Part shown: positions 1 through 53,485 of the stretch, one piece after another
Numbering within the stretch: position 1 is the first letter of the stretch
How the letters are laid out: each line of letters opens with the position of its first letter
Assembly (NCBI GenBank): GCA_045531285.1
Contig: JAZSDT010000176.1
Location: 1 to 53,485, forward strand
Reading direction: 5' to 3'
From: Eubacteriales bacterium
GTDB lineage: Bacteria > Bacillota > Clostridia > Oscillospirales > SIG627
DNA length: 53,485 nt
The notes under the pieces: generated by a model
Database searches by the model: none
Told to the model about the DNA's origin: nothing
What the model saw: the letters and a program-made list of their open reading frames with translations, nothing else
Position numbers and translations under genes: made by a program

Positions 1-1644
1 CAGCTCTATATGCTCCAGACAAGAAACGGTAAGAGAACTGCTCAGGCTGCTCTTAAAATTGCTTGCGACCTCGTTGACGAAGGCCACAAGACAGAAGCTC
101 AGGCTGTTGCAATGATCGATCCCAGAAACCTTGACACACTCCTTCACCCTCAGTTCGATGCTAAGGCTCTCAAGGCTGCTACTCCTATCGGTAAGGGTCT
201 TGGTGCTTCTCCCGGTGCTGCTTGCGGTAAGGTTGTATTCACAGCTGAAGACGCAGAGGCTTGGAAGGCAAGAGGAGAAAAGGTTGTTCTTGTAAGACTT
301 GAGACTTCTCCTGAAGATATCACAGGTATGAAGGCTTCTCAGGGTATCCTTACTGTTCGTGGCGGTATGACATCTCACGCAGCGGTTGTTGCTCGTGGTA
401 TGGGTACTTGCTGTGTATCAGGTTGCGGCGACATCAAGATGGACGAAGAGAACAAGAAGTTCGAGCTTGCAGGTAAGACATTTACCGAAGGCGATTACAT
501 TTCAATAGACGGTTCTACAGGTAACATCTATGACGGTATCATCCCCACTGTTGATGCTACTATCGCAGGTGAGTTCGGTAGAATCATGGCTTGGGCTGAC
601 AAGTACAGAAAGCTCAAGGTTAGAACAAACGCAGATACACCCAGAGATGCTAAGAAGGCTCGTGAGCTTGGTGCTGAGGGTATCGGTCTTTGCCGTACAG
701 AGCATATGTTCTTCGAGGCAGAGAGAATTGCTGCATTCCGTGAAATGATCTGTTCAGATACAGTTGAAGAAAGAGAAGCAGCTCTTGAAAAGATTCTTCC
801 TTATCAGCAGAAGGACTTCGAGGAGCTCTATGTTGCTCTCGAGGGTAACCCTGTTACTATCAGATTCCTTGATCCTCCTCTTCATGAGTTCGTTCCCACA
901 GAAGAAAAGGACATCGAAGCTCTTGCTAAGTCTCAGGGCAAGACAGTTGCAGACATCAAGAACATCATCGCTTCTCTTCATGAGTTCAACCCCATGATGG
1001 GTCACAGAGGATGCCGTCTTACTGTAACATATCCTGAAATTGCTAAGATGCAGACTAAGGCTGTTATCCGTGCGGCTATCAACGTACAGAAGGCTCACGC
1101 TGACTGGACAGTTAAGCCCGAAATCATGATTCCTCTTACAGGTGAAGTTAAGGAATTCAAGTTCGTTAAGGACATCGTTGTTGCAGTAGCTGATGCTGAA
1201 ATCGCAGCTGCAGGTGTTAAGATCGAATACGAAGTAGGTACAATGATCGAAATACCCAGAGCTTGCCTCACAGCAGACGAGATCGCTAAGGAAGCTGACT
1301 TCTTCTGCTTCGGTACAAACGACCTTACTCAGATGACATTCGGCTTCAGCCGTGATGACGCAGGTAAGTTCCTCAACGCATACTACGATACAAAGATCTA
1401 CGAGAACGATCCCTTCGCTAAGCTCGACCAGAACGGTGTTGGTAAGCTCATGGATATGACAATCACTCTCGGTAAGCCCGTTAACCCCGCACTTCACTGC
1501 GGTATCTGCGGCGAGCACGGTGGTGACCCCTCATCCGTTGAGTTCTGCCACAAGATTGGTCTTGACTACGTATCATGCTCACCCTTCAGAGTTCCGATTG
1601 CTCGCCTTGCAGCAGCACAGGCAGCTATCGCTGAAATGAAGTAA
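1..1644 (+). CDS. ppdK: Pyruvate, phosphate dikinase (5' part lies outside the window)
   Basis: The frame is open from base 1 (QLYMLQTRNGKRT). It carries the GGMTSHAAVVARG phospho-His motif, GIGLCRTEHMF, EFNPMMGHRGCR, FGTNDLTQ and CGEHGGDP. Confidence 0.97.
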   Translation, partial: QLYMLQTRNGKRTAQAALKIACDLVDEGHKTEAQAVAMIDPRNLDTLLHPQFDAKALKAATPIGKGLGASPGAACGKVVFTAEDAEAWKARGEKVVLVRLETSPEDITGMKASQGILTVRGGMTSHAAVVARGMGTCCVSGCGDIKMDEENKKFELAGKTFTEGDYISIDGSTGNIYDGIIPTVDATIAGEFGRIMAWADKYRKLKVRTNADTPRDAKKARELGAEGIGLCRTEHMFFEAERIAAFREMICSDTVEEREAALEKILPYQQKDFEELYVALEGNPVTIRFLDPPLHEFVPTEEKDIEALAKSQGKTVADIKNIIASLHEFNPMMGHRGCRLTVTYPEIAKMQTKAVIRAAINVQKAHADWTVKPEIMIPLTGEVKEFKFVKDIVVAVADAEIAAAGVKIEYEVGTMIEIPRACLTADEIAKEADFFCFGTNDLTQMTFGFSRDDAGKFLNAYYDTKIYENDPFAKLDQNGVGKLMDMTITLGKPVNPALHCGICGEHGGDPSSVEFCHKIGLDYVSCSPFRVPIARLAAAQAAIAEMK

Positions 1645-1657
1645 TTAGGTTTATAGA

Positions 1658-1698
1658 GCAAAATTATCCGCCCCAAGAAATTCGGGCGGATTTTTTGC
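1658..1698 (+). terminator. Intrinsic terminator after ppdK
   Basis: ATCCGCCC...GGGCGGAT stem followed by a T-run. Confidence 0.85.
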
Positions 1699-1779
1699 CC
1701 TTCTGTTGAAATTTGTGATGTCACTTGTTAAAATAATTGAGGTTTAGGTGAACTTTAGAAAATTATAAGCTGAATTTTA

Positions 1780-1808
1780 TTGACAAATACGTTATTAAAG
1801 AGTAAAAT
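1780..1808 (+). promoter_or_regulatory. Sigma-A promoter of the formyltransferase/deacetylase pair
   Basis: TTGACA-17 nt-TAAAAT, then AGGAG and ATG at 1840. Confidence 0.8.
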
Positions 1809-1839
1809 TATATTGTTAAATTCAATACAGGAGAAAAAT

Positions 1840-2802
1840 ATGGCTAATAAAGTAGTTCGTGTAGCTTGGGTTGGCTGTCACGAGGAAGGTATACTCGCAT
1901 TCGAAAGTGCACTTGCTGCAAAAAAGAACGTAGTTGGATTCATAACTCTGCAAGAAAGTAGCTTCGAAAAAAGAAGCGCCGGAAGCCGAAAGTATAGGGA
2001 ATATTGTCAACAATATAACGTTCCTTACTTTGAGGTCGAAACAATAAAAAACGACGAGTCATACGACATTATCCTATCGTTAAAGCCGGATTTACTGGTT
2101 GTGCTTGGTTGGAGTGAGATATTACCCGACAGATTGTTACAGATCCCCACAATTGGAACTATCGGCACTCATGCGGCATTGCTTCCGCACAATCGTGGAA
2201 GTGCACCTATCAACTGGGCGCTGATACACGGAGAAACCGTTACAGGTAACACAATGATGTGGTTGAGCAAGGACGTAGATGCAGGAGATATTATCGACCA
2301 GATGGAAATCCCTATCACGTTACACGACACTTGCAAGACGCTCTACGATCAGGTTGCAGTCACAAACAGCGTAATGCTTATGAAATTAATTGACAACCTT
2401 GAAAAAGATATCCGACCCAGTATCGATATTGAAAATGAAACCGACGAAGAGCTGCTGCCTCGCAGGCGTCCCAAAGACGGCTTGATTAATTGGAATCAAA
2501 GCGGAAAAGCAATATATGACTTCATCCGTGCTTTGACAAAGCCATACCCCGGAGCATTTACCTATCTTAACGGTCAAAAGCTACTCATTTGGAAGGCTAT
2601 CTGGCTTCCCGTCAAGATTGATACAAATCCAGGAGAAATATACAGCAACGCTTACGGCTTCTCGGAAATTGACAGCGGATTAATAGTTGGCACTACCGAC
2701 GGTGCCGTAATCATAACTGAAATCTCCGATGAAAACGGAAACGAATATCGTGGAAGTAATTTAATAAATTTAAATCTACAAGGTGTATTTGAAAATGAGT
2801 AA
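1840..2802 (+). CDS. Fmt/ArnA-like N-formyltransferase, probably acting on an amino sugar
   Basis: HAALLPHNRGSAPINWAL, DAGDII and RALTKPYPGAF motifs. Start moved to ATG 1840, which follows an RBS. Confidence 0.85.
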   Translation: MANKVVRVAWVGCHEEGILAFESALAAKKNVVGFITLQESSFEKRSAGSRKYREYCQQYNVPYFEVETIKNDESYDIILSLKPDLLVVLGWSEILPDRLLQIPTIGTIGTHAALLPHNRGSAPINWALIHGETVTGNTMMWLSKDVDAGDIIDQMEIPITLHDTCKTLYDQVAVTNSVMLMKLIDNLEKDIRPSIDIENETDEELLPRRRPKDGLINWNQSGKAIYDFIRALTKPYPGAFTYLNGQKLLIWKAIWLPVKIDTNPGEIYSNAYGFSEIDSGLIVGTTDGAVIITEISDENGNEYRGSNLINLNLQGVFENE

Positions 2803-3448
2803 AGTATTAATTGTGGCAGCACATCCCGATGATGAACTGCTTGGAATTGGCGGAATCGTTTGCCGCCATACAAAAAACGGCGACACTGTAAGAAGTGTAA
2901 TTATGTGTGAGGGCGAAAGTCTCAGATATGCTCAGGACGTAGGTCAAAAAACAGCAATGGCAGAAGCGGCCAACATTATGGGAGTTGAAAAAGTCTATCA
3001 TCTCAGTTTTCCCGATCAGAAGCTTGATACGTTCACACTGTGCGATATTATCACCCCCTTGGAAAAAATATCCGAAGAATTTAAGCCCGACATTATTTAC
3101 TGTCAGTCAATGAGCGACGCAAACAGAGATCACAAAATTCTTTTTGAGGCTGCAAACGTGGCTTTTAGACCCAACAGCGAATGGATAAAAGAGTTTTATT
3201 GCTTCTACACTGTCAGCAGTACAGAGTGGGGATATCCAAGAAACTTCATCCCTGATACGTGGATAGACATAAGCGACGAACTGGAACAGAAAATATCCGC
3301 GTTTGAAGCCTATACTAGCGAGGTGCGCGAGTATCCTCATCCAAGGTCGTCAGATGCTCTCAGATACCAGGCTCATTTCTGGGGTAATCAATGCTGTATG
3401 GACGCTGCCGAGGTCCTTATGACAATTCGACGCATTACCCGTAAATAG
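2795..3448 (+). CDS. PIG-L/LmbE family deacetylase (or deformylase)
   Basis: AAHPDDELLG, D-x-N-x-DH and K-x-x-A-x-x-x-Y-x-SE motifs. ATG 2795 overlaps the end of the upstream gene. Confidence 0.88.
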   Translation: MSKVLIVAAHPDDELLGIGGIVCRHTKNGDTVRSVIMCEGESLRYAQDVGQKTAMAEAANIMGVEKVYHLSFPDQKLDTFTLCDIITPLEKISEEFKPDIIYCQSMSDANRDHKILFEAANVAFRPNSEWIKEFYCFYTVSSTEWGYPRNFIPDTWIDISDELEQKISAFEAYTSEVREYPHPRSSDALRYQAHFWGNQCCMDAAEVLMTIRRITRK

Positions 3449-3452
3449 CGTA

Positions 3453-3499
3453 ATATAAACAAAATGAGACAACGTAACGTTGTCTCATTTTGTTTATAT
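3453..3499. terminator. Bidirectional terminator (perfect 22-bp inverted repeat)
   Basis: ATATAAACAAAATGAGACAACG-TAA-CGTTGTCTCATTTTGTTTATAT between convergent genes. Confidence 0.85.
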
Positions 3500-3587
3500 A
3501 CTATGAAATTGCATTTTATGAAATCTCGCCGTTTTGCAATAATTTGGTTGTATAGATAGGCGAGTATTGCTAACGGATGATATCCGC
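3495..3587 (-). repeat. Structured intergenic repeat, copy A
   Basis: Minus strand reads GCGGATATCATCCGT-TAGCAATA-CTCGCC-TATC-[19 nt]-AAAAC-GGCGAG...AATGCAATTTCATAGTATA. It starts at the first base after the TAG of ORF 3588..4583. Confidence 0.85.
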
Positions 3588-4583
3588 CTAGTTGTAGAAT
3601 TTTTGTTTTGCCTCTTTTATTAGGTCAAAGCTTTCCTTAAAATAATGCTCGTTCTTTTTTAAGGTGCTGAACCAAGGCGCTGTAACGTATCCGTATATCT
3701 GTTCGTCGGGTGCGTTGTCTCTGAAATATTCTATTACGTCAGAGGTATTATGTGGGCATCGGTTGAACACGGATACACTTGGTGCGTAAAGATACCCTTC
3801 CTTCATCAAGGGTATGGCAACCTCCATAAATTTTACGAGGAATGGATCTTCTTCCACAAATTTAATACCCATTGATGCGTATTCACCCTCGTTGTAATAG
3901 GTTTCGTATTCGGGACGTGCAGTTATCGGAGTCCAGTGCTCACGGCGTATGGCATTGTAGTGATATGGGGAAATGAGCATTTCATCGGGTGCAAAGTGCC
4001 TTTTAAAGTCCTCCGGAAAATCAAAAAGAGGACTCGACCATATCCAAGGCATTGCACCTGTTGACTTTACACAGTCAACCAAAAATCTTAAATCGTGCCA
4101 GTACAAATCCCCCTGTCGGCACACAACGTAATCGCGTTTTTTAATAAATTTCAAGGATTCCTCGTCCATGCCGATATGGATATACTCAGGCTGTTCAAAC
4201 ATCTCATAAGCTTCGTTTATCAGGTCACGGCACACTCTGTAGTATATAGGAGTCGAAGTCATTCGGTAATATTCACCAAGCCACATAGAATGGGCTGTAG
4301 AGAAATTAAGCTTCGGTATAAGTGTTATTCCAAGCTCCTTACAGCGATTGATCTCCTTTTTTACTCTTGCCTTCGACCACGCATCAGGAACGGCAATCTC
4401 GGGATGAGAAGCGAATTCAATAGCATTATTTATGTCAAGAATTATGGTATTTAACCCTGAATCGACGGCACCGTCGAGTATCATATCCCATACTTCTTCA
4501 TCCCAATGCAAACAGTTTCCTTTGTCGTAATTGCTCGCAAAGCACATATTCAAATGCACAAGCATTGACCACATCTTTTTCAT
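3588..4583 (-). CDS. GH20-like TIM-barrel glycoside hydrolase (catalytic domain only)
   Basis: YIHIGMDEE resembles the GH20 H-x-G-x-DE catalytic motif; LIPKLNFSTAH also fits. No signal peptide seen. Confidence 0.65.
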   Translation of the reverse strand: MKKMWSMLVHLNMCFASNYDKGNCLHWDEEVWDMILDGAVDSGLNTIILDINNAIEFASHPEIAVPDAWSKARVKKEINRCKELGITLIPKLNFSTAHSMWLGEYYRMTSTPIYYRVCRDLINEAYEMFEQPEYIHIGMDEESLKFIKKRDYVVCRQGDLYWHDLRFLVDCVKSTGAMPWIWSSPLFDFPEDFKRHFAPDEMLISPYHYNAIRREHWTPITARPEYETYYNEGEYASMGIKFVEEDPFLVKFMEVAIPLMKEGYLYAPSVSVFNRCPHNTSDVIEYFRDNAPDEQIYGYVTAPWFSTLKKNEHYFKESFDLIKEAKQKFYN

Positions 4584-4593
4584 GACAGTCTCC

Positions 4594-5517
4594 TTATTTC
4601 ATCTCGTCTACTGTAATAAATCTGTACCCGTACTCCTTGAGTATTTTGCCAAGACAATAATACTTTTCGGCATAGTCAGGTTGATAGTTGTAATAATCAG
4701 GGTAAAAATACTGCTCGTGGGTAGCCGTACCAATAAATTCGTTGCCGTTGAGCTTAGCAAGCGTTTCGGCAATGGTTTCAACAGTATTAAGGTTGAGACA
4801 GGGCCCTCCTCCGAACATCTTGAAGGCAACTCCACTTTCGTCGGGGATGGACACGTTTTTACCGATAATAGACTCTCGCTGTGATTCCGTGATATGATTA
4901 TAAGCACAAATGGAGGACGTAATTCTAAGGTCGCGTGTCCTTCTTGTAAACAGCTTAGTCTCGGGCTGACGATTGTTCAGCAGTCTTGCCGCGTGTCCGT
5001 AAGGGAGAACACTTTCGTCGCCTGTATACTCGGAAGTTTCACCTGCACTTGGCGTCACAAATTTAACACCGCAATCAGCAAGTGCCTGACAGCCCGCCTT
5101 ACTGATAGGAAGCCAGTGAGGACAGATAGCAGCAGAAACAGAGCCTTCGCCTGCAAAACGCTTTATTTCATTGACTACAGCTTCATAATTTGCCTTAACG
5201 TCCTCGTAAGTGGCATTAACGTACGGATAATCGGGAAATTCTTGCTTTGCGTGGAAGGCAAGTCTCAGCCAGTCCTTGTTAGCCTGAAATTCCAACTTAT
5301 AGGCATCCGTCATATCCGCAAGGGTAAACTCATCGTTGCCGTAGAAAAAATCCGTTCGGTAAAACAAATTGAGCTGTACTGTCATACCGTAGTCGTCATG
5401 TCCTTTTTTTAGCATCTTCATAAATGAGTTGTCAAAAAGAGACTTTGGACGCTGGCGGGTCAGGTCTCGCATCACCCAAACAGTATCGTCTATAAAAAAG
5501 AATGCCTGTTTTTCCAT
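4594..5517 (-). CDS. Uncharacterised protein, possibly polysaccharide-deacetylase (NodB-like) fold
   Basis: N-terminal FFIDD, LAFHA and ATHEQ metal-ligand-like motifs. Has an RBS and sits in an operon. Confidence 0.5.
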   Translation of the reverse strand: MEKQAFFFIDDTVWVMRDLTRQRPKSLFDNSFMKMLKKGHDDYGMTVQLNLFYRTDFFYGNDEFTLADMTDAYKLEFQANKDWLRLAFHAKQEFPDYPYVNATYEDVKANYEAVVNEIKRFAGEGSVSAAICPHWLPISKAGCQALADCGVKFVTPSAGETSEYTGDESVLPYGHAARLLNNRQPETKLFTRRTRDLRITSSICAYNHITESQRESIIGKNVSIPDESGVAFKMFGGGPCLNLNTVETIAETLAKLNGNEFIGTATHEQYFYPDYYNYQPDYAEKYYCLGKILKEYGYRFITVDEMK

Positions 5518-5523
5518 AATGTT

Positions 5524-6321
5524 TTATCCTTTCCTCAAAGCTTCAAGGCGGTCAACGTACTCAACAATACCGTCAACCATTTCTTTGCATATTTTTTCAC
5601 CGATTTCACGGGTAGCTTGCTCGGGGAATCCCATAACACCAACCTTTATCTCCTCCTTCTGACTAACCTTTTCAATCATAAACGGAGAATCAAGGCGTTT
5701 TTCTCTCTTTTCAAACCAGTCCTGGTCGCTTCTCATCATTCTTGCGGTATACTCATCGTCCATCACAATTTCATCACGCACAAGGTCGGGCGCCCAATAC
5801 ATCATCATACTTGTCTCCATCAGACCGGCGTGAAAATCGTGTTCGGGCTCCATTTTAAAGCCATCAAGCCAAGTAGGTGAAAGATTCCAAGCCTCTACAA
5901 GCGAAAGAGTAACCTTTTCGTGCATCTTAGGGTCACGGCGAAGAAGCATCTGTAGGCTGTTTTTCAGCGACGAAAGGTTGTCTGTTCCCGCATGACCTAA
6001 GAAAACTATAATATTTTCAAAACCCATACGAACAAACTCGGCGCATATTTCGGAAATATAAAGTCCAAACGTGTTGGGGCTGACGTTAACCGTACCCAGC
6101 AGCTCGCCACCCGAAAAACAGTAGTTTACCACCGGGGCAACAACTGCGTTAAGTCTGTCTCCTGCAATCTTAAGAGGCTCAATGGCATTGTGTATATCTG
6201 TGGAAAGAGGCAGATGGTATCCGTGCTGCTCCACCACACCCGTGGGGATTATAACGGTTTTTGTTTTCGTTAATGCCAGCTCCATATCACGAACTGTCAT
6301 TTGTTCCATATAGTATGCCAT
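5524..6321 (-). CDS. Creatininase family amidohydrolase
   Basis: EQHGYHLPLSTD, GHAG-x-x-N and HAG-x-x-ETS motifs. Start moved to ATG 6321 after AAGGAG. Confidence 0.9.
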   Translation of the reverse strand: MAYYMEQMTVRDMELALTKTKTVIIPTGVVEQHGYHLPLSTDIHNAIEPLKIAGDRLNAVVAPVVNYCFSGGELLGTVNVSPNTFGLYISEICAEFVRMGFENIIVFLGHAGTDNLSSLKNSLQMLLRRDPKMHEKVTLSLVEAWNLSPTWLDGFKMEPEHDFHAGLMETSMMMYWAPDLVRDEIVMDDEYTARMMRSDQDWFEKREKRLDSPFMIEKVSQKEEIKVGVMGFPEQATREIGEKICKEMVDGIVEYVDRLEALRKG

Positions 6322-6331
6322 ATCTATCTCC

Positions 6332-7639
6332 TTATTTACCTGCTTGCATTTCCGCAACTGCTTCGAGTACGGAATCTGCCATATACTTAAGCTGTTCTTC
6401 TGTAAGACCATAGAGAGGAAGGTGTGTAAATCTCTTGTAGAACACTTCCTCGCAGTTGGGACAGGTCTTTGCTATTTCGTCTGAATCATAGCCCATATCC
6501 TGTACTATCTTAAATCTGTAAAGAGGACCGAAGTGTGCAATTTGTGTAACGCTTCTCTCTGCCAGCTTCTTCTTGAGAACCTGAATATCCCCACCTGCCT
6601 TAGCGGGATCTATCTGAAGAAGATAAAGGTGGAAGGTAGGCTTGATATCGTCATTACCAAGGTCCTGAGGGATAATGGCATCGTTTTCAGCAAATCTTTC
6701 GGTAAGATACTTAGCTGCAGCGGCACGCTCGGCTATTATCTTGTCAATTCTTTCAAGCTGAAGCGAAAGTCCCAAGCCCTGAAGCTCGGTAGTAGATGAG
6801 TTACCCGCCACGAAGGGAGCATATTTGCCCTGAATAGGTGTAATGTTATAAAGCCAATCCTTAATGGGACAGGAGAAGTCCATACCGAGAAATCTTGCGC
6901 GCTTAAGCTCGGAGCCAAATCCGGGAATGCTTGTTGTAAGTATACCGCCCTCTCCCAAAGAGGTGATGTTCTTTACCTCGTGGAAGCTGTAGCCGCCGAA
7001 GTCACCTATTGTTCCTATCATTTTGCCCTTGTACATAGCACCAAAGGCGTGAGCGGCGTCCTCGAGAACGATAATGTCGTTCTTCTTTGCCAGCCCCATA
7101 ATGGGATCCATATCAACGGGATAACCGCCAATGTGTACGGGAACTATCATTTTTGTTTTGGGTGTTATCTTTCTTGCAACGTCTGCAGGGTCCATATTTA
7201 TTGTCTTGGGGTCAACGTCGGCAAACACAAGCTTTGCGCCAACGGCAAGAGGATATGCCATTGTTGCCACAAAAGTTATGGCAGGAACTATTACTTCGTC
7301 GTCGGGCTGAAGGTTTGCATACTTGTAGGCTATTTCAAAGCCTGCCGTTGCATTTGCCACAAAGGTAGAGCTGTCAATGCCAAGGAATTTATCACAGGCT
7401 TTTTCCGCCGCCTCAACGTTTTTGTCAAGAGAAAGCTTTCCGGGAGGTGTTGATATTGCATCAAGCTTTTCAATCTGCGCTCTTACGGCAGCAATGGCGT
7501 CGTCGTATTCCTTGCCCTCGCCCTGCATAAGAAATTTAATAATCTCCATAAGGTCGTTAACGTTGTAGTTTTCACCTACAGCAGCCCACGGCACTTTAGC
7601 CACTCCTGTGTTATATCTGAAATTAGTAGGTTTTCCCAT
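6332..7639 (-). CDS. DegT/DnrJ/EryC1/StrS family PLP-dependent sugar aminotransferase
   Basis: VIVPAITFVAT, LEDAAHAFG and SFHEVKNITSLGEGG (PLP lysine). Confidence 0.92.
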   Translation of the reverse strand: MGKPTNFRYNTGVAKVPWAAVGENYNVNDLMEIIKFLMQGEGKEYDDAIAAVRAQIEKLDAISTPPGKLSLDKNVEAAEKACDKFLGIDSSTFVANATAGFEIAYKYANLQPDDEVIVPAITFVATMAYPLAVGAKLVFADVDPKTINMDPADVARKITPKTKMIVPVHIGGYPVDMDPIMGLAKKNDIIVLEDAAHAFGAMYKGKMIGTIGDFGGYSFHEVKNITSLGEGGILTTSIPGFGSELKRARFLGMDFSCPIKDWLYNITPIQGKYAPFVAGNSSTTELQGLGLSLQLERIDKIIAERAAAAKYLTERFAENDAIIPQDLGNDDIKPTFHLYLLQIDPAKAGGDIQVLKKKLAERSVTQIAHFGPLYRFKIVQDMGYDSDEIAKTCPNCEEVFYKRFTHLPLYGLTEEQLKYMADSVLEAVAEMQAGK

Positions 7640-7758
7640 AATTGCATACTCCTTTTAATAATAATTATTTTCTGATTTTATTTTATCAAACCTTTCAATA
7701 AAATGAAAGACACATACTTCCGCGTTTTTGCAACTATCTTCCGTATTTGCGGAATTTA

Positions 7759-7787
7759 TTGACATAATAGTTTTTGTATGATAGAAT
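7759..7787 (+). promoter_or_regulatory. Sigma-A promoter (extended -10) of the AraC regulator
   Basis: TTGACA-17 nt-TAGAAT with TG in the extended -10 position. Confidence 0.7.
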
Positions 7788-7802
7788 ACGGTGGGTGATA
7801 AA

Positions 7803-8624
7803 ATGATAAACTATGACACGGACAAGCTAGACCGTCTGCTGAAGGACTTTTACAATGCAACGGGAATCAATATGGATTTTTACACCGAAGAATTTATGTC
7901 GGTCAGCGGAAATACAAATCGAGAAAACATAGAATATTGCAAATGCATACACAAAACTGAAAAGGGCAACAGTAGGTGCATAGCCTCAGACGGTGAACTA
8001 TTGAGAAAATGCAAAGAAACGAAGACGTATCAACTGCACGTATGTCATGCCGGATTGACAGACGTAGCCGTTCCTATAATGCATCAGGACAATATTATGG
8101 GCTACGTTATTTTCGGACAGATACGGACGTCAAGCGATTTTTCGACGGTTGAAAAATACGTTGAAGAATTGGGGCTTGATAAAAAGGCTATGGGGGAGCG
8201 ATTTGCTGACATTCCTATTTTCGACAGCGGTAAAATAGAGAGCATTTTAAACATTGCTACCGTACTTGCAAAGCACATTATGCTGGAAAATATGCTAAAG
8301 CCCGACTATGACAAGATTTTAGACAGCGCAGTAAATTACATTATGAAAAATCTTGAGCGTCCTATTTCCATAAAAGATATCGCCAAAAATGCAAATTGCT
8401 CAAAAACCGTACTGTATGAACGTTTTCGCCGTGCTCTTAACTGTACCGTTGTTGAATACATAAACGCTCAGCGTATAACGCGCTCGGCAGAGCTATTGAA
8501 AAGTACCAACCTATCCGTAGAAGACATATCTCAAAAGGTAGGATTTTCGGGAGCATCTTACTTTTGTAAAACCTTTAAAAAGCAATTTGGAACGTCACCG
8601 TTCAAATACAGACAGGAATCATAA
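7803..8624 (+). CDS. AraC family regulator with PocR-type sensor domain
   Basis: N-terminal C...C...CHAGLTDVAVPI PocR pattern and C-terminal VGFSGASYFCKTFKK-x-x-G-x-SP-x-x-YR. Confidence 0.9.
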   Translation: MINYDTDKLDRLLKDFYNATGINMDFYTEEFMSVSGNTNRENIEYCKCIHKTEKGNSRCIASDGELLRKCKETKTYQLHVCHAGLTDVAVPIMHQDNIMGYVIFGQIRTSSDFSTVEKYVEELGLDKKAMGERFADIPIFDSGKIESILNIATVLAKHIMLENMLKPDYDKILDSAVNYIMKNLERPISIKDIAKNANCSKTVLYERFRRALNCTVVEYINAQRITRSAELLKSTNLSVEDISQKVGFSGASYFCKTFKKQFGTSPFKYRQES

Positions 8625-8646
8625 AGCAGCAAAGTTGAAAGTATAC

Positions 8647-8696
8647 AAAAAATTAAGCTAAGATACCTTTTTCTTCAAAGATATCTTAGCTTTTTT
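8647..8696. terminator. Bidirectional terminator
   Basis: AAGCTAAGATA...TATCTTAGCTT stem flanked by A- and T-runs. Confidence 0.8.
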
Positions 8697-8722
8697 CTGT
8701 TATGCCTAAATAAAGCAGTGCA

Positions 8723-10135
8723 TTATATTAATTTATCTGCTAACGTAAGCACGTATTCGAGTTTGCCCATAAACAGCTTATCGTCCTCGTACCGTCTGGT
8801 ATTCCAGGTACGTGCCGACAATGCGGCAAGATTGCGCTTAACCCTTGGTTGCTCCTGCTCAAAGGTGCATTCCCAAGACAGGAAGATACCGCCTTTTACC
8901 TGCGGAGTCTTTGGCAAATGGATAGGATTGAGTCTCGCCTCGGATTTTACCCAGAAATGATACCAATCGTAAATACTCCATGCCATTATTTCCTCCGGAG
9001 TCCAGCCATTCGACGGAGTGATATACATAGGCTTCCAAGAACCGTTGAGTATATTGAAGCCCTCCTCAACAAGCTCGTTTGCAAAATGATAATATGATTC
9101 CCAAGCCACAACGAGAATGTCACGGGAAAGCTGTTCTGCTCCTTCCTTGGGGAAGCCCTCCCATACTATAGGAGTGATTCCCTTTGAAAGCACAAGGTTG
9201 GTCATAAGCTTTATGAAGTGTGTGTACAGTGCCTTTACACCGTCAATGCCATTCTCCTCCATATATCCAAGGCAAAGGGGGCACTTGCTCCAACGGTCAA
9301 TTGTCGCCTCATCTCCACCAATATGAAGATAACGTGAGTTCGGGAACATTTCAATTATCTCGTCAACAAGAGTGTTGAGGGTATCCATTATTCCCTTTCT
9401 GCCAACACACATAATCGATTCATACTTAGGCGGCTCGGCGCCGTCTATAATCTCACAGGCAAAAAGCTCGGGGTATGCTTCAACAACAGCCTTGGAATGT
9501 CCGGGAGTTTCCATTTCGGGAATTATTTCAACACCTCTTGCAAGTGCGTAGCTATTCAGCTGGGCTATCTGCTCAAAGGTGTAGTGTCTGCCCTCTGTAG
9601 AAAGCTTTGGAAGAACTCGTGAGGGAAGAGTATAGCTCTGGTTATCTATAAAATGAAGATGTAAAAACTTTACCTTGTACAAATAACAAAGGTCAACGTA
9701 TTTGAGAAGTATATCAAACTCGTGCCACTGGCGTGCGATGTCCAGCATAAATGAACGGTATTCGCAATCGGGATAGTCAGATATTGTCACCTTGGGTAGA
9801 GTGCACTCGTCCGTTACCATCTGAACAAGAGTTGCCAGAGCATAGTTCATACCGTCTGAATCTCCGGCTACGATTTTTATGCAGTCATCAACCTCTAATA
9901 TATATTCGCCCTTTTTCATAAGCTTATCAAGCGCGAGTGTTATACCACCCTCACCGTTTTCGAGCTCTATTCCGTGAATCTTTTTGATAAAATAAGCAAA
10001 GGTATCAGCACACATCTGACATTCCTGCGATGCCATTATTTTTGCTTTAAACGGCACGTATTCAAAATTACCTTCAGCATCTGCTCCAATCACTTTTTTG
10101 GGCATGGGTATTACCTTCAAAGTAGTTGCTTCCAT
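8723..10135 (-). CDS. GH20 beta-N-acetylhexosaminidase
   Basis: DYPDCEYRSFMLDIAR, IIPEMETPGH and LHIGGDEA. Confidence 0.92.
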   Translation of the reverse strand: MEATTLKVIPMPKKVIGADAEGNFEYVPFKAKIMASQECQMCADTFAYFIKKIHGIELENGEGGITLALDKLMKKGEYILEVDDCIKIVAGDSDGMNYALATLVQMVTDECTLPKVTISDYPDCEYRSFMLDIARQWHEFDILLKYVDLCYLYKVKFLHLHFIDNQSYTLPSRVLPKLSTEGRHYTFEQIAQLNSYALARGVEIIPEMETPGHSKAVVEAYPELFACEIIDGAEPPKYESIMCVGRKGIMDTLNTLVDEIIEMFPNSRYLHIGGDEATIDRWSKCPLCLGYMEENGIDGVKALYTHFIKLMTNLVLSKGITPIVWEGFPKEGAEQLSRDILVVAWESYYHFANELVEEGFNILNGSWKPMYITPSNGWTPEEIMAWSIYDWYHFWVKSEARLNPIHLPKTPQVKGGIFLSWECTFEQEQPRVKRNLAALSARTWNTRRYEDDKLFMGKLEYVLTLADKLI

Positions 10136-10150
10136 ATTAATCCTCCAAAA

Positions 10151-10957
10151 TTATTTCCATTTTTTGTAAAGTATTCTTGTTCTGCCTTTTTTTGATACTC
10201 CGTCTATTTTTTCCAGCTGTGCCCTTCCCTTTGAACGAAAGGATATCTTGTCACCTTCCAAAACAGTGGCGTCGGTTTTCTTTGCCGTGCTTCCGTTCAC
10301 TGCTATCAGCCCTGCTTCTATTGCCTGTACAGCAATAGACCGTGAGGTTGAAAAAAGAGAAGCAACAACTGCATCCAGTCTTAGGGACGCTACGGTATCA
10401 AAGCATTCTTCGAAGTCTTCCTTTTTGTCTATTTCAATCTTTTCATAGACCGTCAGGCTAACGGGATAACGTCCTATTTTACACAGGCTTTCTTTTATAA
10501 ATGCGGAAATAGCCTCCTTAACGACAAAAACCGCTCCATTGGCATCAACGAGTATATCGCCAACCGAATCACGCTCAATGCCAAGTCCCATAAGTGAGCC
10601 CAGCACGTCACGATGTGAAATTTCGGCGTTTTTATTGAATTTATCAAGCTCTGCCTTTATAAATACTATTTGGGCAAGAGAAGGTGTGGAAGCTATTGTT
10701 TCCTCCGGACAATAGTCGGTAAAAAATACAGGGCAGGTACGCTCCGCATTATCATAACCTCCAAAGAAGAAGCAGTTCTTGTATCCTGCTTTATTCAGCA
10801 TTTCAAATGCTCTCATCCTGAGGGAATCCGACACAAAGTTGCCCGATTCAATCGTAGAGCGAGACCAGCTTCGCTCGGCAAGGTCAAGAAAATGAGACAG
10901 TACGGTTTTTTCGTCGCCGCTTTCGGCGTAATGAGCTATAAGTGAGTTTTTATCCAT
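10151..10957 (-). CDS. ylmH: YlmH/Sll1252 family S4-domain RNA-binding protein
   Basis: FGGYDNAER, HRDVLGSLMGLGIERDSVGDI, VASLRLDAVV and GVSKKGR. Confidence 0.88.
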   Translation of the reverse strand: MDKNSLIAHYAESGDEKTVLSHFLDLAERSWSRSTIESGNFVSDSLRMRAFEMLNKAGYKNCFFFGGYDNAERTCPVFFTDYCPEETIASTPSLAQIVFIKAELDKFNKNAEISHRDVLGSLMGLGIERDSVGDILVDANGAVFVVKEAISAFIKESLCKIGRYPVSLTVYEKIEIDKKEDFEECFDTVASLRLDAVVASLFSTSRSIAVQAIEAGLIAVNGSTAKKTDATVLEGDKISFRSKGRAQLEKIDGVSKKGRTRILYKKWK

Positions 10958-11099
10958 TTTGTTCTCCGTTGTTTATACACCTATTATATACTAAAAATGT
11001 CTCAAAATCAATATTTTTCAAAATTTTATATTGACTTGTCAAAAACAATGTGTTACCATATATGTAAGCGATTACAAAACGTATTAAAGAGGTATTTTT

Positions 11100-12242
11100 A
11101 TGAAAATTATTTTTACAGGTGACGTTAATTTCAGATTACAGGAAAATATTACATACAAGGACTCGATTAAGGTCCTTGAAGGTGTTTCTCCCTATTTCGA
11201 CCGGGCGGATTTCAGAATTGTAAATCTTGAATGTCCCCTTGCCGACGGTGATTTTGAGCCGATAAAAAAGAGCGGACCCAATCTTATCTCGCCTTCCTCC
11301 TGCATTTGTTTCCTTGAGGCGGGCAAAATTGACGGTGTAACTCTTGCCAACAATCATATGGGCGACTACGGCGAACAACCTGTAATAGACACAATAAAGC
11401 TTCTTGACGAGCACGGTATTAAGCACAGCGGCGCAGGAACCAATCTTGACAACGCTTATGAAGCGATGTACTTCGAAAAGAACGGCGTCAAGGTTGCCGT
11501 TATTTCTGCCTGCGAAAATGAATTCGGTATTGCAGAATACGAAAAATGCGGTGCGGCAGGTCTGCGTATGGGAAAAATGTTCAATGCCATAAAGCACGAA
11601 AAGGAAATTGCAGATCTTGTTATAGTTGCATTTCACGGAGGTAACGAGCAAAACCCCCTTCCGTCGCCCGGTGCTGTGGAGAGATACCGCCTTTTTTGTG
11701 ATTTCGGTGCCGATGCTGTCATTGCAGGTCATACTCACTGTCCTCAGCCTGCTGAATACTATAACGGCAAACCTATTATTTACAGTATGGGCAATTTCTT
11801 CTTTGATGCAAAGGCAGCTCCTCAGGACGACCCTTGGTTTTACGGCTACATAGTAATGCTTGATATAACAAAAGGCAGCGGTATAAAATATGAGCTGATT
11901 CCGTACAGAGCAGAAGAGCACGTTTCAAGAATACGTGTGTTTGAAGGTGAAGAAAAACAGAAAATGCTGGAGTATCTCCACCGACTTGCAGAAATTATCA
12001 AGGACGAAAGAGCGCTCCTCAATTATTACAAGGGTTGGTGCCCTCATATGGATACGTATTATCCCGATAATCCCTTTACCGAAGAAGGAAAGGACCGTAT
12101 TCACCGTTCAAAGAATTTAATAAGCTGTGAGGCACACCGTGAGCTTGCAACCATGAACTTTAATATTATGATAAACGGTGAGCAAGCCTTTGCCGCAGAA
12201 TATTGGGAAAAGCTTCAAAAATTGATGATTATGCCCGTTTAA
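11100..12242 (+). CDS. CapA/PgsA family metallophosphoesterase (paralog 1)
   Basis: FTGDVN, VNLECP, LANNHMGDYG, FHGGNE, AGHTHCPQ and YSMGNF. Confidence 0.88.
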   Translation: MKIIFTGDVNFRLQENITYKDSIKVLEGVSPYFDRADFRIVNLECPLADGDFEPIKKSGPNLISPSSCICFLEAGKIDGVTLANNHMGDYGEQPVIDTIKLLDEHGIKHSGAGTNLDNAYEAMYFEKNGVKVAVISACENEFGIAEYEKCGAAGLRMGKMFNAIKHEKEIADLVIVAFHGGNEQNPLPSPGAVERYRLFCDFGADAVIAGHTHCPQPAEYYNGKPIIYSMGNFFFDAKAAPQDDPWFYGYIVMLDITKGSGIKYELIPYRAEEHVSRIRVFEGEEKQKMLEYLHRLAEIIKDERALLNYYKGWCPHMDTYYPDNPFTEEGKDRIHRSKNLISCEAHRELATMNFNIMINGEQAFAAEYWEKLQKLMIMPV

Positions 12243-12253
12243 TTAATCTCCCG

Positions 12254-12292
12254 GTAAACAAAAAAGAGAGCGAACGCTCTCTTTTTGTTTAC
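12254..12292. terminator. Bidirectional terminator
   Basis: GTAAACAAAAAAGAGAGCG-AA-CGCTCTCTTTTTGTTTAC. Confidence 0.85.
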
Positions 12293-12303
12293 GTATATAT
12301 TGC

Positions 12304-13167
12304 TTATGCCTTGTTTGCAGAACCGAAAAGTGTTATCTTTTCGCGAACTGTTTCCTTTATTGCCTCTACGCCGGGGGCGAGAAGCTTTCTGGGGTCAAAG
12401 CCCTTGCCTTCAAGGTCCTTGCCTGCTTCGATATATTTTCTTGTTGCCTCGGCAAATGCGAGCTGGCACTCTGTATTAACGTTGATCTTTGAAACTCCCA
12501 GGTCAATAGCCTTCTTTATCATTTCTGCAGGAATACCTGTACCGCCGTGAAGAACGAGAGGCATTGCACCAACCTTATTGTTTATAGCTTCAAGAGTGTC
12601 AAAGCTGAGACCTGCCCAGTTTGCAGGATACTTACCATGGATATTACCGATACCTGCCGCAAGCATTGTAACGCCAAGATCTGCAATCATCTTACATTCT
12701 TCGGGGTCAGCAACCTCACCGCCGCCTACAACACCGTCTTCCTCGCCGCCGATTGCGCCAACCTCTGCCTCAAGAGAGAGACCAAGCTTGTTACAAACCT
12801 CAACAAGTTCCTTTGTCTTTGCGATGTTCTCCTCGATGGGATAGTGTGAACCGTCGAACATTACGGAAGAGAAGCCTGCCTCAATGCACTTGTAAGCCGC
12901 CTCGTATGAGCCGTGGTCAAGATGAACAGCAACGGGAACAGTGATATTAAGTGTTTCTATCATTCCCTTTACCATAGCAACAACTGTATTGAAGCCGCAC
13001 ATATACTTGCCTGCGCCCTCTGATACACCAAGAATAACAGGCGACTTCATCTCCTCTGCTGTGAGAAGGATAGCCTTTGTCCATTCAAGGTTGTTGATAT
13101 TGAACTGACCTACTGCATAGTGACCTGCTTTTGCTTTATTGAGCATTTCCTTTGCCGATACTAACAT
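12304..13167 (-). CDS. fba: Class II fructose-1,6-bisphosphate aldolase
   Basis: HLDHG, SSVMFDGSH, GNIHG, LVLHGGTG, KINVNTE and GFDPRK. Confidence 0.96.
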   Translation of the reverse strand: MLVSAKEMLNKAKAGHYAVGQFNINNLEWTKAILLTAEEMKSPVILGVSEGAGKYMCGFNTVVAMVKGMIETLNITVPVAVHLDHGSYEAAYKCIEAGFSSVMFDGSHYPIEENIAKTKELVEVCNKLGLSLEAEVGAIGGEEDGVVGGGEVADPEECKMIADLGVTMLAAGIGNIHGKYPANWAGLSFDTLEAINNKVGAMPLVLHGGTGIPAEMIKKAIDLGVSKINVNTECQLAFAEATRKYIEAGKDLEGKGFDPRKLLAPGVEAIKETVREKITLFGSANKA

Positions 13168-13228
13168 GTTTTTATCTCCTTAATTTTTAATTACATAATA
13201 TTATACAATAAAAACAGAAAAAAATCAA

Positions 13229-13975
13229 CTATTTAGCCAATATAAATTCTGTATTATTGTATTCTTTTTTTAATTTTGATTTCAAATCAAAATCTGCAAT
13301 GACTCCGTTCACCTGAGATAAGTCGCAAAGTGAAAGACTTCCTTTTCCGTGAAGCTTCTCCTTATCAAGCAAATAATAGACCCTCTCGGTGTTTTCCATC
13401 ATTGTCAGATGCATAAGATAGTAGGTATCGGAAGAAATTATGGCACCTGTATCGCTCAATCCGCCGGTGGAAAAAAACATCTTATCGGCGTGGAGCTTTT
13501 TTGCACATTCCACCGTCTGCACGCCCGACAGCATAGAGGGAGCCTCCACTATTGTTCCGCCAAGACAAATGACTTTTATTCCCAAATCACCCAGATATAT
13601 TGCCAATGCCATATTGTTTGTAATTACGGTTATATCCTTCTTTCCTTCCAGATAATGACCTATGTACTGCGTAGTAGTGGAAGCGTCGATAAACAGAGTG
13701 TCTCCGTCCTCGATAAGCTCCGCCGCTCTCTTGGCAACCTTCATTTTTGACGATTTCATCTTATGATAACGAAACACCAAAGGAGTGCTGTGTTTTTCCT
13801 CCAGCTCAACTCCGCCGTAGCTGCGCTTCACAAGCTTTCTTGCCTCAAGCAAAGCAAGGTCTCTGCTTATTGTTGCGTTGCTGTAATGCAGCTCTTCGGT
13901 AAGATACTTCACCGTGGTGTATCCGTTCTTTCTTAATATATCCAGTATACGTTCAAGTCTTTCGCTTTGGTACAT
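13229..13975 (-). CDS. DeoR/GlpR family transcriptional regulator
   Basis: N-terminal HTH (SNATISRDL...RSYGG), FIDASTT and VITNN. Confidence 0.92.
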   Translation of the reverse strand: MYQSERLERILDILRKNGYTTVKYLTEELHYSNATISRDLALLEARKLVKRSYGGVELEEKHSTPLVFRYHKMKSSKMKVAKRAAELIEDGDTLFIDASTTTQYIGHYLEGKKDITVITNNMALAIYLGDLGIKVICLGGTIVEAPSMLSGVQTVECAKKLHADKMFFSTGGLSDTGAIISSDTYYLMHLTMMENTERVYYLLDKEKLHGKGSLSLCDLSQVNGVIADFDLKSKLKKEYNNTEFILAK

Positions 13976-14089
13976 ATTGCCTCCGTGATAAATGTTGAGA
14001 ATTTATAAAAAATATCTCCACATATTGCAAAATTTATAATTACTATTATAATATAATTGAAAAAATAATTTTTGTCAAGCGGAGATAAA

Positions 14090-15415
14090 ATGAAAGATCT
14101 AACATCCGGAAACATATACAAAAATTTTATACTGTTTGCCATACCAATGGTACTGTCGGGAATGCTGTCCCAGGCATATTCTACTATCGATACAGTTATA
14201 GCAGGCAAGTTCATAGGAGATTCGGCTCTTGCCGCAATAGGCGCCACCTCGCCCCTTATTACCTTTATTTCGTCAATGTTCTGGGGCTTTGGCGTTGGTT
14301 TTTCCGTATACGTCGCAAGGCTTTTCGGGGCAGGCGAATACAAGAGAATAAAAAGTGTAATATATTCGTGCATTATTGTAGTGTTCTGTGTAATTGTCAG
14401 TGTATCGGCACTGCTGATTATTTTCAGAAAGCCTATTTTTTCTCTGTTTAATATTGAGTATCAGTTGGAAACCGTTAAATATTTCGTTTGCTACATGGCG
14501 GGCTTCATATTCATTATCCTGACGTCGTATGGTGTATTTCTTACAAACGCTTTGGGCATTGGCTCTTTTCCGTTTGTTATGTCTGTTCTTTCTGCTGCGC
14601 TCAACGTATCGGGAAATCTGCTTGCCGTAATAGTTCTGGATTGGGGTGTGCTCGGTTTGGCGCTGTCTTCGGTAATTGCCGCAATTGTAGTATGTATATG
14701 CTACGTATTCAAATTTAAAAAGTGCTTTACCGAAATGGGCGTGCTGAAGGAAAAGGTTTCATTTGATTCCAACGGTCTTATTTGTTCCACAAGATATGCT
14801 CTTCCAAATATGTTCCAGCAAATGACAATGTACGCCGCAGGTATGATAATATCACCTATGATAAACGGAATGGGCGCCACGGCAACTGCGGCATATACCG
14901 TAGCTCATAAGGCATATGACATAAATGCATCAGTATATCAGAATTCTTCCAAAACCTTATCAAACTACACGTCTCAGGCATGCGGCGCAGGAAAATACCA
15001 CCTGTTGAAAAAAGGTATCAAAGTAGGTGCCGTTCAAGCCCTGGCTTTTGCTCTTCCTTTTGTTCTCACGTGTGCAATTTTCCCTCGGTTTATATCAAGC
15101 TTATTCTTTGACAGCAATGCCGATCCTTTGTCCGTGGAATACGCTGTGACGTTTATGTCAAAATTCCTTCCGTTTATTTTGATAAACGTCTTTGCCAATT
15201 TGTTTCACTCATATTTCAGAGGACTGGGAGAAAAAGCTCCTCTTATGGTGTCCACTCTGTGCGGTTCTGTTACCAGAATTTTCGTGTCACTTGCTCTTAT
15301 TCCTTCTATGGGAATGATAGGAATGTATATCGGATGGGTTTGTGCGTGGGTATCGGATGCTTTGGTTTGTCTGCTGTTCTACGTTTTCAAGCAAAAAGCG
15401 GCTAGCAGCCGCTAG
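14090..15415 (+). CDS. MATE family efflux transporter
   Basis: MKDLTSG...FAIPMVLSGMLSQAYSTIDTVIAGKFIG...ALAAIG and ~12 hydrophobic segments. The stop codon lies inside repeat copy B. Confidence 0.9.
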   Translation: MKDLTSGNIYKNFILFAIPMVLSGMLSQAYSTIDTVIAGKFIGDSALAAIGATSPLITFISSMFWGFGVGFSVYVARLFGAGEYKRIKSVIYSCIIVVFCVIVSVSALLIIFRKPIFSLFNIEYQLETVKYFVCYMAGFIFIILTSYGVFLTNALGIGSFPFVMSVLSAALNVSGNLLAVIVLDWGVLGLALSSVIAAIVVCICYVFKFKKCFTEMGVLKEKVSFDSNGLICSTRYALPNMFQQMTMYAAGMIISPMINGMGATATAAYTVAHKAYDINASVYQNSSKTLSNYTSQACGAGKYHLLKKGIKVGAVQALAFALPFVLTCAIFPRFISSLFFDSNADPLSVEYAVTFMSKFLPFILINVFANLFHSYFRGLGEKAPLMVSTLCGSVTRIFVSLALIPSMGMIGMYIGWVCAWVSDALVCLLFYVFKQKAASSR

Positions 15416-15497
15416 CAATTCTCGCCTATCCCGAGCTTTGAATATGTTCAAAAAAGTGAAACGGCGAGGTTGATTTAATGCAATTTCCTAGCATATA
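15398..15497 (+). repeat. Structured intergenic repeat, copy B
   Basis: GCGGCTAGCAGCCGC-TAGCAATT-CTCGCC-TATC-[28 nt]-AAAC-GGCGAG-GTTGATTTAATGCAATTTCCTAGCATAT. Confidence 0.92.
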
Positions 15498-15535
15498 AAA
15501 AAATTATGGCAAGGAACTCCTTGCCATAATTTTTT
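15497..15535. terminator. Bidirectional terminator
   Basis: AAAAAATTATGGCAAGGA-AC-TCCTTGCCATAATTTTTT. Confidence 0.88.
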
Positions 15536-15539
15536 ATTA

Positions 15540-17306
15540 TCAGTCGATTGAATAAATGTATTTCTCGGGGTTAACTCTTTCACCGTCTTCGTATACCTCG
15601 AAGTGACAGTGATAACCTGTTGAATTACCTGTAGAACCAACAAGACCTATTTTGTCTGCCTGAGATACTGTATCTCCCGTCTCAACAAGCAATTCTGAGC
15701 AGTGAGCATAAAGTGTAACCAATCCGTCCTCGTGACGAATCTTTATGTGATTTCCGTACGACTGGCTGTATCCTGCATAGATTACCTCACCGGAAGCTGC
15801 TGCATATATGGATGTGCCCTTCCATGCCGCAAGGTCAAGACCTTCGTGGAAATCGCTTCTTCCTCTGAGAACACGCCAACCGAAACGGCTGGAAACGGAT
15901 GCCGCAGGAACAGGGTTTATCATATACTTACCGCCGTGCTCCTTGGGTGACATTCTTTCGGGGACAGCTCTCGTTCCCGATATTATAATACAGGTGCGAG
16001 GCTCTCTTATTATATTCTGTTCTACAAGCACGCGTCCGGCTTCTTCGCCCTCTACGTACTTAACCTTGTAGGTGTTATCTGCTGTTCCGTTTCTGCCTGC
16101 AACACGTACTATCTCCTGACCCTCATAATAGGAATCATCCAATATGTACGTAGTTTCATAAGGAACGGATTCTCTTGCGGTTTCCTCGTAGTATACTGCA
16201 AAGTCCAACACTATAGCATCTCTTGAACTACCCGTCATAGCTGATTCCATCATTTCTCTGAACTCGGGAGTTGCCGCTTCGAGAGAAAGGGTTGTCAATG
16301 ACGTCGGCTCGGAAAGAAGTGCTCTGTGCGGTGCTATCTCTTCTGCCTGTACATCCTCAATTGAGAATTTAGAGAGAAGATCTTCCTTTGTCGTTAAAAT
16401 ATCGGGAGAATATTCCTGATACTTTATCTCTATCTTGTTTGCAATATCCTCGTCCTCGCCTGTGAGCTTCATATGCTCACTCTTAACAGTTTCCAAAACC
16501 TCGAGGATGTCATCGCGGTTATCCAATACGGCAATAAGCTCGGAATCAATGTAAAGACCGTAGCCTTCGGCTGTATAGTCATCGGTATATGAATACAACA
16601 CGTCACATACGCCGTTTATATCAAGACACTTGGATTTTCCTGTATTCTTGATTGAATAGGAAATTTCGTAAGGGAAAGAAAACGCCTTTCCTGTTATCAA
16701 CGATATGCCCGAGGTCACACGTTCAAGTGCTTCGTCAACCGTATCAACAGAAGCAACCTCTCCTGCAGCGACTCCGTTTATGGAAAACTCAATAACGGTG
16801 TTCTTTTCGGAATCAGCATAAACGGCTGCAAAAAGAAGTACAGAGCAAGCTACCGCAACACAAGCGGGAACAGCCTTTTTAAGTGTTTTTCTTATATTCT
16901 TCAACGTTACAGCACTGTTGTCAAAGAAGAAGCCCGAACGAACCTTTACAGGCTCAACGCTTCTTGAAAATCTTGACATAACCTTGGCTGCCAGCTCAAG
17001 AAATCTGAGCGTTTTCGTGCGAGTTGCGCGTCTTACTCTTTCTTCCTTCTCCTTGAACCATCCCACAGGATGCGCAAAGAAGCCTTCGCCTACGTTGTTT
17101 ACGTCAACCGTTCTTGAGCAAAACTTGTTTGTCTGACAAATATAAATCGCGTTAAATGCCGAATCAAGCTTTGAAAGACCTGACTGTCTGAACTCCTTGT
17201 AGAGCTTTGCAAAGGTTTGTCTCCTTTTTACAGGACAGACAACGGTGCCCCGACTAATATCTGTCAAAACTTCGACTGATGACTCTTCAATTTTATCCTG
17301 TCCCAT
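15540..17306 (-). CDS. Membrane-anchored M23 family peptidoglycan endopeptidase with G5 domain
   Basis: A transmembrane segment, a G5-like region (VPYET...GRNG...GT), and M23 motifs HEGLD, YGN, YAHC and STGYHCHFEV. Start taken as ATG 17306 after AAAGGGG. Confidence 0.85.
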   Translation of the reverse strand: MGQDKIEESSVEVLTDISRGTVVCPVKRRQTFAKLYKEFRQSGLSKLDSAFNAIYICQTNKFCSRTVDVNNVGEGFFAHPVGWFKEKEERVRRATRTKTLRFLELAAKVMSRFSRSVEPVKVRSGFFFDNSAVTLKNIRKTLKKAVPACVAVACSVLLFAAVYADSEKNTVIEFSINGVAAGEVASVDTVDEALERVTSGISLITGKAFSFPYEISYSIKNTGKSKCLDINGVCDVLYSYTDDYTAEGYGLYIDSELIAVLDNRDDILEVLETVKSEHMKLTGEDEDIANKIEIKYQEYSPDILTTKEDLLSKFSIEDVQAEEIAPHRALLSEPTSLTTLSLEAATPEFREMMESAMTGSSRDAIVLDFAVYYEETARESVPYETTYILDDSYYEGQEIVRVAGRNGTADNTYKVKYVEGEEAGRVLVEQNIIREPRTCIIISGTRAVPERMSPKEHGGKYMINPVPAASVSSRFGWRVLRGRSDFHEGLDLAAWKGTSIYAAASGEVIYAGYSQSYGNHIKIRHEDGLVTLYAHCSELLVETGDTVSQADKIGLVGSTGNSTGYHCHFEVYEDGERVNPEKYIYSID

Positions 17307-17610
17307 CGGTAACACCCCTTTCAAAAAGTTTCCGCTCTTCGCCGAGCATATGCATTTTACCATAAAATCTAAGATAAATCAAATTCAAGCTTTCGCACTT
17401 TTCTTTAAAAAACGACCGATTTTTTTGATTAAATTACTATAACTCGTACAAGAATTACGTTTTTTCGTATATCGTTTGTGTACATTGCTTGTTTTCGAGG
17501 GGATTTTATTCTATGATTTTGGGCATATTGCTAAAACTTTTTCGGAGCTTTCTGAAATGGCGGATATTGTATCAGTCACAAAACATCAATACAAGATGTT
17601 GTGGTCGCCG

Positions 17611-19155
17611 TTATATTTCTGCCACTACAAATGACGCGCCGTTCATCTTCAAGGTATTGCCGTTAAACTGAACGTTTTGTGAAAATACCGTTTTCTTAAT
17701 TTGCGGCACGTCTATTTCAAACGTGCGTGAGGAAGGATTTATGGCTACAAAAACAGCCTTTTCTCCGTCGCGTCTGGTAAATGCAAAGGGATAGCCTGCA
17801 AGCTTGACCTCAAAATCAGCCTCGGCATAAAGGGCGGAATTAGCTCTGTGATACGCTGTAAGCGATTTTACGTAGTTCAAAATTGAGTCGGGGTCATCCT
17901 TCTCGTTTTCAACGGTAGGTGCACCCTCTCTTGCATCTACAGGAAGGTATGGGCTGTCGCTAGGGGAAAAGCCATGGTTTTTAGTGTCGTCCCACTGCAT
18001 AGGTGTTCGAGAGCCTGTACGTGTATACGAGCCTTCTTTGGATGTCAGACCTTCAATATAGTCCATTCCTATTTCGTCGCCGTAATAAACAAAGGGGACT
18101 CCGGGCATTGTGAAAAGGAAGGTAAGCGCACACTTCAATTCCTCTTTAGTTCTTCTGTAAGCAAGTCTCGGAATATCGTGGTTGCCTGTAATGTGACCAA
18201 TGTAGCCTTTTCCTCTTGTTGAAGCAAGGTCCTTTTCAATAACGTCCAGGTATGTATTTACGTTACCCTTGCCGTCAAGGTTAAAATAGCTGTGTCCGGG
18301 GAAAAGCATAGTTGTATTTCTGCCCTCTTCGGCTCTGAAAAGCGAGGTGTAGGCGGGCTGACCGCTGTGAAGATAGAAGTCAAGGTGGAAGCCGGAATCT
18401 ATTGCCTTATCAGGAAAGCCCCATTCGGCAATGAGAAGAGTACCGGGGGCACGCTTTTCCATATGCTCACGCACCTCATGCCAAAAAGCCTTCATATAGC
18501 TTCCATCGGTATCTCCCTTGATAAGAGAAGCCGCCATATCAACTCTGAAAGCATCCGTTCCAAGATCTGTCCAAAAGTCAATTATTTTGATCAGCTCGTT
18601 TTTGGTAGCAATACAGTCGGGGTGGTCTACGGGAAGCTGCCAAGGCTTTGAAGGGTCCGGATGAGCATATCCGTAGTTGAGTGCAGGCTGACACCAGAAG
18701 AAATTTGTCACGTAGTTTGCGTCACGCTCGGCATAGCCCGCAATACCTTCGGTGTTTTCAAAGGTATGGTCTGCCCATATATATCTGTTCGTATATTCGT
18801 TTTTCTCAGCCTTGCAGGACTCTTTAAACCAAGGATGCCCCACAGAGGTGTGTCCTGCCACAAGGTCGAATATAACCTTCATCCCTCTTTCGTGCGCCTT
18901 TTGACAAAGCTCACGGTAGTCCTCGTTGGTGCCGTAACGCTTTGCAACCGAATAAAAATCCACAACGTCGTACCCTGCATCATAATATGTACTTTCGTTG
19001 ATAGGGTTCATCCAGATTACGTTAAAGCCGCAGGACTGTATATAGTCCAGCTTTTCTATAATTCCTCTTAAATCACCTATTCCGTCCGAATTTGTATCGT
19101 AAAAAGACTGAGGATATATCTCGTATACCACAGCATCATTAAGCCAATTAAGCAT
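17611..19155 (-). CDS. GH13 alpha-amylase family glycosidase
   Basis: YEIYPQSF, DLVAGH, and the catalytic regions DAFRVDMA, IAEW and GNHD. Confidence 0.92.
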   Translation of the reverse strand: MLNWLNDAVVYEIYPQSFYDTNSDGIGDLRGIIEKLDYIQSCGFNVIWMNPINESTYYDAGYDVVDFYSVAKRYGTNEDYRELCQKAHERGMKVIFDLVAGHTSVGHPWFKESCKAEKNEYTNRYIWADHTFENTEGIAGYAERDANYVTNFFWCQPALNYGYAHPDPSKPWQLPVDHPDCIATKNELIKIIDFWTDLGTDAFRVDMAASLIKGDTDGSYMKAFWHEVREHMEKRAPGTLLIAEWGFPDKAIDSGFHLDFYLHSGQPAYTSLFRAEEGRNTTMLFPGHSYFNLDGKGNVNTYLDVIEKDLASTRGKGYIGHITGNHDIPRLAYRRTKEELKCALTFLFTMPGVPFVYYGDEIGMDYIEGLTSKEGSYTRTGSRTPMQWDDTKNHGFSPSDSPYLPVDAREGAPTVENEKDDPDSILNYVKSLTAYHRANSALYAEADFEVKLAGYPFAFTRRDGEKAVFVAINPSSRTFEIDVPQIKKTVFSQNVQFNGNTLKMNGASFVVAEI

Positions 19156-19211
19156 ATTTTTTCTCCTTTTTCGTTTTTTTCAGTATAGCATATCCTTTTG
19201 TTTTTTTCAAG

Positions 19212-19240
19212 TTGACAAATGATATTTTATATTATAAAAT
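19212..19240 (+). promoter_or_regulatory. Sigma-A promoter
   Basis: TTGACA-17 nt-TAAAAT upstream of AAGGAG and ATG 19261. Confidence 0.75.
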
Positions 19241-19260
19241 GAAGAAAAGGAGTTGATTGT

Positions 19261-19845
19261 ATGACAGAAAAAGAAAAAATGGAGGCAGGCTATCTCTATC
19301 TTCCGTCCGGAGAGCTTGTAGAACACCGTTTTAAAATTCAGGATATGGTAGACGATTACAATAAATTCAAGCCGTCACAGGTAGAAGAAAGAGCCGAATT
19401 TCTAAAAGGAATTCTTGGTAAGGTCGGTAAGAACGTAAACATCCTTCCTCCCTTTAAATGCGATTACGGATATCACATTGAGGTGGGCGACAATTTCTTT
19501 GCAAACTATAATTTCATCGTTCTTGACGGAAACTACGTCAGAATCGGCGACAACGTGTGGATAGCTCCAAACGTAGGAATATATGCAGCAGGACACCCGC
19601 TTGATACAGAAGAGCGTATCGCAGGTCTGGAATATGCCTTTCCCGTAACCATCGGCGACAACGTATGGATAGGCGGAAGCACCACCATTATCGGAGGTGT
19701 AACGATCGGCAAAAACAGTGTCATTGGTGCCGGCAGTGTAGTTATAAGGGATATACCCGAGGGTGTGCTCGCCGCGGGAAATCCTTGCCGTGTAATACGC
19801 AAGCTCACCCCCGAGGACAAAAACAAATACGTTCACGCAGAATAA
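19261..19845 (+). CDS. maa: Maltose/galactoside O-acetyltransferase (hexapeptide repeat)
   Basis: PPFKCDYG, IGDNVWIG, GAGSVV and GNPCRVIR. Confidence 0.9.
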   Translation: MTEKEKMEAGYLYLPSGELVEHRFKIQDMVDDYNKFKPSQVEERAEFLKGILGKVGKNVNILPPFKCDYGYHIEVGDNFFANYNFIVLDGNYVRIGDNVWIAPNVGIYAAGHPLDTEERIAGLEYAFPVTIGDNVWIGGSTTIIGGVTIGKNSVIGAGSVVIRDIPEGVLAAGNPCRVIRKLTPEDKNKYVHAE

Positions 19846-19850
19846 ATCTA

Positions 19851-19880
19851 CAGTGCAGCCATTTCAAATGGCTGCACTTG
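19851..19880 (+). terminator. Hairpin after the acetyltransferase gene, probable terminator
   Basis: AGTGCAGCCATTT-C-AAATGGCTGCACT, with only a weak U-tail. Confidence 0.55.
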
Positions 19881-19987
19881 TGTAAAACTGTAAACAAAAG
19901 GTTTTTTTCCATGTACAAGAGGGGATTTTTCTATGTATCTCTTAAAGGACAAATGGTACAATAGTTCTGCAGACAGGAGGAATTTTT

Positions 19988-22900
19988 ATGTACCTATTAA
20001 AAGAAAACTTCAAGCTATACGATGATAATTTTATTCCGCACACACTCTTTAGCGAAAAGCATTCTGCCATACAAAATCTTCATGCTTCTGCCGATGAGCG
20101 TGGTTTTGTGCTTAAATCTATCGGTAACCGATGGATTCTAAAAACACCTCTATTAAAAACTTTTTCTTTAGACTTGACGTTCAGCTACACCTATTTAAGC
20201 CAGTTCAACCCCTGTACGTATGTTTTTTTTGGCTACGATGTCCGTAACCGTTGCGGTGACGGCATCCGTTTTGTATATAACTTGAATGGGGCTTTTGAAG
20301 TAACGCTTGTCAAGGTAGATCGAATGCAGATTACACAAATCGGCAAGAGCATAGAATTTCGTGACTTTCACATAAAGGAAAATGAAAATATAAATCTTTC
20401 TGTCAACGTTGACAAAAACATCCTGAAAGGAAACGTTCACGGGCGTGATTTTTCGTTTGATATTGTGCCTGTACAAGGTAATCTTGCATTTGAACGAAAG
20501 AATTTTGTAGGTGAATGGATAATCAAGGAAATTTCACTTTCCTCACAGGATGAACTCGACGTAAAAACAATTCTTCCCGAGAAGAAGGTAAAAATCCCTT
20601 TGATTGACGGTGGAGATATTCCTTATGAACTCACGTACAAAGCAGAAAAGCTTGGCTCTCAATGCTATCTGTTAGCGCAGCTAAGCGGCGGTACTGCAAC
20701 AAGAGCTTTAAACCGTCAGGACAGACCCGGACAATATATGGCAGAGCAAGACCGCATCGCCTCTCCTTTCGTTGCTATAAGAAACGGTACGAGCAAAAAA
20801 CGGTTCAAGCTTTATCACGGAACAAGAATAATCTGCGACCCCAACGTTTGTTGGGATTGCTTAAAGGATTTTTTTAAGAATCCAGACCTTCCAATCTGTG
20901 CAATCTTCCCCATAGAAGAAAGCGATATTAACAAAGACACTGCCATTTCCTTCGGATACGAAGAAATGCGTTGTATCGGTTATCTGGCACAATCGGGCGG
21001 ACCCAGTGAATTTATATTTGATAAAAACGGCTCAATTCTGTATGAAGGCGAAGAGCTTTCAGAAAGTGTTTTTGAGCTTTATTCACCCGCAAATAAATAT
21101 GCCACTACCTTAATCCCCGAAGACACCTATCGCCGCAAGGACGTACTCCGTCATCTGGCTGTCAATCATTATTTTCATATAGATGAACCCATCTCACTCA
21201 CAATGTCCCTGAGGAGCACTCTGCCTCTTGAAAATTTCAAGATAGAAGCAGAAATACGTGATGTGTATGACAGTGAGTGTCTGTCAAAGCTAACCCCCGA
21301 AACCACAGTGGAGGATTGGAAGTTTGGATACCGTCAGCTTTTAGTAAAGGTACAAAACTCTCCGCTCCGTCTTGGTGTATACCGCATTGTTTTCACGGTC
21401 TATTACGGAGACAGTGTATATAAAATCTATAACAAGGTGTTTGAGGTATTTGACAAGGACGCACACGTATCGCCTGCAAGAGCAAGTGGCTTACCATTTA
21501 CCTTCTCTATGCCAAATGAGCAAAAATGGCTTATGAGCAACACCTTCGATTTGTGGAACCCTAAGCCCTCATGCGACGAAATTCACTTTATATCCTGCGT
21601 CACAAATACACCCATAGAAGCCAAAAAGCAAAAAATATGGGAGCTTATGCCCATTTTCGGCAGAGAGTGGTATGCCTGGCTTAACAACAGAGTTTGCCTC
21701 GATTGGAGTCTTGAAAACAACGCGGAAACCGTTGAGCATTCGGATTATTTATATACCTATCTGGAAAACGGCTTCAATCCCCGTATAGCAACGTATCTGA
21801 TCCATGCCTATCAAAGACAGGCCTTCAGGGATATTCTTCACGACTTCCTTGAAAAAAATCCTAACGTTGCCAAAAAGTTAATATATAAGCCTCAAAGTGT
21901 GTCCGAACACCAATTTACCTATGAAGAGCTTGGGAATTTGCTTGAGACCTGCCACAAGGAATGGTTTGATTTCATCAACGGCAGACTTCTGGAAATGATA
22001 CGAAAGCAAAACAAAGACCTTAAAAAAATCAACCCTAAGTTTAAAAGAGCCTTTTACGGACCGTTCTTCCAATACGTTACAGGCACGGTTTCCTATCACA
22101 GCGCAAGAGCTTTTGGATACGATCCCGATGACAGCCTGGCAAAAGATATTTTTACCGGCTTTGCCGTTTTTGAGGACTACCCCTCTCCCTGTGCTTATCC
22201 AACCTATCGCGGTGCTTTTGCCGCTATGACTTTTTTGCTTCACTGTCCTGATTTGGTTATATACCCCGAGCAATACAGCGGAAGCGACGGAGGGTGTATT
22301 GACGGTGGTGTAAAATTTGCATATGCCCCTATGGGCAAATACGATACCCCGCTGTATTTTAACAGCACTCACGCTTTTGAATACGTGTTTAATACACCTC
22401 ACAGAACCAAGGACGGTTACCGTTATTGGTCATCCTACGGTTTTCACAGAAGAGACCACGAGCCCGAAATGGCGGACAGACTCACACGTGATTGGAAAAC
22501 TGTCATTGACAATAAGCCTTGCAGACCGTTGCGCACTATGGCAATGATAACGGAGTACTTTGACGAAGAAGACTTTTTCAGTGCCGAAAATCTCACACTT
22601 CACGGATATACTGTTTTTTCAAACGTAAGCGAAGAAGGCCACGGCTACGTCTTCGACTGCGTAAGGGAATCGGGACTCAACTCCCCGTTTGCAATAAAGA
22701 GTGAAACGCTTTCAAGCCTTAACGAAAACGAATGCGACGTACTTGTAATCCCCACTCTTAAATACGCAAGTAAAGAAACCGTCAGCGAAATCAGACGCTT
22801 ATATGAGTGCGGTGTATCGCTTATTGCTGTAAGCGACGTATGCGGTCTTGAGGATATATTCGGTGTTAGAGAAAACAATCGCAAAGAGCGTATCACCGAG

Positions 22901-23419
22901 CTTTGTACTGCCAAAGGAAACGAACTTATTTTTCCAAATGAAGCCGAGTTTAAATATGATGCTGACGGTGCACAGACTGTTATGGCATCAGAAAACGGAA
23001 CTCCCGTACTTCTTAGAAACAAGGGTACTCTGTTAATTAATGCCCCTGTTTCAAAATTAGGTTATGAGTGCTTTGAGGGGCGTGAAGGAAAAACCAAAAA
23101 CAACGTAAGTGAGCTTTTAAGACGGACCTTGAAGGAAGAGATGATAAAGCTTTCTTCTCCTCTTATACTGGGCGAAAACGTTGGAATCACCCTTTTTGAA
23201 AGCGAGAAAGGCAATACACAGCTTCTTGCAATCGACTATTCAGCCTATGACAATCGAAATATAACCGAGCGAGAAGCGGTTGTCAGAATTAATTTTCCAA
23301 TCAAAGAAGCTTTATCGGACCGAAGTTTTGTATCAGTACGTGACAAAAACGGAAATATAACAGAAATCAGATTTAAAATTCTTGCTCACGAAGCGGTAAT
23401 GTTTCGCTTAATCAAATAA
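19988..23419 (+). CDS. Large uncharacterised cytoplasmic protein (1143 aa), possibly a glycoside hydrolase
   Basis: Long ORF with an AGGAGG RBS and no signal peptide. The C-terminal DVLVIPTL...RRLYECGVSLIA resembles GATase-like trimerisation domains of GH42-type enzymes. Confidence 0.6.
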   Translation: MYLLKENFKLYDDNFIPHTLFSEKHSAIQNLHASADERGFVLKSIGNRWILKTPLLKTFSLDLTFSYTYLSQFNPCTYVFFGYDVRNRCGDGIRFVYNLNGAFEVTLVKVDRMQITQIGKSIEFRDFHIKENENINLSVNVDKNILKGNVHGRDFSFDIVPVQGNLAFERKNFVGEWIIKEISLSSQDELDVKTILPEKKVKIPLIDGGDIPYELTYKAEKLGSQCYLLAQLSGGTATRALNRQDRPGQYMAEQDRIASPFVAIRNGTSKKRFKLYHGTRIICDPNVCWDCLKDFFKNPDLPICAIFPIEESDINKDTAISFGYEEMRCIGYLAQSGGPSEFIFDKNGSILYEGEELSESVFELYSPANKYATTLIPEDTYRRKDVLRHLAVNHYFHIDEPISLTMSLRSTLPLENFKIEAEIRDVYDSECLSKLTPETTVEDWKFGYRQLLVKVQNSPLRLGVYRIVFTVYYGDSVYKIYNKVFEVFDKDAHVSPARASGLPFTFSMPNEQKWLMSNTFDLWNPKPSCDEIHFISCVTNTPIEAKKQKIWELMPIFGREWYAWLNNRVCLDWSLENNAETVEHSDYLYTYLENGFNPRIATYLIHAYQRQAFRDILHDFLEKNPNVAKKLIYKPQSVSEHQFTYEELGNLLETCHKEWFDFINGRLLEMIRKQNKDLKKINPKFKRAFYGPFFQYVTGTVSYHSARAFGYDPDDSLAKDIFTGFAVFEDYPSPCAYPTYRGAFAAMTFLLHCPDLVIYPEQYSGSDGGCIDGGVKFAYAPMGKYDTPLYFNSTHAFEYVFNTPHRTKDGYRYWSSYGFHRRDHEPEMADRLTRDWKTVIDNKPCRPLRTMAMITEYFDEEDFFSAENLTLHGYTVFSNVSEEGHGYVFDCVRESGLNSPFAIKSETLSSLNENECDVLVIPTLKYASKETVSEIRRLYECGVSLIAVSDVCGLEDIFGVRENNRKERITELCTAKGNELIFPNEAEFKYDADGAQTVMASENGTPVLLRNKGTLLINAPVSKLGYECFEGREGKTKNNVSELLRRTLKEEMIKLSSPLILGENVGITLFESEKGNTQLLAIDYSAYDNRNITEREAVVRINFPIKEALSDRSFVSVRDKNGNITEIRFKILAHEAVMFRLIK

Positions 23420-23420
23420 A

Positions 23421-23505
23421 CAGATGAGCCATCGCTGACAATTCCCGCCTGTCTTGATCTATGCATAGTAAAACGGCGAGGCAGTTTCCGAGAAATTTTC
23501 CTATA
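23421..23505 (+). repeat. Structured intergenic repeat, copy C (degenerate)
   Basis: GATG-AGC-CATC-GCTGACAATT-CCCGCC-TGTC-[16 nt]-AAAAC-GGCGAG-G...AATTTTCCTATA, starting 1 nt after the stop codon. Confidence 0.75.
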
Positions 23506-23540
23506 AAACAAAAAAGACCCATCGGGGTCTTTTTTTGTTT
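23506..23540. terminator. Bidirectional terminator between the large ORF and tRNA-Leu
   Basis: AAAAAAGACCC-ATCG-GGGTCTTTTTTT. Confidence 0.85.
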
Positions 23541-23623
23541 GGTGCGGGTAACAGGGGTCGAACCTGCATGTCTTGGACACCAGATCCTAAGTCTGGCGCG
23601 TCTGCCAATTCCGCCATACCCGC
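23540..23623 (-). tRNA. tRNA-Leu(TAG)
   Basis: Reverse complement GCGGGTATGGCGGAATTGGCAGACGCGCCAGACTTAGGATCTGGTGTCCAAGACATGCAGGTTCGACCCCTGTTACCCGCACCA gives a cloverleaf with TAG anticodon, long variable arm and encoded CCA. Confidence 0.97.
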
Positions 23624-23642
23624 GAATATGAAAGCAAGGAGA

Positions 23643-23671
23643 ATTATAACATATTTTTGTGAGAAAAGCAA
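23643..23671 (-). promoter_or_regulatory. Sigma-A promoter of tRNA-Leu
   Basis: Minus strand TTGCTT-17 nt-TATAAT with a TG extension. Confidence 0.75.
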
Positions 23672-23710
23672 TATATAAAGCAAATTTATACGAAAAATTC
23701 AAAAAAGGGG

Positions 23711-23739
23711 TTGCTTTTTTTAAAAAGGTGTGCTATAAT
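23711..23739 (+). promoter_or_regulatory. Sigma-A promoter of rplS
   Basis: TTGCTT-17 nt-TATAAT with a TG extension. Confidence 0.75.
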
Positions 23740-23763
23740 ACACCTCGCTAACTATGGATTTAT

Positions 23764-23801
23764 GGGAATGGTCCTCTACTGGACTCGGCATGAACATTCC
23801 T
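23764..23801 (+). ncRNA. L19 ribosomal protein leader (cis-regulatory RNA)
   Basis: GGAATG-GTCCTCT...TGAA-CATTCC hairpin in the rplS 5' UTR, matching the Firmicute L19 leader pattern as recalled. Confidence 0.7.
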
Positions 23802-23834
23802 TTACTTTCCAAATAATGGAAGGAGGAGCCTCAA

Positions 23835-24179
23835 ATGGATCTTATTAAGGCTTTCACAAACGAGCAGATCAAGGCAGAAGCACCTAAGTTCAACATTGGT
23901 GACACAGTTCGTGTTCACAACAGAATCAAGGAAGGTGCAAGAGAGAGAATTCAGTACTTTGACGGTACTGTAATCGCCAAGAAGAACGGCGGTATCTCCG
24001 AAACATTCACTGTAAGAAGAATTTCTAACGGTGTTGGTGTTGAAAAGACATTCCCTCTTCATTCGCCTAACGTTGTTGCGGTTGACGTTATCCGTGAAGG
24101 TAAGGTTCGCCGTGCAAAGCTTTATTATCTTCGTGACCGTGTAGGTAAAGCTGCTAAGGTTAAAGATAAGGTAAAGTAA
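23835..24179 (+). CDS. rplS: 50S ribosomal protein L19
   Basis: GDTVRVH...[20 protein letters not shown] and [12 protein letters not shown]. Confidence 0.98.
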
Positions 24180-24187
24180 GCTCAATT

Positions 24188-24221
24188 CAAAAGTGCTTCG
24201 CAAATGCGAAGCACTTTTTTG
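24188..24221. terminator. Bidirectional terminator
   Basis: CAAAAGTGCTTCGCA-AA-TGCGAAGCACTTTTTTG. Confidence 0.88.
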
Positions 24222-24277
24222 TATTAAATCAACCTCGACGTTTTAATAGCCGAGCATTCCCGGCGGAGATTCTCCGC
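24221..24277 (-). repeat. Structured intergenic repeat, copy D (variable segment absent)
   Basis: Minus strand GCGGAGAATCTCCGC-CGGGAATG-CTCGGC-TATT-AAAAC-GTCGAG-GTTGATTTAATAC, starting 4 nt after the stop of capA paralog 2. Confidence 0.85.
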
Positions 24278-24281
24278 TTTA

Positions 24282-25370
24282 TTATTTTTCGTTTGTTTCG
24301 TTTGCTGTCTTATTCAACTCGCGCCATATATCTGTATGTGCCTCGCAATCGAGATAATGTCCAAAGCACTTTGTGTACATTTCCGAGTCCTCACAATCAG
24401 TATAAGCCTTGCGAATAACGTTTGTATAATTGACACTCACTGTTGAGGCAAAATCTCTCCAGCCCTGTATCCAGCTTCCGTCCTTCATTGCATCACAAAG
24501 CTTATTAAAGCGCTTAAGTATTTTTTCCTTTTCTTCGCCCTTGGCAAGAGAGATTCCCTTTTCACCCGTCACAACGGGAACAAATTCTATTTCGTTTGTC
24601 TTAGTATCATACTTAACTGCAAGGCATGAATTCCAGCCCTCGCTCATATTAGGCCATACGAAATGGAAATTGCCCTGACCGAAAAAGATGTGTGAATTGC
24701 CGTACTTTTCATAAGAGCAAATGCAATGGCTGTGCTGACCCAATATCATATCCGCGCCATTGTCCGCAAGTGCTCTGTAAAGCTTTACAAGTCTGGGAGA
24801 CGGATAGGGACAGTGCTCTTTACCTCCGTGATATATTACGATAACTCTGTCATATTTCGCCTTAGCTTCTCTTACGTCAGCTATAGTATCATAGCAGTCA
24901 AAGGGACGTGCTCCCATTCTGTCGTCAAGGGCATAAGTATATTCATGCTCGCAAACGGCAATGATACATACCTTTTCTCCGTCCTTTTCAACCACGTAGT
25001 TTTTGCGTGAATCCTCATAATTTTCACCAAAACCGGTGAAATCAATACCTGCACTGTTCAATGCTTTTTCGGTATCTTTGTAGCCCTCAATACCAAAGTC
25101 GAAAATATGGTTGTTACTTATACCACAAACAGTAACTCCAACGTTCTTCAATACCTCGGCAGTTTCAAAGGGTGCCTTAAGATTGGGACCGAATTTTTCA
25201 ATAGCATTGGTGCTTTCGGTAATTGCACACTCAAGGTTCACAAAATTAATATCGTTTCCTTCAAAAAGAGATACTGTATCCGAAAACAGTGTTTTGATAT
25301 CTTTGGCTTTGAAAAGTGCCTGTACTTCCTCTGCTTTGGGGCAAACATCCCCGACGAATAATGTTTTCAT
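24282..25370 (-). CDS. CapA/PgsA family metallophosphoesterase (paralog 2)
   Basis: FVGDV, VNLEC, ISNNHIFDFG, YHGGKE, GQHSH and GQGNF. Confidence 0.87.
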   Translation of the reverse strand: MKTLFVGDVCPKAEEVQALFKAKDIKTLFSDTVSLFEGNDINFVNLECAITESTNAIEKFGPNLKAPFETAEVLKNVGVTVCGISNNHIFDFGIEGYKDTEKALNSAGIDFTGFGENYEDSRKNYVVEKDGEKVCIIAVCEHEYTYALDDRMGARPFDCYDTIADVREAKAKYDRVIVIYHGGKEHCPYPSPRLVKLYRALADNGADMILGQHSHCICSYEKYGNSHIFFGQGNFHFVWPNMSEGWNSCLAVKYDTKTNEIEFVPVVTGEKGISLAKGEEKEKILKRFNKLCDAMKDGSWIQGWRDFASTVSVNYTNVIRKAYTDCEDSEMYTKCFGHYLDCEAHTDIWRELNKTANETNEK

Positions 25371-25472
25371 GATATTCTCCTTGACTTTTTTTAATTTGGT
25401 ACTATAATGATTATAGCAAGTATACCCTGTTATTTCAATGAACTATATTAATTTTACTTGCACTATTTTAAT

Positions 25473-26204
25473 ATGAAAATAAATAATCTCCATCATTTCT
25501 GTCACATCAGAGTAAAAAACTCGCTTAAAATAGACACACGTATTCTGCCCTACACAGATCTCACCTTCGTGCTGTGGGGCAGGCTTCGTTACACCGTCAA
25601 CCAAGTCTCGTATACACTGGAGGCGGGAGATGCCATTATAGCACCCCCCGGAACCGTTCAGTCCAGGGAAAGTCTTAACGAGCCGGTAGAATACGTAAGC
25701 TTCAACTTTGACTCGGATGAATTAAATTTTCCGATTTTTTCCAAAAACGTCATTACTCCAACAATAAAAAGTCTTGTTAACCTTTACCCTGCGGCACATA
25801 TGTTCGAGCGACAGGAAGCCACAGCAGAAAAATGTCTTTGTCTGCTCAACTACATACTGCTTGAGCTGAAGGACGGATACCAAGAAAAAGGACGTTTCTT
25901 TTCCAAGGTTGAAGAAATCGTCAGACGAAAAATCACGTCGCCTATCAGCCTGTCGGACGTAAGCCGTGAGTTGGGTGTTACAAAGGAATACCTTGCCACC
26001 GTCTTCAAAAAAGAGTGCGGCAAAACGGTGACCGAATATATAAACGAGCAAAAAATGAACCTTGCTCAAAATCTTATAAAAAACGAAGAAATGCCCCTTT
26101 GTTACGTTGCGGAATACCTGGGGTACAATAATTATAACTACTTTTGCAGAACATTCACGAAGACCTTTGGTGCATCTCCCACAAAAATCAAAAGCACTCA
26201 TTGA
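25473..26204 (+). CDS. AraC family regulator with cupin N-terminal domain
   Basis: C-terminal LGYNNYNYFCRTFTKTFGASP. The start is uncertain (TTG 25458 or ATG 25473). Confidence 0.85.
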   Translation: MKINNLHHFCHIRVKNSLKIDTRILPYTDLTFVLWGRLRYTVNQVSYTLEAGDAIIAPPGTVQSRESLNEPVEYVSFNFDSDELNFPIFSKNVITPTIKSLVNLYPAAHMFERQEATAEKCLCLLNYILLELKDGYQEKGRFFSKVEEIVRRKITSPISLSDVSRELGVTKEYLATVFKKECGKTVTEYINEQKMNLAQNLIKNEEMPLCYVAEYLGYNNYNYFCRTFTKTFGASPTKIKSTH

Positions 26205-26228
26205 CAGCCGCTTTTTTTGTAGTATAAT
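26201..26228 (+). promoter_or_regulatory. Sigma-A promoter of the MFS/ligase pair, overlapping the araC stop codon
   Basis: TTGACA-16 nt-TATAAT. Confidence 0.65.
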
Positions 26229-26254
26229 GTTGATACATCATTTAAGGAGCGTTT

Positions 26255-27520
26255 ATGGATAAAACATCAAAACCCTACGTTACCGGCCGACGTTTGTATA
26301 TAGTTCAAGCAGACGTGGAATACCTGATAGCGATTCTGGTTGGATCAACGTTTCTTGCCAGGCTTACGTCAAGTCTCGGCTTTTCCGACAGCCTTACCGG
26401 AATCATATCATCAATAATATCACTTGGATGCCTCTTTCAGCTGTTTTCGCTGCTGTTCAGAAGAAAAAGAGTCAAAGGCTTTGTCATCACTCTCAGCGTT
26501 ATAAATCAGCTGTTATTTTTGTTGCTTTACGTAATTCCCGTAATTCCGTTGAAAAGCAACTTAAAAACGGCTATATTTACAGTATCCATTATAACTGCAT
26601 ACCTATTTTATAACATTGCACATCCAAAGAAAACCAGTTGGCTGATGTCTCTTGTAGACGACGAAATCAGAGGAAGCTTTACGGCAAATAAGGAAATTAT
26701 TTCTCTTGCATCGGGAATTGTATTCTCGCTGGTGATGGGACGCGTTATTGACTCAATGGAGGCAAACGGAAACCTCAACAGTGCATTCATCCTAAGCGCC
26801 GGTGTTATACTCACACTGACGGTATTACACACAGTTATAATGGGTTCTTGCATTGAGCATAGTCAGCCGTATTCAAACAGAAAGGTAATGGCAAGTATCC
26901 TTTCTATGTTCAAAAACAAAAGCGTTGTATCTCTTGCCGTTCTTTTTGTACTATGGAACGTTGCTTCATACTCAACGGTTTCGTTTTACGGTACCTTTCA
27001 AATAAGAGAGCTTGGTTTCTCACAAACACTTGCAATGATACTTACCACAATCGGAAGTATATCACGTATGGCGGTATCTAAATTTTGGGGAAGACTTGCC
27101 GACCGCAAATCCTTTGCCGTTATGATAGAATACTGTTTGGTTTTTGCACTGGCTTGCTGGGTGTCGGTAGCCTTCGCTACACCGAAAACAGGGTTGATTT
27201 GCTTCATTCTCTACAACCTTCTCCACGGAATAGCCCTGGGCGGTATCAACAGTGCCCTTACAAATATGATATTCGACTACGTTACACCGGATAAGCGTGC
27301 CGACTCACTGGCATTTTGTCAAGCCTTGGCAGGAGTATCTGGCTTTCTTTCAACGCTTGCAGTCAGTGTACTGGTAGCCAACATACAAAAAAACGGAAAT
27401 ACTTTTTTGGGCATATCAATTTATGCGCAACAAGTAACTTCGTTAATTGCCGCCATCTTTACTCTGATGTGTATACTGTACGTTCATTTTGTAGTTAAGA
27501 AAAACAAGAAAATATTATGA
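26255..27520 (+). CDS. MFS transporter
   Basis: About 12 hydrophobic segments and the WGRLADRK loop motif. Confidence 0.85.
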   Translation: MDKTSKPYVTGRRLYIVQADVEYLIAILVGSTFLARLTSSLGFSDSLTGIISSIISLGCLFQLFSLLFRRKRVKGFVITLSVINQLLFLLLYVIPVIPLKSNLKTAIFTVSIITAYLFYNIAHPKKTSWLMSLVDDEIRGSFTANKEIISLASGIVFSLVMGRVIDSMEANGNLNSAFILSAGVILTLTVLHTVIMGSCIEHSQPYSNRKVMASILSMFKNKSVVSLAVLFVLWNVASYSTVSFYGTFQIRELGFSQTLAMILTTIGSISRMAVSKFWGRLADRKSFAVMIEYCLVFALACWVSVAFATPKTGLICFILYNLLHGIALGGINSALTNMIFDYVTPDKRADSLAFCQALAGVSGFLSTLAVSVLVANIQKNGNTFLGISIYAQQVTSLIAAIFTLMCILYVHFVVKKNKKIL

Positions 27521-28848
27521 CGAAGCAACAAAGATTAACACAGATATACGTGTATGTGATGTTTTCTCTGTTTCTGTTTTTTACCGGATTCAAGGGATAC
27601 ACTGCCATTTTCAGTGCCAAGTGTGTGGCTTTTACGACATTGAGTCTTATCTACGTACTGTTATCAATCATATTCAAAATAAAAATTAAAGAGTCGGGTT
27701 TTTGGGAAAAAGCCGCGGCAGTATACCTTGTAATAACGGCAATTTCTGCTTTATCGTCAAAATACTTTCCGAAAACTCTTGTGGGAGTATCACGGTATGA
27801 GGGTCTGCTGACAATCGGTATATACGTTCTTGTTTTTATTTGTGTTTCTCAAAACTGGAAAAAAGACAGCTTATTTGTCCCGTTTTTGTCGATTGCTATG
27901 ATACTGGAATCCCTGGTTGTAATACTTCAGCTTATGGGATACAACGCACTGTGGCTGTTTCCAAAAGGAGAAAACTACTACGTTGCCCTTGAAAAATACA
28001 ATGGTGCTTTTATTTCCACCATAGGAAATGCGGATATTGCATCAGCCTTCTTCTCGCTTACGTGCCCAATACTGTCGGTTTTGGTAATTGGCTATAAAAA
28101 ATACAGATATCTGACCCTGCCGGCTTCCGTAATGACGCTTTTTTGTACGCTGTTTATGTCGGTATCTGCCGGAATTGCGGCACTAATTGCAACCGCCTTC
28201 GTTTTGCCCACCGTCATATATAAAGACAAACGCAAGACTGTAATAACAATCCTTGCTTTGATTGCGGTAATAGCTGTATTCACAGTATATTTTCTTCCTT
28301 TGACCAACGGTGCTGTTTTTGAGCTTCAAGCACTTATGAGGGGCAATTTTGACAGTGATTTCGGTTCAGGCAGAATTCACATATGGAAGGAAGTAATAAA
28401 AAACACAAAGCCTTTACTTGGCTCGGGACCCGACACAATGCTGTTTGAAGGGATCGAGCCGTTTACAAAAACGGTTGGTGACAAAACTATTACAAGATAC
28501 ATAGACATTGCCCACAATGATTATCTTAACATTCTGTTTCACCAGGGAATATTTGCTTTAATTTCTTATGTCGCGATACTATCCGTGCTAATAAAATGGT
28601 TTAAAAACGGAAAGAGCAACATACTTGTAACTGCCCTGGGTGCAGGAATCTTTGCCTACTGTGTACAGACGTTCTTCAGCTTTTCGGCTTGCTCCGCCGC
28701 CGCATTTTTCTGGATCTTGCTGGGTGTTTTTAACAGTGAAAGTACTGAAATAACTAAAAAAGCGGCTAGCAGCCGCTGGCAATGCTCGCCTATTGCAACC
28801 AGTATATATTCCCAATCAAAGCCAAACGGCGAGGTTGATTTAATGTAA
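27517..28848 (+). CDS. O-antigen ligase/polymerase (WaaL/Wzy_C) family membrane protein
   Basis: STIGN, GSGRIHIW, PLLGSGPDT and AHNDYLNILFHQG. The last ~28 residues are read from repeat copy E. Confidence 0.82.
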   Translation: MTKQQRLTQIYVYVMFSLFLFFTGFKGYTAIFSAKCVAFTTLSLIYVLLSIIFKIKIKESGFWEKAAAVYLVITAISALSSKYFPKTLVGVSRYEGLLTIGIYVLVFICVSQNWKKDSLFVPFLSIAMILESLVVILQLMGYNALWLFPKGENYYVALEKYNGAFISTIGNADIASAFFSLTCPILSVLVIGYKKYRYLTLPASVMTLFCTLFMSVSAGIAALIATAFVLPTVIYKDKRKTVITILALIAVIAVFTVYFLPLTNGAVFELQALMRGNFDSDFGSGRIHIWKEVIKNTKPLLGSGPDTMLFEGIEPFTKTVGDKTITRYIDIAHNDYLNILFHQGIFALISYVAILSVLIKWFKNGKSNILVTALGAGIFAYCVQTFFSFSACSAAAFFWILLGVFNSESTEITKKAASSRWQCSPIATSIYSQSKPNGEVDLM

Positions 28849-28861
28849 TTTCCTAGTATAT
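28762..28861 (+). repeat. Structured intergenic repeat, copy E
   Basis: GCGGCTAGCAGCCGC-TGGCAATG-CTCGCC-TATT-[29 nt]-AAAC-GGCGAG-GTTGATTTAATGTAATTTCCTAGTATAT. Confidence 0.92.
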
Positions 28862-28903
28862 AAAAAATGATGTAAAAACCAAAGGTTTTTACATCATTTT
28901 TTA
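28861..28903. terminator. Bidirectional terminator (perfect 20-bp inverted repeat)
   Basis: TAAAAAATGATGTAAAAACC-AAA-GGTTTTTACATCATTTTTTA. Confidence 0.8.
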
Positions 28904-28969
28904 GTTTTGCTATGCTTGGTTTCTTACATAGGCTGTGATAGGCGAGATTTGCCTGCGGAGGCTCTCCGC
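28904..28969 (-). repeat. Structured intergenic repeat, copy F (right arm lost)
   Basis: Minus strand GCGGAGAGCCTCCGC-AGGCAAAT-CTCGCC-TATC-[28 nt]-AAAAC, then the terminator. Starts at the first base after the polA TAA. Confidence 0.88.
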
Positions 28970-31528
28970 TTATTGCTTGGCTTCCAACCAATTTTTACCT
29001 ATTCCAACGTCTACAGAAAGCTTAACCAGCATATCCGCAACGCTCTCCATTTCTTCCTTGAGTAATTTCGCTGCATACTCTGCCTCGCTTTGAGGGGCTT
29101 CTATAATAAGCTCATCATGAACTTGAAGTATCAGCCTGCTTTTCAAGCCCTCTGCTTTCAATCTGCGGTCTGTTTTTACCATAGCCAACTTTATAAGGTC
29201 TGCCGCAGTGCCCTGAATGGGTGAATTTTTTGCCACCCTTTCGCCAAAAGCACGAAGCTGCTTCTTTGTGCCTGTAAGCTCGGGAATATAGCGTTTTCTG
29301 CCCCAAAGGGTAGTAACGTATCCCTTTTCAACAGCATCGGCAACAGTCTTGTCAAGATATTCCTTTACGTACGGGTAGGTGTTGAAGTAACCCGTAATAT
29401 AATCCTTAGCCTCCTTCATAGAAATATGAAGGTCTCCGGCAAGTGAAAATTCACCCATACCGTACACTATACCGAAATTAACTGCCTTGGCTCTGCTTCT
29501 TAATTCGTGAGTTACCTTGTCAAGAGGAACACCGAAAACCTGTGAAGCAGTAGCCGAATGTATGTCGGCACCGGAATTAAAGGCATCAATAAGATTCTTG
29601 TCCTGTGAAAGATGCGCAAGCACTCTCAGCTCAATCTGTGAGTAATCCGCATCTATTAGAACCATCGATTCTCCCGCAGTGAAAAACTCTCTCAAACGGC
29701 TTCCCTGCTCGGTTCTCACGGGAATATTCTGTAAATTAGGCTCTGCAGAGGACAATCTGCCGGTCTGTGTCTGCTTCTGGTTGAAGCTCGTCCTTATTCT
29801 GCCATCCGAATGAGTGACCTTGATAAGTCCTTCAATATACGTGCCGTAAAGCTTTGAAAGTCGGCGATATTCCAAAATATAATCTATAACAGGCGAATGG
29901 AATCTGAGCTTTTCGAGAGTCTCGGCATCGGTTGCATAGCCTGTTTTGTTCTTCTTAATAATTGGAAGAGACAGCTTTTCGTAGAGAATAACTCCTAATT
30001 GCTTTGGGGAATTAAGGTTGAATTTCTCGCCGCATATCGCCCATATGCTTTCCTCTGCTCTGTCCATCTGCTCTTTGAGCTGTACTCCGTAGGCTTCTAT
30101 TCCTTGTTTATCAACAGCAAATCCTCTCATTTCCATGCCTGCAAGAACTCTGGAAAGAGGCAATTCGGTCTCGTAATACAAATACGTCAGCTTTTCTTCT
30201 TCTATTCTTTTTGACAGCTCTTCAAAAAGCGGTGCAATAAGAGGAGCGCGTACCTCGGGAGAGGATTCTGCCGAAGGCGGAACGCTTTTTGACAGGTAGG
30301 TCATCACTATCCTCGAAAAATCTCCTCTGCTGTCGGGATTGTCCACGTAGGAGGCAAGCTGTACATCAAACGCTACAAGGCTTTCGTCAAGCTCTTCAAA
30401 AAGCTCTCCCGTTTTCAACCAAAAATCCTTAGAGTCAAACAGACACAAGCGTCTGGACGACAAAGCCTTTATGAGTGCTGAGCTGAGCGCACAGGAATAT
30501 ATCACACCGTCCTTGGCATAATAAAACGTATTCTCTATAAGGTCAAGGGGTACATTGTCAGAGGGAAGAAGCGCGAGAAATTCACTCTCGGTCACATCTC
30601 TTATATCTGCACTTTCCTCTTCTATCATATCAAAGCTGAGTTGCATTCCGTCAGGTTCTTTTTTTACAGGCTCGTCAAGACCGAAACGCGACATCATTTT
30701 TGTAAATTCAAGTTTTATAAAAAGCTCACGCAGTGCATTTGTGTCCTGCGTTGATATTTCGAGTGTATCGCAGTCGGGAAGGTCAGGTACGGTAAGACAT
30801 ATCTCTGCCAGCTTTCTTGACATCGTTGCCGATTCTCTTCCGTTCAAAAGCTTTGTTTTTACGCCCTCGGACAGCTTAATCGAGCCGCTGTCAAGACTTT
30901 CGTATATTCCCTCCAAGCTACCTGCTTCTAAAATCAGCTTTATTGCTGTTTTTTCACCTATTCCGGGGACACCCGGAATATTGTCCGACGAATCGCCTGC
31001 AAGGGCTTTTACGTCTATTAGCTTTTTGGGCGGGAGAGAATACTTTTCCTCAATTTCTTTTGGCGTGTAAACCGTGTCCTCGCCTGTTGAGGCAAGTATT
31101 ACGGTTGTTTTATCGGAGACCAACTGAAAGGAGTCACGGTCTCCCGTAACAATATAGCTTTCTCCGTCAAATTCCTTTGACAACGTACCAAGTATGTCGT
31201 CTGCCTCATAGCCTTCAAGGGAAACTGTTTTTATACCAAGTAAGGCTGTAACTTCCTTTATGATAGGTATCTGAGACAGCAATTCATCGGGAGTAGCGTG
31301 TCTGCCTGCCTTGTATTCATTATACATTTTATGGCGGAAGGTAGGCGCATTAAGGTCAAAGGCAACGGCGGCATAATCGGGCTTTATAGCATCAAGATGC
31401 TTTTTGAGTATATTAAGGTATCCGTACACAGCGTTGGTGTGTATGCCTGTTCTTGTAACCAAGGGTCTGACACCGTAAAACGCTCTGTTCATTATGCTGT
31501 TTCCGTCAACTATCAATAATTTTTTCAT
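28970..31528 (-). CDS. polA: DNA polymerase I
   Basis: LIVDGNS 5'-3' exonuclease domain, TGRLSSAEPNLQNIP, DADYSQIELRVLAH and LQVHDEL. Confidence 0.97.
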   Translation of the reverse strand: MKKLLIVDGNSIMNRAFYGVRPLVTRTGIHTNAVYGYLNILKKHLDAIKPDYAAVAFDLNAPTFRHKMYNEYKAGRHATPDELLSQIPIIKEVTALLGIKTVSLEGYEADDILGTLSKEFDGESYIVTGDRDSFQLVSDKTTVILASTGEDTVYTPKEIEEKYSLPPKKLIDVKALAGDSSDNIPGVPGIGEKTAIKLILEAGSLEGIYESLDSGSIKLSEGVKTKLLNGRESATMSRKLAEICLTVPDLPDCDTLEISTQDTNALRELFIKLEFTKMMSRFGLDEPVKKEPDGMQLSFDMIEEESADIRDVTESEFLALLPSDNVPLDLIENTFYYAKDGVIYSCALSSALIKALSSRRLCLFDSKDFWLKTGELFEELDESLVAFDVQLASYVDNPDSRGDFSRIVMTYLSKSVPPSAESSPEVRAPLIAPLFEELSKRIEEEKLTYLYYETELPLSRVLAGMEMRGFAVDKQGIEAYGVQLKEQMDRAEESIWAICGEKFNLNSPKQLGVILYEKLSLPIIKKNKTGYATDAETLEKLRFHSPVIDYILEYRRLSKLYGTYIEGLIKVTHSDGRIRTSFNQKQTQTGRLSSAEPNLQNIPVRTEQGSRLREFFTAGESMVLIDADYSQIELRVLAHLSQDKNLIDAFNSGADIHSATASQVFGVPLDKVTHELRSRAKAVNFGIVYGMGEFSLAGDLHISMKEAKDYITGYFNTYPYVKEYLDKTVADAVEKGYVTTLWGRKRYIPELTGTKKQLRAFGERVAKNSPIQGTAADLIKLAMVKTDRRLKAEGLKSRLILQVHDELIIEAPQSEAEYAAKLLKEEMESVADMLVKLSVDVGIGKNWLEAKQ

Positions 31529-31541
31529 AATATTACCTGTT

Positions 31542-32195
31542 CTAAATATTTTTTTCACGCAAGGGACAGGCTTCGCATTTCGGGGTTGGTGCTTTACAGT
31601 ATTCTCGTCCGAAAAGCACTATTCTGTGGCAGAAATCGGATTGCTCCTCTTGGGGTATAAGCTTTGACAGCTCCCTTTCACAGACAACGGGGTCGGTCTT
31701 TGAAACAAGACCCAGCTTATGTGTTATTCTTATACAGTGAGTGTCCGGAACAATTTTCGGCTGCCCGAAAACGTCGCCCAGCATAAGATTTGCTATCTTC
31801 ATACCGACTCCGGGAAGCTCTATCAAATCCTCGTATGTATCGGGCACTTTTCCGCCATATCTGTCAACCAGTACAACCGACATTGCTATAATACTTTCTG
31901 CCTTTGTTCTGAACAGTCCGCAAGGACGTATAATGTCTTCCACGTCCTTTTGCTCCGCTCTTGCAAGATCATATACTGTAGGGTATCGCTCAAATAACGG
32001 TTTTGACACCTCATTCACACGTTTATCCGTGCACTGTGCCGACAACCGCGCCATAACGATAAGACGGTATGGGTCACCTTCATATTCCAGTGCACAAAGA
32101 GCATCGGGATACAGCTCTTTTAAAAAGTCGGAAAACAACTTGGCACGCTGGACTTTTCTTCCCTTTATTGAGGGGCATTTTTGTTCTTTTGGCAC
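31542..32195 (-). CDS. nth: Endonuclease III
   Basis: LSAQCTD, HhH motif LPGVGMKIAN, VPDTH and a partial Cys cluster. Probable start is GTG 32195 after AGGAGG. Confidence 0.9.
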   Translation of the reverse strand: MPKEQKCPSIKGRKVQRAKLFSDFLKELYPDALCALEYEGDPYRLIVMARLSAQCTDKRVNEVSKPLFERYPTVYDLARAEQKDVEDIIRPCGLFRTKAESIIAMSVVLVDRYGGKVPDTYEDLIELPGVGMKIANLMLGDVFGQPKIVPDTHCIRITHKLGLVSKTDPVVCERELSKLIPQEEQSDFCHRIVLFGREYCKAPTPKCEACPLREKNI

Positions 32196-32983
32196 AGCTG
32201 TATATTCCTCCTCACAACAGCCTCTCCCCTCCATGCATATGCACGTCGCGAAAAGCTGTTATCCTCTGTCATTTTATCAATTAATTCCATGGTAAGATAG
32301 GGAGTTCGGTTTTTTCTAAAAAACTCTATTTCTGTCTCCTCGGCATTTTTGTTGGCAGGGCACACTGTCTGACATACGTCGCAGCCCCACACCAAGCCCG
32401 AGCCAACTATTGTTTCCTCATCTAAGTCATCAAGCTTCTTCTTTTGGTTGATAAACGAAACGCATTTTGTTTTATCGCAAAGAGCATTTGTGGGACAGGC
32501 TCTTTCACACGCGCCACACATACGACAAAAATGTCCTTTGTCGCGCTTGACTATACCTTCAAAAACAGGGTGGTCAGACGGAACGTTGAAAAACACCTCG
32601 GCAACAAAAACATACGTGCCGTATCTTGGGTTTATAAGCAATCCGTTTTTTCCAATAGAACCCAAGCCCGCCTTGACAGCACATTCTACCTCGTTTATAG
32701 GTGATACGTCACATGCCGCAGAGATATTTTCAAAGTTAGCTGTCAGCCTTTCTAAAAGCTCTTTGAAATAATAGTGGTAATCTTCAGCATGAGCATATAC
32801 GGAAATGTTGGATTTCTCGTCGCTTTTAACAAAATAAGGTATGAGAAAGGGGACGACGGTTTGACAGCCCTTGCCGTCAAACATTCGTCCTGCCCGTCCG
32901 GTGTCAATAACCGTCACCTCATCAAAGGGAAGTATTGAATACTCATATATTTTTTCTTGGAGAAAAAAATCCTTTAATTTCAT
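32165..32983 (-). CDS. queG: Epoxyqueuosine reductase QueG-like Fe-S protein
   Basis: ISVYA...DYH, AGLGSIGKNGL, CRMCGACERACPT and WGCDVCQTVCP.N. Confidence 0.8.
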   Translation of the reverse strand: MKLKDFFLQEKIYEYSILPFDEVTVIDTGRAGRMFDGKGCQTVVPFLIPYFVKSDEKSNISVYAHAEDYHYYFKELLERLTANFENISAACDVSPINEVECAVKAGLGSIGKNGLLINPRYGTYVFVAEVFFNVPSDHPVFEGIVKRDKGHFCRMCGACERACPTNALCDKTKCVSFINQKKKLDDLDEETIVGSGLVWGCDVCQTVCPANKNAEETEIEFFRKNRTPYLTMELIDKMTEDNSFSRRAYAWRGEAVVRRNIQLCQKNKNAPQ

Positions 32984-32989
32984 AGGGAA

Positions 32990-33427
32990 TTATTCGTCCT
33001 GATGCTTGCCGCAATGACAGCAATCTCCGTCACAGAACTTGGACTTATCGTATTCAATGCCGTTCTTCTCGTAATAGTCTTTTACAGCCGCCTTTACCGC
33101 TTCCTCTGCAAGAACAGAGCAATGCACCTTGTGCGAGGGGAGTCCGTCAAGAGCTTCTACAACAGCCTTGTTTGTCAGCTCAAGGGCATCCTCTATGCTC
33201 TTACCCTTTATCATTTCGGTTGCCATGGAGCTTGACGCAATCGCCGAGCCACATCCGAAGGTCTTGAATTTTACGTCTGTTATTATTCCATCGTCTACCT
33301 TGATATAAATTTTCATTATATCTCCGCATTTTACGTTGCCGACTTCGCCTATTCCGTCAGCATTTTCGATTTCTCCAACGTTTCTGGGGTTTTTAAAATG
33401 GTCCATTACCTTTTCGCTATATAACAT
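32990..33427 (-). CDS. iscU: Fe-S cluster scaffold IscU/NifU
   Basis: YSEKVMDHFKNPRNVG, CGDIM, FGCGSAIASSS and KVHCSVLA. Confidence 0.95.
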   Translation of the reverse strand: MLYSEKVMDHFKNPRNVGEIENADGIGEVGNVKCGDIMKIYIKVDDGIITDVKFKTFGCGSAIASSSMATEMIKGKSIEDALELTNKAVVEALDGLPSHKVHCSVLAEEAVKAAVKDYYEKNGIEYDKSKFCDGDCCHCGKHQDE

Positions 33428-33448
33428 TTTTTGCTCCTTTAATCTGTT

Positions 33449-34636
33449 TTAAAGTATATATTCTCTCTTGCCTGTCACAAGCTCTTCCCATACGGGAGAC
33501 ATCTGTCTAAGATATTCCACAACCTCGGTTACAGATTCAATAATATAATCGATTTCTTCCGCAGTATTTTCCTCTGTTATGGTAAGTCTCAGAGAGCCGT
33601 GGGCAACGTCGTGAGGCAAGCCTATGGAAAGAAGTACGTGGCTGGGGTCAAGAGAGCCTGACGTACAAGCCGAACCGGAGGAAGCCTCGATGCCCTTCTC
33701 GTCAAGAAGAAGCAGCAAGCTTTCGCCCTCTATTCCCTCAAAGCATATATTCACGTTTCCGGGCAATCTGTTTTCTTTATCTCCGTTTATTTTGGAGTGA
33801 GGTATTTTCTCAAGACCTTCCATAAGTCTGTTTCTGAGAGGAATAAGAATTTGTGAGTTGCGCAATGAATTTTCTACAGCCTCTTCAAGTGCGGCTGCCA
33901 TTCCCGCAATACCTGGCAGGTTTTCTGTTCCTGCACGCTTGCCTCTCTCCTGTGCACCGCCCTCTATAAGCGTACGGAGAACAATTCCCTTTTTGCAGTA
34001 GAGGAAGCCGACGCCCTTAGGTCCGTGAAACTTGTGAGCCGAAACAGAAAGCATATCTACGTTCAATTCTTCTACGTCTATTTTCAGATGTCCTGCCGCC
34101 TGAACCGCATCCGTGTGGAAAAGGACACCTTTTTCGCGGCAGATTTTGCCTATTTGGGCAATAGGCTGAATGGTGCCTATTTCGTTGTTAGCAAACATTA
34201 CGGTAACAAGAGCTGTGTCCTCTCTTATTGCCTTTTCAATATCGCAAGCCTTAACCACACCGTTTTCATTTACGTCAACAAGTGTTATTTCAAAGCCTTC
34301 TTTTTCGAGCTTATTTAACGTATGAAGCACTGCGTGGTGCTCAAACTTTGTTGAAATGATGTGCTTTTTGCCCTTCTTTTCTCCTATTTTTGCACCTGTG
34401 ATGATAGCTTGGTTATCAGCTTCGCTTCCGCCGGAGGTGAAAAATATTTCACGTGGCATAGCACCGATAAGCTCCGCTATTTTCTCTCTCGAACGTGCAA
34501 GCGCCTCGGCGGCTATCTGTCCCGTCGTGTTAAGAGAGGAAGGATTTCCGTATATTTCTTCAAAATATGGGAGCATGGCATTAATTGCAGTTTTGCTCAT
34601 TTTTGTTGTTGCTGCATTATCCGCATATATTCTCAT
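33449..34636 (-). CDS. iscS: Cysteine desulfurase IscS/NifS
   Basis: [23 protein letters not shown] and SSGSACTS. Confidence 0.96.
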
Positions 34637-35066
34637 GTTTTTGTCCTTCTTTGTTTAATGTTCTTTCCTGATTTACTACGTCTTCAAGAGTGGTGCCGTC
34701 AATATATTCGTTTATTACCTTGTTAAGACCCTCCCAAAAGAAAAGAGTGGGACAGCGGCAGCTCTGTGTACATTGATTAGGAGAATCCTCCACACAGGAT
34801 ATGGGGGCAAGGGAGCCCTCGGTAGCTCTGAGTATTTCTCCGACTGTATATTCCGACGGCGGACGCGAAAGCTTGTAGCCTCCGCTTTTTCCTCTGGTGC
34901 TTTTTATCATTTTGGCTGACATGAGCATGGTTATCATCTGTTCCAGGTATTTGGCAGACAAGCCCTGTCTGTCGGCAATTCCCTTAAGAGACATATATTC
35001 CCCCTCGTTCATAGCCAAATCAAGCATTATTTTAAGAGCATATCGCCCTCTTGTTGATATTCTCAA
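34617..35066 (-). CDS. iscR: Rrf2 family regulator (IscR/CymR-like)
   Basis: [16 protein letters not shown] and a C-terminal Cys cluster. It is the first gene of the isc operon, with a TTG start. Confidence 0.85.
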
Positions 35067-35089
35067 TACATCACTTCCTTGTACGCCGT

Positions 35090-35118
35090 ATTATACCATA
35101 GGTTTAGTAGGAATTCAA
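35090..35118 (-). promoter_or_regulatory. Sigma-A promoter of the isc operon with a candidate Rrf2 operator in the spacer
   Basis: Minus strand TTGAAT-17 nt-TATAAT. The imperfect palindrome ATTCCTAC-TAAAC-CTATGGTAT overlaps it. Confidence 0.65.
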
Positions 35119-35207
35119 TAGCTTTATAAATATTTTCACAAAAAAGCTAGACTTTTATGTAAAAAGATAGTATAATCTACTTGTTCTACACAGAAAGGAA
35201 ACCGTCA

Positions 35208-35831
35208 ATGAATATAAATATACCCGAAAAACAAAGACAGGAATTCGACAGAGCGGCAAACTATGCCGTTGAACACCAAACCTTTACTCCTTCAGAGCTT
35301 GCCGTACATCTAAACACAGGGGTTTTTGTAGCTTCTATTATGGTTGGATATATGGAAAAAGCTTCTCTTGTAACAAGGGGCAAGGGAGATGACGTAAGAC
35401 GCGCCAAGATAACTTCCGAGGAGTGGGATGCAATAGACAGAAAAATAGAAAACTACGTGCCTGCTCCCGAGCCGGAACCCGAAACCTTTGTAGCACAACC
35501 CGAGGATAATACGGAAATAGATATAACGGATATTATACCCGAAAAAATACCATTCATCAAAAAATATCTTTCCGCCGGAGAAGGTTTTATCACCATCACC
35601 GAAAATGACGTCAGCACAGCCATTGCAACGGAGGATATTTCCACTGTCTTTCTTCACAAGGGCGGCTTCTGGCGCAAGGGCACGTTGACCCTTTCTTCGG
35701 ATTCACAGCTTCCCGTAAAAGCAAAGCTGAGAGCCGATACAGTATGCTTCAAAAAGAAGGACTACCCGACGGTAAAGAAGCTTGCCATAGATTTATGTGA
35801 CAGACTTGGAATTAATTTAGTTGAAATATAA
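35208..35831 (+). CDS. Hypothetical protein: FtsK-gamma-like winged helix plus C-terminal beta-rich domain
   Basis: FDRAANYAVE...ELAVHLNTG...YMEKASLV...RRAKITSEEW aligns by eye with the FtsK gamma domain. ATG 35208 follows GAAAGGA. Confidence 0.55.
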   Translation: MNINIPEKQRQEFDRAANYAVEHQTFTPSELAVHLNTGVFVASIMVGYMEKASLVTRGKGDDVRRAKITSEEWDAIDRKIENYVPAPEPEPETFVAQPEDNTEIDITDIIPEKIPFIKKYLSAGEGFITITENDVSTAIATEDISTVFLHKGGFWRKGTLTLSSDSQLPVKAKLRADTVCFKKKDYPTVKKLAIDLCDRLGINLVEI

Positions 35832-35841
35832 GGAGAACACC

Positions 35842-36750
35842 ATGGACGGAAGAATATCTAATTTCAGACAAATAGCATCCATTCAGCGATACACAATAAC
35901 GGAAGGACGCGAAAAAGGTCTTGACGTAATAGACTGCAACAACGGAAAGCTCCGATTTTTACTCAACGTGACCAAGGCGCTTGACGTTATGCAGCTGTGG
36001 CACGAGGGACAGAATATGTCCTTTGTTTCAAAGAATGCATTTACCGCCAGAGAAATCGATTTTCTCAACCGTTTTGAAGGCGGAATGATATACACCTGCG
36101 GTCTTGACAATATGGGCAGAAGAGACGGCTATATACTTCACGGTACACATCACAACCAAAATGCCGAAATAATACACGCGGAATGCAACGAGGACGGAAT
36201 CACAGTTGAAGCTATTGTCAGGGAAACAGCACTCTTCGGGCAGAATCTTGTGTTCAGAAGAAAAGTTTTCACAGCAATTGAGTCGGGCAGTGTATCAATT
36301 GAGGATACAATAGAAAACGCAGGGCACTCCGAAGCAAGCTACGGCATTCTCTATCATATAAACCTTGGTTATCCCATGCTTGACAAGGATACAAAAATAG
36401 TTGCGGATTGCGAAGCCATAAATGCAAGAACACAGTTTGCAACAGATAATATAGACAGTGCCTTCAATATGACGGATTCTGTTGTGGGGCAGGATGAGAT
36501 GTGCTACTATCTCACCCTTAATAAGCCCAAAATTTCCCTTGTAAACGAAAAGATTGGAAAGTCGTTCACCGTTGCTTACTCAAAGGAAACGCTTCCCTAC
36601 TTTCTCGAATGGAAGAGTATGGCAAGCGGAGACTATGCACTGGGTCTTGAGCCTACCACCAGCATATTGGATGATGAGTTCAAGTACAAAACGCTTGCTC
36701 CCAACGAAAAGAAAACGTTTAATATAACCCTCTCGGTAAACAAAAGATAA
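35842..36750 (+). CDS. Aldose 1-epimerase-like protein (DUF4432 family)
   Basis: FEGGMIYTCGL, LHG, LYHINLGYP and YALGLEP. Confidence 0.82.
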   Translation: MDGRISNFRQIASIQRYTITEGREKGLDVIDCNNGKLRFLLNVTKALDVMQLWHEGQNMSFVSKNAFTAREIDFLNRFEGGMIYTCGLDNMGRRDGYILHGTHHNQNAEIIHAECNEDGITVEAIVRETALFGQNLVFRRKVFTAIESGSVSIEDTIENAGHSEASYGILYHINLGYPMLDKDTKIVADCEAINARTQFATDNIDSAFNMTDSVVGQDEMCYYLTLNKPKISLVNEKIGKSFTVAYSKETLPYFLEWKSMASGDYALGLEPTTSILDDEFKYKTLAPNEKKTFNITLSVNKR

Positions 36751-36753
36751 AAA

Positions 36754-36982
36754 GCGGAGAACCTCCGCTGGCAACGCTCGCCTATCGCAACCTTCGGGTA
36801 TACCTACAATGCAAAACGGCGAGGTTGGTTTAATGCAATTTCCTAGTATATAAAAAAGCGGCTAGCAGCCGCTGGCAATGCTCGCCTATCGTAACTTTTG
36901 AGTATAGCCCTACAACGTAAAACGGCGAGGTTGGTTTAATGCAATTTCCTAGTATATAAAAAAGAAAAGAGCCTCCGCAGGT
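36754..36982 (+). repeat. Tandem repeat copies G (36754) and H (36858) plus a truncated head (36964)
   Basis: Two full units with periods of 104 and 106 bp and variable segments of 26 and 28 nt, then AGAGCCTCCGCAGG. Starts 3 nt after the epimerase stop. Confidence 0.93.
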
Positions 36983-37002
36983 GTATTACCTGCAGAGGCT
37001 CT
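36968..37002. terminator. Central hairpin formed by two facing repeat heads, probable bidirectional terminator
   Basis: AGAGCCTCCGCAGGT-GTATT-ACCTGCAGAGGCTCT with 14 of 15 positions paired, flanked by A- and T-rich tracts. Confidence 0.7.
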
Positions 37003-37220
37003 CTGCTTTTTCTTTATAGAAGTTTTCTCAACAATTATACCCTCGCCATTTTGATTTGTTTGAATGAACACATTGCTTTGGATAGGCGAGAATTGCTTGC
37101 GGAGGCTCTCCGCTTTTTCTTTATAGAAGTTTTCTCAACAATTATACCCTCGCCGTTTTGATTTGTTTGAATGAACACATTGCTTTGGATAGGCGAGAAT
37201 TGCCTGCGGAGGCTCTCCGC
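36988..37220 (-). repeat. Tandem repeat copies J (37220) and I (37113) plus a truncated head (37006)
   Basis: Exact 107-bp period. I and J differ at only 2 positions seen. Starts at the first base after the stop of the 1588-aa ORF. Confidence 0.93.
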
Positions 37221-40200
37221 TTATACGTTTTTACGGTCTATCTTGTAGTGAGTGAAGGTTTCCCATACGTCTCCCTTTAAAACTGTGCCGTTTTTAACAA
37301 AGGTGAAATACATCTTGTTATAAGAACCGCCTCCGTTATCGGCTATTGACATATAGGGCTTGATGAAGGTGTCATAATCGTTTACCGTCATTGTGAAATA
37401 CAGACCGCTTTCCTTACCGTATACAGTTACCGACGTAGTTCCGTCTACGTAGTAGGTACCGTGTTCGCTGAGATTGAGGTCAGCAGGCTCGGTAAGAGTC
37501 GTGTAAAATGCATCCGTGTACGTCTTTGTGGGAGGCATCATGGCAAGATACGAGTGGCTCAGCTGATATTCTCCCAGCCATTCTACCTTCTGTTCAAGTC
37601 TGATTCCCGCATGAGTCACGGTATATTCCTTATGGTGCTTCAAAACAGCCGTTGTATTGTTTGATGGGTCATAGCCTATGCTGTTTTCGATTATCTCGAG
37701 CTTTTTAAACTCGGTTGCCTTTGTAAGCGTTGTCACGTCTGTCTCAACGCCGTCAACGTAGAATTTGACGTCGGTCATTAATTCGTCACCGTGTGCCCAA
37801 CCTCCTATGAAATCGCCTCTGCCTGAAAGCATCAACGCCATATCCCATTCTGCATTTGGAGTTGTAATGGCAACAGGATTCTTTAATTCGTCATCACACA
37901 TATACGCTACCGAAAGTCTCCAGACGTCAGAATTGCGTGCTGTAGCATCACTCACCGTATGCACGTAAGTATGGTCTATGTATCCGTTCTCGGTAGGAAT
38001 ATAAAGATGTATTCCGTTCTGAGCACCTTCGATTGAAAATCCTGTATCGTATTTTACGTAAAGAGGCTTGGGGTTAACGTAAGCATCAGCCGATGCATAA
38101 TATCCAAACATAGCATTAGCCAGGCTTGCAAGACGAGTATTGTGGGAGTTCATCGCAGTTTTCAAATAGTTTGCCGCACTGTACTCTATCTCGTATGCCG
38201 TTCCTTCCTCGTCTTTTATTGTAAGAGTATACTGTGTTCCTATGTGCTGAGCGGGAATATCGGTTATATCGTAATAAATATATCCTTCCTTTTCACCGTA
38301 GGAGATATCGCACGTATATTTTGAATTGAATGCACTAATGTCCGAAACCGCAAAGTAATGTCTGATTGTAACGTTGTCCTTCAGAATAAGTGATGTGCCG
38401 TAGAATTCAACTCCGTCAAGCTTGGCATCTGTTCTTGAAGCAGACTCTATCAAATCCGTACTTGCCGCCGTTGTATATTTTTCAAGGTCACCGCCGTTAA
38501 AGTAGTTATCGGCATAGGCAACGTAGTTCTCCAGCTGAGAAATAAGGTCCAGAGCGTTTATAAATTTCTCGTCGCCTTCCGAAGCAAGAGCCTTTGACCT
38601 TTCCACGTAATCGGCAAAGGTAAGAGTTCCACCAAGATTGCTGTAGGAAACACGGCTTGAATCATTCTTGAGATAACCGCCAAGGTCACATTCGATTCGA
38701 ACGTTGTCAACGTCCTTTGCGGGAATGGAAACCGTCATTGAATAAAGACCTGTTTCGGAATCGAGTGTCACGGGAGTGGACCATGCAGTACCTGTAGAAA
38801 AATCAGAGGCACCGCCCTGTCTGTAAAGATTGTAATCGGGGTCGTCGGAGGTGCATTTGTAGTCCTCGTTTACCCTTGTCATATAGAAGTTCACATCCGA
38901 AACGGAATTGGTATCGATGTCCATATATACCTTGATTCCGATGGTTCCGTCGAGCACCAGGCTTGTGCCAACTACTGTAATTTCGGGTGACGTTATAGGT
39001 TCGGAAACGGGGCTTTCAAGATATTCGCTGTTCCCCAACGCTTTTACGGTATAATCCGCAGCTGCCTTAACCGCAGTGAAGGATGCACCCTTAAACGATG
39101 TCCATTCTTCTCCGTCAAAGGAATATGCGTAGGTAAGCTTTTCGTTGTAATTATCTACTGTAATTACGGCATTTTTTGTGCTCATAGAAAGCACAGGCTT
39201 CTCAGCAGGCATAATAGCATCAACAGAATATCCGTTTTTAATCAGATATACGTTGTAATCTCCGTTGTCACTGTCCTCGCAGTCAAAATATGAGCCGTCC
39301 GTAAGAACGTAGGGATGTATAACTATTCCGACTATATATCCGGTTGTGTTATCAAAATCCTCAAGGTTGACCGTAACGTTTGTTCCTGTCTTGGTGTAGC
39401 TTACGTCCTTATAAGCGATTCTGTCAACAAGCTCGTCGTTTTCATCGATTACCTTAAATACGAATTTAGTTTGTACCGTACCGTTGAGAGTAAAACAGCC
39501 CTGACGCAAGGAAACTCTGAATTTAAAGCTCTCAAAATCCGACATTGGAATAATCTCGTCGGGAGTGTATGCGTATGAGTAATATATGCTGTCACTGACC
39601 TTAGCCGCATTGGCACGGGCTGTTGCAAGTGCGTTTTCGTTTGATGCGTCTCTTATTGCCGTAGCCCAACTGCCGGAAATAGGCGTGCTTGAGCTTCCCA
39701 GGATAAGAGCATCAAAACCATAGGAAAGTGCAAGGCTGTTGGAGAGGGTAAGTCCTGTCCACTTAGCTTGGTTAAACTTTATTTTTCCGCCTGCGTCGGC
39801 GTAGCTTCCCGCGTTTACAACGTCAACAACGTCAAGAGTGGCTGTGCCCGCCTTGTTCAACGTGGGAGTGGTATGAAGAATGCTTGTAAGACTGTTTCCG
39901 GGAATGTATACGTAAGTATGATCCGAGCCGTTGTGACTGTAACCGTCACCGCTCAGCTTTACAGCAACAAGACCTGTCATCTCGGGATCAAATTCGCTTG
40001 CTCCGGCGGGAACGTACTTCCAAGCAGAAGCTTCAATGCCGTTTATATCAAACTGTGCATATTCATAGGCAAAAGCCTTTGAAAGTCCCTTGATAGCTCC
40101 GCTTTCGTATGAAAGTCCTTCGGGCTTCACGTCGGTGGAAGGAAGCTCGTCGGGAGTTGAAATTGTATACGTTGTGGTTGAAAGAGTGAGAGGGTATCTG

Positions 40201-41987
40201 AAACCGCCTGTGTCAACCTCGATAAAGCTATCGGGAGTGGTGTCGGTGTTGGGATATATCTCAAACGCCACCATCCAACCCTCTTCGGGAAGGAAATCGG
40301 CAAAGTTGACAGTACAGGAGAATGACTTTGCGTAATTCTGTGTATACTTGGCTTCATAGGTTTTAACTTCGCCGTTTCTGTCGGCAACGTATGCCACAAC
40401 CATTGTGGTAAGCTTGTCTGTAACAAGTGTTGAGTTATCGCAACGAAGCGAAAGCTTTAAGCTTGTTGCCTCGTCGGTACGTATAACGCCCTCTCTGTCA
40501 AAGGCATATTTATATTTGATATTATTAACGTTTTTGGAAAGATTTTCCGCCGCTTTATCAAAGGCTTCCTTTGCCGCTGCAAGAGTATCCTCGGTTGCGT
40601 TGTCAAGAGCAGTCTTTGCCGTATTGTATGCCGTCAGTGAAACCTGAGAGTGATTGAACAGAGTATATTTGCCAAGTCCTGTGGAATTACATACGTCACC
40701 CGACCACATTCCATGATAAAACAGCGCTCTGTCATAGCTTGACAGGTGACAGCAATTCATAATATGTGTACCCGCTTCGTTCAGGTCCAGAATATTCTGT
40801 CTTTCCGTGTTGTCGCCGTATGCATAAGCAATAGAATAATTGCTGACTTTACCGTCATATGACTCACGGACTGCGTAAAGTCCCACAAGGTCACGGTTTC
40901 TTGATGCGCTGTGGGTGTATTCAGTCCACTCACCAAACTCAAGACCTGTTCCGTTGCTCTTTATACGTGCTTCGGCTATCTCATAGGTTCTGTTCGGATC
41001 AACGCCGATAATACCAAAGCCGTCGTACACTGTAGGCGCAGGATACGTGCTTGGTGTAACCTTCAGCTTATTTTCTCCTTTGTTCATACCTATGTGCACG
41101 TAGCTTCTTGAATTCGTGTCCCAGTTACCTGAATATATTTCGTCGGGACAGTTGGCGTATGGCGCGTAGGTAATGGCAACAACGTAACCGTTTGAAGCCT
41201 TCATTTCCTCGGGAGCTACAACAGTAAGCTCGCCATATTCCTCAACGTTGGTCTCTACGGAATACGTTTCATATTCCTTTACACCGGGAACCTTTACAGT
41301 AAACGTAAACAAGCCCTTTGCGTCCTCAAGGGAATATCCGTTGGTATACTTCATACCACCCGTTCTCACTACAACCATAGGGAACGTGCAGGAAACGACC
41401 CTGTTTGCAGGAACGATCTGCGCCTGGGTAAATCCGTAAGAGAAGGATGATTCCTGGAGAAGATTGCTCTCTCCCGATATGGGTGTAGCATTTTCATATC
41501 CGGTGCCGCCTTCAACAGGGGTGACTACCTTTGTTTTATCAAAATAAATACAAACGGTGGGAACGGTTTCACTCTTCATGGAAGATTCAACAACGTTGGT
41601 ATAGACACCTGCTTTATTTATGGTCCATTTGCCCGGCTTAAAGGTGTCGCTGTATCCGCCGAATATATTACTTTCCACAGCTTCTGTTTGTGTATTCCAA
41701 AAGCTAAACTGTCCCATTTGAGCACCGTCAACAAAAAGCTGCTCGGGCTCGGAATCGCCTGCTTTTATATTCCATACACCAGCTTCAAGCTGGGTCTCGG
41801 ACGTGAGAGGCATATACGTGCCAAAGGTGTCGGTGGTAATATCATATTTTGACACCGTATAAGAAATTCCGTCCTGAAGTCCGCTTACTCTGCCCCGAAG
41901 GTCTACCTCGTAAGCGAAGGTTGAAAATGCAAGGAGTAATGCCAAGATAAAAGTAATTAATGCAATACGAACGATTTTCTTTGTCAT
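37221..41987 (-). CDS. Large secreted or cell-surface multidomain protein (~1588 aa)
   Basis: Signal peptide MTKKIVRIALITFILALLLAFSTFA after AGGAGG, three divergent ~300-aa repeats and two GTSL-x-L-x-x-x-I/V modules. Confidence 0.8.
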   Translation of the reverse strand: MTKKIVRIALITFILALLLAFSTFAYEVDLRGRVSGLQDGISYTVSKYDITTDTFGTYMPLTSETQLEAGVWNIKAGDSEPEQLFVDGAQMGQFSFWNTQTEAVESNIFGGYSDTFKPGKWTINKAGVYTNVVESSMKSETVPTVCIYFDKTKVVTPVEGGTGYENATPISGESNLLQESSFSYGFTQAQIVPANRVVSCTFPMVVVRTGGMKYTNGYSLEDAKGLFTFTVKVPGVKEYETYSVETNVEEYGELTVVAPEEMKASNGYVVAITYAPYANCPDEIYSGNWDTNSRSYVHIGMNKGENKLKVTPSTYPAPTVYDGFGIIGVDPNRTYEIAEARIKSNGTGLEFGEWTEYTHSASRNRDLVGLYAVRESYDGKVSNYSIAYAYGDNTERQNILDLNEAGTHIMNCCHLSSYDRALFYHGMWSGDVCNSTGLGKYTLFNHSQVSLTAYNTAKTALDNATEDTLAAAKEAFDKAAENLSKNVNNIKYKYAFDREGVIRTDEATSLKLSLRCDNSTLVTDKLTTMVVAYVADRNGEVKTYEAKYTQNYAKSFSCTVNFADFLPEEGWMVAFEIYPNTDTTPDSFIEVDTGGFRYPLTLSTTTYTISTPDELPSTDVKPEGLSYESGAIKGLSKAFAYEYAQFDINGIEASAWKYVPAGASEFDPEMTGLVAVKLSGDGYSHNGSDHTYVYIPGNSLTSILHTTPTLNKAGTATLDVVDVVNAGSYADAGGKIKFNQAKWTGLTLSNSLALSYGFDALILGSSSTPISGSWATAIRDASNENALATARANAAKVSDSIYYSYAYTPDEIIPMSDFESFKFRVSLRQGCFTLNGTVQTKFVFKVIDENDELVDRIAYKDVSYTKTGTNVTVNLEDFDNTTGYIVGIVIHPYVLTDGSYFDCEDSDNGDYNVYLIKNGYSVDAIMPAEKPVLSMSTKNAVITVDNYNEKLTYAYSFDGEEWTSFKGASFTAVKAAADYTVKALGNSEYLESPVSEPITSPEITVVGTSLVLDGTIGIKVYMDIDTNSVSDVNFYMTRVNEDYKCTSDDPDYNLYRQGGASDFSTGTAWSTPVTLDSETGLYSMTVSIPAKDVDNVRIECDLGGYLKNDSSRVSYSNLGGTLTFADYVERSKALASEGDEKFINALDLISQLENYVAYADNYFNGGDLEKYTTAASTDLIESASRTDAKLDGVEFYGTSLILKDNVTIRHYFAVSDISAFNSKYTCDISYGEKEGYIYYDITDIPAQHIGTQYTLTIKDEEGTAYEIEYSAANYLKTAMNSHNTRLASLANAMFGYYASADAYVNPKPLYVKYDTGFSIEGAQNGIHLYIPTENGYIDHTYVHTVSDATARNSDVWRLSVAYMCDDELKNPVAITTPNAEWDMALMLSGRGDFIGGWAHGDELMTDVKFYVDGVETDVTTLTKATEFKKLEIIENSIGYDPSNNTTAVLKHHKEYTVTHAGIRLEQKVEWLGEYQLSHSYLAMMPPTKTYTDAFYTTLTEPADLNLSEHGTYYVDGTTSVTVYGKESGLYFTMTVNDYDTFIKPYMSIADNGGGSYNKMYFTFVKNGTVLKGDVWETFTHYKIDRKNV

Positions 41988-42090
41988 TGTAGTTTTTCCT
42001 CCTAAAAATATCTTCACATTGTAATTATATCAGGTTTTATTAAAGATTACATTGATATTATTGCTTAAAACATTGAAAATATTGACAACA

Positions 42091-42350
42091 GCGGAGAGCC
42101 TCCGCTGGCAATGCTCGCCTATCGTTGCCTTTGAGTAAACCATACAATGTAAAACGGCGAGGTTGATTTAATACAATTTCTCTGTAAATAAAAAAGCGGA
42201 GTGCCTCCGACGGCAATGCTCGCCTATCGTTGCCTTTGAGTAAACCATACAATGCAAAACGGCGAGGTTGATTTAATACAATTTCTCGGTAAATAAAAAA
42301 GCGGAGAACCTCCGCTGGCTATTTTCACCCATCCAAAGTCTTACACGCTC
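42091..42350 (+). repeat. Tandem repeat copies K (42091), L (42196) and degenerate M (42301)
   Basis: Exact 105-bp period. K and L are near-identical with 27-nt variable segments. M keeps GCGGAGAACCTCCGCTGGC and then decays. Confidence 0.93.
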
Positions 42351-42388
42351 AAATAAAGCAAGACGGCTTAACGCCGTCTTGCTTATTT
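42351..42388. terminator. Terminator downstream of the P-II-like gene
   Basis: AAATAAAGCAAGACGGC-TTAAC-GCCGTCTTGCTTATTT. Confidence 0.85.
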
Positions 42389-42391
42389 CGT

Positions 42392-43054
42392 TTACAGTCC
42401 AAACACTTCATCCAGCGCAAAAGCCGAAACAACACCGTGTGCTTCTGTGTTTATTCCGCATTTTGCTGTGATAGCATTCATTACATCCGCTTTTTTCTCT
42501 CTGGGAACCAGTATAAGAACAAAGTCCTGTTCTTCCATAAGAGGAACACCAAGCGTTTCGGATATCTCATGCGTTCCGTCACGCATACCCTTCATTATCG
42601 TTCCGCCTCTGGCACCTGCACTGCGTGCCGCTTCTACAACTTCTTCACTAAAACCACCTGCAACGGCTGTAAGTATAGCAACATAAGGGGTTTGTTCTTT
42701 CATTTGGTTTTCATCTCCTTGTGTCTGATGTAATATCGCCATTATCTGACTTTGCATGCTTATGGGGGACAGAGTAAAGGCTATTCCGTGTCCCTTTTGT
42801 GAAAAGGAAAGCTTTTCTTCAAGATTCTTGAACAGCGTAGCTGTTCCCGATTTATCTATAAAGCCTGCCGTTATGAGCTTTTCGCGTCCGCTGAGTCCAA
42901 AAAGGTCCATTATTGCGGAGGGTGCCGTTCCCTGACCGTGACAAGTAAAGGAAATAGCCATTCCCGATTGCTCGAAAACTTCTTTCAATTTCTTTTCGTT
43001 GCCCGTATTGGTAATGGTTACTGCCAAACGGGGAGATAATTTCATTTCGTTCAT
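42392..43054 (-). CDS. Tandem two-domain P-II-like protein
   Basis: Two GlnB-like halves (TCHGQGTA...GHGIAF and AARSAGARGGT...AHGVV). Overlaps the DUF1538 gene by ATGA. Confidence 0.78.
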   Translation of the reverse strand: MNEMKLSPRLAVTITNTGNEKKLKEVFEQSGMAISFTCHGQGTAPSAIMDLFGLSGREKLITAGFIDKSGTATLFKNLEEKLSFSQKGHGIAFTLSPISMQSQIMAILHQTQGDENQMKEQTPYVAILTAVAGGFSEEVVEAARSAGARGGTIMKGMRDGTHEISETLGVPLMEEQDFVLILVPREKKADVMNAITAKCGINTEAHGVVSAFALDEVFGL

Positions 43055-44574
43055 TGTTCGTCCTCCAAATCAACAATCTCATCCGGAGCATCCGTCTGTA
43101 CAGGTGCAACTGTTGAAACTGCCTTGCTCTTATGAGCATAAATAAGACCCATGAGCTGTATAGTAAGGAGAGGAGACAGTGCAACCAGCGCAACAACGCC
43201 AAAGGCATCTGTTACAACGTTTCCACCAACACCTATACATGAGCCCATCGCCAAGGGTAAAAGGAAGGTGGAAGTCATAGGACCACTGGCAACTCCGCCC
43301 GAGTCAAATGCAATACCTACAAAAACCGAGGGTACAAAATAGCTGAGAATTAAAGCGATAACGTAACCGGGTATTATTATCCAATATATATTAATTCCCG
43401 TAATTACTCTAACCATCGAAAGCACTACGGCACCGGAAACACCTATTGACAAAGCGGTATTCATCATCTTGTGAGAAACTATACCGCCTGTTATTTCGTC
43501 AATCTGCGCGTTGAGCACCTGTACGGCAGGCTCGGCTTTTACTATAAAGTAGCCTACCAACGCGCCGATGGGGATAAGCAAGAGCTTATATTCGCCAGAG
43601 CCAATCGCCTTTCCCAAAAGGTTACCTACAGGGGCAAAGCCAACGTTTACACCCGTAAGGAAAAGTATAAGACCGATTATTGTATATACAAATCCAATAA
43701 GCATTCTTCCTGCCTGCAAAGGACGGTATGCACGTGTAAAAATCTGGTAAATGGCAAACACGCCTATGACGGGAAGGATGCTGATGCAAACCTCTTTGGC
43801 ATAGTGGGGAAACTGGTGGTAAAAATAATTAGTTACGTCTGTGGTAGAAATAATAGGTGTCAGCTCAGGGCTGTAGTAATGTGCCTCACCGGGATTGTAG
43901 AAGGTACCGAGGAGCAGCACCGACAGAATAGGACCTATGGAGCAAAGGGCTATAAGACCGAAGCTATCGTTTGTGCTGTCTTTATCACCTCTAACGGCGG
44001 CAAAACCCACACCCAATGTCATAATAAACGGTACGGTCATAGGACCTGTAGTTACACCGCCCGAGTCAAAAGCAACGGGGATAAACGAATTAGGTGCAAA
44101 AAATGATATAGCGAATACCAGCACGTAAAATACGGTAAGTATTCTTGAGAGACTGATTTTCAAATAGATTCTCAAAAACGCTATAACAAGGAACACTCCC
44201 ACACCGATGGCGACCGTGTAAATAAGTACGTTGTTTGGTATGGATGCCACCTGATTTGCCAGAACCTGAAGGTCAGGCTCGGCAATGGTAATAATAATAC
44301 CCATTACAAGACAAAGAGCAAGTATAAACGGAAGTTTCTTTGTTTTTATCATTGACGTACCAATACTCCTGCCAAGAGGTGTTATGGACATCTCCGCACC
44401 CAGCTGAAAGAAGCCCATTCCTACAATAAGAAGTACCGCTCCCACCAAAAACAATGCGAGCGTTCCTATATCCATTTTGCCAAGCGGCGTAATGCTAAGA
44501 AAGAGTACGATCAGCGTTATGGGCAAAACGCTTGAAAGCGACTCATTGATTTTTTCTTTGAGTTTTTCGTTCAA
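43051..44574 (-). CDS. DUF1538 family membrane protein (two fused domains)
   Basis: Duplicated AEP and AFDSGGV-x-x-GPMT motifs. TTG start after AGGAGG. Confidence 0.85.
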   Translation of the reverse strand: MNEKLKEKINESLSSVLPITLIVLFLSITPLGKMDIGTLALFLVGAVLLIVGMGFFQLGAEMSITPLGRSIGTSMIKTKKLPFILALCLVMGIIITIAEPDLQVLANQVASIPNNVLIYTVAIGVGVFLVIAFLRIYLKISLSRILTVFYVLVFAISFFAPNSFIPVAFDSGGVTTGPMTVPFIMTLGVGFAAVRGDKDSTNDSFGLIALCSIGPILSVLLLGTFYNPGEAHYYSPELTPIISTTDVTNYFYHQFPHYAKEVCISILPVIGVFAIYQIFTRAYRPLQAGRMLIGFVYTIIGLILFLTGVNVGFAPVGNLLGKAIGSGEYKLLLIPIGALVGYFIVKAEPAVQVLNAQIDEITGGIVSHKMMNTALSIGVSGAVVLSMVRVITGINIYWIIIPGYVIALILSYFVPSVFVGIAFDSGGVASGPMTSTFLLPLAMGSCIGVGGNVVTDAFGVVALVALSPLLTIQLMGLIYAHKSKAVSTVAPVQTDAPDEIVDLEDEQ

Positions 44575-44733
44575 GTCTCTGCCTCCTTTTTGTTTGTATA
44601 CTTATATTATACAGGCAAAAAAACAATAAAGCATCAACAATTATTGAATTTTTGCACTGTAAGACTTTTCCTATTTATTATATAGGATATACTTTTCTTT
44701 GTCAAGACAAAGAGGCGTCAAATACAATTATAT

Positions 44734-45576
44734 TTACACTTTAGTACTCTCTGTTTTTGACAACGTTTTTCTTCTCTCACCGGGAGTTATGCCCATAATA
44801 TTCTTAAATACTCTGCAAAAGCATTTTGTTTCCGTGAAGCCTACGGCAGACGCTATCTTTGAAACCGACATTGCGGTCTCGTCAAGATAAACACAGGCAG
44901 TTTCCACACGCTGTCGGTTAAGCACGTTGTGAAAGGTCTCTCCTGTAATTTTTTTGAATATTTTACAAAAATTGCTCTTCCCGTAGCCTGTAGCCTCTGC
45001 CGCCATATCCACCGTAATAGGCTCTGCGTATCTGTTATGTATCATTTCAAGAGCCTTTTCTATATTTGCTACAGCCTTCAGATCTGCCGTCGTTTCTTGA
45101 GTGCTTTGCGCATATTCCGACAATATATAACCGCATATTTTATATATGTTTCCCATGATTATAAACTCGCTGAATTCGTCTGCACAGCCATACAAGGAAA
45201 CGGTTTCTTCAAGGGCGTTTCGAAGGTTTTTCAGGTTTTCGGTGCTGCCGTCAAGATTTTGTAATGCAGAAGAAAGTCTGCCTCCGGAAAACGCCTTGAA
45301 CCTTTTTCGCAAAAGTGACGGACCTACCTCCAGCACAACGATAAAGCATTCCTTTCCGTTATAAACGACCTCGTGAGCCTCCATAGGCGCAATAATCATA
45401 AGATTACCTGCCGTTACAGTATAAACCTGTTTGCCGATTCGCAGCTCGAAGCTGCCGGATCTACAGTATATAAACTCTGCTTCGGGATGCCTGTGCTCCT
45501 GGAATCCGCTCTCGTTATGATATCCGCATGACAAAATATACGGCGTGTCTCCCATAAGTAATTTTTGGTAAAGCAT
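44734..45576 (-). CDS. AraC family regulator with cupin domain
   Basis: FQEHRHPEAE cupin motif and VGFTETKCFCRVFK...GITP. Confidence 0.9.
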   Translation of the reverse strand: MLYQKLLMGDTPYILSCGYHNESGFQEHRHPEAEFIYCRSGSFELRIGKQVYTVTAGNLMIIAPMEAHEVVYNGKECFIVVLEVGPSLLRKRFKAFSGGRLSSALQNLDGSTENLKNLRNALEETVSLYGCADEFSEFIIMGNIYKICGYILSEYAQSTQETTADLKAVANIEKALEMIHNRYAEPITVDMAAEATGYGKSNFCKIFKKITGETFHNVLNRQRVETACVYLDETAMSVSKIASAVGFTETKCFCRVFKNIMGITPGERRKTLSKTESTKV

Positions 45577-45769
45577 ACATTACACCTCGAAAAAATGATA
45601 GCACAACATACGCTCGGTGTCAAGATTTCGTTAGTGAATTTTTGGGAATTATACAAGAATTATATGGATTGTAAATATAATATTGCAATGTTATAATTCA
45701 ATAGGTTTCGTTGTACTTCTTATGTCAAAGTCATCCAAATAAATTCAATACAAATCGGAAAGTTTTATT

Positions 45770-46636
45770 ATGATCTACTATTTTATGCTGATATGTGCCG
45801 CGGCGTTATTTTCGGTACAGTTTTTCTTTCAGAAAAAATTTGAATCCTCTTTTGGAACAGACGTAAAAAGTGCTCTTGTCTTCTCGGCGGGAACCGGCTT
45901 TGGAATGGCTTTTATCTCGCTTATAATAGCACTTTTTACAAACGGAATACATATAACACTGTTTTCCGCTGCAGTCGGTCTGGTCCACGGTCTTGCCAGC
46001 TTTCTTTTTATGTACTGCTCGCTTAAAGCGCTGCAATATGCCAACCTTTCGGTCTTCTCGGTCTTTTCTATGTTGGGCGGTATGCTTCTCCCCTTTTTTT
46101 ATGGAATACTTCTTGCTCCCGAAAAAGAAGCTCTTACTGCAGGAAAGATCGTCTGCTGTGCGCTGATAAGCCTTGCGGTAATCTGTACTGTATCGGGCGG
46201 TAAAAGCAGTAACAAAAAAGCCTATTTTTACTACGTTGCCGTATTCATAACCAACGGAATAACAAGCGTTTGTGCCTCGGTGCATCAGAATTACCCAAGC
46301 CTCAACACAGACAGCTACAGTTATATGGTAATTTCAAGTGCTTGGCTTATGATTTTAGGTCTTTTGTTTTTACCTTTTTGTAAGGGTCAAAAAAGAAAGG
46401 TTACAAGAAGTGTCGCTTTGCAGATGGCAGGCTTTTCCCTTTGTAGCGGAACAGGAAATATTATTTTAATGCTTGCTCTTCTTGTGCTTGACGCATCGGT
46501 TCAGTTTCCTTATTCAACCGGTGCGGCTGTAGTGTTCTCGGCGCTTATCACTCTTATTATGGGTGAAAAGATGAAAAAGAATGAAATTGTTTCTGTAATA
46601 ATAGCTTTCATTGCTACTGTAGCAATGATGTTTTAA
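45770..46636 (+). CDS. DMT/EamA-like transporter
   Basis: About 10 hydrophobic segments in two repeats. Co-transcribed with the GH1 gene. Confidence 0.72.
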   Translation: MIYYFMLICAAALFSVQFFFQKKFESSFGTDVKSALVFSAGTGFGMAFISLIIALFTNGIHITLFSAAVGLVHGLASFLFMYCSLKALQYANLSVFSVFSMLGGMLLPFFYGILLAPEKEALTAGKIVCCALISLAVICTVSGGKSSNKKAYFYYVAVFITNGITSVCASVHQNYPSLNTDSYSYMVISSAWLMILGLLFLPFCKGQKRKVTRSVALQMAGFSLCSGTGNIILMLALLVLDASVQFPYSTGAAVVFSALITLIMGEKMKKNEIVSVIIAFIATVAMMF

Positions 46637-46656
46637 TATTTGAAAGGAATTTTACT

Positions 46657-48009
46657 ATGGTACTTTATGATTTTCCAAAAGACTTTTTGTTCGGAACAGG
46701 CTCTTCCTGTTATCAGGTCGAAGGCTCTGTAAATGCAGACGGAAAAACCGACAACATATGGGATATGGCATCCACCTCTTATTCCAAAAAGTTCAAGGCA
46801 ACCACCGAGCCTACCTCAGGCTTTTACAAGCATTTCAGAGAAGACATTAAAGAAATGAAGGAGCAAGGACTGAAAACCTTCCGTTTTTCAATCTCCTGGA
46901 CAAGAATCCTTCCAACTTTAGACGGAGGAGTAAACCCTAAAGGGATTGAGTTTTACAATAACGTAATAGACCTTCTTCTTGAATATGGCATTGAACCGTT
47001 CGTTGACCTGTATCACTGGGATATGCCAATGTACATTTATGAGCTTGACGGCTTTCTTAACAAGGATATTGTCAAGCATTTTACACGCTTTGCCAAGGTT
47101 TGCTTTGAAAGCTTCGGTGACAGAGTAAAGCTCTGGAGTACAATAAACGAACCAAGTGTCTTCTGCTTTGCTCCATATCAGGAAAACAGAGCCTGGCCCC
47201 CGTTTGCACCAAACGGCACAGACCTTAAGGCAGGTATACTTGCAGGGCACAACGCACTGATGTGCCATTTTAAGACGGTTCAGCTTTATAAAAGCATGAA
47301 CCTTGGAGGAAAAATAGGTGCGGTTATTGCCGTTGTTCCCATTTATCCCGCCGACCCGTCGGGCAAGGATAAGATTGCCGCGACCTACCAGATGGAAAGG
47401 TGCTCGGGCTGGTGGCTTGACCCTATGATTTTAGGTCATTATCCGGAAAACCTTCTTCGTGATTGCCCTGTATATAGAGATTCTATGCCCCACGGCTATG
47501 CCGAGGATATTGAGCGTGAATTTGTTCCTATGGATTTTGTTGGTGTCAATTACTACTATCCCGGCCGAGTTGAGTACGACGAGAGTTTGCCTGCACTCAG
47601 TAAACACGTAGAAAATTACTACGTTCAGGAGGGACAATACTTTGAAACGTACCCTGCGGGACTGTATGACGTTCTTATGCACGTTAAGGAAAAATACAAT
47701 AATCCCATTGTATATATTACGGAAAACGGTCTTGGAATGAAAGACACGGGCAACAAGGAAGAAATGGTGGATGACAAGGTAAGGATCACCTATCTTCGCG
47801 AGCATCTGCGTATGCTTTCAAGAAGTGTTAAAGCAGGAAGTAACGTGCGCGGCTATTATTACTGGTCGAATTTTGATTCCTTTGAAAATTCCGCGGGCTA
47901 CACCTTCAGGTTCGGATTTAATTACGTTGATTTTGAAACAGGAGAAAGGACCCGTAAAAAGAGCTGGTATTACTACAAAAAGGTAATTGCCGACTGTGCG
48001 GTTGACTAA
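46657..48009 (+). CDS. GH1 beta-glucosidase
   Basis: FPKDFLFG...YQVEG, FRFSISWTRI, LYHWD, and catalytic TINEP and ITENG. Confidence 0.93.
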   Translation: MVLYDFPKDFLFGTGSSCYQVEGSVNADGKTDNIWDMASTSYSKKFKATTEPTSGFYKHFREDIKEMKEQGLKTFRFSISWTRILPTLDGGVNPKGIEFYNNVIDLLLEYGIEPFVDLYHWDMPMYIYELDGFLNKDIVKHFTRFAKVCFESFGDRVKLWSTINEPSVFCFAPYQENRAWPPFAPNGTDLKAGILAGHNALMCHFKTVQLYKSMNLGGKIGAVIAVVPIYPADPSGKDKIAATYQMERCSGWWLDPMILGHYPENLLRDCPVYRDSMPHGYAEDIEREFVPMDFVGVNYYYPGRVEYDESLPALSKHVENYYVQEGQYFETYPAGLYDVLMHVKEKYNNPIVYITENGLGMKDTGNKEEMVDDKVRITYLREHLRMLSRSVKAGSNVRGYYYWSNFDSFENSAGYTFRFGFNYVDFETGERTRKKSWYYYKKVIADCAVD

Positions 48010-48010
48010 T

Positions 48011-48153
48011 AGGGAAAGCCTCTGTCGGCGAGGTTGCTTTAATGGAATTTCCTATAAAGTAAAAAGCGGCTTGCAGCCGCTGGCAATGCTCGCCTATCCT
48101 AAGCTTTGCATATGTTCAAAAAAGCGTAATAATAAAGAAATTTCCTACAAAGC
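48011..48153 (+). repeat. Repeat copies N (internally deleted, 48011) and O (right arm lost, 48066)
   Basis: N is a decayed head joined directly to GGCGAGGTTGCTTTAATGGAATTTCCTA. O reads GCGGCTTGCAGCCGC-TGGCAATG-CTCGCC-TATC-[28 nt]...AATTTCCTA. Confidence 0.85.
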
Positions 48154-48194
48154 AAAAAAGAGCTAAGATACCTTAAAGATATCTTAGCTTTTTG
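48154..48194. terminator. Bidirectional terminator
   Basis: AAAAAAGAGCTAAGATACCTTAAAGATATCTTAGCTTTTT. Confidence 0.82.
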
Positions 48195-48201
48195 TCATAT
48201 T

Positions 48202-49962
48202 TTATTCTTTTATTGCAATGCTCAGCTCATCAAGAGATTTTTGAGGAACCTCCGAAGGACACTGTGTCATAAGCTCGGATGCGTTCTGCACCTTGGGGAA
48301 GGCAATAACGTCACGGATGGCATCGAGTCCCAACATAAGACTGACAAGTCTGTCGAGACCGAAGGCAAGACCTGCGTGAGGAGGTGCTCCATACTTGAAG
48401 GCTTCAAGCAGGAAGCCAAACTTCACATCTGCATCTTCCTTGGTAAGTCCAAGTGCCTCGAATACCTTCGCCTGAAGGTCCTGACGGTGAATTCTCACAG
48501 AACCGCCGCCAAGCTCCGTACCGTTGAGCACGATGTCGTAAGCTCTTGCATACACCTTTTCGGGTGCAACGCCAAGGTACTGTATATCCTCTTCGCGAGG
48601 AGCTGTGAAAGGATGGTGCATTGCCACGTATCTTTCGTCCTCTTCGGAATACTCGAACATCGGGAAATCTGTTACCCAAAGGAACTTAAAGTCGCTCTTG
48701 TCTCTGAGACCCAGCTTGCCTGCAACCTCGCAACGAAGTGCTCCCAAAGAGTCGAATACCACCTTGTTCTTGGAATCGGCTACTACAAGAAGAAGGTCGC
48801 CTTCCTCAAAATCGGTAAGCCCGTATACCGAACGTACTTCTTCTTCGGTAAGGAACTTTGCAAAGGAGGATGAAAGCTCGCCTGCCCATTTGGACCATGC
48901 AAGACCCTTTGCCTTGTACGTCTTAACAAACTCTGTAAGCTTATCTATTTCCTTGCGCGAGAACTTGTCTGCTCCGCCCTTGATATTTATAGCTCTTACG
49001 GAGCCGCCCTCTGCAATTGCAGAAGCGAACACCTTGAATTCCGTATCCTTGAGAACACTTGAAAGGTCGCATATTTCAAAACCGAAACGAAGGTCGGGCT
49101 TGTCCGAGCCGTAACGGTTCATTGCCTCTGTCCAGGTCATTCTTCTGAGAGGAAGCTCTACCTCTACGTCAAGTATCTTCTTGAAGAGTGTGGCAATAAA
49201 GCCTTCGACCACCGTCATAACGTCATTTTCGTCAACGAATGACATTTCAAGGTCTATCTGTGTAAATTCGGGCTGTCTGTCGGCTCTGAGGTCCTCGTCT
49301 CTGAAGCATTTTGCAATCTGGATATATCTGTCAAATCCCGAAAGCATAAGAAGCTGTTTGTAGAGCTGAGGTGACTGAGGAAGCGCATAGAATGAGCCCG
49401 GATGAACACGGCTGGGTACAAGATAATCTCTTGCGCCCTCAGGAGTGGATTTAATAAGAACGGGAGTTTCTATTTCAATAAATCCGTTATCCTCGAAGTA
49501 TTCTCTTGCGTGACGTGCTATTCTTGAACGTGTAAGAATATTATGCTGTAAGGGCTGACGGCGAAGGTCAAGATATCTGTACTTAAGTCTCAACTCTTCC
49601 TTTACGTCGGTTTCGTCCTTTATTTCAAATGGAGGTGTCTGAGCTGCCGACAAAACCTCAAGCTTGTCAACGAAAAGCTCAACTGCACCTGTGGGCATAT
49701 TGGGGTTTACAGCTCCTTCGCCTCTGTGACGGATAACACCCTCTGCAGCAAGAACAAATTCCGCTCTTGCACTGAAAGCAATGTCAAATATCTCTCTGTC
49801 GGTAGTATCGTCAAAAGCAAGCTGAATAATGCCTGTTCTGTCTCTTAAGTCAATGAAAATAAGTGTGCCAAGGTCTCTTTGCTTCTGTACCCATCCGCAG
49901 ACCTTAGCCCTTGTGCCGACGTCAGCCTCGCTAAACTCGGCACAATATTTTGTTCTGTACAT
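48202..49962 (-). CDS. aspS: Aspartate--tRNA ligase
   Basis: FIDLRDRTG, STPEGARDY, FRDEDLRADRQPEFTQ and GAPPHAGLAFGLDR. ATG 49962 follows AAGGAG. Confidence 0.97.
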   Translation of the reverse strand: MYRTKYCAEFSEADVGTRAKVCGWVQKQRDLGTLIFIDLRDRTGIIQLAFDDTTDREIFDIAFSARAEFVLAAEGVIRHRGEGAVNPNMPTGAVELFVDKLEVLSAAQTPPFEIKDETDVKEELRLKYRYLDLRRQPLQHNILTRSRIARHAREYFEDNGFIEIETPVLIKSTPEGARDYLVPSRVHPGSFYALPQSPQLYKQLLMLSGFDRYIQIAKCFRDEDLRADRQPEFTQIDLEMSFVDENDVMTVVEGFIATLFKKILDVEVELPLRRMTWTEAMNRYGSDKPDLRFGFEICDLSSVLKDTEFKVFASAIAEGGSVRAINIKGGADKFSRKEIDKLTEFVKTYKAKGLAWSKWAGELSSSFAKFLTEEEVRSVYGLTDFEEGDLLLVVADSKNKVVFDSLGALRCEVAGKLGLRDKSDFKFLWVTDFPMFEYSEEDERYVAMHHPFTAPREEDIQYLGVAPEKVYARAYDIVLNGTELGGGSVRIHRQDLQAKVFEALGLTKEDADVKFGFLLEAFKYGAPPHAGLAFGLDRLVSLMLGLDAIRDVIAFPKVQNASELMTQCPSEVPQKSLDELSIAIKE

Positions 49963-50054
49963 AGTAATTCTCCTTTTTGAACGCATCTGCAGATGCATTC
50001 AACACACAGAATGCAAGGGGCAGAGTGCAAAATATAAGATTATCGCTAAAGCGA

Positions 50055-50453
50055 TTATTTTATTAACATTCTCCAATCAAGGTCACCGCGCTCAAGAGCC
50101 ATTATAAGAGCTTCCGCAGTAGCTATGTTGGTAGCATAAGGAACGTTGTATGCATCGCACAGATGAAGAATTTCTTCTTCGGCACTATGGTCGGCAAAGC
50201 TATCGTCATCCCTGTCTCTGAAGTAAAGAAGCAAGTCTATTTCGTTGTAGGATACCTTGGCGGCAACCTGTTGCATGCCTCCGTGTTCAGCCATCAGCAA
50301 AGTCTCCATTTCCAGACCGGTAGCATCCTTGACGTTGTTGCCAAGACTTCCCGTAGCACAAAGCTTATGTCTGCTGAGCACTCCGCAATAAGCAATACAA
50401 AACTGTGTCATCAATTCTTTTTTCTTCTCGTGAGCCATTATAGCTATCTGCAT
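50055..50453 (-). CDS. mgsA: Methylglyoxal synthase-like protein with a degenerate active site
   Basis: IAIMAH-x-x-KK, CATG, GG-x-QQ and P-x-ATN-x-ATAE, in the usual clostridial position after minD. Confidence 0.8.
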   Translation of the reverse strand: MQIAIMAHEKKKELMTQFCIAYCGVLSRHKLCATGSLGNNVKDATGLEMETLLMAEHGGMQQVAAKVSYNEIDLLLYFRDRDDDSFADHSAEEEILHLCDAYNVPYATNIATAEALIMALERGDLDWRMLIK

Positions 50454-50468
50454 AGACGGTATCCTTTC

Positions 50469-51260
50469 TCAATATAATTTAAATCTGTGTCGTCTGGGAA
50501 TGGCGCCATCAAAAAGAGCAACGCTTTCTCCCGTCAGCCTCCTTGCAATGTTGTCCACAGCTCTGCCTGCAAGACAACGCTTGTCTTCTATTACTGTTTT
50601 TCCTGAGGAAATAAGTCCCTCCACCCTTTTGTCAAAGGGCACAACACCCATCAGCGTTACAGATGAATGCTCGATTATCTCCATTACACCGATAAAATCC
50701 TCTCTGCCCGCTCTGTCGGCGACAAAGGAATTTATAACCAGTCTTATGGATTCGTCTCCTGTTTTGTACAAATCGGAGCCAAGCTTTTCGGCAGCTCTTA
50801 CCGACGCGGCATTCTGTGTACATACTATCAGCACCTGATCCACCTCGCCGCTGTTGCTTGCCAGATCAAGAAGCTTACCCGTACCTGCTGCCATATCAAG
50901 AAGAACGTAGTCGTATTCTTTTTTCACAGAACGTAAAAAAGACAGCATCAGCTTGTCAGTAAGCGTGGTATCGTATGTACAGTCCACGTTCATAGGAGCC
51001 GACAGAAAAAACAAATTCGGATCGCGCTCATCCTCTTCAACGGCAACTCCCAAGGAAGCCTTGCCTGTCATGACCTCCCAACAGCCTGCCGAAGCAGAGT
51101 TTTCATGTCCCAAGGCTATGTCAAGGCTTCTCACTCCGAAGTCCATATCCACAGCCAACGTCCGATTTCCTTTTTTTGCCAGAGCATGAGCAAGCGCAGC
51201 ACAAACCGTAGTTTTGCCGACTCCTCCCTTTAAGGAGGCTATCATTATTAATTTTCCCAT
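50469..51260 (-). CDS. minD: MinD/ParA family ATPase (MinD-like)
   Basis: Deviant Walker A KGGVGKTT, DMDFGVRSLDIALG and YDYVLLD. Confidence 0.8.
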   Translation of the reverse strand: MGKLIMIASLKGGVGKTTVCAALAHALAKKGNRTLAVDMDFGVRSLDIALGHENSASAGCWEVMTGKASLGVAVEEDERDPNLFFLSAPMNVDCTYDTTLTDKLMLSFLRSVKKEYDYVLLDMAAGTGKLLDLASNSGEVDQVLIVCTQNAASVRAAEKLGSDLYKTGDESIRLVINSFVADRAGREDFIGVMEIIEHSSVTLMGVVPFDKRVEGLISSGKTVIEDKRCLAGRAVDNIARRLTGESVALFDGAIPRRHRFKLY

Positions 51261-51434
51261 GCTTACTCACCTCTTACGTTAAATAATATCATATTTCTTG
51301 CCAAAAATCAAGTGTATACACCTAAAATAAGATGTATAGTTTATGAAAAATTCACTTTTTGTTCTTGAAGTTTTCAGGAGTGTCTGCTAAAATTATTTCA
51401 AGACGTATATACACAGTATTGGCTAGGAGAAAAA

Positions 51435-51833
51435 ATGAAGTACCTTTCACAGAAAAAAACACTTTTACTGGTAGTGTTATCCTTCGTAATACTGGGAGGA
51501 ATATATTTTTTACCCATATTACTTGAAAATATGCTGCTGCAAAAAATCGTTACCGTATCGTATCTGATATTGGGAACAGCACTTGCCACAATGTTTTTCC
51601 TTGTAAACGGAGCGTCTACGACTATTGTGGACGGTGAATACGAAAAACAGTTTTACAAATCAGTCAAGGACGGAAGTGCAAAAGACGAGGGCGAAAACCT
51701 ACACTGGAACCCTCTCAAGCTTTCGCTTGTCAAAAGAATATACTACTCAAAGCTGTTGCTTTGCCTTCTGTTTCCAATTATCGTTATGTTCTTTTTGGAA
51801 TATATAGCTTTACTTTTATCGCAATTTGAATGA
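51435..51833 (+). CDS. Hypothetical membrane protein
   Basis: AGGAG RBS, three hydrophobic segments and a downstream terminator. Confidence 0.65.
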   Translation: MKYLSQKKTLLLVVLSFVILGGIYFLPILLENMLLQKIVTVSYLILGTALATMFFLVNGASTTIVDGEYEKQFYKSVKDGSAKDEGENLHWNPLKLSLVKRIYYSKLLLCLLFPIIVMFFLEYIALLLSQFE

Positions 51834-51859
51834 AGGGGTGAATACCTCTTCATTTTTTT
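51829..51859 (+). terminator. Intrinsic terminator
   Basis: AATGAAGGGGTG-AA-TACCTCTTCATT followed by a T-run. Confidence 0.7.
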
Positions 51860-51870
51860 GTGAAAAATAC

Positions 51871-51899
51871 TTGTATAATCCCCAAAAAAGTGGTATACT
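51871..51899 (+). promoter_or_regulatory. Sigma-A promoter of ddh-lysA
   Basis: TTGTAT-17 nt-TATACT with a TG extension. Confidence 0.6.
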
Positions 51900-51954
51900 A
51901 ATTAATCAAAGACAAAAGATTGACCTTAACGGTTTCTTGTAAAGGAGAATACAT

Positions 51955-52935
51955 ATGAAGAAGATAGCAATAGTAGGCTACGGAAACCTTGGAAAAGGCG
52001 TTGAAGCCGCTTTGAAGCACAGAAACGATATGGAGCTTATTGCCGTTGTTACAAGACGCTCGCCCGAAGCTCTCAAAACAAAAACGGGAGTAAAGGCGGT
52101 TGCAATGTCGGATATAGCTTCTCTTAAGGGAGCAGCCGATGCTCTTATTATCTGCGGAGGCTCTGCAACAGACCTGCCCGAAATGACTCCCGCTCTTGCA
52201 AAAGACTTCAACGTTATTGACTCCTTTGATACTCATGCAAAAATCCCGGAGCATTTCAAAAACGTAGATAAAGCGGCAAAAGACGGCGGAAACATCGCCA
52301 TGATATCGGTTGGCTGGGACCCCGGTATGTTCTCTGTGAACAGACTTTACGCTCTTTCTATTCTTCCTCAGGGACAGGATTATACCTTCTGGGGCAGAGG
52401 CGTCAGCCAAGGGCATTCGGATGCCATCAGACGCATTGACGGAGTAGTTGATGCAAGACAGTACACTGTGCCTATCGAGGATGCGGTTCAGCGTGCAAAA
52501 AGCGGAGAAATGCCTGTATTTACCACTAGAGAAAAGCATCTTCGCGAATGCTGGGTGGTTGCCGAAGATGGAGCAGACCTTGCACGAATTGAAAACGAAA
52601 TAAAAACAATGCCCAACTATTTTGCCGATTACGATACGACCGTAACCTTCATCACACAGGAGGAGCTTGACCGCGACCACAAGGGTCTGCCTCACGGAGG
52701 AAGAGTAATCAGAACAGGCAAAACGGGACTTGAGCTTGAACACGGTCACACTATCGAGTATTCGCTGAAGCTGGACTCCAATCCTGAATTTACTGCCAGT
52801 GTCATTGTGGCTTATACAGCCGCTATGCTGAGAATGAGAGACAAAGGCGAAACGGGATGCAAGACAGTCTTTGACGTGACCCCTGCAGAGCTTTCCGGAA
52901 TGCCTGCGGAAGAAATGCTGGCACATATGCTGTAA
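51955..52935 (+). CDS. ddh: meso-Diaminopimelate dehydrogenase
   Basis: GYGNLG, CGGSATDLP, DSFDTHA, GWDPG, TFWGRGVSQGHSDA and SNPEFT. Confidence 0.95.
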   Translation: MKKIAIVGYGNLGKGVEAALKHRNDMELIAVVTRRSPEALKTKTGVKAVAMSDIASLKGAADALIICGGSATDLPEMTPALAKDFNVIDSFDTHAKIPEHFKNVDKAAKDGGNIAMISVGWDPGMFSVNRLYALSILPQGQDYTFWGRGVSQGHSDAIRRIDGVVDARQYTVPIEDAVQRAKSGEMPVFTTREKHLRECWVVAEDGADLARIENEIKTMPNYFADYDTTVTFITQEELDRDHKGLPHGGRVIRTGKTGLELEHGHTIEYSLKLDSNPEFTASVIVAYTAAMLRMRDKGETGCKTVFDVTPAELSGMPAEEMLAHML

Positions 52936-52950
52936 TCGAAAGGACTCAAA

Positions 52951-53485
52951 ATGATAGCAAAAAACTTAGACGTAAACGAAAGAGGACACCTTACATTTGC
53001 AGGAATGGACACGGTGGAATTAGCAAAGGAATACGGTACTCCTGTGTACCTCATAGATAAGAACGGAATCATTGACCGCGCAAGAGAATATATGACAGCC
53101 GTTGAAAAGTACCTGGGAGAGGGCTCTCATCCCTGTTATGCGGGAAAAGCTCTTTGCTACACGGATCTGTACCGCACACTCGAGAATATCGGAATGTGGA
53201 TAGACGTTGTTTCTCCCGGAGAATTCTACACCGCAAAGAAAGCAGGCTTCGACCTGTCCCGTGCCATGTTCCACGGCAATAACAAAACCGATTCGGATAT
53301 ATGGCTGGCTTTGGAGCTGGGAGTGGGCAGATTTGTATGCGACTCGGAGGACGAAATTGATGCCGTTGACAGAATAGCAAAGGAAACAGGAAAGAATCCC
53401 CGTATACTTATAAGACTGACACCCGGCATCGATCCGCATACACATAAGTCAATCAACACAGGTACAGTAGATTCAAAATTCGGTG
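52951..53485 (+). CDS. lysA: Diaminopimelate decarboxylase (runs off the window end; absent from the ORF track)
   Basis: Translation from ATG 52951 gives MIAKNLDVNERGHLTFAG...LAKEYGTPVY...YAGKA...DVVSPGE...FHGNNK...RLTPGID...TGTVDSKFG. Confidence 0.93.
   Translation, partial: MIAKNLDVNERGHLTFAGMDTVELAKEYGTPVYLIDKNGIIDRAREYMTAVEKYLGEGSHPCYAGKALCYTDLYRTLENIGMWIDVVSPGEFYTAKKAGFDLSRAMFHGNNKTDSDIWLALELGVGRFVCDSEDEIDAVDRIAKETGKNPRILIRLTPGIDPHTHKSINTGTVDSKFG

Follow-up and report, generated by a model that had tools for sequence, protein, structure and literature searches.

Pneumococcal SPRITE elements are small AT-rich interspersed repeats of a Firmicute host and are found only within a species or genus cluster. 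They carry a terminator-like hairpin with a T-rich tract, have A/T homopolymer ends and are strongly enriched near the 3' ends of convergent genes, without a recognisable insertion sequence (IS) partner or an established target duplication. IS200/IS605 elements have a hairpin near both ends, show a replication-tied strand bias and insert 3' of a fixed short target, which is not duplicated; their mechanism is hairpin-dependent and likely uses a single-strand form, and their ends are without inverted termini. REP/BIME and REPIN-RAYT systems, described in part in PMC3337134, are clustered GC-rich extragenic hairpins present in hundreds of copies at the 3' flanks of genes and in the gaps between convergent ones, thought to be non-autonomous and to act on mRNA 3' ends. 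The BOX elements of pneumococcus (PMC3049150) are modular intergenic repeats of variable length with a tandemly repeated module; they are co-transcribed with neighbouring genes, turn over slowly between genomes, are built from separate A, B and C modules, and have terminal inverted repeats as well as target duplications.

The window analysed here, a stretch of 53,485 nucleotides, contains copies of a small non-coding repeat that has spread to hundreds of sites in the genome of an uncultured gut member of the Clostridia. We read it as a new interspersed-repeat family whose behaviour is closest to that of SPRITE, the two being compared by description. The ~105-bp unit has all the SPRITE features named above. 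However, SPRITE has an 18-bp duplex with a long T tract, whereas the unit has a hairpin of 6-7 bp with a 3-nt loop and two invariant hexamers; SPRITE numbers 30 copies, against 364 matches in the window's own assembly; and the SPRITE ends are inverted (AAAA/TTTT), whereas the A-runs of the unit are direct. Head-to-tail arrays also set the unit apart from SPRITE. The unit resembles REP/BIME and REPIN-RAYT in every respect listed, and BOX in its modularity, its slow turnover and, as predicted for the unit, its co-transcription with neighbouring genes, but here whole units repeat and inverted termini are absent. With IS200/IS605 ends it shares the absence of inverted termini, a fixed short left-flank sequence and a putative hairpin-dependent mechanism in single-strand form.

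Together, our results suggest that the units are probably genus-restricted, directional, non-coding interspersed repeats that are non-autonomous and mobile now or until very recently. The abundant, non-coding, apparently non-autonomous and genome-dispersed family proposed in a preliminary description of this DNA is thus supported.

Anatomy of the repeat unit

All 15 starts listed in the preliminary description are copies or fragments of one unit, and the eight loci that it counted are borne out. With at most one mismatch allowed, the head motif GCGG-N7-CCGC-NN-GCAA has 13 sites in the window, whereas 100 shuffles predict 0.12. The sites are at 15398, 28762, 36754, 36858, 42091, 42196, 42301 and 48066 on the plus strand and at 3587, 24277, 28969, 37113 and 37220 on the minus strand. 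The listed starts without a head-motif match, 23421(+) and 48011(+), are fragments, from a degenerate and an internally deleted unit, respectively. The body motif CTCGCCTAT-N20-45-AACGGCGAG is found eight times against 0.00 expected. Searches of the window with nhmmer gave 14 matches, nine of them full length, and a covariance model (CM) gave 13 at E<=1. The consensus of 162 full copies aligned from the genome agrees with the one given earlier.

From 5' to 3', the unit consists of an A-run, which is TAAAAAA in most young copies; a hairpin, H1 (GCGG-NN-AGC-NN-CCGC), with a GC-rich stem of 6-7 bp and a 3-nt loop; GGCAAT followed by CTCGCC-TATC; a loosely conserved stretch of ~38 nt; AAAAC-GGCGAG; and an AT-rich tail that ends in TATA and an A-run. 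In the five positions preceding the hairpin (-1 to -5), A has a frequency of 0.76-0.92. CTCGCC and GGCGAG are two invariant inverted hexamers lying ~26 and ~35 nt inside the unit ends.

H1 is the sole supported hairpin of each unit, and no conserved pairing was found in the tail. Both-side changes occur at three of the six H1 pairs, in 53 cells compared with 18.6 in shuffles, and none of 500 shuffles reaches 53. The two top pairs covary: within the genome, one is CG (115), AT (114) or TA (76), and the other TA (134), GC (106) or CG (68). Since these compensatory changes keep the pairing, H1 may act as a folded single strand, of DNA or RNA, and not as a binding site in duplex form. The only Rfam match at gathering score in the window is a tRNA, in keeping with the earlier remark that the unit was not recognised as a named element; at E<=10, Rfam gave no match on the units of the array region and weak matches on its central terminator.

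Copies in the window

The first locus is a full unit at 3488..3597(-), whose hairpin lies directly 3' of the TAG stop of ORF 3588-4583 (CM 79.7 bits, nhmmer 63.5 bits). A full solo unit follows at 15388..15504(+) (CM 118.3 bits) with a terminator hairpin after its tail; the TAG stop of the MatE ORF 14072-15415 falls within its hairpin loop, and the orthologous site in the sister genome G008 holds a decayed copy. The degenerate unit at 23410..23517(+) (CM 62.2 bits, nhmmer 30.7 bits) comes after the stop of ORF 19988-23419 and is followed by a terminator and then by an opposite-strand tRNA gene, 23543-23623(-). At 24213..24287(-), an internally deleted unit (CM 46.9 bits) follows the ORF 24282-25370 stop and has a terminator opposite its tail side; two units occupy the orthologous site in G008.

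The window has two places where arrays face each other around a central terminator. In the first, a full unit at 28752..28869(+) (CM 127.2 bits), into which the Wzy_C ORF 27517-28848 runs for ~90 nt, faces a partial unit at 28904..28972(-) made up of the head and left half (nhmmer model positions 2-69, 41.3 bits), with its hairpin directly 3' of the TAA stop of the PolA ORF 28970-31558. The terminator scan placed a bidirectional terminator-like hairpin between them at 28861..28903. In the second, two tandem full units at 36744..36965(+) (CM 92.3 and 130.5 bits) lie directly 3' of the TAA stop of the DUF4432 ORF 35821-36750, and the orthologous site in G008 is empty, the stop being followed by the terminator. 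They are opposed by two tandem units of a tail-variant subfamily at 37003..37230(-) (CM 49.9 and 93.3 bits), a 107-nt direct repeat with 95% identity whose head adjoins the TAA stop of ORF 37221-42017. The central bidirectional terminator-like hairpin between these arrays, at 36966..37004 in the same scan, has 17 pairs.

Two full units (CM 113.7 and 82.6 bits) and a truncated third with its head at 42301, consisting of a hairpin and a degenerate left arm, make up the array at 42081..42340(+). It is antisense to both neighbouring genes, and its truncated end faces the terminator 42356-42384 of ORF 42392-43054. The last locus, 48010..48161(+) (CM 67.1 bits), comes after the stop of the GH1 ORF 46657-48009 and comprises an internally deleted unit at 48010-48055, in which a degenerate hairpin is fused to the right half, and a partial unit at 48056-48161; a terminator lies at 48161-48189.

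Abundance, distribution and placement

The estimate of hundreds of copies per genome holds: nhmmer gave 364 matches at E<=1e-3 in the window's own assembly (G000; 2.37 Mb, 86% complete). They form about 260 same-strand arrays or loci and cover 33,052 bases, or 1.40% of the assembly; a contig end is no more than 150 nt away for 28 of 256 arrays. BLAST detected the family in 12 of 15 other genomes of the genus and in none of 25 genomes outside it; the CM detected it in 11 of these 15 and in none of 35 genomes from seven sister genera of the same family. Exact-pattern matches were confined to MAG records that bear the title uncultured Oscillospiraceae, Clostridia or Eubacteriales, in most cases with mention of a ruminant gut sample, and the plasmids, phages and viral contigs searched gave no match to the unit.

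Across the genome, copies lie mostly in gene 3' flanks, as counted on a crude longest-ORF gene model. The head-side gene is on the same strand in 172 of 245 arrays, at a median distance of 9 nt, and the stop codon lies 0-5 nt from GCGG at 42 of 106 same-strand ORF ends. On the other side, 67 of 95 arrays have a perfect hairpin no more than 60 nt beyond the tail, with a median start 5 nt away; such hairpins precede the head in 9 of the 95 and follow random stop codons in 148 of 560 cases. This stop-to-terminator position fits the reading as a 3'-UTR RNA class put forward earlier, as far as sequence can tell. Of 250 convergent intergenic regions, 91 (36%) contain the repeat, compared with 98 of 1556 other regions (co-directional 80/1286, divergent 18/270; odds ratio 8.5, p about 1e-34).

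New copies land in an A-tract directly 5' of a terminator hairpin. The target A-tract in the genus usually starts at or just after a TAA stop, and a unit inserted there thus comes to lie between stop codon and terminator. Each unit would add a terminator facing transcription that arrives from the tail side: on the opposite strand, H1 with its T-run looks like an intrinsic terminator by consensus match, and 8 of 10 heads in the scanned range 28600-48300 were called terminator-like on that strand.

One possible alternative is that selection retains the units chiefly as cis-RNA modules that serve the host, with mobility incidental. In the sense direction the stop-adjacent hairpin would protect the mRNA 3' end, and on the other side a back-up terminator would stop convergent read-through. 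The occupancy of convergent regions, the terminator calls on the opposite strand, the covariation that keeps H1 paired, the facing arrays around central terminators and the good preservation of some copies whose G008 orthologues have decayed are all in line with such a role. However, enrichment between convergent genes is equally predicted by insertion tolerance, the cause argued for pneumococcal repeats in PMC3049150. In co-directional contexts, units in sense (40) and antisense (47) orientation are about equally frequent. This lack of bias speaks against an RNA role of one particular strand as the chief driver and is unexpected if an RNA function of either strand drove retention. Moreover, 144 of the 364 matches do not span model positions 8-98, many being decaying fragments, and the module appears dispensable, since 4 of the 15 genus genomes have no CM match. 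We therefore consider selection for a cis-acting RNA an unlikely main explanation.

Movement and candidate enzymes

Among 202 full units, 69 match another, non-adjacent unit at 96% or more, and for 12 such a match is identical. Aligned near-identical pairs have unrelated flanks, with identity running from TAAAAAA-GCGG to ...TATATAAA. Comparison of orthologous loci for empty and filled sites, as suggested in the preliminary description, revealed three filled sites that are empty in G008, and at a fourth a unit has been gained next to an old tail remnant. A near-identical metagenome contig (run X2) is without 48056-48148, one 93-nt unit. Identical copies with unrelated flanks, together with empty sites in a sister species, show recent movement. 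Two orthologous sites, however, have a near-consensus copy in G000 and a heavily decayed one in G008, so some apparently young copies could stem from gene conversion or re-insertion instead of a first transposition. The one clean empty site adjoins a promoter-like stretch and has no hairpin, which suggests that a hairpin is frequent at targets and not required.

The flanks bear on a second alternative, a classical MITE, that is, an internally deleted IS mobilised in trans by a DDE transposase, with the A-runs as a 6-7-bp target-site duplication at a preferred A-rich target. The unit is short, non-coding, multi-copy and intergenic, like a MITE, and the earlier statement that no target duplication is visible needs amending: young copies have an A6 run on both sides, 28 of 46 have TAAAAAA at the left, and at the clean empty site TAAAAAA is present once, compared with both sides of the filled site. 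However, twin copies share a common variant right-hand run, TAAATAA, next to left-hand TAAAAAA, which argues that the right run travels with the element and is not remade from the target. The absence of terminal inverted repeats stands, as the 162-copy consensus (ends GCGG... and ...TATA) has no matching inverted termini on inspection. No IS with the ends of the unit was found, the assembly holds no multi-copy IS, and compensatory change in H1 is unexpected for a duplex-binding transposase. A MITE origin is thus quite improbable.

As to movement of the non-autonomous unit, we saw no master copy carrying a coding insert; the only split unit contains two ORFs that are unrelated. A Pfam scan of 44 large ORFs of the window detected no transposase or recombinase family, in line with the earlier remark that no transposase lies nearby, and searches of the assembly, at its 86% completeness, detected none of the IS110, TnpB and IS91 families. 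The preliminary description gave as one of two readings a REP/REPIN-like element spread by a RAYT enzyme of the HUH/Y1 type, to which an IS200/IS605-end derivative moved by TnpA may be added. A GC-rich hairpin conserved in structure rather than sequence, the absence of terminal inverted repeats, a constant TAAAAAA left flank with a right end that is part of the element, and the existence of Y1 genes in the genus would all suit such an origin, and the flank pattern resembles that of IS200/IS605. Nevertheless, the REP/REPIN assignment does not hold up: a REPIN is an inverted REP pair, whereas the 105-bp units are directional, have one hairpin each and stack as direct repeats, with mixed strands limited to 4 of 256 arrays. 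No Y1 or RAYT gene with the unit at its flanks was found in the assembly, whose incompleteness leaves room for a missing gene. Its two Y1 genes are ordinary IS200 (156.7 bits) with unrelated CCCCGGC-type hairpins, and no repeat match lies on their contigs. The RAYT-like gene of G008, at 63.9 bits, stays below the cut-off of 80 and is flanked by different hairpins, GGGAGGGG. Neither gene type tracks repeat abundance across the genus: in the MAGs concerned, all incomplete, Y1_Tnp is present in G001 and G013, with 0 CM matches each, and was not found in the repeat-rich G011 (53 matches) and G015 (28 matches), while a RAYT-like protein occurs only in G008 and G013. Taking gene direction as a proxy for replication direction, the even orientation (40 versus 47) also differs from the strand bias of IS200/IS605. 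We consequently give spread by RAYT or TnpA little credence. An IS200/IS605-derived miniature element would also be expected to have subterminal hairpins at both ends, and H1 alone is supported.

Spread through RNA would be a SINE-like route, in which a transcript that stops at the H1 terminator of the unit is reverse-transcribed into A-tracts. Read on the opposite strand, the unit extends from just after the T-run of one terminator to its own hairpin and T-run, and the target is an A-tract. A wobble asymmetry in the CTCGCC/GGCGAG pair weakly favours the same strand (74 A-C/C-A mismatches compared with 42 G-T/T-G) and is opposite to the background substitution bias (per consensus base, G>A 32.5 and C>T 47.7). 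The sole reverse transcriptase gene found, however, encodes a group II intron protein of the ordinary kind, which has maturase and HNH domains, and lies beside an Rfam group II intron match, and the scan called no internal promoter in the units. We know of no bacterial SINE-like system of this type, and such a route is very hard to credit.

Returning to the preferred reading of a mobile, directional DNA repeat, the junctions of inserted units are alike, with A-run and H1 on the left and A-run and terminator hairpin on the right, and one structure-specific enzyme could cut both. Since the unit ends in the same A-run, insertion would recreate the target, which would explain the head-to-tail arrays and their 105-bp period. 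Adjacent units are also more alike than random pairs (0.86 versus 0.74), and for 16 of 47 adjacent pairs the closest match is the neighbouring unit, suggesting that some arrays grew by local duplication.

Size and distribution of the repeat family

The preliminary description listed 15 starts of a repeat of about 105 bp. In the window, the head motif GCGG-N7-CCGC-NN-GCAA (at most one mismatch) is found at 13 sites, against 0.12 expected from shuffles, and there are 8 occurrences of the body motif CTCGCCTAT-N20-45-AACGGCGAG, for an expectation of 0.00. The head motif falls exactly on 13 of the 15 listed starts, and the other two are fragments: 23421 is a degenerate unit and 48011 an internally deleted one. 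A profile built from nine window copies yields 14 nhmmer matches in the window (9 full-length), and a covariance model yields 13. The consensus proposed at that stage agrees with the one built from 162 full copies genome-wide.

The suggestion of hundreds of copies per genome was borne out. The assembly to which the window belongs as contig C138 (G000; 2,368,005 bases in 179 contigs, 86% complete) contains 364 matches (nhmmer, E ≤ 1e-3), of which 220 span model positions 8-98. These units form 260 same-strand arrays of one or more adjacent units; strand-blind grouping gives 256 arrays, comprising 164 single, 77 double, 14 triple and 1 quadruple. The family covers 33,052 bases, 1.40% of the assembly, which comes from an uncultured ruminant-gut Clostridia. 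Since a contig end lies within 150 nt of 28 of the 256 arrays, the repeat contributes to the fragmentation of MAG assemblies.

To the extent sampled, the family is confined to the genus. With a two-unit query, BLAST detected the repeat in 12 of the 15 other genus genomes and in none of 25 genomes of other genera; the covariance model detected it in 11 of the 15 and in none of 35 genomes that represent seven further genera of the family. G000 and the sister species (G008) each carry at least 71 covariance-model matches, and none was found in G001, G007, G009 and G013. The repeat is usable as a strain and species marker within the genus. When one genome per species was scanned for the exact pattern, 46 stretches matched; every one belongs to a MAG record titled uncultured Oscillospiraceae, Clostridia or Eubacteriales bacterium, and in most cases the title gives goat, roe deer or water buffalo gut as the sample. 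Rfam, recommended earlier as a check, returned no match to the unit: at the gathering score it reported only a tRNA, and at E ≤ 10 only weak matches, all on the central terminator. No match to the unit was obtained in the plasmids, phages and viral contigs searched, and a limited literature search did not find the family in print.

Unit anatomy and the head hairpin

The consensus unit consists of an A-run, the hairpin H1 (GCGG NN AGC NN CCGC), TGGCAAT, CTCGCC TATC, a poorly constrained stretch of about 38 bases, AAAAC GGCGAG, GTTGATTTAATGCAATTTCCTAGTATA and a closing A-run. By inspection, one frame is open over most of its length. As noted in the preliminary description, the unit has no inverted termini, which speaks against a classical MITE.

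H1 is a true constrained hairpin. Its two top pairs in G000 vary as CG/AT/TA (115/114/76) and TA/GC/CG (134/106/68), and 1821 of 1934 H1 cells within the genome are Watson-Crick. Across species, three of the six pairs change on both sides. These two-sided changes amount to 53 cells, compared with 18.6 in shuffles; none of 500 shuffles reaches 53, and slid controls collapse. The H1 versions CT/AG, TC/GA and AG/CT are carried by 82, 54 and 48 units, respectively. They could be taken for separate subfamilies, but units of different versions are almost as alike in the body (identity 0.724) as units of one version (0.733), with nearly identical body consensuses for all three, and this reading was dropped. 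H1 versions on a common body fit a few master copies that differ only by compensated stem changes.

In the comparison that gave the two-sided H1 changes, CTCGCC and GGCGAG are invariant, and would therefore form either a stem or two binding sites; consistent pairing was not found elsewhere in the unit. Mismatches of the hexamer pair in G000 are more often A-C/C-A (74) than G-T/T-G (42), and outside the stems C>T changes exceed G>A changes (47.7 versus 32.5 per consensus base). Taken together, this is a weak hint as to the strand that folds, and would be consistent with wobble pairs being tolerated on the opposite one. When three units were folded as single sequences on either strand, the z-scores ranged from -2.3 to +0.4 and were not telling. 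Within the scanned range 28600-48300, 8 of 10 heads conform to the intrinsic-terminator consensus when H1 and its T-run are read on the opposite strand.

Two further readings of the body were rejected. The columns of the variable stretch are moderately conserved and diverge by descent, which speaks against CRISPR-like 'spacers', and an outward promoter in the tail was not called by the scan, its -35-like bases being poorly conserved.

Position between stop codon and terminator

Placement was counted with a crude longest-ORF gene model of 1985 ORFs covering 90% of the assembly. The head-side neighbour is a same-strand gene in 172 of 245 arrays (median distance 9 nt), and the tail-side neighbour is a convergent gene in 162 of 228 (median 60 nt). 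Genome-wide, 106 first units lie close to the end of a same-strand ORF of 100 codons or more: the stop lies 0-5 nt from GCGG in 42 and at least 7 nt upstream in 44, and in the remaining 20 the ORF runs into the unit. The gap on the tail side holds a perfect hairpin in 67 of 95 arrays, located in the first 60 nt and beginning a median of 5 nt from the tail, and 39 of these 67 hairpins are followed by at least five T in eight bases; for comparison, such hairpins precede the head in 9 of 95 arrays and follow 148 of 560 random stop codons. Together, the head-side stops and tail-side hairpins give a simple rule: stop codon, unit or units, terminator hairpin.

By context, 105 arrays are convergent, 40 co-directional in sense, 47 co-directional in antisense, 21 divergent and 47 incomplete, with a contig end on one side. 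Arrays occupy 91 of 250 convergent intergenic regions (36%), compared with 80 of 1286 co-directional and 18 of 270 divergent ones (odds ratio for convergent regions 8.5, p ~1e-34). IS200/IS605 elements insert with a strand bias. The near-equal numbers of sense and antisense arrays (40 versus 47) indicate that orientation is set by the tail-to-hairpin rule rather than by gene direction, and they leave no bias of that kind; with one hairpin only and no strand bias, an IS200/IS605 derivative is not supported. The repeat probably shapes 3'-end formation and read-through of hundreds of genes. Several ORFs read into the repeat, which calls for caution in annotation, and it may add C-terminal residues to ORFs.

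In the window, the MatE-family ORF 14072-15415 (+) has its TAG stop inside the hairpin loop of a unit, and the Wzy_C-family ORF 27517-28848 (+) reads about 90 nt into another. Many of the native terminators that follow unit tails in G000, for example at 28861-28903, have a common stem form, TGTAAAAAC...GTTTTTACA, and could themselves constitute a repeat family.

Mobility and candidate mobilising enzymes

Among 202 full units, 69 match some non-adjacent unit at 96% or more, and 12 match one exactly. In eight aligned pairs, the block of identity extends from TAAAAAA-GCGG through ...TATATAAA and the flanks are unrelated on each side shown, except where a neighbouring unit follows; one pair has no right flank at a contig end. 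One pair has the variant right end TAAATAA in common, indicating that the right run travels with the element. The earlier statement that no target duplication is visible holds only in part: A-runs flank both sides, and the right-hand one may be the element's own. TAAAAAA forms the left flank of 28 of 46 young first or solo units (CAAAAAA in 6 of 46) and of 9 of 80 older units. At the right end of young last units, the 15 commonest strings account for 20 of 46, and ATATAAAAAA is present in 16 of those 20.

The preliminary description had proposed comparing empty and filled orthologous sites, and in the sister species, where flanks are 80-88% identical, three sites proved empty: locus 36750, C11:4085 and C153:4839 (G000 contig:position), the last empty also in G009 and G004. 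The C11:4085 site reads ...TGTTA-TAAAAAA-GTCTTGCC in G008 and TAAAAAA-[unit]-TAAAAAA-AGTCTTGCC in G000, and a decayed remnant is kept in G009. Relative to G008, a unit has been gained beside an old tail remnant at C173:5160. Sites occupied in both genomes are 15394, 24217 (one unit versus two), 28757 (only a tail remnant in G008), C82:5372 and C166:6739, the last judged only from an alignment spanning the unit. At 48011, G008 has at most a short tail-like remnant, and 3494, 23421 and 42087 were not comparable. One of six fresh-copy loci has no counterpart in five sister genomes.

Four public sequencing runs gave short low-depth contigs only, with one informative record. A contig from one of the runs (X2) is near-identical to the window over 47638-48055 (5 differences) and then skips 48056-48148, a single unit-sized piece of 93 nt with a 4-nt boundary ambiguity, which represents a length difference between populations. 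A PolA protein search of metagenome contigs gave nothing closer than 48% identity and no same-species alleles.

Some observations count against simple insertion. At 15394-15500 and C82:5372-5475, the G000 copies are near-consensus and 96-98% like copies elsewhere, whereas those in G008 are badly decayed and have lost the hairpin; this suggests that reused sites are also refreshed, by gene conversion, replacement or re-insertion. Neighbouring units are more alike than random pairs (0.86 versus 0.74), and the neighbour is the best match in 16 of 47 cases, so local duplication contributes to arrays.

A REP/REPIN-like element spread by RAYT enzymes, as first suggested, is not supported, the family having failed the tests for that kind. 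The absence of a transposase nearby was confirmed, as Pfam assigned no transposase or recombinase family to the 44 large window ORFs. A Y1 gene flanked by the unit had been put forward as a possible partner; the two Y1 genes of G000 are IS200 by score, have CCCCGGC hairpin ends and lie on contigs without the repeat, so that IS200 TnpA shows no link to the unit, and across the genus the presence of Y1_Tnp does not track the repeat. A RAYT-like Y1 protein of the sister species (L129, G008:C20:23826-24347 (-); best NCBIfam match REP_Tyr_transpos, 63.9 bits against a cut-off of 80) is found otherwise only in G013 among the genus genomes. It is flanked by GTAG-GGGAGGGG-type hairpins and not linked to the unit, and may be a separate REP-like system in G008.

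The only reverse transcriptase in G000 is a standard group II intron protein adjoining an Rfam intron match, and is not linked to the unit. In G000, TnpB was not found, nor was IS110 apart from one sub-threshold match inside a 1410-aa ORF; the IS91 search was uninformative, its control also being without a match anywhere. Self-comparison of G000 showed no multi-copy IS, and the duplicated large serine recombinase and duplicated Xer-like integrase that it contains have no link to units. A head-to-tail pair 1.8 kb apart on C173, considered as a master copy, is one unit (C173:15991-17930) split in its central stretch by ~1.8 kb holding ORFs of 250 aa, with a HEINH motif, and 260 aa, lipoprotein-like, neither with a Pfam match. 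The genus genomes are incomplete MAGs, and these enzyme negatives hold for the recovered sequence.

The unit is directional, lacks inverted termini, has one covarying hairpin, lies as a rule beside a terminator hairpin and would recreate its own target, a combination that no textbook mobilisation scheme fits. The family is thus a concrete lead, either to a route of small-DNA movement that has not been described or to a terminator module that was recruited. The most likely working is as follows. The target would be an A-tract directly 5' of a hairpin, and the A-run in which each unit ends would regenerate this target and so give rise to arrays. The need for H1 to fold would involve a single-strand form, and since both junctions are alike (A-run|hairpin), one structure-specific activity could cut both. 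It is possible that many copies now serve the host as back-up terminators between convergent genes, which is not exclusive with mobility. A more far-reaching model, which we consider rather unlikely as a whole, is that of a terminator-seeking mobile element that carries only one of two recognition hairpins. Its left junction (A-run|GC hairpin) would mimic the target (A-run|terminator hairpin), and after insertion the right end would be supplied by the host terminator or the next unit's hairpin. Both look-alike junctions would be cut by an enzyme that recognises single-strand structure, or by way of RNA, and the element would rebuild its own target and thereby its arrays. At each convergent pair colonised (about a third), it would place a terminator against transcription arriving in antisense.

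In behaviour, the closest known kind, compared by description only, is the pneumococcal SPRITE. SPRITE is terminator-like with A/T ends, is the most enriched pneumococcal repeat at convergent 3' ends, and is described without a known partner or target duplication (PMC3049150); it is also mentioned in a MITE review (PMC10969869). The family is placed here as a variant among the interspersed repeats, with a mode of spread that none of the enzymes examined explains.

A second repeat family of ~160 bp has 26 nhmmer matches on G000 contigs other than the window (for example C154:150-310, C85:6000-6400 and C33 near 8700-9000), often directly after the tail of a 105-bp unit. Its 3' end lies -2 to 17 nt from a same-strand ORF start in 10 of the 10 copies reaching that end, which suggests that the repeat provides the RBS and leader. 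For two copies, Rfam returned nothing at E ≤ 0.1.

At the thresholds used, no Pfam family was assigned to the window ORFs 19988-23419 (+) (1143 aa), 3588-4583 (-) (331 aa) and 4594-5517 (-) (307 aa). ORF 37221-42017 (-) (1598 aa), also without a Pfam family, has repeat arrays on both sides; in G008 its flanking genes face each other directly, and its counterpart, 66-70% identical, lies on another contig. Other differences in gene content start at a unit: G008 has an additional 5 kb after C166:6739, and G009 an additional 3.5 kb at the locus C153:4839.
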